NCBI GenBank assembly: GCA_051530055.1
Contig: CM121342.1
Span: forward strand, 11,237,480 to 11,301,479
Length of the DNA: 64,000 nt
Direction of reading: 5' to 3'
DNA from: Neoechinorhynchus agilis
Taxonomy: Eukaryota; Animalia; Acanthocephala
Part shown: positions 1 through 64,000 of the stretch, in pieces
How positions within the stretch are numbered: the stretch's first letter is position 1
How the letters are laid out: each line of letters begins with the position of its first letter
Position numbers and translations under genes: made by a program
The notes under the pieces: model-generated
Told to the model about the DNA's origin: nothing
Seen by the model: the letters and a program-made list of their open reading frames with translations, nothing else
The model's database searches: none

Positions 1-560
1 AAATCACTCCAAATACGCCAACAGTCGTTATCTCCACAATTCAAAGCCAGTAACTCACGTTTGCGAGGGCGTTGAAATTGGACTGGAGAGAGTGGGCCAT
101 ATGGTTTATTGTCAAAGCGAAACGCAGAGGTTCCGAAGGATCCCCTGTTGAACACCGAATTGTGACCAAATAAGATCATTTCCGAAGACAAGGAGAGTGC
201 TACAACTACAAGCTGAATGGAAGTAGGGTAATACCTCCGGGAGATTACTACGGACTGCTCGAATCAAGGTTCCACGTCAATAGTGTTGAAGGCGTTGGCG
301 AAGTCGCATTTGTGCACGATTTGAATATCCTAGCCAGTATTAACAAAGGTACGCAAAGCATGCACAATCACCTCGGCTCCACAATGTGAGCAGCATCCGA
401 GTTGTACTGGCCATGGAATGTGGCCCGCTTCTTCTGTTACTCTTTTGGAAAGTATCTTGCTCGTAAGCCGGTGAAGGGTAGTGCCGATAGCAATGGGACG
501 ATTCCCACAGCGACGAAATATGAAGGAACAGGTGCAGAAAAACAAAAGGAGCTATCAATA
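1..560 (-). mobile_element. Degenerate CRE-clade (SLACS/MoTeR-like) non-LTR retrotransposon RT fragment
   Basis: Minus strand reads RPIAIGTTLHRLTSK...QLG..CGAEVIVHALR, then KCDFANAFNTID and GVQQGDP, with stops and frameshifts. These motifs are typical of CRE RT. Confidence 0.8.
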
Positions 561-588
561 GTAAAGTCACTGTTATAATAAACATTTC

Positions 589-690
589 GGTACTTGGGTA
601 TTATATCGACCACTCCCCAGTTTTCACACACTATCGTTACACAAAAACAAGGCACGAACTGGGGAGTGCTCGATATAACACCCAAGTACC
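589..690. mobile_element. 102-bp MITE with 34-bp TIRs and 8-bp TSD (Merlin- or hAT-like)
   Basis: TIRs at 589-622 and 657-690 (2 mismatches) with GG...CC termini. Flanked by AACATTTC at 581-588 and 691-698. Confidence 0.85.
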
Positions 691-2750
691 AACATTTCTT
701 TTACCAGTCTCCCTTAGGCGTCCCTGTCAATGTTCGTCCCTTAAAATCTTCAGGATTTTCGCGACCTTATCAGAAATTACGCCCGGTTTTGCGATTGTGC
801 TAAAGTTTTGCACTATATATTTGATATTTTCCTTATCGACCTTTTCAAATGTCCCAAAAGCTCTAGTTTCGTTTAGAAAAGCTGTGGTTTTAATTGTAGG
901 GGTAAGGAGAAAACATTTTCACAGTTAACAACTCAACTAATGCGATTTTTTAGACTTATAGCAAACAACGCACATCGTAAAAAAGCGCGTTGATTACAAA
1001 GTGGATCCATGTACTCGAGAGTGGTTCTTCTTCTCTCGGCAGGTTTATCTACGGGGCTGAAAAGAGTTTTCCGGGACATAAAGAGCATTAGAAATGCCGG
1101 AGGATTTTGCAAGTTTCGATACCTAATTGCCTTTGTTTATTTCAATTCTTCCTTTCTTCGTTTGCTTCTGAAACGGTTGCTTCATTGTGGATGGTTTTCC
1201 TCTACGCAGTTCAGTCGGCTGTAAGATTTTCGCATTTTTGTAGTTAATGTCGAAATTTCTCATCGAGTGTATTATCTGATCTTTAAATCTCTCGTTTTGG
1301 GGCTTCTCTGGACGCTTTCCATATCCGGGTTGTTCAAATAGACGTTGTTTGGGGTTCTAGAGCAGTGTTTCTCTAACATTTTTGTCTGTTGACACAGTAA
1401 AAAAAAATTTACAATTGCGGCGTACCGGCAACGTCAACAGTCATTTTATAATAAAGTGAAAGATTATTTTGTTTGCTTTTAGCCAAAATTAAACTTTATC
1501 CACCTTACATCCCGGTCCGAAACTATTCACAAATAAATCGAATTGTTTACATTTGGTCTCTGGTAGTTGATAGGTCCGCTCTATCATTGATCTATAGTCC
1601 GTATTATTGGAATCTTGAGCCCACGTTCACATACTTGCAGATGTTCAAGTGATAAACTATTTAAAAATGATTGCAAGGGTCTCAATCCACCTTAAGTTGA
1701 TAAAATAACTACCTAAGCTTATTAACGAATCTTATAAAAAATAAGGTTCTAGGGCCAGAGGAGAAATTATTGTTTTCAATAAACGATAAAAATTGGTGAG
1801 ACAACAAGAACGTGTCTAGAACGTTGACAAACCTTGATAATTTGACAATTATCCTACGAGATATCGGAAATTAATCAGTGAATTTAAATCGGGGTGGCAA
1901 AACTACCCAAAGAAAGTATCTTTTCACTAGAAGACAATAATCTAAAACATTTGATTTCATTAAAAGTACTTTTCAAAAATTTTAATAAAAAATCTGTGCT
2001 TTTTACAGGGAAAGTCAATCGCTAAAATTCTGGTTTGCCCTTCGATGTTAAAATGTTAAAGAAATGGGGTAGAATTGATTACATTGATTAGTGAGGTTCT
2101 TGCGGCATTATAAGTTTTATCAATATTAATGGTTAAATTGGCATCCTTAAGAGTACCGGAAAGGTCATTAATGCATCCTAAAATGTTGTTCGAGTAATAA
2201 ATTGACTTAAGATATAAACTATACAGATAATTTTTGATCATTTCTTCGTCTTGCTTTGATATGGCCTTACGCTTGACATCATAATGAAGCGTATATTATT
2301 TTAATTTCTTGAAAAAATCTTTATATGTGACAGTTCTTCGAAATTTCTACGCCTACATGCATTGCAATACTCTTACGGTTTTTGCTAAAACTATTTGAAT
2401 GAAAAGAATGAAACAACAGACAATTTAATCTCAAAAATGTTTGGCTTCATCCGTTATTGCTCGAAATCCAATAAAATTGCGCCGACGCGTCATTTTCATG
2501 GCTATAGTCTAGATAAGCCCTTCAAATCAGTTCTTCACTTGTCAATTGTCAGTCCAATACGACATTAACCAATCTCCGCAATGTCCAAATGTAGACGATG
2601 GAAGCCATATTATGCACAAGCATTATATTATGCATAGTCTAGAAATTATCTAAAGATAGCATGCGAAAGTTATCATAGTCGCGACTGTCCATATTTAAGG
2701 TGATTTGTATATAAGCACAGGAATTCTACTTCTAAGACACTAACAAAATC

Positions 2751-3279
2751 ATGCTCCTGCTTGCAACTGTCTTCTCTTTGATTGCCTTCGCTTGTGCGGA
2801 CTTCAGCCATGAGGTGAACCACTGCGGAGGTACGGGTACTCCTTGAAAGTGCTTTAAACACAATTCGCCGGAATTGTCTTTAGGTTCTGAAACTGCTCTA
2901 AAGTCAGTGGAGGTCGTCGGATGTGGCAGTCTAAGTGATGGAGTCTGCAGCGCTAAACATAATGACAAAATCAAACAAGTTACTGTTTTCGGTCTGTAGA
3001 CACCTTTTATTTCGAATTTCGGAGGACGTGTCTTTAGATGGTGAGCAGGATGATTATACTGTTCATGTTCTGGGAAGAAAAGGCGATCGCACTTTAGAAA
3101 TCAATGCTAAACCGGAACATTTCAAAGCTGTTTGCAATGGAGGCAAGTGCACTCTGGTCCATCATTATATGATTTTACCGGCATTCCCAACTGGCGAGTC
3201 GCAAATCGATTACAGTATTAGATCCAAGAAGGGAACTGTAGTTGTCTGCTACAATTTCGGCTTTGTGATCAGTGCGTAG
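2751..3279 (+). CDS. Secreted ML-domain (NPC2/MD-2-like lipid-binding) protein, 3 exons, 142 aa
   Basis: Exons 2751-2829, 2884-2991 and 3038-3279 joined by GT-AG introns give an open frame. It has a signal peptide (MLLLATVFSLIAFACA), ML-type Cys spacing and the C-terminal ILPAFP...KGTVVVCYNFGFVIS pattern. Confidence 0.7.
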
Positions 3280-4309
3280 TAAACTTTAATAAAATACAGT
3301 GGTTTGGGCATGTTTATGAATAGGGTTAGCATTTTTGTTTGTGATTAACGTTTCGACAAAATAGCAAGGATTTTTAGTTTCTCGCTGAATTCGATTATTT
3401 AAACCAATCGTCGATAAATGAAACGGTCCTAAAGCAGAATTCCACATCAGTCATTGTATAACGAATTTCACTGACTGTGCTATTAAAAGTTTTGAATAAG
3501 CAATCTATATTTAAATCATGGAGAGAAAATAATTCTCATACAACACAAAACAACGTAAACTTTTTTTAGATAACTGGAAAGACGAGGCTTCCTCGCTAAA
3601 TATTTCATATCAATAAAATATCTTTTATCTGGGATTATCGCCACCACAATTAAATCTTTAATTAAATGAGGAATTGAAGAGTTCCGCTCCTTTCCGCTTT
3701 TTGAAATCTGGATCTTTAGCGAAGGAATGAACACAAAAAATTGCGCATTCATCGTTCCTTTTCTGACAGGCAGTGGAAAACAGTCGATTTGTACAGAAAT
3801 GGAAACAGAGTCACAGATTAGGCTTAGATTATGCATTTTGGCAATAAAAATGGATTTAGAAAATATAAAATGAAAACAAACTCTTTAAGATTTGATGGAT
3901 TCCGAAGGTGTAGTGTAACCTCTACAACACTACGGTTTCCAAATGTTATTTAAAGGCGAAATAGATCGTTAATAAGAATCAAGATTTGTAGCAGGTATTG
4001 AGAACATCTTTAATTTTTACCATTAACATACGAACATTTATCACAGTATTCTTGTTGGGCGGTTCAAACCAAACGCAAAAAGTCCTTAAATTGGTTCTGA
4101 GCATTTGTGGAGTTTTCCGAAATTAAATATTTTACAAAAACGCAAACGACAAATTGATACAGACAGCCATTTCTCAACAAATAATGAGAGTATTGAAAAA
4201 ATGTCACTTTTTAACGGAAGGTGTTAACTTTTGGGTTTATCCGACGCAGATGAGTTCAAAATGATGGCCTTTTCTTACTCTGAAATTCGAGTGGGTGTCC
4301 TGTCTTAAT

Positions 4310-4410
4310 TATATACCTCATTCCGCGCCACTCCATTGGGCCGTTGTTATCACGCTTGCCGTGTTGCCCCGTTGAATAGCCACACTCAAGCGTTGGATGA
4401 GGAAACACAA
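4310..4410 (-). mobile_element. CRE retrotransposon 3' end fragment (REL endonuclease C-terminus)
   Basis: Minus frame FLIQRLSVAIQRGNTASVI matches the CRE terminal motif R.S.A.QRGNAAS. Confidence 0.75.
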
Positions 4411-4813
4411 GTACGGAAAAAAAGTAGGAAATCCGCATACCTCGATCAGCTTTCTGTTCTCTTAAAAGGAAAACAGACGCATATCTGATAAAGAAGAATT
4501 TAATGAAAACAAAATTGATTCAGTTCAGAAATTGTGTATTTAAAACAGTTAAGCAATTTTTGTATCAATTTAAGTGCAAAAATGACGTTAGAAGATAATG
4601 CCAGCGAATACAATATCTTCTTGGTTTAAAGCAAAAGAAACCGTTGAATCCAAAAAAACTGGATACGTGTCAACCTCCACAGACCACTTATCTTTTGAGG
4701 AGAATTGCCCTTTCAAAAATTGGGTCGAAAAACGAACACTAAGCAATCGATGATTTCGTTCTTTCTTATTGATTCATTTCATGGTTCCTTGATGGGGGGT
4801 AAAGCGTTTTAAA

Positions 4814-6274
4814 ATGGATTGTTCAATCAGCGGATCCAATGTTCGTACTTTTGCTCGTTTGCTGTACACAATCGGCCGGATGGCAAATTCGATGCATGTT
4901 CGATGCAATGAGCATGAATTTGAGTTCATTGGTCTTAACACGGCACAAAGCTCGTTCTTTAAAATCAAACTGCCCAACCGATTCTTTTTATACTACTCGT
5001 GCCGCAATGTGTTATCGGCATCCGTGGTCGTTAAATCAATGGTTGCCGCCTTCCGATCTTTCCTAACAACAAATAACTATCTATCGCGATATCACGAAGC
5101 AAATAGTGGCGCTGAAATTTGCAGAGTCCGAATGACGATGACGGACGCCGGAATACGCGTCCGGATTGAAAATCAGGCGGCATCAGGAATACTACTTAGA
5201 AAATGGTTTGATATATTCTTCGAAGAACAAATGCGCCCGGTGCCTATATTGACTGTGTTTTCGGGAACGAATTCAAAGAGAACCAAATTTTAGTCGGCGT
5301 GTTAGCAAGTTCGTTAATGATTTTTAAGGGTAAACTGAATGCGAAATTATGAATGACTAAATTATATCGACGCTAAAGAATGTAGGTGGTACGTTGTCTA
5401 CGTCCTAAAATTTTATTTGCTTTTCTTCTAATGATCCACTGCGGTCAAAGAATCCACTATTTCTTGGACTCTCTTGACTTCAAAAAACTGAACGATTCCT
5501 ATGTTCATTTTACCTTCCTAGTTTTTTTAGCTCTTCGTGTCCCCCTGAAATCGATAATACAGTCAATCTAAGATCGCACTTCCGACATCATCTGTCCCGT
5601 ACCAACTCATTGTTAGTTCAAAACTGATGTTCACTCTTCTGTCGGCATGCGATACAATGAGTGAGATCACTTTAGCGTTCGATTCTAAAAATCAAATACG
5701 TTTGGAAATTAAATGGCACGGCGACGTTCGAAGTACTGTCAGTATTCCTTCGTTAAGTGAAGTCGGAATGTTTGACGATAACTACGAGACACTATCGTTT
5801 TCGAACAAAGAGCTAAAACCATTTTTGTCGTTTGCTGATTGGTTAGTAAATGAAGGACTCTATTCGGGCAAAGCAGTTATTTTGATTCAAAGAAAACGAG
5901 GTGATCCGATCGGATTTCGCTTAAATGAATCTGATTTCGAATTTGAGCTTGTTCTTGCAACCGCTACGATCAATGTAGACGAGTACACAGCTAGCACGAA
6001 GAACATTCAAAACTTACAGATCTCGAAAAGTGACCTAGACGAAACACTGGTGACCGGGCATTCACCGGTGGCATTGAATCCAAGCCAATTAAACGAAAAC
6101 GCATCCCAACATATCATGGATGTATCCATCGGTCACATGGATGACGAGGAACTTGTTTTGTGCAGTCAAGCAATCGAAATTTTTAACCTGGATCAAAATG
6201 AAGCAGCCTTTAGTCAACAAACACAATTCTCACAAAGTGATATTCTTGCGCCTGATAGTGATTGTAGCCAATAA
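4814..6274 (+). CDS. RAD9: 9-1-1 checkpoint clamp subunit Rad9 (exons approx. 4814-5239 and 5576-6274)
   Basis: N-terminus MDCSISGSNVRTFARLLYTIGR..LNTAQS and C-terminal FSNKELKPFLSFAD...GDPI...FELVLAT match the Rad9 PCNA-like fold. Ends in an acidic S/TQ-rich tail. Confidence 0.85.
5240..5575 (+). other. Hairpin-bounded non-canonical intron in RAD9 (boundaries +/- a few nt)
   Basis: Arms 5248-5263 ATTGACTGTGTTTTCG and 5552-5567 CGATAATACAGTCAAT, plus terminal GTGC/GCAC. Removal gives EQMRP|ALPTSSVPYQL, colinear with Rad9. Confidence 0.6.
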
Positions 6275-7105
6275 TGTGATTCCTTTTCCTCTTTAATTCG
6301 TGACTTCAAAAGGAAATATCTACTTTTTTGAAATTAAAAGACTAGGAAAACCATCTAAGTTTTCTATACCTTTGTGAAGAGTATTACAGATGCGATAAAA
6401 CTATGTTTCAGTGTCCTTGCTTCATCATTCCTTTATTTTCAAGAAATATTGAAAAAATAAGTTTTAGTGACCTCTCCAGAAAAGTTCGGACGATGTTTCA
6501 AGGAACGCAATAAAAGTTGCAATTTTTTACTCTCGAGAATATAATCTTGTCATTAAAAGAATGATGCAAAATTCACAAGGATAAAAGTGCCCGGATATTT
6601 TTTTCAAAAGTGAGAGCCCATGACTATAATAATCCGTCAAACTATTTTGGTATCCTTTCGAAATATCGAATAAATGCGCTTCTGTAGACTCCTTATTCTA
6701 TAAAAGTTAATCGACGGTATCTTATCGAGAAACACCTATTTTTGTTTCCTATCCTAGGGCTTACCTAAAATCTTGATCAAAACAAAAAGCATCTTCTCCC
6801 AAATATCATAAAACAGAAATCACTAGATGATATATAAAAACACTGAATACTCTACACTCCTCAGGAAAAGTAAATGTCTACTTAATAGCACTAACACTCG
6901 GATTTTATTAATCTTATAAATTCTCTCGTTTTATTGCCAAATAATCGACGTGGCTTCAGAAATTTTGCGGGTATTTAAAATGGAGATGAATTCTTATTAT
7001 TTTTCGAGATTGCATTTTTAAATTCATTCAATTTTCATTACAAAACATTTTTTTCTATATATCATACCTAATTTCAATGTTTAATCGTTCTCAGATTTGA
7101 TTCAA

Positions 7106-8321
7106 ATGATGAGACATGAGAATGATTCTAGTTCCGGTACAACAATGAGGGCATTGGTTCTCGCGAAAATCGAAAAATTGACTTCTAAATCTTCAAACTT
7201 TCTTCATCTTATCGAAGTTCCTAAACCAGTTCCATTAGAAAGTCAGGTACTTGTTGCAGCGAAGGTTTTATCACTTTACTTTTTTAGGTGCTGAAACCTC
7301 TGCGTTAAAGTGAAAGCCTGCGCGATCTGTAGAACTGACATTGATGAGATAGAGGGTCGTTTAAAAGTGGAACACTCCGACAAAACGCATACTATTTTGG
7401 GACATCAGATTATTGGAACTGTCGTACAGCTTGGTCCTAACGTTTCCAGCGCGGATTTACTAAACAAGACGGTAGGAATAGGTTGGTATTATTCTTCGTG
7501 TAAGAAATGTATGCATTGTACGGAACAAGCACGGCTGTCCTTTGCAAGTAGTCGCTATCACCACAAAAGGGCAGCAGAGTTTGTTTAATAGCGCTGGGCA
7601 GCAAAATCTCTGCTCAAAGTTCAAAGCAACTGGTTGTCACGTTCAAGGAGGTTATGCGGAGTACATCGCAGTTCCAGAGGATGCATGCTTCGCATTTACC
7701 ACTCAAGTAGATATGGAACATGCGCCTTTATTGTGTGCTGGTGCGATTGGCAATCGGGCTCTTCGGCTGGCTAATATTGAGAATAAAAATAACGCAAATA
7801 TAGGATTTATCGGTTTCGGTGCATGCGGTCACTTAATGCTTAAGATGTGTTCTCTAATGCCCACAAAGCCTAGTTGTTATGTGTTCGCAAGAAGTCCTAA
7901 TCAAAAGAAATTTGCAATTGATTTGGGTGCTGTGTGGACCGGCGACTGCGGTGCATTGGCCCCAACAAAATTGGACGTTATCGTGGACACAACACCCACT
8001 TGGATGGCTTATATATACGGCCTTAGAAATCTTAAACCGGGAGGGCGTCTAGTTGTGAACGCAATCAGAAAAGAATCAGATGATAAAGCAGAAATGTGCG
8101 AAATATTGAGCTATGCTGAGCACTTGTGGATGGAACGGGAGATCAAATCCGTGGCTAATATAACCCCCGACGATATACAAGCAATGGTTTCCATGATTAA
8201 TAAGTGCCCGGATAAACTTAAATCCGAGGTGGAGGTTGTCAGACCTGAGAAAGCAGAGCAAGCCATACTGAATATAAAATTCAGCGGTTTTATTGGTGCA
8301 AAGGTTATTCAATTCCATTAG
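7106..8321 (+). CDS. Zn-dependent alcohol dehydrogenase of the bacterial CAD2-like MDR subfamily, interrupted by two short hairpin insertions
   Basis: CAICRTDIDEIEGR, LGHQIIG, C-x2-C-x2-C-x7-C structural Zn site, APLLCAGAIG, GFGACGH and IVDTTP...GGRLVVNAIRKE...HLWMEREIKSVAN. Joining 7145-7255 + 7307-7519 + 7590-8321 gives 352 codons. Confidence 0.85.
7256..7306 (+). other. 51-nt hairpin insertion / non-canonical intron in ADH
   Basis: Contains an in-frame TGA (7292-7294). Arms GCAGCGAAGGTTT and AAACCTCTGC, with a GTT direct repeat. Removal restores QVLV|KVKAC. Confidence 0.65.
7520..7589 (+). other. 70-nt hairpin insertion / non-canonical intron in ADH
   Basis: Arms 7524-7544 and 7564-7585 pair at 19/21 positions, and the insertion shifts the frame. 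Removal restores CMHC|SAGQQNLC with correct Cys spacing. TA direct repeat at the junction. Confidence 0.7.
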
Positions 8322-10005
8322 GACTTATAAAAACAACGAAAGGTTTTCGTGATTAATGGAAAACATTGAAGGTTTTGATCGCATAGATAAAATTGTTTAG
8401 AGCAACTTTTCTGTGGAATCACGGCCGTGGGCGTTGTCTGAAAAGGACGGAATTTAAATGCACAAACACTAGTTTACTCGAAAAATAGTGTATAATATCT
8501 TGTAAGCTCTAAAAAATCCTGAAATTTTAAAAAAACGGAATCGGAAATTTTGTTTCATTCGATACTCTCCCGTTGATCCATCTAGCTCCTCAGTAGATAC
8601 TAGCTTTAAAATGCATACTTTGTTTTTCCTAGTGAGCGATGTGCGTTCTTGAAGCGAGTAAAGGTCATAAATATCGAATCGTTTGATAGTCAACAAATGA
8701 GTTTACCAAATTTTCCCACATTGTAATCTCAGGCACCTTTCCCGACATATCTCATTATGAACTTTCTACCGACAATATTTATTACAGCGTATATTTGAAA
8801 ATGTTTTATACTGATAATGTAGGAATTGGATCCAAATGTGTAGTTTTCCTGGGATGGGTTGCCGACATTGTGAGCTGCGATAAGAGGGGTTGCAAAATAA
8901 TGTTATATCTGACAAGGTTCACAATCGCATTTTTATGTTATCGCCATGCGTCCCGTTTGGAAAATTTTCAGGACTTTTTGCAGTTATCAAAAGTATCAAC
9001 AAAAATGAACCGCAAAATTTCTACGCTCTGAAAAGATTTAATTCAAAGTCTTAAATGTTAAGGCATTTTACAAAGGATCAGCTTAGCGATTAATTTTTTA
9101 TTGATAGAGTTAAGAGATGTAGTGACAAAAGTTGCTTTTTAATTACTATTGGATAACCAGTGTTGTGCTACGTAGTAAATATTATATTTGTTAATGATGT
9201 CGAGCATTGGTGACCGAAAGCAAGAGATTGCGTAAAATGCGTTCATATTGGACGTTGAAATGGATAAAAGGAAACTCCTAAGTAATATCAGGCGAACGGT
9301 AACATTGTGCTATTCGTTAGTTTTTTGCAGTTATATAATTTTTACAATCGTAATGAGTTTAAAAAGTATTCTAATTTTGAAGGATAATGGTTCCTTATTT
9401 TAGGATCAGCACCATGAAGGTGTTAAGAATTTGCTTATATTATGATCTTATTTCCAATGGACAATATATGAAGTTTATGTTATGCGATCAATAGTGGGTA
9501 GATTTCAGATGCTGACTCAAAAATATCTAAAAGCCAGTCTGTACCTCTTTATTAATTTTTGACCTTTTATCATAGCGTCAATTTCCCAAAAGATAAAAGA
9601 CGCCGATTCTATTTGCTTTCGGATAATATCTAACTGCTAATTTGTATCGCATCGATTTCCTTCTATCTTAAATTGGTTTAGTATATTTGTGGCCAATCAT
9701 TGAAATCAATTGAAGATCGCCGCATTTCTCAGCTAGTGCAATTTTTCTCAGCACACACAATAATTAATAATTCAAAGTCATTCCGACTTTATTAATTTCT
9801 TGCTGTTTTGGATGGAAATGTTCAAATTAAAAAATTTCGATTAAAAAGCATTAACAATTTTTATTGCAGCATAAATTTTTATCCTTTGAATCTCAAATGA
9901 AACCTTTAGCCATTTCATCGATGTAAACTTGATCGAATTTCAGCTCATTGCAACTAACCGCTTCGTTTCGTTTCTTGAATTTTTAAATGTTTGACAAACA
10001 GTATA

Positions 10006-10815
10006 TTATTTGTCTTTGCAATTTCTACTATTGAACGCCTTTTTCTTACGGTAAAAATTTGAAATTTTTTGTTCGTATCCCTTTTCCGCATCCTTAATTT
10101 CATCTTCGTTATTATTCTCCATTGAAATTATCCCGCAAGCGCATTCATTGCCTAGCCTTTTAGAACAGTATTGTATCGCATTGTTCGCTAGAGCACCATC
10201 ATTCATTTCACTCACTGGATGCATTTGTCCTTTGCTTGAAACTGCGACAAGTTTTGGATTCTTCTTTTCATCCGGCGATTCCTTTAAATCTATTGTTTCA
10301 CATTGTAATACACTTTTTTGATTTACCATTTTATGGGATTTTCTTTTATGTTTTGGCTTCGAAATAAAATCTCGTACAATTGCACTAGATCCACTAAAAT
10401 TTCGATCGATAGCATCTTGGATTTCATCCTCTGTGTCTTCATCTGTTTCCACTCCGTCGGGATTAGCCTTCGGTCTCAATCGATAATTAAATGGATCCAA
10501 TTTTTTCCATAGCTTTACATCCTCTTCACAGAAGCACTCTCTATCAACTGGGTACATTCTATTTTCCTCTGTGAATAGACGGTCACTAAAAACAGCTCTT
10601 GTCACCGCATCGCCAACGAACAGAAGATCGTATTCCGGATCCTTTTCCGTGCTTTTTTCCTCATAGTAGCATATCGATTCTCTTCGCATCTCATAAATCT
10701 CATCAGAACACATATAGTCAAGGCAGTTTTCAATAGTCTCTACTGATTTGAGTGGCAAATCATGGTCGTCAGCAAATGTGACGCTTTTTTTAGGATTTTC
10801 ATTTCGGTCGCTCAT
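10006..10815 (-). CDS. Hypothetical 269-aa acidic protein with RVxF-like PP1-docking motif
   Basis: Long intronless ORF. KKSVTFADDHDLPL resembles the PP1 regulatory-subunit motif. No other domain recognised. Confidence 0.5.
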   Translation of the reverse strand: MSDRNENPKKSVTFADDHDLPLKSVETIENCLDYMCSDEIYEMRRESICYYEEKSTEKDPEYDLLFVGDAVTRAVFSDRLFTEENRMYPVDRECFCEEDVKLWKKLDPFNYRLRPKANPDGVETDEDTEDEIQDAIDRNFSGSSAIVRDFISKPKHKRKSHKMVNQKSVLQCETIDLKESPDEKKNPKLVAVSSKGQMHPVSEMNDGALANNAIQYCSKRLGNECACGIISMENNNEDEIKDAEKGYEQKISNFYRKKKAFNSRNCKDK

Positions 10816-12740
10816 TTCCTCATTTATTGCGAAGTAGATGGTTAATTTAATCGATGAAGGTTATGAACAGAGAGCAAGTCGTGTAGCGATCATCGCTCAT
10901 TCAAAAACATTATCATTGCGTCCCACTGCTGCGGCCAATCAGAATTCTTGATTAGAAACAATCGCTAAAAGGCACTAAAGCGCTCGGCGGTGAATTTCAT
11001 ATCATCTTAAAAAAATTACAGTGTGATCTAGAAAAGAAAAATTAATTTTTAAAATTTAATATCACTATCGCTATTAGCTTGATCGGCAAAACGTCACTAG
11101 TTAGAGCTATGGATTCTTCGCATTTTACTTGGAGCTTATACGTAACCCAGGACAATACGCCACGTCAATGTATTTAAAATTAAAAACCCTGCTCGAGGAC
11201 GTTTTCTCGTTTTGTTTTTCGTGTGAAAGTATTAATTTATTTTTAAAAAAGCTTAAAATGTCCTAATAAAATACGGAATTCACGATGCTTTGATAGATTG
11301 CATTTGCGCTATTTCAAGTAATGTATTTTCCTCATAAGTGTGCGACACCATAATAACTAGTTCAGCAATTAATGCAACTTTAAAGGCTAGTAACGCAATA
11401 TCGCATTCAAAGACGTAATTGAAGGCCTGAAACAAAAACTTGCAGCTATTTGTATTTTTTCTAGCAGTCGTAAATTTTTATTTCATCGATTGTCGTTCTG
11501 AACATTGCAAATATTTGAGCAAGAAAGATACGATTATTCAAATTGAAAAATTCGTGATTAGTAAATAATTTCAGTTCATTGTCGAATTTTGACATATTTG
11601 ATCATATAAAGAAAATCCTTCGGGGTAATAAAGTTAATATTATGGTGAATATACTCCCAGTTAAAACGTATAACAATAAAATACGATTTAACCGGTAGTA
11701 TAGTCACAACAATTTTAATTTGAAAAATTTATTCGCTCAAATCAAATGCATTAAATAGTTCTCACGAAATATCTTGTTTGTGACGTACAATAGAAAAAAG
11801 CATATTTTTCTAATTATATTGCTTATTTATTTGTTCACTCATATAACATCGTTTCATACACGCTCAGAAAATGTTCATTGTTAGAATCTCAAAGACGAGA
11901 CTGCAATAATTTTTAATTTCAGTTATTAGGGCGTTCTTTTTAAAGCAATAATTTTGACATTAGTCCTGCATGGATCGGTTGATTTTTTAGTTGCACAATC
12001 TGAATTCATTCTGAAAGTAAACGATGCCTATAGAAAAAGCAAAAAATTTAGTCGGTTCAGCATTCATTCGATTATGATGATAGTATGGAGAAATCAAATG
12101 AAGTTTTTGCATACTTAGGGTTAAGGATACTTTGATAATTTTAGCAAAAATAATGTTTTGCACGTATGTACTGCATCGTGAGAAACTATATTTATTATGA
12201 AAATTTAATATTTCTACCATTGATATAAAGATTTTGATTTTATTTTATGTTTGGTTAGCCGGTTACATTTTTACTTACACGGCTGATTATGTTCTTTTGG
12301 CTCACAGCGTGTCGAACTGCCCTAACCCAAATCGGTGGGCAATGAAGTCCAACTCCTTCTACTTGGTTCAACACACTAAAAGAGGTATTGTATCTTTTGA
12401 ATAATAACTGATTGTGGTTATTAATTAATTGTTAGTTTTCTGAATGTGTCGTTTTGTAATAAAAATAATACCCAATCAGAATTAAACCAAGATAAAATTT
12501 GCACGCCATTGGCTTTCCGCATTGTTTTTCTTCAATGTGGTAAATGTACAAAATGAAATAAAGTAGAGCCGGAAAACTTGAAAGCGCTTCTTCATAAAAG
12601 ATTCCATCATGTTTTGTTTTTGAATTCATACTTGGGCGGCCAGTTGTAAAGATAAAGAAAAAATTTATCCTCGAGCTTTCGCCTACTAACGGCTATTTCA
12701 GGAATCTACAAAGGCGAGAGGAGCATTGCAACATATTAAA

Positions 12741-15400
12741 TTAGCAACATTTAAGTCGAAAGTTAGTTCTGCTTGTTGAACAATTCTTGGAATTTGCGGA
12801 GCTGATGTCAAGAACTCTCCCTCGTATTGTCTGCGGAAACACCATCCCCTCAAACCGCCAGGTATTTAAGTTACGCCTCCGCGATAGATAATACACCGGG
12901 TCCTTGACCACAAACCCAACTCGTGTTGAGATTTTTACTTCTCCGTCGCTGTAGCACACTGACTTGTGTTTTGCCCATGGAGTGGCTAAGATTTTGGGTC
13001 CGGATTCAGAGCGTTGCGAACGTTTTCAGTCAAACTTTGACGCCAAGAACGTTCAGCTTTGCAGCGAAACATTATTCGCAGATCATCTCTTAGAATACGC
13101 TGTTTCGAGCGCGGACAAAACCTTGTCGGCCATTTGTGTGTGTACACATCAATAACGATGCTGGACGTCTCCATTTCTTGTCAGCATTCGTCTAAATGTA
13201 GCCGCACTTCTATGGGCAATCCGGACATCCATTCTCGATCAGCTTTCCATCGTCACTAGTGAACTTTTCACTTTTATATTTTTATCTTGAGAATAGGTTT
13301 TTCTCCATATCGATTCCGTGAACAATTGTCGGTCTGTTTCTCCTCTCTTGATTAACACCGATGCTGGAAACGCATGATCGCCTTTTTACGAGAATGTCCA
13401 TTATTAGTGAAAATTGCATTCACTTTGTCTATCGCCAATCGTTTCCGCGTTAATGACGATGAGCAAACCAGTGCTGCCCTTTGCATCTCAGCATAAATTG
13501 TCTGTTTCATTACCCAAGAATGATGGGAATCTCGATGCACGAACATCTTTTTACGGCACAGCTTGCGATACCAACTGAAATCTGTGACCTGATTAACTTT
13601 GAAACACAAATTGAGAAATGGAAGATAATCCTATGGTTTGTCACGAGTTACCTTAATTCTATATTCTATTTTAAGTTTCACCGACAAGTCGGTTTGTTTC
13701 ATATCATCATTAAATTTTAGTTTGTAACTTATATCCACTTATTTTTTTAGGCATAAAGCCAAACCAATTGCATCAGAGAAGTGATATAACCACATAGTCT
13801 CTAATGCGCGGTTAATAGTTTGTACATTCCTCCGGATTCTCAGATGCCTCCAGGAGGCGGTACTCATCAGTGGGTTTCCTCCCTTCAGCGGAATTTCGCT
13901 CCCTTTGTTTGTATGTCATTGGCGGCAAGGGATTCTAACCAATTGACCCTAAATAGGATCAGGAGCATTAGTCCACTTGACCACCTCGACACAACTACAG
14001 AATGTCAAACTAAGCCAGTTTTTCGACTCAGGGGGGCAGAGACTAAAACTTAATGATGATGAAAACAAAACCGGCTTGCCAGTAAAACTTAAAATAGAAT
14101 ACAGCGCTCACCCTGAGTCGAAAAACTGGTTTAGTTTGACATTCTGTTGTTGTGTCGAGGTGGTTAAGTGGACTAAAAATAAGCCGGACAAGAAGGGACA
14201 AACTAAAATCTAATCCTCTATTTTTATCCATAGAATTCAATTTCCACTACATGTCATAGGTCCCACAATCCTCTCTATGCAAACAGCACATCATCCACAT
14301 AGTGGTATAATCTACATCGATCCAAAATGCGGGAAGGTACACTGCTTTTCAAATCATCGAGGAAAATAATTGCCAAGGGGGACAAGGCTGTTTTCTATAG
14401 ACAATCCACGGATTTTTTTTACAAAGTCGGTCGTTATATCGAATGAGGTTGCACTCTAGAAACGTTTGAGTGAGTCGAATCACGTTCGTTGGTTGGATTC
14501 CGAATAGGTTAAAGGAATTTTTGTTCTCATTCGTCCGCATATATGAACTTGTTCTCTGAAGAAGTTGGCTAATTGCCATCGCCAGGAAGTGTGATAATCG
14601 GTACGCAGGTTCATTGACTGCCGAAATAATCGGTGTACATTCAAGAAAAGACGCTGTTGTCAATCTTAAAGGACGACCAGCATCTTGTGCGTTTTGACCA
14701 ATGAATACATCACGTTCATCCTCAACGGTCAATGGATGAAGCCACTCATTCCTTTAAAATCGCCTGCGATTATCACTTCACGAAAAATGCTGCTCAACTT
14801 CTTACGCTTCAATTCGCAATCGTTCTTCGATTCCGTCATATATGTAGTCCGATCTCGCAATAAATCCTCCATCGTTATCTCTTCTACCTCTTTATCGATC
14901 GAAATTAGATCGCCGCCTTGATCACCCAATGAAATACGAATCGACTTGTCCCTTAATCTCCTCTTCACATGTGCAAGTGTATCTTGTTCAGCTCGAGTTG
15001 GATTCGATTTAACTTTCTGATCATTGTAACGATTCATAAGAACTTCCATACCCTCTCGAATTTGGAACAAACCTCTCATTCATCAGCTCTAGGAATTGCG
15101 ACCACTCGCTTCTCGAAATTGAACCGCGGTCCAGCTTACCACAATCGTTCCGTTCCATCGATTCATTGTTACCCTGTATCGTGTCATTTTCCACCTTGTT
15201 CTCTGTCAAAAATCTTACGCGTAACTAATGCCCTAATCGTGCAACATCCACTTGTAGCTGCAAGAAGTCTTGGTCTGTCAGTTGCTTCGAAATTGGAAAT
15301 GATGGTCCTCTTGATCGTAATACACATTCATCTCCGTTCAACATGCCTACTGGCATTCATGCCGTTCCATCATTGACGTTCGTCACATCCCTCCTATCGC
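12741..15400 (-). mobile_element. Degenerate Penelope-like element (RT + GIY-YIG)
   Basis: Fragments SLGDQGGDLISIDKE, PIISAVNEPAYRLSHFL, FLECNLIRYND, SHHSWVMK...RAALVCS and GIY-YIG-like C-terminal remnants. Near-identical inverted copy at 24730-26090. Confidence 0.85.
13970..14180. repeat. Internal inverted repeat (approx. 60-bp arms) within the PLE
   Basis: CCACTTGACCACCTCGACACAACTACAGAATGTCAAAC... (from about 13972) is reverse-complementary to about 14112-14172. Confidence 0.8.
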
Positions 15401-16429
15401 CGATTTCAATTGTTGGATGCCTTTCATACGATATTTCGCAATCATCTTCGCAGTTTCGCTCACAATCTTCGCACAATAGGGTACTTGATATTGTTCCAAA
15501 ACACTAAAATTCGACAAGCACGGTGACTACGATAAATCCACTAATCAGTTCTCCAAATTACACAAATCCCTTGGGCCTAAAGATGGATGAATTCACCGCA
15601 AGGCGCGGATTCCAAATGTGTTTTCAAATTTGCGATTGCTGCATTAATTCTTGAGTTATTGGCCTTTCAATCTTGCGACAAATAAACCTTATTATTGATA
15701 TCAAAACATCAATCACTTTTAAATTAAATAACTTTCGCTTGATCAACTTTTAAAGGTGATTTCACCTACATATAGCGTTTTTGGTTGCTATTGTCATTTA
15801 TGCTTTTGGGTTTCCGATAAAAGTTTATATAAAACACCTAAATTTAATCAAAATTACGATTAAGCGGGAAAGACCTGATTATCCATTTTAGGTACTTCTG
15901 ATACGGTGATTTCATTGGTGTTACCCAATTTTGCTGACTATTGCAAATTTAGTGATTTTCACGTTTATGACTTTTTACGAATTTTACACTTGCGATTTAC
16001 CCCGTTAATTGTGCAGCTAGCTATATTAATGTAAGTTCATTTACTACATCTCAACGCACTGATTCCAAATCAGTTTTTTAATTTGTGATAGCTGTTGTAT
16101 TTCTTGAGTTTTTCGGCCGCTCGTGTCTACTATATGCGTGTTTTTCCCCGAATAATTCGTTATTGCACAGTTAACGGAATAACATATGGATTTTATGGTG
16201 GAAGCGTACCCAGGCATTCACCAAAACGACGAAATTGTAAATAGTTTTTTGAGTGGTCAAATGGGCACTTGAAAAGGTTTTAGTTGTCAACTCATTTTAA
16301 TAAAGTTTAATATAATGTTCAAATTCATTAATTTTTTAATAAAAGAATGAGTACTTCATCGGTAGTGAGATGCTTTTTAAAATTTTCACCGCTATCGCTT
16401 TTATGCTTCGACAGCTAATTTTTCAGTCT

Positions 16430-17070
16430 TTGTTTAATAACTCGAACAAAATCGTCTTTATATCGGAGGTTACATTCAAATGCAACTGATGAAGGTGCAA
16501 TACAGCATGTCACAGTGAGCGTGGCTTCATGCCAAGAAGAAAAACTAAAAAGCCAAGGAAGGGATGTCCTAAATCTGAATCAATAGAACCGGCTTGCCAG
16601 TAAAAAACATTTAATAATTCATAGATTTTTTCTTTCCGTACACGGCCGAATGGGCAAACAGTGGACCGATTTGGGTCTGGGAAGCGCTGGTCTGTGCTCA
16701 ATGCCCCAAGACACTGGTCGAGTTTGTATATTCCGTAGTTGTGCCGAGGAGGTCAAGTGGACTTGAGCCCTGAATCCCTATTTTCGGGTGAAATGATTCA
16801 AAATAAACAATCGCCAATGACGCACAACAAAAGGGAACGAAATACCGCAGAAGGAAGGAAACTCACTGATAAGTCCCGCCTCCTCGGGAAATATCTGAGA
16901 ATCCGGAGGGATGCGTACAAACTCGTATACCGTATACACCAGTCTAAATAATTCAATCACTTCCCTGATGTAAGAGATCAGTGAGGTTTCATGTCAAGAA
17001 AAACTAAAAAACCAAGGAAGCGATGTCCTACATCATAATCAATAGAACCGGCTTGCCAGTAAAAACATTT
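16430..17070 (+). repeat. Mosaic of dispersed repeats (PLE RT thumb fragments and a short repeat family)
   Basis: 16430-16610 recurs inverted at 35580-35760 and partly at 16990-17070. 16810-16925 recurs at 13815-13925 (inverted) and 36130-36230. Confidence 0.75.
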
Positions 17071-17529
17071 AAAAAAGCAAATAGTTTGTAATCCGCACAC
17101 AATGCTTAATAACCTTTTTTCTGAGTCGATTGTAGCGAATCATTGTCAAGAAAAAGATTGAATCGTCGGTAAATAATACAACAATGCGGAAAACGTTGTG
17201 GACACAAGTCAATTGCGAAACCGGTTCAAATCATTTCCACACTTTTAAAAGAAGAAATTGCCAATGCTTACCACTTTTTGAAGTTCGTTGGTCAAATAAT
17301 GTGAAATCCTAAGCGCCATGGAAACCAGATTTCTCTCAACCTTTATGACACAACAAAAATAGGGGAATTCGGTGATTTTCACGGAGAAAACAGATAGCTC
17401 ATTGATCCATAGCATTCGTAAATAAGACGCTATTGGAAGTGTAATTTAGGTCTCCAAAAATTATTACCCCAATATATAATTTTGGTAAAGAAACTCCCGG
17501 TCATAGCCTATTTGATTTTGATTTATTGG

Positions 17530-17800
17530 AAATGTTTCGCGAGGTAACCTCGCCTCATCATTCATCTAAAAATGAGTTTTACACATTAAGGTTTTAAGCT
17601 CGAGTGCGCGGGATCGTCAAACCCGAAGTTCGGGGACCAATTATACGTTTTTCCATGATTTTAGCATTGATTTTTAACACGTCGCTGGCTGGAAGTTTCA
17701 AGTTAAAATTAGCTCTATTTCCTTCCATTGTGTTGGACACAGCGATGTGTAAGGCCTCCAAAACAAGCCGCCTTTTTAAGTTTTGCTCTATTTCCATAAA
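17530..17800 (-). mobile_element. PLE 3' end (GIY-YIG C-terminus) with hammerhead-like motif
   Basis: EQNLKRRLVLEALHI..SNTME, followed on the minus strand by ATGATGA-G-GCGAGG-TTA-CCTCGC-GAAA (17535-17561). Confidence 0.75.
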
Positions 17801-18250
17801 GTTGGAGCCACCAAAATCCGCTCAATGCTTACATGTCTCCTGATGATTAGAGATTGCCGACGAATGCTCAAATCGACTGCAGGCTTGCTTATGTTGAACG
17901 ACAGCCAGTTATACGCCTTCAAATCATCGCCTATCCAAAAGGATCAATGCGCTTTATTTTATTGGAGCTTCATAGTGATTGATGTAAATTGGTGGCGGCG
18001 TTATGTGGACGATGTATTCATTCTGACTGATTCAAACAACAACAGAGATACTCTAAATGGTGAACTTAACAGTCAAGATCCACACATACAGTGGACAATC
18101 AATGAAGAGAACATCAATGGTGACTTCTCGTTCCGGGACGTCCCTGTCAAGCGTTCTGCACAAGGCAAAGTTAGCACGTCACTTTATCGCAAGGAGAACC
18201 TACCATGGAGACCACCACACTGGTCAAGTCACCAACCGCCAACGCATTAG
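17783..18250 (+). mobile_element. PLE RT fragment (motif C to thumb)
   Basis: WRRYVDDVF...LNSQDPHIQWT..E.....SFRDVPV...TSLYRKE. Confidence 0.85.
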
Positions 18251-19820
18251 TCGAAAATTCTGATAAATAAATTCTAAATTTCCTTTATTTCACCAACCAA
18301 ATTAATTTCTAAATGAACATCTACACAATAACCCAGCAGATTTATGGTGAGTCTGCTTTACAACATGCACGTCTACTGGAAAAACTATCTCTGAGATCGA
18401 TACACAACAAAAGCAACACCAGAATTTCTCCGAACCTGAAGGATTTATAAAGTACTACCTTCTTTCATTAAACTAGAATCGGTAGCAATCGGATTCACAA
18501 GTTCAAAAACTCAGAATTCGATGAAACAATGGTTGTTGAACAACACAATCAGAGAATTAGATAGAGAACGTAGGAAGCTGAGTCAAATGCTTGAAATGAA
18601 CCATATACGATTAATTGGCCTAACCGATAAAGATTAGTCGGAAGTCATGTCGTCTAATATTGTGAACAATGCTGAGATGGAAATGAAGATAGTCAAAAAA
18701 CGACATATCAAGAAACTTATGAAACTTACTGATGGGCATATGTTCATTCCGTCTAACAACATATCGAACATCGTTAACATGTCTGGGATCATCTAGCCGG
18801 AAAGTGTAATGGAACTCTTGTCCCATGGACCTGGATTTATCCCTACCTCGGATGAAGACGGAGGAGATGATTTACGATCTTTCTGTTACGATGGATAACC
18901 TACCAATATGGAAGTTCGAAAGAGAATACATAAATGGACTTCAAAGAAGACATAATCTAGAGTCAAATATGTCAGATAATATGCTTGAAGGACCGAAATT
19001 GATCAAATCACTCAAAGGGCTCAGGGTTTTAAAAATGGATAAAGGCTATGGCTTCATTGTACTTAACGAGCAGCAGTTAATACAAATCGGAGAGCAGGTG
19101 TTACACGGAGATGAATTTAAGAGACTCGATAGATGCCCTACGATGAAACGAGAAAAGGAACTCAATGGATTTCTTTTGAAATTGATGCAACAAAAATGTC
19201 TTCCTGAAGACCACTATAAGAGATTGCGATTATCCAATGCTAAAACACCCAGAATGCATATGTTAGCGAAAGTACACAAATCTCTCATAAGAGCACGGCC
19301 GATCATAGCTGCTCACTCTTCGTGACGGCATTTAACAAAAAAGGGAGAACCTTAGATGGCATGTTCCGACCCAGAAGGGTTGACGAGGTCTCCGGGTGTG
19401 TGCACAGGATACCCTTTAACGATTGCGACCAATCATATATTGGACAAACCAATAACATCCGAAGAAGGTTGACCGAACACAGACCGGCCATCAGCAAGTT
19501 GACCGATCTCAACTCAGCATTAGTTCATCATGTTAAAGAAAACAAACATCGAATTGATCTTGATGCCACTGAAATAATGGCGATATGTGACAACAAACGT
19601 GACCGAATCACAATGGAGGCCATCATGATTGAACACGGCAACACGTTCACGCATCACAAAGCGGACTACACACTTAGTTTACGTGTACCCTTTAACGCTG
19701 TGGTGAAAGGGTGGAAACTCAATCCGGACTAATGTGCATGTGTGTTTCAGATCACTAAAGAAGACCAACGCATTAGTCGAAAATTCTGATAAATTCTTAA
19801 TTTCCTTTACTTCACCAACC
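18239..19820 (+). mobile_element. Internally deleted PLE flanked by direct pseudo-LTR repeats
   Basis: KMDKGYG, PRMHMLAKVHK..RPIIA, then directly the GIY-YIG region (IPFNDCDQSYIGQT..RRRLTEH). The RT core is missing. Direct repeats at 18239-18298 and 19765-19820. Confidence 0.8.
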
Positions 19821-20096
19821 TTTTTATTTACTCAAAATTTTATTAAAAAAGTTACTTTTTATTATTGCAGAAGGCCAAAGTGAATTTAAAAATATATTAA
19901 TGTGAAATATTTGGACTTTTGGCGATATTATCAAACCGCTCTTTCAACGCTTAAAAGTACGAAACAAATAATCGCTGGAAAAGGAATTGCACTTTCGTAT
20001 ATCGTAAGAGTCCCACCTAATCATTATCAAATCGTTAATTTAACAAATGATCGAATTCAATAATCATATCGAGAAAATCCATCGGGATGATAATCT

Positions 20097-20268
20097 CGGT
20101 TAAAAATCATTTTATTTTTCTGAAATAGTTGGTGAGGAAACCTCGCCTTATCAATCATTGCTTGTAAGTATTTGCAAGAGCTTACACATTTAAAAGCTTA
20201 CAAGCAATGATTGATAAGGCGAGGTTTCCTCGCGAAATATTTCAGAACAATAAAATGATTTTTAACCG
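20097..20268. repeat. Palindrome of a PLE pseudo-LTR/hammerhead-like segment
   Basis: Arms 20097-20168 and 20197-20268. The right arm carries TTGATAA-G-GCGAGG-TTT-CCTCGC-GAAA. Confidence 0.85.
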
Positions 20269-20279
20269 GGCGAATATAT

Positions 20280-21530
20280 TCACCACAAGCCAAAATTCAA
20301 TAATCTTGACGTAAACAGGTCCATGACGCTTTCATAATTAATCATAAAAATGTTCGCTAACACTGGGCCTAAAGGCGAACCCATTGTAACTCCATCGGTT
20401 TGTTCGTAATATTTTCCGTCGAATTGAAATGCTGATTTCGTTGTGCAAAAATCAATCAACTTAATCCATTCTGCTTGTGGTATTTGATCAGTTAGCGGAT
20501 TGTCGTCCAACTTTCGCCGAAATAATGAGCAGAGATCCATCCAATAAATGGTTTCTGACAGCGGATGTTGTATCTCTATTTACCAACATTCCTCTTGCCG
20601 AAACAATGGCGATGGCGGCTAAACTATTGGCTGAAAGAAGGCTTCGAGAACAGTGATAACAAAATCAACTTTTTGGATGTTTTAGTGCAAAGATTTGATA
20701 CGTCTATCGATACTTGCATCTACCATAAACCTAATATTCCGTGGGGACCTAATCACTGGAAAAGCCATGGCCCTATCAAGTACAAAATCAATGCAGCTTC
20801 TAATTTGATGAAAAGGGCAATGGATATCGGAAGTAATCAAATCTTAAGAGACAAAGGTATCGACGAAATCTGCCAAAAATTGATTGAGCTTGAGTATCCG
20901 AAATTCGCCATCAACAAAGCAAGATACAGAGCAACTCACATAAGCACAAGACCACCACAATCAGAGGCCAAGGAAAAGAGGTTTATTCGTTCGACCTATG
21001 TTTCCACGAAAGTGTCGAATCACCTCACACATATAGCGAGGAAATCTAAAGATATTGATTTAGTACCATATCACCCTTCTAGCGCGAAATTGAGCGGAAT
21101 TTTCAAATCGGAGCCCGACGATTATAAGGAGAACAATTGTGTTGTTTACTCGATACCCTGCAAAGACTGTTCACAAGTCTACATTGGACAAACAAAACCC
21201 GGGTATCACAAAAAGAATTCAACAACACAAGTATGCATTAAGAAGGGGTGACATCGCTTCTGCTATCTTTAATCACACTTCGATGGCGCAAGGGTCGCTA
21301 AGGTCGAGGACCAATTACACAGGCGACTAATTATGGAAGCGATATTTATCGAGATGGACGAAACGATGAAGGGTAACAAAAACAATTTCGCATTGAACTT
21401 ACCAATAACTAATCTCCGTCGTAGACCAACGACCCCGCGCTCCTGAATCCAGATAGCGAGGTTGGATGACGTCTGAATGAATTTCCCATTTTAGATGTCT
21501 GATGAGGAGGCTAAGGCCTCGAAAATTCAA
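20280..21530. mobile_element. PLE with inverted 5' part (RT motif B on minus; thumb + GIY-YIG on plus)
   Basis: Minus: FQFDGKYYEQTDGVTMGSPLGPVLANIFM. Plus: NFLDVLV...IYHKP...VVYSIPCKDCSQVYIGQTK. Confidence 0.9.
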
Positions 21531-21545
21531 AATAAATTTCTCTAC
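21495..21545 (+). ncRNA. Hammerhead ribozyme core in PLE 3' end
   Basis: CTGATGA (21499-21505), G, stem II GAGGC-TAAG-GCCTC, GAAA (21521-21524). Stems I and III could not be resolved convincingly. Confidence 0.6.
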
Positions 21546-21849
21546 TCTCGAGGAAGTAAAAATTCGCCATTAATAAAAATCAAAAACCACTCGAAAGCAA
21601 CATTGGATAAAAATACCATTGTATGTTCGGATCTTCTTCATTTATACTAATAATCAGAATTCTCCAATCATACTTGTAGAATCCATAATGATGAAATCGC
21701 GGCCACAATATGACACAAGGAATTACACTAATGTTTTTCATATTCGATCATCTGGGTGGAGATGTCCATGTTCGGGCGGCTCGGAAAGGCCACTTTGCAC
21801 CAGGATTAAAGCCACCTATGAGATAACCTTTGCTAAATGCGTGCAACAA

Positions 21850-22960
21850 CAGATTTCGGTTGTCGACATTGGGAAGATGAAGAGGCCTGCCCGCGTGCGT
21901 ATTTATGAACATATACGAAACGAATCGAACCCAAAAGCGGCTTCCTGATTCCTCAATAAATACGAAGTGCATATTGGTTTTATCGAACTCGCAACATGAT
22001 ATTTTAACTGACTCAAAAACTCTACGGCATATATACGGAAAAAGGATGCTATAAACGATTGTTCAACAAAAGAAAGTGAATTGTGACACAACCTAATGAG
22101 AAATATGAAGCTGCCTGAAGGAGTAAAACTCCGAAATGTTGGTCCAAAATGAAACATGTCGTTTCAATCCCGTAAAGTTCTGGAATAACGACAATAGCAA
22201 AGGGGAACATGGGATTGAGAAATCAGTCGACGATCCACCAACTGTTAGTCAAAATGGCAAAAACAAATGAGATCAGAGTGGACTCTAGTTTATGAATCCA
22301 ATTTAATGGGCGATGGAGTGATTTCTAAATTTATAAACGCTGATAATAACTATTGATACTTTAGAGGACTTTAAAAATAACCACCACGCTATTGAAGTTC
22401 CTTCCTACTTTGCCAGCTTGGCGCAGACTCGAACAACCCACGTATGGAGATGTAATTCCTTCCGCAGCACATTCATACGAGGCATCGCAGGAAACATTTA
22501 CACGTCGATTGGCCAAGGGACCGTATTTCAGTGGCACCAGGAAACGTTAAACGTGGCTGCACCGCATGAGAGCTTTGTGGACGTGTCATGTTGTCATCAA
22601 ATCGATATATCCCATAATTGTTCATACCCTGATCGATGCAAACGAACGCTCAATCCTCACCAGGAATTCCAAGGAAAACTAAAAGGAGTTACCAGCTCAG
22701 TTACAGTGGTTAAAACCGATACTATGGAACCGTCGTCAACTGAAGATAGGTACCTCTTATTCGTGCTGGCAAAATGCGATGAAGACCGAGCTCGAAGTAA
22801 ATCCGAAGTACGATACGTTGCTCGTTCGGACAACCGGGCATTATAGAAGACTTCTTGAGAAGCGAGTCGAATGTAAGCGATCCGACAGCTATCGTCGTTT
22901 CTGGGACAGGAACAATGCTCAGGTGAAACATTTTGAATGCTATGAAGTAGGTGTCGGGTC
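21850..22960 (+). mobile_element. Highly degenerate Gypsy-like pol remnant (RNase H end / integrase)
   Basis: IYEHI..ESNPKAAS*FLNKYEVHI resembles AARLQRW..L..Y.Y.I. HLHVDW resembles LHVDF, and YDTLLVRTTGH...LL resembles YRNTPH.TTG.SP..LL. Many frameshifts. Confidence 0.45.
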
Positions 22961-24399
22961 ACGGTACTAATTTAAAGATGCCATTTCAGTGGTGGCCGAT
23001 TGGGGAACTCATGAAACCCCATGCTGATCTAGTGGCCGTCCATCAAAAATATAACCTTCCTTCCCGAGTAGCGAAATTAGGCAAAAAAATTTCGAACGAC
23101 TATAATTGTTTTGGAGCAAATGACGTGCACATTGGCCTTTCGGTGGCTGCGGTACAAATGAATAAGAATTATCATGTAATATTTTGCTTCGATAAAATGT
23201 ATCTACATTTAACGCTCAAATTCGATTTTCTGTCTAAGGACCTTCGTTAATTTAAAAAGCAAGTTTCCAAGAGGATTTCTGAATCGATTAAACAATAATC
23301 AACGAATCAAACCATTAGAAAGCATACCACAAGTAGTTTTGCCGATCAAGAGATGGAATAATTCCACAGCCTATAATGGAATGGATCACGATTAGTGGCC
23401 AAACTCAGCTCATGGAACGGAAACGGCAACACAATGCAGAACTGAGAGTATTCGCTTGCGTTTGTATTGTGAAACCATAAACGACTACCATGCGAAATTA
23501 AAAATGAAAGAAACGTGTAAACTATGTCGTCATTAGATTTCATAAATTTTGCTTATTTAATTGCGGGGTTAAGACCGCCAATTTTTCGAACTGTTCAATC
23601 TTCAAACACTAAATATAGTTTTCTTTTGGTGGAATATAATTTGATTAACCCGAAGGATTTTCTAAGTATGCACAAGTGCTAATGATGAATCAATGTGCAA
23701 TTTCTGTTAGTGCATGAATCCGATTCCCAGGTTTATCCAATCATGTGCTACAACAGAAATCGATCGATCGGCAATACCACAGTTTGATTGTCGTATTTTT
23801 TATTACAATAAATATTTTACCCCGCTCTTCATTAACTCGTAAGTGCCAAATTTATTTTTGTTACTCTATTTAGGATTATTTTTTGACAAAGGATTGAATT
23901 TATTAAAATTCACAAGTTTTGGAAGATTATGTTCTGTGAAGCCGCGGTTTTCCTCACGCTGGCAGCATTCCCTCGTTTTGTTTAGAAGTCTTTACCCGGT
24001 GAAGAGTTTATTAAATACGTTTTGCGAACTGGAAGCAAATGAAAGGAAAGTTCCGAATAAACTCTTTAAAGGGGTGAATACTTCTAAATAATAATTCTCT
24101 AATCATATACTATACGGTACCTGCTCGCGTAACGACATTATTTATTTGGGTCTACATATCGCAATAGTTAGGAAATGTGCATTTTGAATATTTTAACCCA
24201 GTTTGAGATTAGTATTTTAAACTGTCGAAATTCAACTTTTCTCGCTACAACCGAAAACGGGGACCTCTGGGCGGAAACGATCTCGCGTGCACGCTGCACG
24301 TGATCACTCTGTTTCATTTCACTAAATCTAATTGGAAATTGTGAAGTTCCTCTTGTTTTGGTCACAGTTGAAACAGCTAGAGGTTGTTTAAAGTATCGG

Positions 24400-26090
24400 G
24401 TAACCATTTGTAGGTCATAGTAGGTTAATGGGTTTACTTGTACATTAGAAACCTTGTGGCGATTTGTTGCAAATGAAGGAATAATACTGTTTCGGAGACA
24501 TCGCTTAAGGAATAGAATTCGCTGCTCTTGACCCCTCAAGCTCTCCAACGTTGTCATGTTGTTTGTGACAGTAGTAAAGATAGGTTTGTCCAACAGCATT
24601 TTCATAATCTTGTAAAATACTACTTGATTTTCCAGCCACAGCGAATTGATCAAGTTTTGTTTTCGAAAATAGACACTTGGCCTAGCTGCTAGGACGGTTG
24701 TGAATTGAAGCGTAAGAAGTTGAACAGCATTTTTCGTGAAGTGATAACCGCAGGCGATTTTAAAGAAACGAGTGGCTTCATCCATTGACCGTTGAGGATG
24801 AACGTGATGTATTCATTGGTCAAAACGCACAAGATGCTGGTCGTCCTTTAAGATTGATAACAGCTTCTTTGCTTGAATGTACACCGATTATTTCGGCAGT
24901 CAATGAACCTGCGCACTGACTACAACGAGTTCAAATTTGCGGAATGTTGCGGGGTTACTTTATTATCTGATTGCGCGGTGCAATGACTTTAATGGTAGCC
25001 AGGTTATGTCTTTTGATTTGAACGTCGGTTATGAGGGATCGGTACGAGTACTCGAGAAGCGGTTAAATGATTACAAAGAGGACTTAAACCTATTCGGAAT
25101 CCAAACGACGAACGTGATTCGACTCACTCGAACGTTTTTAGAGTGCAACCTCATTCGATATAACGACCGACTTTACAAAAAAAATCCGTGGATTGTCTAT
25201 AAAAAACAATCTTGTTCCTCTCTTGGCAATGAATTTCCTCGGTGATTTGGAAAGCAGTGGGCCGATGACATGGTGAGGAGATTGAATTCTATGGATCCCA
25301 ATAGAGGAATTAAGGTAACTCGGGACAAACCATCGGATTATCTTCCATTCCTCAATTTTTATCGAGATTCCCATCATTCTTGGGTAATGAAACAGACAAT
25401 TTATGCTGAGATGCAAAGGGCAGCACTGGTTTGCTCATCGTCATTAACGCGGAAACGTTTGGCGATAGACAGAGTGAACGCAATTTTCACTAATAATGGA
25501 TATTCTCGTAAAAAGGCGATCATGCGTTTCCAGCATCGGTGTTAATCAAGAAAGGAAAAACGAGTGAAAAGTTCACTAGTGACGATGGAAAGCTCCTGCT
25601 ACGATCGAGAATGGGTGTCCGGATTGCCCATAGAAGTGCGGCTACATTTAGGCGAATCCTGACAAGAACTGGAAATTATGAAACGCCGGAAAGACGTCCA
25701 GTATCGTTATTGATGTGTACACACACAAATGACCGGCACGGTTTTGTTTGCACTCGAAACAACGTGTTCTAGGAGAAGACCTTCGAACAATGTTTCGCCG
25801 ATGACAATCGCTAGGTCATCTATAGATAGGCAAAACTGGACGTTCTTGGCGTCGAAACGTACTGAATCCGGACGCACAATTAAGGCCGCACCATGGGCAA
25901 AACATGACGCAGAGTTCCACGCCAAGGACCCGGTGGAACAATCTATCACCGAGGCGTTACTTATATCTGAGGCGATTGGAAGGGATGGTGTTTGCGCAGA
26001 CAATACGAGGGAGAGTTCTCGGCATCAGCTCCGCAAATTCTAAGAAATGTTCGACAAGCGGTACGAGCTTTTCGCTTAGTTGTCGCTACT
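24400..26090. mobile_element. PLE remnants: N-terminal domain on minus (approx. 24400-24620) and RT/GIY-YIG on plus (approx. 24730-26090)
   Basis: QRILFLKRCLRNSIIPSF on minus. The plus segment is an inverted near-copy of 12950-14790. Confidence 0.8.
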
Positions 26091-26507
26091 TTAACACACT
26101 TCACAACTCCATGCGCCATTGTAGATTCCCGATGAATACGGCGAAAGCTCGAGAGCCCCCCAAGTGTGAATTTAAAAACAAAGCCTGATGGTTTTTTTTA
26201 TAAAGAAGCAGTTTAACGTTCTAAAGCTTAACCTTCAAGGCGCTGTTTAATACTCATAGAATGTTGAAAAGTCATCAAAACATTTTTCATCATGTAGCCA
26301 CATCGCTTTCTCATATAAAGTTCACTTCGGAAATCAGATTTTGATATTTTGAGATATTTAATTCTCCGATTAAGTCGATGGCTGAAATGTTATCGTAAAA
26401 CAAATTCGTCATTTTTGCACCTACACATGAACATAAATGATTTTGATTTAAAACAATTTGCCCATAACGAACTTTTTAAAGGGAAGAATTACTTTTGGAT
26501 TTTTGAA

Positions 26508-28226
<1,719 letters not shown>

Positions 28227-29013
28227 CTAAAATTAAAAAAGCAAGGACTCACCTTTAGATCTAGCACTCCATCTACAGTGCTCCCTCTGCTGTCAACCAA
28301 TGTCGACTCACTTTTAATATTACGTCAATTTCATTCCTCGAACCCACAGAGTTCAATTGGGAAAGGAAATATGTGACTATGACACTGTTGCATTGTTTTA
28401 TAGGGTTTCTTAGGTGAAATCTGAATCTTTTAGCTATGTAGATGAAAAAGCGGTTCTTTTGTCGCATTTTTTAGAGAAATCGAAGAGATTCTTTTTTTCG
28501 CCGACAGACCATCTGAGTTAAAACAAAATCCACAAAAAACTTGTTATCTCGACTCAGTAAATGAATTTAAGTGCCCCATAGATAATAAAAAACCCGAAAA
28601 TTTCTTCTATACGTTTTTAAAGATGTTCATGCTGGGAAAATTTTTTAGAAAAACATTCTTTTATCTTTACCCTGGCTAGACGGCCACACCCATTACACGG
28701 TTGATTGTTTTTCCCATGGGCACACAACCAACCGAGCTTCCCTGACCTAAGGAGAAACATGTAAGAATAGAAAAAATTCTTTACGGGAAATTATCAAACG
28801 AAACGATACGAGACTCGAGTTATTGCGTATTTATATCATTTTACAGCAATTACTCAGAAGAAAGCAGACGTTCTCTTATGACGCCAGTGATTAAATTTAA
28901 AAGTTGGTAGCTAACATAAAATGAAGTAAAAAACAGGTAGTGGTTGGTTTATTCAGTAAAAATCCTGGGTACACTACAAAATTATCCGTTTGAAGGTCTA
29001 CAAAAAATAAAAT

Positions 29014-29107
29014 TCATTGAATCCGAGATGTTTCGGCGTCACTAAGGTTGTTTAGAGAAATTCAGGCCGCCCGAGATAGTGGCGCCGAAACATCTCGGAT
29101 TCAATGA
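29014..29107. repeat. Fold-back palindrome (approx. 31-bp arms)
   Basis: TCATTGAATCCGAGATGTTTCGGCGTCACTA / TAGTGGCGCCGAAACATCTCGGATTCAATGA. Confidence 0.85.
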
Positions 29108-29172
29108 GCTTTATGAAGATAATCCCGGTTAGAAATCATTTTATGTTTGAAGATTGAATTATTCATATAGGT

Positions 29173-29370
29173 TGTTTTCTGGCTTCGTAATTAAAATGAT
29201 TTTATTTTTAAAATCCGATTGATTTCGGCACAATCTTTTACGCCTTTTAATCAAGGTTGCTTGTAAATTTTAAATGTGACAAGCAACCTTGATCAAAAGG
29301 CGTACAAGATTGTGCTGAAATCAATCGGATTTTAAAAATAAAATCATTTTAATTACGAAGCCAGAAAACA
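29173..29370. repeat. Long fold-back palindrome (approx. 92-bp arms, 14-nt loop)
   Basis: TGTTTTCTGGCTTCGTAATTAAAATGATTTT... is reverse-complementary to ...AAAATCATTTTAATTACGAAGCCAGAAAACA. Confidence 0.9.
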
Positions 29371-29985
29371 GTCATTTTACTGTAATAAAATATTCCGCGA
29401 GAAAACCTTGCTTCATCAGTAATTGTAAATTCACCACAAATCAAAATCTAAAATCCCGATGGATTTTCTCGAAATGAATTTTATTCGTTTTTTCAGGACC
29501 ACCAGTACAGTTTGAAAGAAAATTTTCGCTTGTTAAAAATACGTGCAGGTTTGTCTGATTTAATTTCAAAAATATGTACGTCACGAGGCCTTATGTTTCT
29601 TCCGTGTTTTCATCAATGACGTATTTTATTTAAAATGTTAGTGACTTGTGGTGTTTTTATGGAAGCGAATTTTAATTATTATTTTTGTTTGAAATGATGG
29701 TGTTGCAGTTTCATGTGGTCGTAGGTACTAAAGAACTCTTTCGTTTACTTTTGAGCTCCACAATCCCTTTCAAAATCTAAAAATTAAAAACAAAGTTTTA
29801 TCATTCCCAACATTTGGCTCATCTTCAAAGAAACCGGTTGTTTGGGGTACTTCACTAGGTTTCGAAATGCTGCGTCACCTTAACCACATTCCAATGCGGA
29901 AGAATGTAGCATTCAGGTAAGAAGCGGCGTGTACCTTTGTAATGGAGGACGTATTTAAAATCATTGTGTGATTGTTTTTGAAGAT

Positions 29986-32900
29986 ATGAAGCGCCGTCAA
30001 TCGGGAAGTGGGTTTTGTATGTCATCAGGTGACGTTCGAACCGTATCTGCGATAAAGTCCATTGATCGCGATCTTTCAGTGTCCAGCGCAACTACTCTTC
30101 ACCTCAATAACCTCGTAACGGCTTCATTGAGTCTCTTAAACGATCAAGTTTGTCAAAATCCAAATGAAAAGGTTTTTGCACTTCGTACTCTTAAATCATT
30201 GGTTCGGAAGCACTGGCATGAGATCGCAGAATTCTTGCCTTGTCTAGAAGCCTTAATTCAACAACCATCGTTTCCTGAACACAAACTGGCGGCCTTTGTA
30301 ACCGCCGAAACTTACTATTGCATGAATGAGTTCCGAAACGCGATGGACTTCGCCCTTCTTGCTGATGATTTATTCGAAGAAGTGGTCGATAGTGGAGAAC
30401 ATTGTGATTTCGTTAGATGTGTCCTTTCGCAGTGTATCGAAATCTACGGACGAGCACGGCGACGTGTATTTAGTCTTAATGCAACACTCGATCTCGTGGC
30501 TATAGAAGAAATTTATGAGGAAGAGCGAGTTTGTCGCAAAATTGAAGCCATCGTTGAACGAATGGTCGAACAGGCTATTCAAGGAGGCAACGAAAAACTC
30601 GCCCTCGGACTCTGCATTGATACACGTCGTCTTGATCTCATTCGAAGCATCCTAAACAAAGCTAATCCTACCGTCAAATCCGAGCTTGTCCTTTTTCTCT
30701 ATAAATCTATTGGATACGACGGAGCCAATTTCTCAAGTGTCGACGATGATCGATTCAAACGACACTGCTATCTAATTATGGCCGAAACCGCATACGAATG
30801 TGACAAGTGGGACCATTACTTCATTGTAGACTGTTTATATCAAGCAAATCAACCCAAACGTGAGACTATGAATGGATTATCGGTACACATTTTTATAGTT
30901 TTCAGTGAACATTTTTCTTGCTCTGTCGCCTTTTTTATGTTGTTAAATTCTACCAACTTCTATCAATCATTTGCATCATTTAAATCTCATATCAAAATGT
31001 TTTTGCCTTCCAATTTTTAATTTTACAACACAATTTCTAACTGGATTTCTAATCTTCTGGCGGAGGGAGGGGAGTCCTTCGTGATAATCGTCGTAAGCCT
31101 TTCTCTCTAGTACGACCCCATAAGTCTCTGTTTGAAAGGAAACAAAGTTGAAATCTGCTGCTTCATTATATTTTAAAATTTTTTTTGTTTCGCTGGTGTC
31201 GCCATTGAACCAGGCGACGTTGGACTTTCATAAAAGCCATTTTCCTAGGGTCGACAGATCCGGACGCCTTCAGTCCAATCTGCAGTTTGGTAGGTGGTGC
31301 CTTAGATTGCATAGAAATCAAAATTCGTGCTGTTTTTCTCGTAGTGTTTTTCTCCACGATTGTTGCTCTATTCATTGTCATATAGCAAACTGTCTTCATT
31401 ATATTCTACAAATGGATAGACCAGACATTGAAGCATCTCCTCCTGAGACGGCTTTCCAAATAGTTCTCGATCTTCTCGATCACACAACTCAGGCCTTCAT
31501 GAACGTTGTCCGCGTAGCTTTTATTAAACAAAGTTCGTTTTGCGTGGGCGCCGAACCCGAGTACCAGGACACCGTTACTATGAACAATGACCTTGCTCCT
31601 TTCTTCATCAAAGGTCTCAGCGACCGCGATTTCATTCTAAGTGAAGATCACATTCGACCGGTCGCCACATTAAATCACACGTTAGCCTACGTAGATACGA
31701 ACGATCACATATTTGATTCAATAACGGACGAAGATATTCGATTTCCTACAGAGGGTCCACATGTTCACTTCAATGAGGCTGACCGACTATTTCGCCTGAT
31801 GAACAATCGGCAACGATTATCGATCATTTTCCAAAGTTTAGTGCGGCACAATTGTGCTTCCTTAAGTCTTCTAAAGCAAATTAAGGACTGTACCCGAGGG
31901 ACTCTTGGTCAAAGTGGTATCGTGATAGCAAACGGATTGATGCATGCGGGCACCACATGTGATAGCTTTCTACGTGACAATCTCGAGTGGCTTTCTCATG
32001 CATCGTGTTGGGCAAAGTTCAGTGCAACCGCGTCGCTCGGTTTAATTCATCGATTTCATGAGCTAGAGTCCTTAAGATTGATGGAGGCGTATTTGCCTCG
32101 CGATAACGCCAGTAATTCTCCAGGAGATAGTCCATACGCTGAAGGGGGAGGCTTATACGCTATAGGTCTCATTTATGCCGGTCATGAAGCTGGCGAGCTT
32201 CGTATTCCTAGTGCTATTCAAACTGTGATTCATAGAGAGACCGGCAGCGAAATTCGAACTTCAACTCAGTATCTCATTTACTGCCTCGAACGCGCAACAA
32301 ACAAAGTCGTGAAGCACGGGGCTTGTCTTGGCATTGGATTGTCGGGATTATGCAGTAGGCAAAGACGAACTGCTGATATTCTAAAACGGTTCCTAAGTGA
32401 TGATGAAGCTATTGTAGGCGAGGCTGCTGCATTGGCACTCGGGATGACCATGGCAGGACCTTCGTGTACTGCTACGGACACAATTGATTTCGACATTGTC
32501 GATGCCTTACTTCGTGTGGCTGAAAGCAGCACTCATGATAAAGTCGTACGAGGAGTAGGAATGGCGATTGCTATATTGGCTACAGGAAAACGAAATCAGG
32601 TATGGGAGTTGGTCGCGAAGCTTGAGAATTATAATTCAAGCTTTATTCGACGAGCTATTCCGATGAGTATTGCTATGGCCTTTGTTGCTTCAGGGAACTA
32701 TGACGTGATTGAACGGTTGCTTAGTTGGGCCGTGAATGATGTGAGTGACGATGTACGGAGAGCTGCCTGCGAAGGTATTGGATTCGTCATGTACGAACGT
32801 AACGCTTACATGATTCTGAACATTGTGAATCTCCTTAAGGAAAGCTATAATCCTCACGTACGGTTCGGAGCTTGTGTTGCACTTGGTATTAGTTGCATGA

Positions 32901-34234
32901 GTAGCGGAAATCAGGAGATTGTGGATGCCTTACAGACGTCTCTTAACGATCCAGTGTCATTTGTTCGTGTTGCTGCGAATCTCGCGCTTGCCATGGTTTA
33001 TAACGATGTCGGGGAAACTTTGACGCCCGCTGGATCAAATCAAAGCGACACAACCACAACTCAACTGAGGGGAATTCGGCAATTCAGAATGCAATTGATG
33101 AAGCAGGTGTCCGATAAGCTTGAAGATTCCATTGTTCGATATTCGAGCATTGTATCATATGGAATTTTGGATGCGTTTGGGCGAAATGCGCACTTGAGTT
33201 TGGTTAGCGAAAAGGAAGGAGGATCGAATCTCGTCAACTATCAGGCGTGTATTGGTGCTCTCCTTTTTACACAGTTCTGGTATTGGTTTCCTCTGACACA
33301 CATGCTCGCACTCGCTTATAAACCTGATAAGGAGATGTTCCGCCTGGAAATTATTGAAAAAATGATTTTGCCGAATCTATGCTTCCTTTTTGTCGTTTTT
33401 TACCACCTTTTTAATATTTTCGTTTAAAATGTTTTCAGAATTTTTCTTATTTTTGTACTACATGCGGACCATTTCCACAGCATTTGTGCAGTGACCCGTA
33501 ACATGGAAGTACCGGACATAAAACTGTATTCAAACGAGGAGCTTACAGAGTTCACTTATGTTCCAACTATTGAAGAGAAACGAATACCCGATAAACGCAG
33601 TGATCGACTTGAAGCCGCCATGATTGCTTCTTCTCGTCAACGTCGACGTGCTGGATACACAGCTTTGGCTCGAGCGGTGAATCGAACTCAACGACAAGCC
33701 GTGGCAGCGAGTGCCAAGAAAGCGGCCGCACAAGAGTCCTCGAGTGCTACTAAACTGCCAGATAACACGATTCTTACCTTAAAGGCGGGCGAACCACATC
33801 CTCCGCGTAGTTCACCATTAAACCTATCGACGAACCCAGCGACCTATGCACAGATTTCCGGCAATCAGGTATCGATAAAAAATCTTACGCCTGTTCGTCG
33901 AGACAATGTGATGACCATTTTCCTTCCTAATGATCAAAAACGATTTCAACTCTTAAAAACGGTATATGAGGGAGTATTGCCGTGCAACTTTGTTGTTCTC
34001 GTCGATACGGTGCCAGATGAGATGGTAGAGTGTATTTCAGTGGTAGACACCGTACAGGAGGCAGATACTAAGCAAGCATCCGAAGAAGCGGAACCACCTT
34101 CCGAATTTCAATGGAATGAAGATGAAGGTGTTGATAACGATACGGAGAAAATGGATGTTGATGAGAAAGGAGGCGCAGCAAAAAATTCATCTCCACCACC
34201 GCCCACTCCTGATGATGCTGAGAAACAAGAATAG
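29986..34234 (+). CDS. PSMD1: 26S proteasome regulatory subunit Rpn2/PSMD1 (3 exons: approx. 29986-30859, 31380-33325, 33476-34234; start uncertain)
   Basis: EKVFALRTL...WHEIAE, NGLMHAGTTCDSFLRDNLEWL..ASCWAKFSATASLGLIH, YAEGGGLYAIGLI, SDDVRRAA, ESYNPHVRFGA and FTQFWYWFPLTHML, with an acidic tail. Confidence 0.95.
30860..31379 (+). other. 520-nt hairpin-bounded intron 1 in PSMD1
   Basis: Arms 30864-30876 GACTATGAATGGA and 31367-31379 TCTATTCATTGTC (12/13 pairs). It starts GTGAG. The colinear junction ends in TC. An AG at 31384-31385 would delete 2 residues. Confidence 0.6.
33326..33480 (+). other. 150-nt hairpin-bounded intron 2 in PSMD1 (register uncertain within this span)
   Basis: Arms 33331-33346 GGAGATGTTCCGCCTG and 33461-33476 CATGCGGACCATTTCC (14/16 pairs). 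Removing 150 nt gives LAYKP-x-SICAVTRNMEVP, colinear with LAYTPTCVIGLNKDLKMP. Confidence 0.7.
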
Positions 34235-35579
34235 GGCATAGGTCTGCACTCGATTATTGATTATTTAATGATTAAAAAGGTGATAAGTTTTTGGGAGTGA
34301 TGTAAGCCTAAATAGATCGTATTTTAAGAGCTCCCTACAAGTGAAATTAAGGGCATTCTTAAGAAAAACTTTAAATCAGTTGACGTTCATGTTTTTATGG
34401 CGCCACAAATAAAAACACTTAAAAAACTGTCCTTATAAGCTTACAACATACTTTTTGAAACTTCAGCATGTGCAGTTATGAATTCGAGGGCATCGCTTGT
34501 CAAGCTGCAATCCATGCCGTACCTTATCGACAAGTGATTGTTTTAGTAATTTTAAAAAGTACTGATCAAAGCTACGAAACTCATCACGTGGATGAGTCAG
34601 TCTTTGAAAGTCTTCGCCCGACACTGGCGTTCCGGTTTAACTTGAAACAAAAATGTAACGTGCTAATGACATCTTTTCGCTCCTTATTCTATCAACCGAG
34701 ATCATACTTCCATGACTTGAGTCGCAACACAAGGAACTGGTTTTTTTGGTCATCTATAGGCAATAGCTGATAGTAGAAGTAGATGGAAGGCACTAACTCG
34801 CTCAATATGCCGATAAAAGCGGCACCGAAAACCTATGTAGAGTAAAGGTAATAATTCGGACATTCATTTCCGCAATTTCCAGCTTATCATTGTCTCATCG
34901 AAATATCTAAATGGCCGTGAGTGCAAAAAAAATTAGTTTTTGTTTGAGTGAAACTTGTAAATTGATAGGCCATCGGGTTGATCTTCGCGAAAATCTCGAC
35001 AATGCAGAATGTTACGTTCATGTTCGGGAAAACGGAGAACGTCAATTGTGTAAAGCGAAGAAATTAGAATATGTTGACAGCTTGTGGTGCATAAAGTGAT
35101 TCGAAATAGACATAACATTCTGCTTTTGAATTGAACATTGGCTTACCCCGTCACCAAACGAAGTCGTGCTCACAGCAGGTTTTTTATGAAAATACAAAAC
35201 TGCTTTAAAAACATGCTATAATATAAACACGTTTTATTTATGTAAAAAAATGCAGCATGAGAAATATATGTTTCAATTGAAGTTCTAAGGTCACTATGCC
35301 CCATTGGACCTTGTTTAAAAAATGCGATTTTATAATGAAGATTAAAAAAGGAGATGTGGTGCATCCCGGATACAAATAATGATTGGCGAGGCTTCCTCCT
35401 TCGAAATATTTCAATATGTTTTGTCCGAGGGACATCCCGAAAGATATTCTCTTGATGATTTCCTATAAATAAACACTATTCTACAGGGAATTCAAAACTC
35501 ATTTCGGATGTTAAGACATTTCCAAAAGTAACGAGGGAACGTTGCATCCGTCATTTTGACCGTTCCAGAGCATTCTTAA

Positions 35580-35950
35580 ATGTTTTTTACTGGCAAGCCG
35601 GTTCTATTGATTCAGATTTAGGACATCCCTTCCTCGGCTTTTTAGTTTTTCTTCTTGGCATGAAGCCACGCTCACTGTGACATGCTGTATTGCACCTTCA
35701 TCAGTTGCATTTGAATGTAACCTCCGATATAAAGACGATTTTGTTCGAGTTATTAAACAAAGACTAACGATATACGAAAGTGCACTTCCTTTTCTAGAAA
35801 TTATTTGTTTCGTACTTTTAAGCGTTGAAAGAGCGGTTTGAAAATATCGCCAAAAGTCCAAATATTTCACATTAATATATTTTTAAATTCACTTTGGCCT
35901 TCTGCAATAATAAAAAGTAACTTTTTTAATAAAATTTTGAGTAAAAAGGC
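35580..35950 (-). repeat. Composite dispersed repeat
   Basis: Inverted copies of 16430-16610 and approx. 19820-20010 joined together. Confidence 0.8.
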
Positions 35951-36285
35951 GTCAGATCAATCAACCTTCTTTTTTGGATTGTGCATGTAGTCAAAAAACT
36001 TTATTTTATCAAATGATGCTCGTCGTTTTCTGTGGCTGACGATGTTTGAAGGGAGTACAATGAAAAAGACGCCACCTGGTGTTCTGCATTTTTCACTTGC
36101 CTTGTTTTGATGTCCTTTGCCGTAGAAATATATCCCGGGTTCTCAGATACCTCCCGAGGGGAACTCGCAGATGACTCATAACCAAAGGGGACGAAATACC
36201 GCTGAAGGGAGGAAACTCACTGATGAGTCCTACGGAAGAATACACGATTTTGACCAATTGCGTATTAAGAAAGAATAGTTTTCAT

Positions 36286-37965
36286 ATGTGCGAAATGAGC
36301 GTTCTGACTTCTCACAGGTTTCGTAAAGCGCCGAGTGTTGCGGCAATCGGACGCATTCAGTCGCAGTTTCCCGAGGGCCATAAGAGTATAACTGGGACCA
36401 ATGTAATTACTTCTTCCGAACGATATGAAGCTCGATCAGAGAAATCGATTGGACGCTATCGGTCGTTAGCATGGGAAACGTATCAAGGCTCTCATCTTGT
36501 AGCCGTTTCCGTAGATTCAGTCACGAGTGTGTTTTCCAGTGCATTGGATGGCGGACTCGTCCATTCCCACGACTACCGCGTCAACGATGATTCTGTAGAT
36601 GGAACGAAGTTGTCGATTGGCCAACCTCACGCAAATTATCCATTTTGTTTAGTTAAAATTTTAGCTACTTTGTTCCGCGATCTATTTTAGTTGAAATCAC
36701 AGCGTTTTTAATTGAAATTCACACAGTAAACTGGATTTGATGAAAGAGAGGAAGTTGAAATTTCGTTCAGATGAGTAGGAGCCATTAATGGTAATCGGCA
36801 GGCACGTCTTTTAACAACTCATGAAGAAAATGTTTATTAATTATGAACTTTCCGCCTGACACCCCGATGGTCTTGTGTTAAATTCCTAAAATTATCACCA
36901 TATTTTTATTAGTCGTTCTTCTTTTAATTTAATTTTTTTTTAATTCGCAATAGTTTGAGACCATTTCGTTCGTTAGAATGTGTCAAATGGTCGCCAATGG
37001 ATCGTAGCAACTTCGCCACAGCATCGTCTGACCGATCTATTCGATTATTTGATTTACGAATTAAAGAGAAATTTGTATATTCCTGTCAAAACGGCCAAGA
37101 CGATCCAGTATGTCTATCATGGCACCCAAAAGGTACAATCATTGGATCAATCACTCGAAATAACACATTGAACGTTCACGACGTCCGATACGGAATTCGA
37201 CCTCTGTTTGAACATGAATTTCGTTCCGATGTTTATGACTGTGCTTGGGACGGCCGGAATCAATTGTACATTACCACGGGACATGGAACTGTGGATGTCT
37301 ACGATTGGAGGAAGTTGACATCATGTTTATCTGAATCAGAAGACGAAGAAGATGATCAAAGATCGCCCGTCTCGAATCTTGAAATGAAAAATGCTCTTGC
37401 TCATGAGATTCCCGTTAGCGTCGGAACTTGTATTTGTATTGACTTTCAACCTCATGATTACCGAAGATTCGCCGTCGGTTGCGCAAATGCATCCGTTTAT
37501 GTGTTCGACACCGAAGATTTGGTTTGTGTATCGAATATAAGTTCCCTTGAATGGTCTGTAAAATGTCTCAGCTTTAGTTCAGATCAGAAACTCATTGCTA
37601 GTGCATCTGAAGACCATCTTTTTGATATATCAACGGTTGTGGGCGGTGAACACGTTGCTCATGTGAAATGTGTCGATTCTCAAGTTACTTGTGCTAAGTT
37701 TAAACCCGGCCCCCAGGACTCCGTGAACGCATACACGATCGCGTTTGTTTGTGATGATAATCGAGAGGGCGGATGTGTTCGATTATTGAGGAACAGTGCA
37801 AGAAGTTCAAGTTCAAATGAAGTTGCTAGGAAGGCCAGTAGTGGAGGAAACACGTCAGGGCAGAGGAGAAACTCACAGACACCAAGAGGCGATCGAGGAA
37901 GTAGGACGTCCGTGAGACGGAAATCGCCTTCGCGGTCCTCTTTACAGAACAACCCGAAAATTTAA
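36286..37965 (+). CDS. THOC3: THO complex subunit 3 (Tex1), WD40 protein (exons approx. 36286-36597 and 36976-37965)
   Basis: YRSLAW...SVDSVTSVF...HDYRVNDDSV|ECVKWSP..FATASSDRSIRLFDLR, CICIDF....RFAVGCANASV.VFD and LIASASEDHLFDI match THOC3. Confidence 0.85.
36598..36975 (+). other. 378-nt hairpin-bounded non-canonical intron in THOC3
   Basis: Arms 36602-36613 GAACGAAGTTGT and 36960-36971 ACCATTTCGTTC (11/12 pairs). TAGA direct repeat at 36596-36599 and 36974-36977. Removal restores DSVECVKWSP, matching DSVDQLCWHP. Confidence 0.65.
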
Positions 37966-38273
37966 GAGGTTTGAAATAAAACCATGAACTTAAATCACGT
38001 GACCTAAAAGTCCGTTTCGTGTCACGAGAAGCTCTAGCCTTTTAGTTCGACATAACGACTAAAAAGATTGTTTTCCAAATATCGCACTTTTGTTCCTACA
38101 ATTTTTTATATTAAAACTTATTCGTCATCTTGACTTCTCGAAACGAATGTGAACATTGCATGAGTCATACGAGGGTGGCTCCTATAAAAGTTCAGGTCGC
38201 ATTTTATATTTTGATAATAAAATAGCACTTACTTTATCTGCCAAAACAGTCCCAATATATTTTGCTTTTTTAG

Positions 38274-40103
38274 ATGTCAGACGAGGAATCAAACAACGAC
38301 GATCTAATCGACCTCCGTGTCTACGGTCTACTCGATTTCGACTGCTTCCACGTTCAGGTCAAGTTTAAGAACGACCCGGACTATTTCAACGTTCCTTGTG
38401 CCGCAGCAAGGAAATTGGGCGATGATGCATTGTAAGATAAAAAGATTATTGATTGAACATGACTTTCGTTTAGCTTGATTTCAACGAACTATGTGGCCCG
38501 CACAAGGGGCTTAAAGAAGCGAATGATGTACAACGAAGCAATGAAAATAGTACCTGATCTACGTGTAAAATATGTGAACGAAATAGACGGGAAAGTGGAC
38601 AACAACGAGTTCGTTAATATTTCCAGAATTAGATGTGCCTTATACTTTCGGAAACCTGTTTAGATACGACGCCGAAGCGTGCCATTTGACCAGTAAAATC
38701 GAAGATTACTGTGCTGAAATCGATGCTGAGATCGTCGAACGAGACGTCGACGAATTTTTAATCGATTTAACAAAATCAATCTGCGCTGACGACCACAGAG
38801 ATATTCCGGAGTTTCAAAATACTAAGATTTGCGGAAACTACGACGGAGAGGACCAAGTTTCCATAAGGTTATTGAAAGCAGGGAAAGTTGTAGCAGCACT
38901 AAGAAGAAGCATTTGGGTTAACGATGGTTATCAGGCATCAGCCGGCATTTCCGTCAATCAGGTAGGCGTAAGGAATGCAAAACTGAAATGATTTTATACA
39001 AAAAAAAGGTTTACGCTAAAATGTGTTGTGATTTGAATCGTCCGTACGGGCAAACAATTCTTTTGCCGAATGGATACGATGAAACGCTTAAGACAATTCC
39101 ACTGAAAAATTTGTAAGTTTCGGTTTTATCTACGTTTCATGCACTTGAAATTCCTTAGGATTTACCTGGGAGGAACTTTTGGATTAGAATTACAATCGAA
39201 ACTTGGAATAGAGAGCGTTTTTGAGTTAATGCAATTCACTCAGGAAAGACTAGAAAATGAATTCGGTGGAAATAAAGGGTACGTTCGAGATGAATGATAC
39301 CTTTAAGGAGTTCATCTTAAAAAGTTTAATCACAAATATTATACTTTGGATCATATCAAATTTTAAGAACTAAATTGCGAAATCATATTTTGTAGACTTC
39401 TCCGGGTTCTTTTTGGAAATGAAGCATCTTAAAATATTTTGAGCACCGACGTGCAAGGCTCAAAAGGTTCAAAATCTATCTTGCCAATTAAGCATTAACT
39501 CTTTAAAATTTGTTCAGGAGATTGGCATATGAGATTTGCCGCGGGATCGACAAATCAACCAAGAAAGGTAGACGTGTCCATCCAGTATTGATAGTCAAAT
39601 TGACAATTAATTTATCCGAGGTACGATCCAAGATATAAAAAATCAAATCTTCGGTAGTCCTTTAAATAGTTAAATAATAGAGTACTGGTTCAACTGACGA
39701 ATGAACTAATTGAAAAAATTAAAGCAGATTCTCTGAAGGTATAATCGTGATCTAGAAATTATCAGTCACGATTGCACTCTCTAGTTCGGCCGATATCCAA
39801 ATACGTTGTTCGCTTCAATAATTACATCAATCGATTCAATTTTCAATATATCCGAAAAAATCAATCTACCGGAAGAAGAAAATATTGGAGCATACCTTCT
39901 AGATTTAGCAACCACATTAATTCGAAAATTGATCGACAACCACACTGAACTCCAGTAGGTTTATTTTAACAGGTAAACTCAAGTATCGGGACCTTTTTGT
40001 TAGAATGGATGTTAAGGTGAAAGTCGAACTTGGTGTAAAACAATTTAAAGGTTGCAAGAAGTCAAAGCGACGACAACTGATTGAGCGGATGGTTTTAATT
40101 TGA
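38274..40103 (+). CDS. POLH: Y-family DNA polymerase eta-like, multi-exon, all GT-AG introns
   Basis: LLDFDCFHVQV, ISTNYVARTRG, GKVD, DVDEFLIDLT, SAGISVNQVYAKMC..LNRPYGQT, YLGGTFG and AYEICRGID. The 3' end is uncertain. Confidence 0.85.
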
Positions 40104-40392
40104 AATAAACGAAGGTAATTGGCGTCTCATGCATTTTATTGTATTTCAGTTGCACGTTTTTCTCAAACATGATCTTAACTAGCAGTCCCTTTAAAGACGT
40201 TATAAAATGGTTTGCATTGGTTCTTTTCGATAATTAACACAATACATTGGAAGTTAGTTTTTAAGCCCTAAAGGAATATCTCTACGAATCACGCATTGAA
40301 TTCGATCCAATTGATTTATTTTGATACAAATCGAAACACAAATCGAGCACTTGGTAGTACGCATTCGAGTGAAATATATTAGTAGGTACATT

Positions 40393-41408
40393 CTAGTTTT
40401 CCTGATCGCTTAATCGAAATGTGGAAGGCGTTTTCTTATACCAATGAGAGCAATCCACTGTCCAAAGAATCGCTAGTCCGGCAACCAAGAGGAATGTTGC
40501 CAAAAGTGTTTGAATTGAGCGACTGCTCCCTATTCAAAGGTCATCTGATAGTTCAAATCATATTAAAAACTACTCACATTTTTTGCAGTATTTTCCTTCT
40601 GAGAAGAAATTGCAGATGCACTTGTACCTGTACACTAGATTCAAGCACTTTCCACCCGGTGAACAAGCCTCATTTTTGTAGCAATGATCAACAACTTAAA
40701 AATAAGTGGAATTGGCTTGAATTACACGTGAAAGTCACTGACCGTATTGACAAACAAACATATACATATTATCTCGGCAAGGTCTATTTTCGATTAGTGT
40801 CTCTCCGTCGCCATACAGCGACAACACTCCACACTTGTTTCGTTCTGGTCTGTGAGATTCATGGAACTGTGATACGTCTGTGGCAGCAAGAGGAATGCCG
40901 TTTATCCATCGCAAAAGATTGGTCCCTTCGTCAGCTCTGAGACCAATCAACCAATAGGAACTCTGATTTAGAGCTAAATGACGAGCTTGATCCCGAATAT
41001 AATTCAACTGATCGACATTTAGAATCACGGCCAATGTACCGTTGGCCCAAGCTCTGCAATATTGACTTGCTTGCTCCCAATCCATCTTAATCTTTGAAAA
41101 ATGGTAGCATGTACCACCATGTCGTGTTGAATTCTCAGCGCATCCTAAGCAATGTGAACCGTCTTAGACGAGAATTAAATACGCAGAAATATTACTTCGT
41201 TCATTGACGTTGTTTATATTCGACCCATAGTGAGACCAAAATTTTGTTAGGCCGTTTAAATCGAGATCCGGTTAGATAAAAGAACATACGCTCTCCCTAT
41301 TGACTTACTATTCGCTGCATATTCTTCTCCATTCCCATTTTCAGGAATGGATGCACCTCCAATTAATTTTAACATGGAGCAAAACAATACAAAAACGGAG
41401 AAATCCAT
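40393..41408 (-). CDS. Type I membrane protein: signal peptide + C-type lectin domain + EGF + TM + short tail
   Basis: MDFSVFVLFCSMLKL signal. Long-form CTLD (HCLGC...GTCYHFSK..MDWEQASQYC...WLIGL...C...PC....FVCQY). EGF DHCYKNEACSPGGKCLNLVYRYKCIC...GKYC. TM IQTLLATFLLVAGLAILW. GT-AG introns; the exon 1-2 link is unresolved. Confidence 0.8.
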
Positions 41409-42512
41409 TGGTGCGGTCTAAAATTGCGGATCGGAGACGCATGCATTTATGTAAACTTGAAGTGGTTCGCCCTCTAGAGACCGTCTCATTAGTCTCACTC
41501 TCCAATACTGATAATGGACTTTGATGCTCGCGTCTCCTACAAACGCCAGTTAACCGAGTGTCATATATGCATTCTAATGGGTTTACGGGTGCTAAATCAC
41601 CAGTGTTCATTTAAGTGCGTTTGAAACTCGTGTATGAAACACTCTACAAACTCCTTTAATCTCTCATCAACTAAGAACATTTTTTTTAAATACATCGACA
41701 CTCAATAGGATTTGAATATTCGCAACAACGTACTATTGCAAGCGGACAAAAACTTATGGGATACTACGATCGATTAGTTTCAATTAATTTTACCATGGAA
41801 ATGGATTTTATAGCTGGTAAGAAATCGAATAGCGATAATATCTAAGTTGTTTTGAAGACATTTTATACCTGAAAAGTCCGTCGTGTTAAAGTGGGATATT
41901 TTTAATCATTATTTAGAATAATCCAAGTTTGCAAGGATTGCCGTTTTGAAATCCATTCAACTGACGAACGTTGACGTCGTGAATCATGACTGTATTGTAG
42001 TATTTAAACGGAAGATGTGGTTTTATCCAAGGCTAAGACGGAAAAGTATTTTACATGACAGTAAGCTTTCATAATGATGAATCTCGTTGATGTCGATCGT
42101 TCGTTCACATACTTACTATATTATTGGCACTTAAATTTCGTAATTTAATCATTTGAATCTTACAGCAAGACCGGCTAAATATTTCGCTGCTGTCCTTGTA
42201 TTGGCAATTTTTCTGATGCTGAATTCAATCAAATAAACAAGAAATTATTCGTGTATCGGTACAAGCAACTGAAGGGGAATAAGTCGCTAGAAATCGATTG
42301 ATGGTAGAAATGTTCTTAGGCAAAATGACGTGTATTTGCTTACAATTAATAAGCTGATTCAAAGCACCAACTATAAGTTTTCTGAGACTTCTTTGTGATT
42401 AAATCATTAAGGAGTTTGAACTTACTGCAGATTAGAGTCCTCAGTTTCAATTCAAAAAGGTACAATCATGTTTATTCAGTGTCCGTCACGCACAGATGCA
42501 TTTTCTAGGACG

Positions 42513-43606
42513 TTAAGCTTTTGAAAATATACGGTCACAATACCGTCGGATGGAATCCTGCTTCGTTACTCGCCTATGGTGCAAGTTAATTGGCGTCGAA
42601 TACATCATAGTATGAACGTTTGCATCATTTTTTCGAGACATTTCCAAGCTTAATTCAAGTTCAAATTCAACCTGTACGTTCTTAGAAGCAAAAGTAATAT
42701 CCCTGAACCATCCTGGAAACCCAATCCTCAACAGAGCTTCTGTAAAAGCTTTATCGTTCATCTCGAATTCGTGGATCGAAACCTTTAGTGGCACGAATTT
42801 CGTCGTATGCTTAAATATCCTTTTATTTTCACGAACACCTAATGTCACGCCATGGATAATATAATTATTGTTAGGTACAGATCGATTTCGAGTGCAAATA
42901 TTGATTCTAATTCCGTCTTCCAGTTCAATGTTGGTGTCGTACAAGATACAATGAAGCTCAAGGGCACAATCATTGCCGATTGTTTGATTGCTTTTTACAA
43001 GGAAAGACTTCAGCTTTACCGGTGAGTCTATTGGTTTCGTTCCGGCAATTACTATTTCTTCTTTGAAATTTAAATTCGACTGGAATTTTCGCTTCTTGTT
43101 CATTGGCTTGGGTACGTGTAAAGGAAGTGATAAAATACCATTGTTCTGTCGACAAATCACTTCAAGGAAATATGAGACATTCGTCGTAGGATTGATGTAC
43201 TCCGAGGATTCTCCGTTTTTGCCCCTACACGAGAACCTCAGACATAAGTAGAAGGAGCGATCTGTTTGGGCAGTAGAACATCAAAGCTAGCTTTATGCTT
43301 GGTACAGTCTGACTCTGGTTCAAGCGCAATAATCGTACGTGTTTCCCAGAGAACACGAGTCTTTGGCATCTTGGCAATAAGCATTCTAGTGCCACTTATA
43401 ATCGAATATATTCTAACATGAGCGTAAAATCTAGAACCCTTGGAATCTTTGTTTTGGCTAAGCTTGTCCTTGTCGAAACTCGCAGCCGAATCAGCGGTAT
43501 CAACCAATTCAATAATTCCAGCAATTGCACTTCCCGCGTAATAGGTCTTTTTTGAACAACAATCATCGCTGATTCCATGATCCAAAGTTACTTGTAAAGT
43601 CTTCAT
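42513..43606 (-). CDS. Arrestin-fold (alpha-arrestin-like) protein, 2 exons (43606-43244, 43199-42513)
   Basis: TYYAGSAIAGIIEL, ASFDVLLPKQIAPST and NVSYFLEVI resemble arrestin_N motifs. A 44-nt GT-AG intron joins the two ORFs in frame. Confidence 0.55.
43200..43243 (-). other. 44-nt hairpin intron with canonical GT...AG ends
   Basis: GTCTGAGGTTCTCGT-GTAGGGGCAAAA-ACGGAGAATCCTCGGAG: 14 base pairs with 2 bulges, starting at intron position +2. Confidence 0.7.
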
Positions 43607-44131
43607 TTTAAGTCAAGATGTGGAGGATTTTTATATAGCAACTCTCGTGCACCTCTTCATATATCGCTTTGACTAACTCATAGTGAGCAATCCTCGCGCA
43701 AAAACAAGCCCGAAACCCACAAAATACAAGTAGTACTATTCTAGCGCGTTAAAATAGACAAAAAGTCTTAGTTCCTAGTATTTGAACACGTTTACTTCGC
43801 ATTTGTGGAGCGTAAATAAGACACATCTGAGGTTAGTGCGTTTTCGTTGAAATGTCTTAAGAATATGAGCAGTTTAGCGTAAAAAGTTGAGAAGCAACAG
43901 ATTTTTTAATAAAACACTTCCATTATGTATCGAGCAATAACAATTGTAGCTCCTTTTTTAAAGAAAAACTAGTATAAATCTTTGTCAGGGTACTCAAATG
44001 TCAACTGCTATAAATTTAACTGAACTGCATCTTGCTGGTTGAAAAGAGCATAATTTCTCATCGCTTTTTAAATCCAGAGGCTTCTCGTCGCTATTTTTGT
44101 TCTGAATTATACGGCTCGGTTTTACGGGGTA

Positions 44132-45600
44132 TTAAAAATTGAGTTCGAGTCGGCAAAGATTGATCGGTTGTAGGATGTTGGGCGCATTCACAGTATTCAG
44201 GGCACGGCTAAGAATTGCGTTCACTTCGGCGTGCCGTGAGTACCTTCCGCCTGATTGCCGACAGACGAGACCATGGCGTCTAGATGGTTCCACGGTCGCT
44301 CCGCAACGGCAGCGATGGGATGTGCACATCGGTATCCCAAGTCTAAGGGACACTGCAATCCTTACTGTCTCGTCGGAGAGAAGGGTACCCACAGAAGCGA
44401 TTTGGATAGCGTTGGGCTAAGCACCCGATTCCATGTAAAGACTGAGGCCAATCGAGTTTGGTTCACCAGGTCACGAGAATCTGTGTCCCAAACTGATTGT
44501 TTGCATCCATTAACGGGTACCTGCTTGCTGCCTGAATCTCAGAACCAAAGATTAAGCGCCTCCACGAAATCTTCATCCAAAGTGTAATTCTCGCCAAGAA
44601 AGGATTGAACTATTTTGCGGCTTGCTTCATACGATCCCAAATAAGCTGGCGGGCAAGAACGCTTGACGCCAGATATCGCCTGACAGCTGAGTATTTAAAA
44701 TTTTCTCGAGGGGGGCTTTTACCGTCTCGTCTAATTTTGCCAGCTTATCCTTATGTCTAAAAAAGGTGCCGTATGCAGTTTATACAGCAATTTTTGAATG
44801 AAGAGGTCTGCAACCGCCGCTGAAGAACGCAGAAATCATTATGTTCCCTTTGGCGTCGAGACACTCGGGTCGTTTGATACCGCGGCGCAGGACGATACGA
44901 ATCACTGGCGATCCGAGGGCAGGACCTTTTCTCCTACAAAACATAAATCTGCCCCTGCGACCGGGGAGGGAACGCTGCATCCGTCCTTTCGACCGTTGTG
45001 ATAAAGAGCGGTGGTGTGAATGATTTGTTATTCAAATAAAAAATTCTTGATCGGGAACAGTCTCATATGAAGATGATTCATTAACTCGTTCGCTCAACCG
45101 GTATAGGCACTTCGTCTTCCACGTTTATCATTAGAATTTCGCATTCCGCAGGATTAAGTTCAATGCCGATTTTGGTCATCTCCTTCACGAGTTTCTTGAA
45201 ATCTCGCAGTACTACAGAGGGATTACCTTCGAGCGTGGCATCATCTAGTTATCTGCCGTCAAATCCAGTGATGCGCCGTAAAACAGCTCAATTGCTTTCG
45301 GAATCAACTCTCCCCCTACAAATTGGTCGACCTAGCGCGTTTGTGCATCTTCAAGGGGCTGGGCTGCGTCACCCACTGAAAAGGAAGTCATCTCTTTTAG
45401 GTGTTGGGGCCGCAGCCAGTCTAGCCCGTGAGCTGATTCGTTAGCAAAAGAGGAGATTGCCATCTTAACTTCTGATTTCGATGATAAAACATGAGGGATC
45501 GTAACGAAGGAAGGTTTCATTGTCATCTCTTAGCGAGACAAATGGTAAACATCGAACCGCTTTTCTGACATCTCGTCTACGAACTTCGAAGAAACGCGCA
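44132..45600. mobile_element. Rearranged CRE-clade non-LTR retrotransposon
   Basis: Minus: DVRKAVR, SSFANESAHGLDWLRPQHLKE, PAYLGS, SVGTLLSDETVRIAVSLRLG and the CCHC finger CRCG...HGLVC...RHAEVN. Plus (44798-45000): AAEERR..YVPFGVETLG...RGNAASVL (REL domain). Confidence 0.9.
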
Positions 45601-47229
45601 CAGTAAGCGGCCGATTCGAATAAGGGGTTAATCGTAACAAAATCGATGTTTCCATAGCTTGCTACCGGACAGTGGTATTCATCGTGTTTATCTTTGTTAA
45701 TCTTAGAAGAGTGAAGTAATCACAAAAGTACTTAGATTGTATCGATGATTTCCGCCATGAGCTAAAAAGTTTGGAGGAATAAGTGCTTAAAAAATGAACA
45801 TTTATTATTGGTCCTAATTTATGCTGATTGGATAAATATTTCATGGCAAAAACATTTAGTTGAACATATTGCTCCTTGCATATCAATGCCCATCTTCATT
45901 TTCCAGCCCCTCGTTATTGAGTAGCGCGTATTTTTGGATTCGATTTTTTTCGAGAACAATTAATATTCAAATTGTGAATCAATTCCGAAAATTTGGTATA
46001 AAGCTTAAAGGGACGTGCTTCAAACTGGCATTCGTTGATTATACAGGTAAAATGTTAATATTTTTGACTCATCATATTAGAGTTGTAGTAATGGATTGAT
46101 CACTTATTTTCACACATTGTTGCACTATTATCAATCATCCATATGCGAAAGTTCTTTTACAATCAGTGGGAGGGAAGATTGGGTATTTTTTAACTCAGCT
46201 TCAAAAATAATGTCATTCGATCAAATGTTTGCCGTGAGCTACATTTCCACTTGAGTAACTATTTGAATGAAACTCATGTTTGGGCATTGAGTCAGGTTTC
46301 TCAAAGGAGTGAAACACAAGCATTTCAACAAAAGGGCGAATTCTTTATTTGAGATGGCGACAAAGAGATCCGAATCCGCGTCTGAATTATTCGTAAAGCT
46401 CACAGCCAAGATGCTAATGAAGATGTTCAGGCGTTCAGTGAGGGGAAAAGGTGGAAGGTTTTCGCAAGTCCGGAGACGACCGTTAAGAGAACCTTTATTA
46501 AAACGAGTTGTTCGACATGTCGCCGACGGTCTTGGTGATTTGGGATGCCAAATCAAATAGAAGCATTTAAAGTACAAGTATTGACGTGTATCCGTTAGTA
46601 AATTCATTAACAATACACGTATCGGTAATCTAGGATAGAAGGATATTGCCACAGTCCTTCGTTTACACGTTTGAAGAAAAAGAATGCACTTTTTCTTAAT
46701 GGCACTAATCTCCAGTGAAAATCAGACACAAAAATCATTCAAAGTTGTATTTGACTTTTGAAAAACTGCTTTTCTCTACGTTAAAAAGTGTATGAAACCT
46801 AAGCTTGGATGCATGGCACTTTTCAGTGCAGAAAATCTTCTCCAAATTTGCGTGTACCAACAATAAATCATTATTTCGGCTTAAATACCGTAAAAAAACA
46901 TCAAGCGAGTAAAAGGCGTAAAAATATTTTTGCTGAGCCTAACTAAGAAACGATCAATCACCAACTTTCGATCCCTTTAACGATTCATTTGGAACATCGA
47001 ATGATATTCTTTGTGCTCTTTATTTGTATCTTGGCCTTTACAACGCCTTTTCGCAAAGGTAAAACAATGTGACTTTCACTCTAACATATATATAATCTCG
47101 AAAATTCGCCAAATGCTTTAGATCTCGCGCATTGCTACCTAAGTAGGTTTACGATGTTTTAAGGGAACTTCCACTTTTTAAAACTTTAGAAAATGTTGAG
47201 GGCACTTATAAAACCGGTCAGTACAGAAA

Positions 47230-48339
47230 ACTTTAGATTAACATTTATATTTGATCATTTAGACACATTAAATGCTCAACGGTGCGATCGAGTCTGTGAA
47301 AGACGAAGTAAGTCTTATTTTTCGAGCGTTTTTCGTGCTAATTGAACGTATTTTTAGAGTTCAAGAGGCCTGTGAGTATGATTGTTATTATGTAGTCATT
47401 TTATGTTGTCTTCTAATTTATGTTTATTTTTTGAAAATAGACAGCAAGTGAAATTGATGAAGGTCAGAGAGAACGAGAAATTTTATTATTAAAATTATCT
47501 ATTTGTTGTACGCAGAAGATATCTTTTTTTCAGCATGTACTCCGTATATTAAGGCGGTGGAGGAACTCCATTCAAAAGGAGAACAAATCAGAAGTATGTA
47601 TTTGATTTACTCCGCGATTTATTTAAAGTTCATTAAGAGCTAAAACAAAGAATAGAGCAGCAATGGAATAAACATCAATTGGATCCTTCGGCAGCAAACG
47701 CATTTTCAGGTATTTGTTTTTTGTGTAAAACTTAAACTGAAACAACTTTAATGTCATCAAATAGAAAAACTTTATTGTTATTTAAGTTAGTATTTTTTAG
47801 CAAACGAATAAAAAATGCGTTGGCAATAATATTCATTTAGAACCGTATCGAGGTACTGAGATAAAATCAATTTTTATAGCTTAAATTTACATCACAGGAA
47901 GTCCTTTCGCAAATGAACGTACCCAAGTAAGCTAATTCAAAGTGTCTTTGAAATATCACAAAAATATTATTTAGGCTCACAATTGTGTCACTGAAACAAG
48001 AAGTGAGTTTTCGCCGCTCTTTTCATGTTAAATAGAAATTTTCATTTTAGAATTCAAAAGACCGGTGCGTTTTTATGTGATTTCGGGCAAATTCTCATTG
48101 ACACTTTTATAAAATGAAAGATGCCAAGTGAAATTGACGAACGTAAGAAAAAATGCGGCTGAGTTCACGACAAATGTCTTTACTTTAGAGGACATTTTCT
48201 TTAATGGTTGTATCCCGTACATCAAAGCAATCGAAGAACTCGAAGCGCAAAGGATGGAGATCCCGAAAGGTAAAATTTGGTACTCTTTAAATTAACAATT
48301 CATCTATTACATGTAGTGGAAAAGAAGAAAATATTCTAA
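47230..48339 (+). CDS. Micro-exon gene with an internal duplication (5' end not resolved, probably further upstream)
   Basis: GT-AG exons of 14/22/78 nt (47358-47371, 47441-47462, 47516-47593) and 14/22/81 nt (48051-48064, 48121-48142, 48189-48269). They encode KFKRPTASEIDEEDIFFSACTPYIKAVEEL and KFKRPMPSEIDEQDIFFNGCIPYIKAIEEL. Stop at 48337-48339. Confidence 0.6.
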
Positions 48340-48726
48340 GTTTTACCTCGAACGCTTGGTATTAGTTTTCTATATCTCTTAGAATTTTAGTAAAAGATCT
48401 TTAGTTTATGATGGATGGCATGGTCTGAACATTGCGAACTCCCCAAGTTTTTATCATAAAGTTCAAAGCGTTCCCGAATTCATGATTGCCCACCTACTTT
48501 TTTCGAATGTAGTCATTGTTTTGAGCAAAGATCACACTCGCAGTCACTGTCGTTCAAAAGCCTGTGAGTGTGTGCATCAATGCTGATGGTTATAGCTGAG
48601 ATGAGTGTACACAATACTAAGGTTTGAACGATGCTAGTCTTGTTTGTGCGAGACATTTGTGGTTCTTGGCATCCACAATTTCTTACAATCTACGGACGAA
48701 CTGTGTTATCCATTCTGAGCAAGCAC

Positions 48727-52730
<4,004 letters not shown>

Positions 52731-54262
52731 TAAGTAAGTTGACGAAACGAAGCTCCGCTTGTCGGCGCTGAAACTACACTTCCTTTCCTGACGTTTAACG
52801 AGATCTAAGCCTGGATCTTCATTGGATGAGTTTGAAATCATCAGTAACTGGACCTCGTCGGAACAATTCACGACGACGACGACAGGGTACAAACGAAAAC
52901 AGAGTCAACCGACCGGAGAGTCGCTTTTTTCTGAAATTTCAGGAGCGGTTAATGTGGATCGGGATGAAAGTTTGTGCGTGTGATGAGCATGCACGCCTTA
53001 TCAAGTCTTCTTCCATAAACTCCAATGATTCTCAGTGCTCTTGGCATCATGCCCCCCATCCCCTTCGTTAAACGATGCCGAGTATTGTTGTGTGTGCATG
53101 GAAGATCTGTTTCATCTCTTCCTCCTCACATAATGCCTCAGGATCTCCCCTGCTGCAATGCCAGCACAGAATGGAACCTCGCACGCCTTTAGAGCCGATG
53201 CATATAAGAAGCAGTAGCGTGGAAGAGCGAGATTGTTGGTATTGTTACACATAAGACGTAAAAGACGAGCTGATGGGAAAACTAATTAAGCGAATGGGTG
53301 ACATAAGAGATAGATAGACTATTATTTCGTTCCCATTCAGCCTTATTAGAAAATGATTTGCCATTTAGACGAGGCATTTGAACGATTTTGGTTGGGGAAA
53401 ATCACGAGTTTCTAAAGCGTCTCAAATCTCAGTGAAAGAAAATTATAATGATTTAAAATTATTGTTTTGAAGTCTACACCCGGTAAATGATTATTTATTA
53501 AAGACATGGCGTCTATTACTAACAATCTGATGATGATGAACCCCTCACGGGGTTCGTAGAGAACGTCTTTAATAAACTCGTTACCGGATGAAGACTTCTA
53601 AATAATAATTCTCTAATCATATACTATACGGTACCTGCTCACATACCGACGTTTTCATACTGATTTGGTCAATAGCGTTGATTGCCCCCCTGATCGGGTA
53701 TTACTTGAGGTCGTGATTGAAGAGCCACTCAGACTACTGACCTGTTTTATGCAGATCCGCTGCTGAAAGTATTCGCAACGATTTGTTAGAATGCGCCTTC
53801 TCTTGTATTCTCCTATATATCTCATAAATCAGGATCTGGATACTGACAGAAAACTGCCACTTCACACTCCCGCTACTAGCGAATACTTTGCGTCTTACCT
53901 CTAAGCACCCATAGACTATTTTCCATCACGGCACCGGCACATTAGACAAAGAGATGAGTCGACAGCCGGTAACGGCACCTACGGAAAAAGATTTTTGCCA
54001 TCATCCGGATGAGGAATTCGGAAGCACATTGTTAACAGACTACATCGCAAGTAGCTAGTTCATATGGAAATAGGTGTGTGTGTGTGTGCGTGTGCCATCA
54101 TGGATCTGATGATGGTAGTGAGAGAATGGAGAAATGAACATTTAGCTTCTGTCGCCAAAAATAGAGCCAACATACCACACGTACTCGAGATCGGAAAGGA
54201 AAACCATTAAATAGCACCGCTAATCGACCATCAACACGAAAACCGGACAATATTAGAGTCGA

Positions 54263-54886
54263 TCAGGATTCTTCGACAAGCACAATACCTTCCGGCAATC
54301 GCTTAGTAAAATCTATCAATTTCTGATCCACATTTTCGTCCTTACAATCAGATATGCAAAATATCTCCAAAATCCAGTCTTCGCCAAACTTTTCAATTTT
54401 GGGCTCACTTTCACATTTAGCCGAAATTAGCGATGACAATCGGACTGTAAGTCCTTGAGTTCGGTATACAAATCCATGAAACGCTAGTTTAAACGCCGGC
54501 AAAAATCCATTGCATTCCAAATATTTGCCAATATTGTGATCGGAAAAGGTCTCTGCGTACGTTTTTGCCATGACTGGTCGTCTTCGTCGGTACGTTATAC
54601 CTTCGGTCATCATCAAATGAACTGGGCAATCCTTATAGTGTTCATCCTCGATTGGCATTCGTACATAAAACCGGTTTTCATGCATCGTTAACGACTGGCA
54701 CTTGTGCTGCCCCTGAAACTGAGAGATTTGCTCCATATTAGGTCTGTAGCAAATCTCTATTTCCTTAAAACTCTGTTCTGCGTTGCAAAAGTCTGTGCAC
54801 ATCGATCGGAGGCGATGCCTAAGCGAATCGACCATCGATGCAGGGACGGATGCATCAATGTAGTAACGCATTTGTTCGAAATTCAT
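54263..54886 (-). CDS. MED18: Mediator subunit 18
   Basis: Intronless 207 aa. YYIDASV...SLRHRLRSMC, YLECNGF...FHGFVYR, WILEI and FTKRL...VLV match Med18/Srb5. Confidence 0.75.
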   Translation of the reverse strand: MNFEQMRYYIDASVPASMVDSLRHRLRSMCTDFCNAEQSFKEIEICYRPNMEQISQFQGQHKCQSLTMHENRFYVRMPIEDEHYKDCPVHLMMTEGITYRRRRPVMAKTYAETFSDHNIGKYLECNGFLPAFKLAFHGFVYRTQGLTVRLSSLISAKCESEPKIEKFGEDWILEIFCISDCKDENVDQKLIDFTKRLPEGIVLVEES

Positions 54887-56455
54887 CTAGCGATAGATAG
54901 TGATCGATGAGGGTCGGGTGCACGATTAGCTGAAATATGAAGAGCGAATAACCGAAACGTACACCCGCTTCGACCTCCAATTCACTTCGCGTTCTGGTTC
55001 GTTTAACCACGTTCGTTGATGTTGATGAAAAGAGAGAGGAATATGCCGTTGTTAATAGGGACAAATGACATTTGCGAAATCGATAGTTGCCATTCAAAAG
55101 AGCACTTTTATATGGTTTTGCAAGCCGAGAATTTAAACGAATAAGACGCCTCGTGGGACAAATCAAAGTCTTATCCTAAAAGTAGTGCCTTTGATCATGC
55201 ATAAGAACATTTTTGATGGCTGAAAATATTTGGAAGTTATCCATCTCAATAAATCAACTTTTGTGTAGAGAAAAATGTACGATTTTCGCCGTCCGGGATT
55301 CGTATAAATCTTTCTAATTTTATTTCCACGGTACGTTGATGAAAGTAGAAAGTTCGCTGTTAAGTAAAAAGTAAGAAGATTTTAATTATTGATTCCCTGG
55401 GCAAATCACATTAGTCCCACTGGGAACCAGATATCTCTCGACGGAAAAGGGCGTCAGTATGGCAGATACATTCAAAAACAATAGATTGTTATCCGAAATC
55501 CTTAGACGTATGATGATTCTGAATGAAGGCTTACGGAGATCGGGATACGAGAATACACACTAATAATTGAGATAAGATATATGGAGAAATTTAAAACTTC
55601 GATTTGAATTATTTACTCAGTAAAGAGGCTAACTGAAAGATTTGAAGAAGTCTCTTTTGTACACGCTGATCGTAAAGTTGAGAGATGCGAATAGTGATTC
55701 TTAATTCCTTAGCGTTCAATGGAAGATCAGGGTTTATTCTTACCATCATAAGGCAAAAGATTCTCGAGAGCTGAACGGCACAAATGCGGATGTTGGCAGC
55801 CTTGAATTCCGCGAACACACTAGAGTGAGTTATATATTTAATGAAACTTCTGCATCGTCGTTTGAACGTTTTCGTAGTCAATGAATAACGAATAGCGCTG
55901 TTTCTCTGGAGAAAAATAAAATGATATTCTGCTGTTGGGGATCGGTGTAGGAAAGGCCGAAAGGATGTTTTTGGGTAGCGTTTAGGCATAAGTAAATCAT
56001 GTTGATTGGAAAATTGGGAATCTTATCTTTAGATAAAAAACACTGATCGTATCGACCCCTCTTCAAATAGAACTATTCGAATAGCTCCGTTAGGCGCAAT
56101 ACAGTTGGGCGTTATACTGACTTCCCTCATTATTTCCGTCCAATAGAAAGAGTCCAATGACTCCAGATCGACTTGTATCGATTGCGCCAATTTAGTTCAA
56201 AATTATATTTTTCTATCATGAAGTTAAAATGGGTTTAAGATTCGCTCCCAATCTATTACGAATAATCATATTTACGGCACTGGTTGAGAACAAAAATTAC
56301 ATCTCTTAAAAGATATTCAAGCAAGTCTTAGTGTAGCTAGTGAAGTGCCGATAAACAAATCCGAATCAAAAGATTTTTTAAATGGAAGACCCATGCCAAA
56401 CCTTCGGCTCAATGATTACCTTTCATTGGGGATTGCACTCGGGTGTTTAAATATT

Positions 56456-56756
56456 TTGTTATTTAGGTCGCTTGTCAACACTTGAGAGCGAGATCGCATT
56501 AAAGACGAATGTATATATATTTCGACTGATTGGATCCGAGTCATTTGACCAATTCAATCTAAAAAATTGGCAGGTATTAACCAGGGATCGTAACTTTAGT
56601 AGGCGAAGACAAGCCTTCATGTCGTGTGTTTTTGACTGTAATTGCTAATTTTTAGATTGAATTGGTCAAATGACTCGGATCCAATAAGTCGAAATATATA
56701 TACATTTGTCTTTAATGCAATCTCTCTCGGGTGTTGGCAAACGACCTAAATAACAA
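56456..56756. mobile_element. Approx. 300-bp MITE / fold-back element with approx. 115-bp TIRs
   Basis: TTGTTATTTAGGTCG...CAATTCAATCTAAAAAATTGGCA is reverse-complementary to TGCTAATTTTTAGATTGAATTG...CGACCTAAATAACAA. No clear TSD. Confidence 0.8.
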
Positions 56757-57659
56757 CATCAATGATTGCCCTTTAAAAGTCCTATACAAAAGTTTCTCTG
56801 TCGAAAGGTTCCATGGCGGATTACTGGTGTTACTAACCCTGACTCGATTCGAAAATATGTGAACCGATTAATGCTCTGAACGACCAAAGTAAAATACCAA
56901 ACCCGGATCGCATTTACATTCCAGCTAAAATGCGCATTAACGAATAAAATGAACACATGAAGGTAAATACCCGATCGTATCTTTTTAAATAATTTTGACA
57001 GATGTTGAAGATGACTAACTTAAAAACTATGCTCCTAGATTCACCATTATCTGGTAACCCTTCTCGGGCTATTCTTACATTTCTCCATCCACATCATTCT
57101 TTCTTTCTGTAATCACCCGACGTTTTAACACACATTCAACGTTTTGAACAAACTCCCTTGCTTCTTTTTCCGATCTTGAAACCTTCATTCAACTTTGTAC
57201 TTGATCTACTCACTTTCAGTAAACAAACTCTCCACTCTATATTCGGTGTCTGCTTTCATAAAAATAAATTAAACACCATTCTGACTCTTTTCCCTCACCT
57301 CAAGACCTTTTCGTTTAATCGCCAATTCACAATTTGCCTCTCGACTGATTTCTCAACCGACTGTAAACCTTTTCGATTGCCGTTAAAATAAATGTTTATT
57401 TCAAACGAATATTTCGTAGTTTGACTTTTCAGGGTCATGCATACGCAATCTCAGTAGCACTATTATTCGAATTCAAAGCTTAAGGATAATACCCTCTTGT
57501 TTCAAAGATTTTAACCTCGCTAAGACCGTAGTTTATTTGACCATGTCAACGAGATTCGGTTTGCTCAATCGCATGTTGATTAGTTGATCGATTATCGATT
57601 GATTTCTCAACCGTTTTTAAACCTTTTCGTTTGTCGTTATTTTAGCAATTTACACTATA

Positions 57660-58650
57660 TCGTTCAAAAACAAAACGGCCAACACTGGAGCAAGACTCTT
57701 CCCCATAGCCAACCCCGAACTTGCCGGTAGAGCTTGTTTCCATACCTGAAGAGATTGCATTTGAGGATCAAGCGTATTAGCCATATCACATCCACTATTT
57801 CAAGATCATGAAGGTTGAGCTCTCCTTTCCTCTCCAGTAATCTTCTCAAAATCGAAAAACATAAGTCGATATATATTAAAATCCTCTCGCCTGGAGTGCA
57901 AAGACTCAATCAGTCTCTATACATTTTGCATGTCCTTATCGTTTGATGAAGTGGACTAAGGTTCGCGGCTAACAGCTTTAAAATCATTTCCTTACGGTGA
58001 TCTTCGCTATCATCTTTCTCTGCCAGCTCATAAGCAATCCCATCTCCTAGTAATGTCGACATCATTCCCTAGTCCACACCTCGTCCGATCGCAACCAATT
58101 CGTCACCTTTTTCCATCACCCTTAGAGACTTATTTTCTCTTTTTAATTGCCTGTTCTTCAACTTTTCCCTCGTCGCTTTTCTTGCATCGCTTTTTCTCAT
58201 CTCGGCATTTGCTTATTAGCCTTATACCTTTAACTTTTCCCCGGCGACATTTACTTCGAAATTTTATACTTTTCCGCCACGTTTATTTTCTTTTGGCATA
58301 TCTTTCGCTACTTTTGGTTCCTTCAAACGTACACCTTTCAATGATCCTTAAGGTTAATTATGTACCTCTCCATCCATTTCCAACGTTTTGCGAATGTAAT
58401 TCAACAAAGTTTTTGCATTTCTCACATTTTTACCTTTTAAACATTAAAATTGTCACTTTATTTTTTGTATTGCTTTCGTTCCGTGCTTCTTGTACGAAAT
58501 GACCTCTTTGTGCCTTTTTTTACTTAAGTTCTTTGAGCTTTCTCCAATTTCATACTCATCTTTTTTTACTTCGTTCTTCTTATTGCTCTTTCCTGGGCAT
58601 TTTCGCATTAATCGTCTATTCTGGCGACATCGATAGCCCATAAATTTCAT
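57660..58650 (-). mobile_element. Degenerate PLE fragment
   Basis: LILKCNLFRYGNKLYRQVRG..GR.L matches the RT motif B region, with a Lys-rich N-terminal part. Confidence 0.65.
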
Positions 58651-59399
58651 GCAGTCAATTTCTGTGGGTTCTAAGGATTTGATGCATTGTAAATTGTGCG
58701 TATAGTCAAAGTTTTACGCAAATATCTTGCATTGATTGAACGGTCGTTCAAGATATATTGGTTTTGTGTGCTCATGACCGCCACGGCTATGTTGCTTTTA
58801 TATTTTTCGTGAAAAACAACGGAAAATTGGAAAACCTGTACTTTGGAATTTATCGTGTGAATGGACGACACCGAAGGTGATTGTAAAATCAATTGGTAAG
58901 TACTTATTTTAAGCGCGCTTTGTTGTTTAGGAACGGCTGAACCTTATTAGCAACTAGATTACATGATTTTTATTAACAATGAAAAGTTAACAGGGTTAGC
59001 AACAAAACGTTTCAGCAAAATTAAGCAAACCTGACAATTGATAAACTGGAAAAGCAGTAAAAACCAAGTCTAGACATCGTTTTGGTTTCCTTAAAAAATA
59101 CTATCACACGTCTCTATTTCTAAAGAAACGCTTTCACGCTACAGTGCTTAAAGTGAAAATAGAATTGCAATTTGTCTTTTCTGTATTTTAGTGAGCTAAC
59201 AAATGATTGCAAAATATAATCAGAGTATTGTCGATTCGATTGGTTGACAAAAAGATTGGATTACTTTGAGAACTTTGTCGCGCGATGAAAATGTACGAAT
59301 GTAATGAAGATTTATCAAACCATTTCATTCGTTACCACTATAGGTTTCTTATCGAAATAAGAAAATGATTGGCAGATCTGGGATTCGGAATAAACTTAT

Positions 59400-60200
59400 C
59401 TGCAGATATGATCTTTGGCAAAAAATAGCAGGCTATAACCTTTAAACTCATCAGTAGACTAATAACTGCGAGACATATCGATTAGTCCATTATAAACCTT
59501 CGTACCTATAAAGAGTTGTGTCTGCTATAAGTATGCGAATCTCGGATAAATCGATTATCTTTTTTATTGGGAGTGCGTTCCTCGCTACAAGTGAGTCATT
59601 CTGCAAAAGACTAACGCTATAAAAAGTGCGTGTACAGTAGGAAAAAACGATTCAGCTTACATTAGTATGTTCATCACAAGCGTCAGCGGAGTTCATGGGA
59701 CATTTATACGTATTGAGCAGGGTTCGGCGGTATGTACAAAATTTTGTTTCAGAGTTGCGATTGTTTCCATTCTAATTTCGCACACATTGAGCGGACGCCG
59801 AATCAAATAAGCCGTTCCTATTTGTTAAATTTTGCGTTTGCAACGATTTTTTCTGCATTGTAAAACTGAGCTTTCCTCTCCCTCTCTTGAAGAGATTGAG
59901 AGTCGGAAAAGAGTCTTTTGATGGTTAATTGTGAGATCGGACGTTTATGTCTCGAGCTGTCATGGGAAATTACGCTATTAAATGATATTTGAATAATCGA
60001 ATTCAAAGAAGGCTGCATTTTTCGATTTGGCAATTTCAGCGCTATGGTAGTTTTTGTTTGCGAAAGCAACTGTTCCACACGACGAACGTAATGTTCATTT
60101 TTGAGTGTGTGTGGATCTTCGTATGATGTACCCTGGTCGCGTTCGAATTGCTATAGAGCACTTCTTGACAAACCGGGATATAGATAAGATATGGATGATG
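59400..60200 (-). mobile_element. Degenerate PLE fragment
   Basis: DQGTSYEDPHTLKNEHYVRRVEQLLSQTKT resembles ADKG..VILDK.DY..K...LL.D. Confidence 0.45.
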
Positions 60201-62539
60201 ATGATGAAGATAAGAGAAAGCAAATACGCAAAATGACTACTTTAGGCTACCCCGCGTTCGTTTTTGGGTGCACCAAATTTGTTCTTATGTTTTCACGGGT
60301 TTCATTTTGAACACGTCTGCTCGTATGACAGAGAACTCGAGTTCTTGAAACGAACTGAAGTCTGGATGAGAGTGTAAATGAACATTGATTTGTAAGTCAA
60401 ATAATAGTTTCACAAAGTGATTGGGATCCAAGACGAAAAGGGCAAAATAATTTGCATATAATCACGTTCGTATTTCGATCGTCAAAAGCGGTGCAGCATA
60501 GCCTCGTTTTTCTCACAATGACTCTCACAACCGCTCACACGTGTCTCCCTGAGCCATCATCATCTGCTCACATGCTCTCCTCGCCGCCACCGCCGCCGTC
60601 GCTGCACTGCTACAGGGCGGAAGAGGAGGAGGAGGCATCTCGTAGATGCGACGGCGGCGGCGGTGGCAGCAACAGCAGCGGTGGTTAGACATTTTGGATA
60701 AGCGAAATGTTCCTAACACACACTGAAATAGTCAATGAGACGTCTTATCCTGGAAATAGTATCCTGATTTCCTTCAGATAGAAGAACTGTGCACGTCCTG
60801 GCTCCATGAGAGCGTCAACGACGAACAAAACCAAGGGAAACCATTCATCAATCTCCTTTAAAGAAAACCCGGGATAGATTAGGATAAGACAAGTAGGTAG
60901 CGATTTGTCAAACATACAATCCGCGTCCTATCAGGGCCGGAGAACTTATCCGGTTTCCTTAGATTTGCTAAACGAGAACCCCACCATCACAACCTCGTTG
61001 AACCTTACTAAGCTCACCTTGTTGTGGTTGTCTCACAAAATATGACCCTTTTCTCAATTTTGTAGGGTCTTTAAAAATCCGCTTTTGTTGTTTCAAGGAG
61101 CAAAAGAGAGATGGATGTACTCGCTCCTTGTTAAAACCTAATTTCTAGAGTAATTTATCGAATCCGGCACGCCTTTATCAAGGTTGTTTAAAGAAAGTGA
61201 TGTAACCTTTTCGTAACCAAAGTTCGTTAGCTGAAAGCTACATATAGTTATATTATTTCTAAATATTTTTAACACAATCTTGTGTAGGCCTCCGAAATAT
61301 CGGATTCGATAAATTGCATTTAATTTTCGGCCTCAAACCACTTCTTTAAGCACTTCTAAAAAAATAAGACCATATTTTTGGGAACACTTCCACCTAGTCT
61401 ACCTGCTGTTGTAAGTTGTCTGATGAGAAATGTCGTCTGTAATTGCGTTTCACTCGATGTGCATCTTACTCTTCTCAAAAGAAAAAACTATGACCTTGCC
61501 GGAGGCACTGTTGGATAATTCTGTCGAAATCCACACCGGAGCATCCTATTCTCAATGAATATCACGCATCGCCAAACGAACAAGGGTTTCATCGTCGACA
61601 TCGAGAGAGAGAGAAAAAAAGACGGAGAATACGAGTCTCCGTCAAGGTAAATCACACGCGTATTAGTATTCTACATTAATGTAGAGGTCTCCTAGGGCTA
61701 TTTTCACTTATATGAATCGGTCTTCATTAGCAATCAAAAGTACTGGTCCCTTCGCCTCTATTTTCACGGTTTCTATTGTCATCTAGCGATGAGGAAGAGA
61801 GTTTGGTTTGCACAGTTTTATCAATGATATATTTTACTTTAAACAGGAAATTTTGTGCTCTCTCGCTCAATTTAGATGCGACCAACCACGAATTTATGTA
61901 AATTTTTTAAACTCAATGGAATTCCTAAAGATCATAGAGCATGAAATCACGACCTCTTTGAGCCAAACGAACCGTTCTACAGTAACAGAAAACCAATAGA
62001 GCATAAAATGAACATATGAAAAGACGAGCGATTTACAGCATGTAAGCCGCCTAAAGACGCTTTCATTTCTTATCGACAAAATTCTAGAACTCGGAGTGAC
62101 GAAGAGTGTTTACAGAAGTGAGGATCTAATTGAACATTGTCAAAACTCAAAAGTGAACGCTCGAAATGGTTCAAACTCACACGTAAATGTCCATAGATTC
62201 GAGGTGAGTATTTGTGTGTGGTTGTGAATTTTTCGAATTTTACAACGACTCTTTGAGTCGTGGAAAGTAATGTCCTATGTAATAAAAATACCTTATAAAC
62301 AAAAAGAATTTCTTCGATCCGGCGCGAGTCTCTTAGTAGTGTTTTTACGTAAAAGTACACCCATTGAAACTACTACTCTACTTAAGAATATCGAGGCTTA
62401 CGTTTGATATATATATGAATATAGGGAAGGGGAAAAGGTTTCATCAGCAAAAAAATCACATTATTGGTAAGTTTACATAAAAAAAGGATTTTATCTACCA
62501 TAGAAAACTCAGATCGCTGTTTTAAACAAGAGTTTTTTG

Positions 62540-63398
62540 ATGGTCACTTTGGCCTTTCAGCGGTTATGGATGTTTTATCGACCGCAACAGTCCTGATTTC
62601 CCATGAATTTCTAGGTCTTATAGAACAAGCTTGTGCATTTTCCAAATATGAAATGCTGAGTTTAAAAGTATAGGGGAAACAAAATGTTTAAAGGCTGGGT
62701 TTTTAGGCAACGAAAAATGGTTGTTACCTTAATTATTACGAAAGCGTCTTTCCCTTAAAAATTTCTGGCCTGGCAGTTAACCGCAATCCGTCCAACCGAA
62801 TCAGTCACCACGGATTGAAATTAGTCTACTATGGAAACCTCAACTCGTTGTTGTGATTAAGGGTCTTATAGCTCAAGTTAAGAGGGATTTCTAACTATTT
62901 AAAATGAGCCTTTGTTGTTTAAAAGGTCACTTTGACCTGCGAGCGGTTGTTTTACTGACCGCAAAAGTCCTGATTTCCCATGAATCTCTCTGCTTAGAGT
63001 TTAGGTTGTGAATTTTCGAAATATGAAATGCTGAGTTTAAAAGTATAGAGGAAACAAAATGATTAAAAGCTGGGGGTTTTTAGGCAACGAAAAATGGTTG
63101 TTACCTTAATCACTACGAAAGCGTCTTTCCCTTAAAAATTTCTGGCCTGGGAGTTAACCGCAATCCGTCGAACCGAATTTGTCACCACGGATTGAAATTA
63201 ATCTACTATGGAAAACTCAACTCGTTGTTTTGACTAAGGGTCTTATAGCTCAAATTAAGGGGGATTTCTAACTATTTAAAATGAGCCTTTGTTGTTTAAA
63301 AGGTCACTTTGACCTGCGAGCGGTTGTTTTACTGACCGCAAAAGTCCTGATTTCCCATGAATCTCTCTGCTTAGAGTTTAGGTTGTGCATTTTCGAAA
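62540..63398. repeat. Tandem repeat, approx. 377-bp unit, approx. 2.3 copies
   Basis: ACCGCAA.AGTCCTGATTTCCCATGAAT starts at 62581, 62958 and 63335. Confidence 0.9.
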
Positions 63399-63559
63399 AC
63401 TTCAAGACGAAACAAGATGATTGAATTCATTTTTTGAATTATCCAACTAAGGATCTCGGTTTCGGATGAAGATTACTGACCTTGAGGTTTGTGTATGGCT
63501 ACCAGACAAACAGATGATTGCGATTTCTGAGTGTCAGTTGTCTTACGCCGTTTCAGAGT

Positions 63560-63700
63560 AAACAGAGACACACATTACTGTAGGAGGATGCCACCGGCAC
63601 CGCCGAAGTCGACCGGTCGAAGAAACAATTGCAAATCGTCAGCACCTATTGGTCCGGCGATGTTTCCGGGGGTGTGTGTGTTGTATTGCTCGGCGTCGGT
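63560..63700 (-). mobile_element. Possible non-LTR RT C-terminal remnant
   Basis: LQLFLRPVDFGGAGGI resembles the LP...GGLG motif of CRE/R2-type RT thumbs. Confidence 0.3.
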
Positions 63701-64000
63701 GATTCAATGGTCCATGTGTCATAATGTCTTAAAAAGCGGGTAGGAAAGACAGTTTGGTTGAGGAGGATACGTTTGAGGAAAAGTCGGGGCGAATGTCGCG
63801 TAACATTCCTTAGTCGAGAAGACGAAAAATGTACTTAATTGCGACTGATTGATTCCATGCGGTTGCGAAGTCGCCGAGCGCAATCGATTCCACCTGTCTT
63901 AAGGGCAGAGAGTAATAATGCACCGACGAGATAACTAATCCGCAGGCGCGTGCACGCTCCATCGGTTATGGGATGTAAATAGCCTCGTTCTCATTCGGTA

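Follow-up and report, generated by a model that had tools for sequence, protein, structure and literature searches.

Hairpin-bounded intervening sequences in conserved genes of the acanthocephalan Neoechinorhynchus agilis

The interrupted genes

The DNA analysed is a window of 64,000 nucleotides from Neoechinorhynchus agilis (Acanthocephala) chromosome CM121342.1, in which eight frame-breaking insertions interrupt six genes within 38 kb, all of them on the assembled haplotype. An initial annotation had drawn attention to eight insertions disrupting open reading frames, and all eight are present, at or near where it had placed them. They range from 44 to 526 nt in length, their sequences are mutually unrelated within the window, and each can be removed with exact restoration of the frame.

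RAD9 insertion, 5240..5572, plus strand, 333 nt in the GT-AG register
ADH-1 insertion, 7252..7306, plus strand, 51 nt with a homologue-guided junction
ADH-2 insertion, 7519..7595, plus strand, 70 nt by homologue spacing
METAP2 insertion, 27273..27715, minus strand, 441 nt by homologue spacing
PSMD1-a intron, 30860..31385, plus strand, 526 nt with an in-frame GT-AG (AAC/GTGAGA ... CATATAG/)
PSMD1-b insertion, 33329..33481, plus strand, 150 nt on collinear removal
THOC3 insertion, 36601..36978, plus strand, 378 nt, GG..AA, one register
'Arrestin-like' (ARR) intron, 43200..43243, minus strand, 44 nt with an in-frame GT-AG, 43243..43200
SERCA control introns, 48850..52615, minus strand, 17 canonical GT-AG introns of 46-64 nt

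Insertions aside, the frames of the interrupted genes are long, open and well conserved, and five of the six genes could be identified as conserved. Rad9 (Pfam PF04139, E 3e-16) and THOC3 (PF25174, E 4e-33, a match below the curated cutoff) bear out the names first given to them, as do METAP2, whose protein shares 64-66% identity with its counterparts in other animals, PSMD1, with an open frame of 763 codons, and ADH; the 'arrestin-like' gene has no match in Pfam or PDB and its identity is unconfirmed. METAP2, PSMD1 and THOC3 are normally essential, single-copy genes. The ADH is a bacterial-type enzyme, with 45-50% identity to its bacterial counterparts, so both hairpin insertions presumably arrived once the gene had been transferred, which fits insertion rather than the decay of an old intron. 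The protein collection contained no RNA-derived N. agilis protein for ADH, METAP2 or PSMD1. Foldback elements (palindromes) are abundant in the window, and the METAP2 insertion contains a 101-nt repeat copy (27366-27466); the insertions themselves bear neither target-site duplications nor terminal repeats in common that would link them to a transposon family.

Junctions of the insertions

Four insertions, those in METAP2, ADH-1, ADH-2 and THOC3, are robustly assigned as non-canonical, GT-AG, GC-AG and AT-AC junctions all being excluded by homologue spacing or profile score. The METAP2 insertion, with a TA direct repeat at its ends, has three equivalent registers (27715..27275, TA-TG; 27714..27274, AG-GT; 27713..27273, GC-TA); exactly six residues (CS[LI]N.C) separate PTG from AAH[YF] in 120/120 homologues, and the best canonical-type option would add 6 aa or more and falls 16 points behind. 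The ends of ADH-1 are spanned by a GTT direct repeat giving five equivalent registers, 7252-7302 to 7256-7306 (TG-TG, GT-GC, TT-CG, TG-GT, GC-TT), and when junctions were enumerated with four guides the collinear one outscored the best option of canonical type by 24-26 BLOSUM points. Overlapping this insertion is a 41-nt GT-AG intron that looks perfect, but its use would lead to a premature stop. For ADH-2 the registers run from 7519-7588 to 7526-7595, none of them GT-AG, GC-AG or AT-AC, and only removal of 70 nt gives the spacing of the C..C..C-x7-C motif found in 119/119 homologues; the best GT-AG (7537-7591) yields x11 and the best GC-AG x10, against the invariant x7. In THOC3-like guides (n=4) exactly three residues lie between S-V-D and W, as they do in human THOC3, and the collinear junction scores 114.9 bits against a THOC3 profile, whereas the alternatives tried reached 102.2-108.4 bits (6.5-12.7 lower). 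Strong canonical-looking acceptors are present inside the THOC3 and METAP2 insertions. The four robust junctions have no dinucleotide or motif in common (TA-TG/AG-GT/GC-TA in METAP2; GT-GC and others in ADH-1; CA-CT and others in ADH-2; GG-AA in THOC3).

At the remaining four insertions a GT-AG junction is available. RAD9 has the layout GT-GCC-(arm 5245-5263)...(arm 5552-5570)-AG, and the Rad9-profile score is 60.5 bits for the in-frame GT-AG at 5240..5572 compared with 60.6-60.8 for removal at the hairpin base, so that both choices are equally acceptable. The same applies to PSMD1-b, in which collinear registers (33329-33332 .. 33478-33481: AA-AC, AG-CA, GG-AG or GA-GC) compete with an in-frame GT-AG at 33337..33480 (144 nt) at a cost of +2 aa, and whether either junction is canonical must be regarded as undecidable from sequence. 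PSMD1-a, which was compared with homologue segments of PSMD1 by eye, is most likely a canonical intron, and ARR is GT-AG. The proposal that seven of the eight junctions are not GT-AG was therefore an overstatement; on sequence comparison the figure is four robust cases and at most six. An in-frame GT-AG at the base of the stem is thus found in four of the eight (PSMD1-a, ARR, RAD9 and PSMD1-b) against a chance rate that we roughly estimate at 1 in 8, so some of the insertions may well be substrates of the spliceosome. A Y/R...Y/R register, also suggested initially, breaks down at the best THOC3 junction (T/G ... A/T), and elsewhere carries no weight since it hinges on which of 3-8 equivalent registers is chosen.

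Terminal stems and their asymmetry

The eight insertions have terminal duplex energies of -16 to -25 kcal/mol, compared with means of about -11 for length-matched random pseudo-introns and -7.5 kcal/mol for the 17 SERCA introns. Stems are individually unusual in six cases (empirical p 0.003-0.025), including RAD9 (-23.3 kcal/mol, p 0.007), METAP2 (-22.1 kcal/mol, p 0.013; arms 27694-27711 and 27284-27301) and PSMD1-b (p 0.025; arms 33331-33346 and 33461-33476). Taken singly, two lie within the chance range (p ~0.09-0.10), namely the weak stem of PSMD1-a (arms 30864-30876 and 31367-31379, with 11 Watson-Crick pairs, 1 G.U and 1 mismatch; -16.7 kcal/mol, p 0.09) and that of THOC3 (arms 36602-36614 and 36959-36971; -16.3 kcal/mol, p 0.10), which alone is marginal. 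Jointly the eight give a Fisher combined p of 1.5e-8. The inverted repeats had been described as lying within a few nucleotides of both junctions, which is true of the 5' ends; at the 3' ends the junction is 7 nt past the stem in THOC3 and 9-11 nt in METAP2.

Whole-intron folds are closed end to end in four insertions (z -2.9 to -3.6): ADH-1 (-15.9 kcal/mol, z -3.4; arms 7256-7276 and 7286-7303, with a CGA bulge), ADH-2 (-23.3 kcal/mol, z -3.6; arms 7523-7543 and 7566-7586), PSMD1-b (-29.7 kcal/mol, z -3.2, ends paired) and ARR (-16.1 kcal/mol, z -2.9), whose hairpin (paired segments 43231-43242 and 43201-43216) is closed by the U of GU pairing with the A of AG. Base-pairing takes up nearly the whole of the 44-, 51- and 70-nt members, which would leave few unpaired nucleotides for U1, a branch site or a polypyrimidine tract. 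The introns of SERCA and POLH proved as ordinary as had been supposed: all 17 SERCA introns and at least four of POLH, the four that were read, are GT-AG introns of 46-64 nt, and in the 12 that were folded (11 SERCA and 1 POLH) z ranged from -2.5 to +1.2 and the two ends did not pair.

Divergence between the arms amounts to 10-20%, and the initial observation that their mismatches favour G.U over A.C was reproduced. Transition mismatches on the sense strand number 8 G.U to 0 A.C in a DNA-symmetric alignment of seven arms, or 9:0 on a visual reading of the PSMD1-a arms, compared with 58 G.T to 56 A.C among the window's other inverted repeats (n = 122), which points to selection on the stems as RNA and not as DNA. 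The sense stem is more stable than the antisense in 7/8. The count is small (n = 8-9), and a transcription-linked mutation bias would act in the same direction.

Proposed origin and removal of the insertions

A number of systems with comparable features have been described. Introner elements of the dinoflagellate parasite Amoebophrya possess terminal inverted repeats of 8-20 nt, which pair into a hairpin and bring the exon borders together, as well as short direct repeats over the boundaries that make the junctions slidable, and terminal dinucleotides without consensus; the same layout occurs in a minority of GT-AG introns, and standard gene predictors fail (Farhat et al. 2021, PMC7789003). 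N. agilis resembles Amoebophrya in its end hairpins, its mixture of canonical and non-canonical ends and its parasitic habit. However, more than 60% of Amoebophrya introns are non-canonical, many in repeated families, with direct repeats typically of 3-5 nt and with RNA-seq support (PMC7789003), whereas in N. agilis, an animal, such insertions are outnumbered by strict GT-AG introns, their arms are unrelated within the window, their direct repeats are of 0-3 nt and they are known from genomic sequence. In the larvacean Fritillaria borealis, likewise an animal with odd introns in ordinary genes, transposon-derived non-GT-AG introns are efficiently removed (NAR 2026, PMC13326754, and earlier work cited there), but there 95% of introns are non-canonical, AG/AC and AG/AT classes dominate, YAY precedes both sites, and the pattern is tied to a duplicated U2AF and altered snRNA m6A (PMC13326754); canonical introns dominate in N. 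agilis and those signatures are absent from the four robust junctions. Euglena, too, has nonconventional beside conventional introns, the former without GT-AG, with slidable junctions and short direct repeats, and requiring end-to-end base-pairing (PNAS 2025, PMC12501133). Its code (CAG following a spacer of 3 nt, CTG preceding one of 5-6 nt, and a purine as the first base of the downstream exon; PMC12501133) is not that of N. agilis, where a GCAG/CTGC stem base occurs in ADH-1 only, with spacers that misfit, and the other seven insertions have no such motif. Finally, SOS splicing in C. elegans and human cells excises exonic insertions whose inverted terminal repeats form an RNA hairpin (Nature 2025, PMC12779559), and is thus also concerned with hairpin-ended exonic insertions in animals. 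It cuts in or near the repeats, rarely at GU-AG, and hybrid SOS-spliceosome events occur, but it is heterogeneous and leaves indels, in-frame products being only a fraction, and the cases described involve recognisable transposons (Tc1, Tc3, Tc4 and mariner; PMC12779559). The insertions of N. agilis, some of them hairpins of only 44-70 nt, have no transposon hallmarks, and its essential genes require the exact frame.

The reading that we consider somewhat better than evenly probable is that these are foldback-derived intervening sequences whose removal from RNA is aided by the hairpin. Their most likely origin would be foldback or MITE-like insertion into exons, for which the common foldbacks nearby and the repeat copy in METAP2 were counted, and it is proposed that they are now fixed because the pre-mRNA loses them. 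The terminal helix would juxtapose both cut sites at its base, 0-4 nt from the stem on the 5' side and 0-11 nt on the 3' side, and exact rejoining of the exons would restore the ancestral frame. Those with GT...AG flanking the stem (PSMD1-a, ARR and possibly RAD9 and PSMD1-b) could be taken by the spliceosome. For METAP2, ADH-1, ADH-2 and THOC3, which have no usable canonical sites, the favoured route is endonucleolytic excision triggered by the structure, with subsequent ligation of the RNA in the manner of SOS splicing; a spliceosome of relaxed site choice, as in Fritillaria, is a close second. The imprecision and heterogeneity of SOS splicing make it a poor fit to essential genes needing exact junctions, and GT-AG at the stem base in 4/8 raises the possibility that the hairpin is incidental baggage of spliceosomal introns.

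That all eight are spliceosomal, the spliceosome tolerating non-GT-AG ends as in Fritillaria or Amoebophrya and the stem at most bringing the ends closer, is appreciably less probable but a serious contender. The stem-flanking in-frame GT-AG pairs, above chance by our rough estimate, would be expected, as would the T-rich tracts and AG-type acceptors inside the larger insertions; the MITE-derived introns of Fritillaria are treated as major-spliceosome substrates, and in Amoebophrya canonical and non-canonical introns have the inverted- and direct-repeat layout in common. Against it stand the want of a shared motif or Fritillaria-like signature at the four robust junctions, the nearly complete pairing of the shortest members and the strict GT-AG usage of canonical introns in the same and neighbouring genes.

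An explanation at the DNA level, in which the expressed template is free of the insertions, being either polymorphic or haplotype-specific foldbacks from pooled worms or germline-limited segments excised somatically like ciliate IES, seems unlikely. Abundant foldback elements could still be active, and METAP2 and ADH-1 are flanked by TA...TA and GTT...GTT, a pattern that an insertion duplicating a short target would leave, but THOC3 and ADH-2 have no consistent direct repeat, all eight insertions are on the one assembled haplotype, arm divergence argues for age and the sense-strand G.U bias is unexpected for DNA-level signals. We know of no programmed small-segment elimination in Syndermata, which also counts against it. 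It is still less probable that the interrupted copies are not expressed intact, either as decaying genes in a parasite that reportedly lacks many conserved metazoan genes or with exonised arms tolerated through nearby GT-AG sites. In-frame GT-AG pairs leaving 4-15 extra residues are available in ADH-2, METAP2 and THOC3, but these residues would fall in segments invariant in 119/119 and 120/120 homologues and in a WD40 core strand; nor would decay predict such conserved frames, exactly restorable at every insertion, in genes that are normally essential and single-copy. Assembly or polishing artefacts, conceivable given the hybrid ONT/Illumina MaSuRCA-Flye pipeline and low HiFi yield, are very hard to credit: the insertions consist of unique sequence (44-526 nt) and have imperfect arms, where read artefacts would be expected to yield perfect fold-back chimeras, they are placed exactly at codon-restoring positions, and the one in METAP2 contains a copy, diverged (95%), of a repeat that also occurs elsewhere.

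The hairpin-aided reading would give the genes of N. agilis a second, hairpin-ended class of intervening sequence beside ordinary short GT-AG introns. What survives of the initial interpretation is the presence of hairpin-bounded sequences, some not removable by GT-AG splicing, in otherwise intact essential genes, with stems that bear signs of selection on the RNA, and not the proportion or the 'candidate new splicing system', which goes beyond the evidence; the same anatomy has been published for Amoebophrya introner elements and related systems for Fritillaria, Euglena and SOS splicing. Hairpin-bounded odd introns appear to be unreported for Acanthocephala, and the sequences described here would add a new animal lineage to this known kind.

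Junctions of the frame-breaking insertions

Reading of the window in three frames revealed eight sites at which a conserved frame stops and then resumes, and all eight insertions reported in the initial annotation were seen again.

Insertions that break a conserved reading frame
about 5240-5572, RAD9 insertion
about 7253-7303, first ADH insertion (ADH-1)
about 7520-7595, second ADH insertion (ADH-2)
about 27273-27715, minus strand, METAP2 insertion
about 30860-31385, first PSMD1 insertion (PSMD1-a)
about 33330-33480, second PSMD1 insertion (PSMD1-b)
about 36601-36978, THOC3 insertion
43200-43243, minus strand, insertion (ARR) in a gene without assigned identity

The names proposed for Rad9, ADH, METAP2, PSMD1 and THOC3 stood; 'arrestin-like' went unconfirmed, as PDB and Pfam searches with that gene gave 0 matches and hence no guide for the ARR junction. 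A search of the window against Rfam gave no match. Neoechinorhynchus agilis is an eoacanthocephalan, and introns are never mentioned in its genome paper (PMC12690905) or the gene-loss companion (PMC12256650); literature searches for unusual splicing in Acanthocephala found nothing, and among the matches to ADH, METAP2 and PSMD1 the protein collection searched included no RNA-derived protein of N. agilis or other acanthocephalans.

Junctions were assessed by enumerating all in-frame, stop-free pairs of cut sites, with any dinucleotide, and scoring the resulting peptides against homologues. In the positive control, SERCA, GT-AG was the top choice or at most 6 points below the top at 17/17 short introns (the guide sequence was used only for locating junctions). 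These introns (46-64 nt, a GT[AGT] start and a T-rich 3' end with (T/A)AG, n = 17) define the local norm, to which the 11 of 17 that were folded add a lack of end-to-end pairing. Four POLH introns read by eye were all GT-AG, and the earlier description of both genes as having ordinary short GT-AG introns held for these 17 and four. Automated spliced alignment, homologue-guided and dinucleotide-agnostic, worked for SERCA, METAP2 and ADH; in the divergent PSMD1 it took ordinary indels for introns, and guide segments were read instead, which makes those results semi-quantitative.

At METAP2, ADH-1, ADH-2 and THOC3 the absence of a GT-AG or GC-AG junction that would restore the protein is robust from the sequence. 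The collinear removal at METAP2, that is the one matching homologues, takes out 441 nt in three equivalent registers (TA-TG, AG-GT and GC-TA), a register being one of several cut positions giving the same joined sequence. Exactly six residues lie between PTG and AAH in 120/120 homologues, and because of this fixed spacing a canonical cut would add 6-15 aa next to the catalytic His, an insertion without precedent. Removal at ADH-1 is of 51 nt in five registers (GT-GC and others), 0/5 of them canonical; the highest-scoring canonical cut falls 24-26 points short of this and loses the KVKACAIC zinc-ligand motif. At ADH-2, where 70 nt are removed (CA-CT and other termini), the spacing C..C..C-x7-C occurs in 119/119 homologues and the best GT-AG choice gives x11. 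Removal at THOC3 is of 378 nt, GG..AA; the collinear junction scores 114.9 bits on the THOC3 profile versus 102.2-108.4 for all alternatives tried, and three residues separate SVD from W in the four guides read. Human THOC3 also has three.

Predicted exon-exon joins
METAP2: ...GGATGTTCTTTA joined to AATAACTGCGCC
ADH-1: ...CAGGTACTTGTT joined to AAAGTGAAAGCC
THOC3: ...GATTCTGTAGAT joined to TGTGTCAAATGG
ADH-2: x7 spacing

The other four insertions offer canonical sites. RAD9 has an in-frame GT-AG at 5240..5572, laid out as GT-GCC-arm...arm-AG, which is inseparable from removal at the hairpin base on Rad9 profile scores, and in PSMD1-b an in-frame GT-AG (33337..33480) lengthens a loop by 2 residues, while collinear removal, of 150 nt, is non-canonical; both are possibly GT-AG. 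PSMD1-a has good GT-AG sites (AAC/GTGAGA...CATATAG/) yielding a peptide whose alignment is no worse than that of the version first proposed, and the 44-nt ARR intron is GT-AG and in frame. The non-canonical junctions would number four for certain and six at most, not the seven of eight originally claimed, PSMD1-a and ARR being GT-AG. Nor did the proposed Y/R register survive, since THOC3 fails it and register freedom explains it elsewhere.

Other classes of junction were also tried. Matches to the U12-type motif RTATCCTT number four in the window, no more than expected by chance, and none lies at an insertion boundary; AT-AC options would insert a minimum of 5-6 aa; and A-to-I editing that turned the AA terminus of THOC3 into AG would be of no help, the 5' end being GG. 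A textbook-looking 41-nt GT-AG intron at 7247-7287 on the plus strand (CAG/GTACTT...CTTTTTTAG/G) overlaps ADH-1; its use would shift the frame and meet a stop six codons on, and it could be a decoy or poison splice. Strong canonical-looking acceptors lie inside the THOC3 insertion (36925-36953, plus strand, a T-run then CAATAG/) and the METAP2 insertion (about 27334-27360, minus strand, a T-run then TATTAG/), which hint that removal is nested or takes two steps, or that canonical introns once stood there.

Terminal hairpins and pairing in the arms

The insertions end in imperfect inverted repeats (arms) of 12-21 nt, and the hairpin-bounded insertions are real and non-random. Their terminal duplexes have energies of -16 to -25 kcal/mol, compared with averages of -11 for length-matched random pseudo-introns and -7.5 for SERCA introns. 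The terminal stems described in the initial annotation were individually significant for six insertions (empirical p <=0.025), but only near 0.1 for THOC3 and PSMD1-a (Fisher combined p = 1.5e-8), and the stems of these two should not be leaned on, because equally strong inverted repeats near long ORFs are common by chance. ADH-1, ADH-2, ARR and PSMD1-b fold closed from end to end (z -2.9 to -3.6), as did 0/12 canonical introns folded. A permissive hairpin-plus-ORF scan of the whole window gave 63 candidates, mostly at chance-level scores of 9-10, and was not discriminating. An inverted-repeat pair lies directly downstream of the RAD9 stop (6423-6566, plus strand), and another, with a score of 13, lies at 55159-55606 on the minus strand between two long minus-strand ORFs (54858-56022) and might be a further hairpin intron.

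The arms were aligned with a strand-symmetric DNA score; their transition mismatches on the sense strand comprise 8 G.U and 0 A.C in seven arms, or 9:0 with the PSMD1-a arms read by eye, against a baseline of 58 G.T vs 56 A.C on the plus strand of 122 other inverted repeats in the window. The 8:0 asymmetry noted previously was thereby reproduced (binomial p = 0.004), and the sense duplex is stabler than the antisense in 7/8. This bias is suggestive of pairing at the RNA level, though not decisive, and transcription-linked mutation bias could contribute.

Known systems, mechanism and origin

The anatomy of the insertions matches introns already described, and the proposal of a candidate new splicing system found no support; they are best filed, on their sequence features, with the known hairpin-bounded, partly non-GT-AG introns, to which N. 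agilis would add an animal case. The closest anatomical match is with the introner elements of Amoebophrya, which have inverted repeats of 8-20 nt at both intron ends, a range with which the 12-21 nt arms agree. Amoebophrya boundaries carry direct repeats of 3-5 nt; those here are GTT at ADH-1 (3 nt), TA at METAP2 (2 nt) and none at THOC3. Amoebophrya introners also form genome-wide repeated families; within the window the arms and bodies of the eight insertions are unrelated to one another, the only repeat found being 101 nt in METAP2 (27366-27466) that is 95% identical, inverted, to 24326-24426, part of a 214-codon ORF in a repeat-rich region. SOS splicing has its trigger, an exonic insertion with paired inverted terminal repeats, in common with N. 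agilis, but is itself imprecise; its substrates are DNA transposons, and it depends on AKAP17A, CAAP1 and RTCB and not on the spliceosome. The Fritillaria code (AG/AC or AG/AT termini, with a YAY triplet preceding the 5' site and another at the 3' end) is absent. So is that of Euglena (NNN-CAG ... CTG-N5-6, end pairing and a purine as first base of the 3' exon): a GCAG/CTGC stem base occurs only in ADH-1, with the wrong spacers, and the other seven are without the motif.

On the sequence evidence it is somewhat probable that a hairpin in the pre-mRNA guides removal of the insertions. The main rival, a permissive spliceosome acting on all of them, appears rather unlikely. An in-frame GT-AG does lie at the stem base in 4/8 insertions, against a rough chance expectation of about 1/8, and for some members this points to the spliceosome; however, no motif is common to the four robust junctions, and nearly all of the sequence in the 44-70 nt members is paired, which is hard to reconcile with recognition by U1, at a branch site or by U2AF. 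For the non-GT-AG members of a hairpin-guided class we lean slightly towards an endonuclease-plus-ligase route over the spliceosome. The fullest version, in which SOS-like, RTCB-type, spliceosome-independent excision and ligation would be a routine, precise second intron-removal pathway in an acanthocephalan, with exonic foldback insertions in essential genes having become de facto introns by fixation and some of the massive gene loss reported for Acanthocephala being an annotation artefact, appears unlikely. Mirtrons (GT-AG hairpins of about 55-100 nt) do not fit, ARR being only 44 nt and ADH-2, at 70 nt, non-GT-AG; nor does a tRNA-type bulge-helix-bulge, as the ADH-1 cut sites, by eye, are opposed in a 3x3 internal loop and not in 4-bp-staggered bulges. 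Translational bypassing, as in T4 gene 60 and the yeast mitochondrial 'byps', was rejected on insertion lengths of 150-441 nt and because matching take-off and landing codons, present as GTT at ADH-1, are absent elsewhere.

Regarding origin, the insertions showed no shared terminal repeats, no consistent target-site duplication and no noticeable transposase ORF; duplication lengths (3, 2, 0 and 0 nt) were inconsistent and did not point to a single transposon superfamily. The RAD9 arm includes a TACAGTCAAT-like end. Foldback palindromes and Penelope-like retroelement debris are abundant in the window, and large palindromes, with arms of 38-99 nt that are 85-95% complementary, lie outside coding sequence; a source population of hairpin insertions in these is possible.

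Large near-perfect palindromes or foldbacks, noncoding
29173-29370
56453-56759
20097-20268
13968-14176
29007-29114
576-703

Two repeat copies, at 12900-14800 on one strand and at 24900-26200 on the other, encode the same ORF peptides and lie on either side of a group of retroelement ORFs (17600-21300); one of these ORFs includes a Penelope-like GIY-YIG domain (19244-19729). Intact single-exon ORFs without a Pfam match lie on the minus strand at 10006-10815 (269 aa, an annotated gene in the assembly) and 54266-54886 (207 aa). The ADH gene (7145-8321, plus strand) sits between RAD9 and other animal genes; its best non-self matches are bacterial propanol-preferring ADHs (45-50% identity), none of the best 119 matches is an identifiable animal protein, and the gene is a candidate for horizontal transfer. 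Since the only two interruptions of this bacterial-type gene are hairpins, ADH-1 and ADH-2 were presumably gained after the transfer.

Gene models and significance

The deposited N. agilis gene models that were inspected break at the insertions in 3/3 cases. ACOME3_007282 (ADH, 7145-8321) forces GT-AG, losing the zinc-ligand motif and reading through a frame-shifted stretch, ACOME3_007289 (PSMD1, 31400-33424) covers only the middle ORF (621 aa), and the THOC3 model (36976-37962) only exon 2. Published gene-loss counts for the species may be inflated. As the models break at insertions, gene-loss estimates for the phylum, with about 428/954 metazoan BUSCOs reported missing, should be rechecked with splice-motif-agnostic annotation. 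Should transcripts bear out the junctions, non-GT-AG introns fixed in housekeeping genes would be known from a second animal lineage, Acanthocephala (Syndermata), after the fritillariid larvaceans; it would be the first lineage in which they form a minority, defined by hairpins, among introns that are otherwise strictly canonical. Such a mixed state would make N. agilis a natural system for studying how transposon-like insertions turn into introns, and the species could reveal if SOS splicing, only recently described, matters in evolution as well as in damage control.
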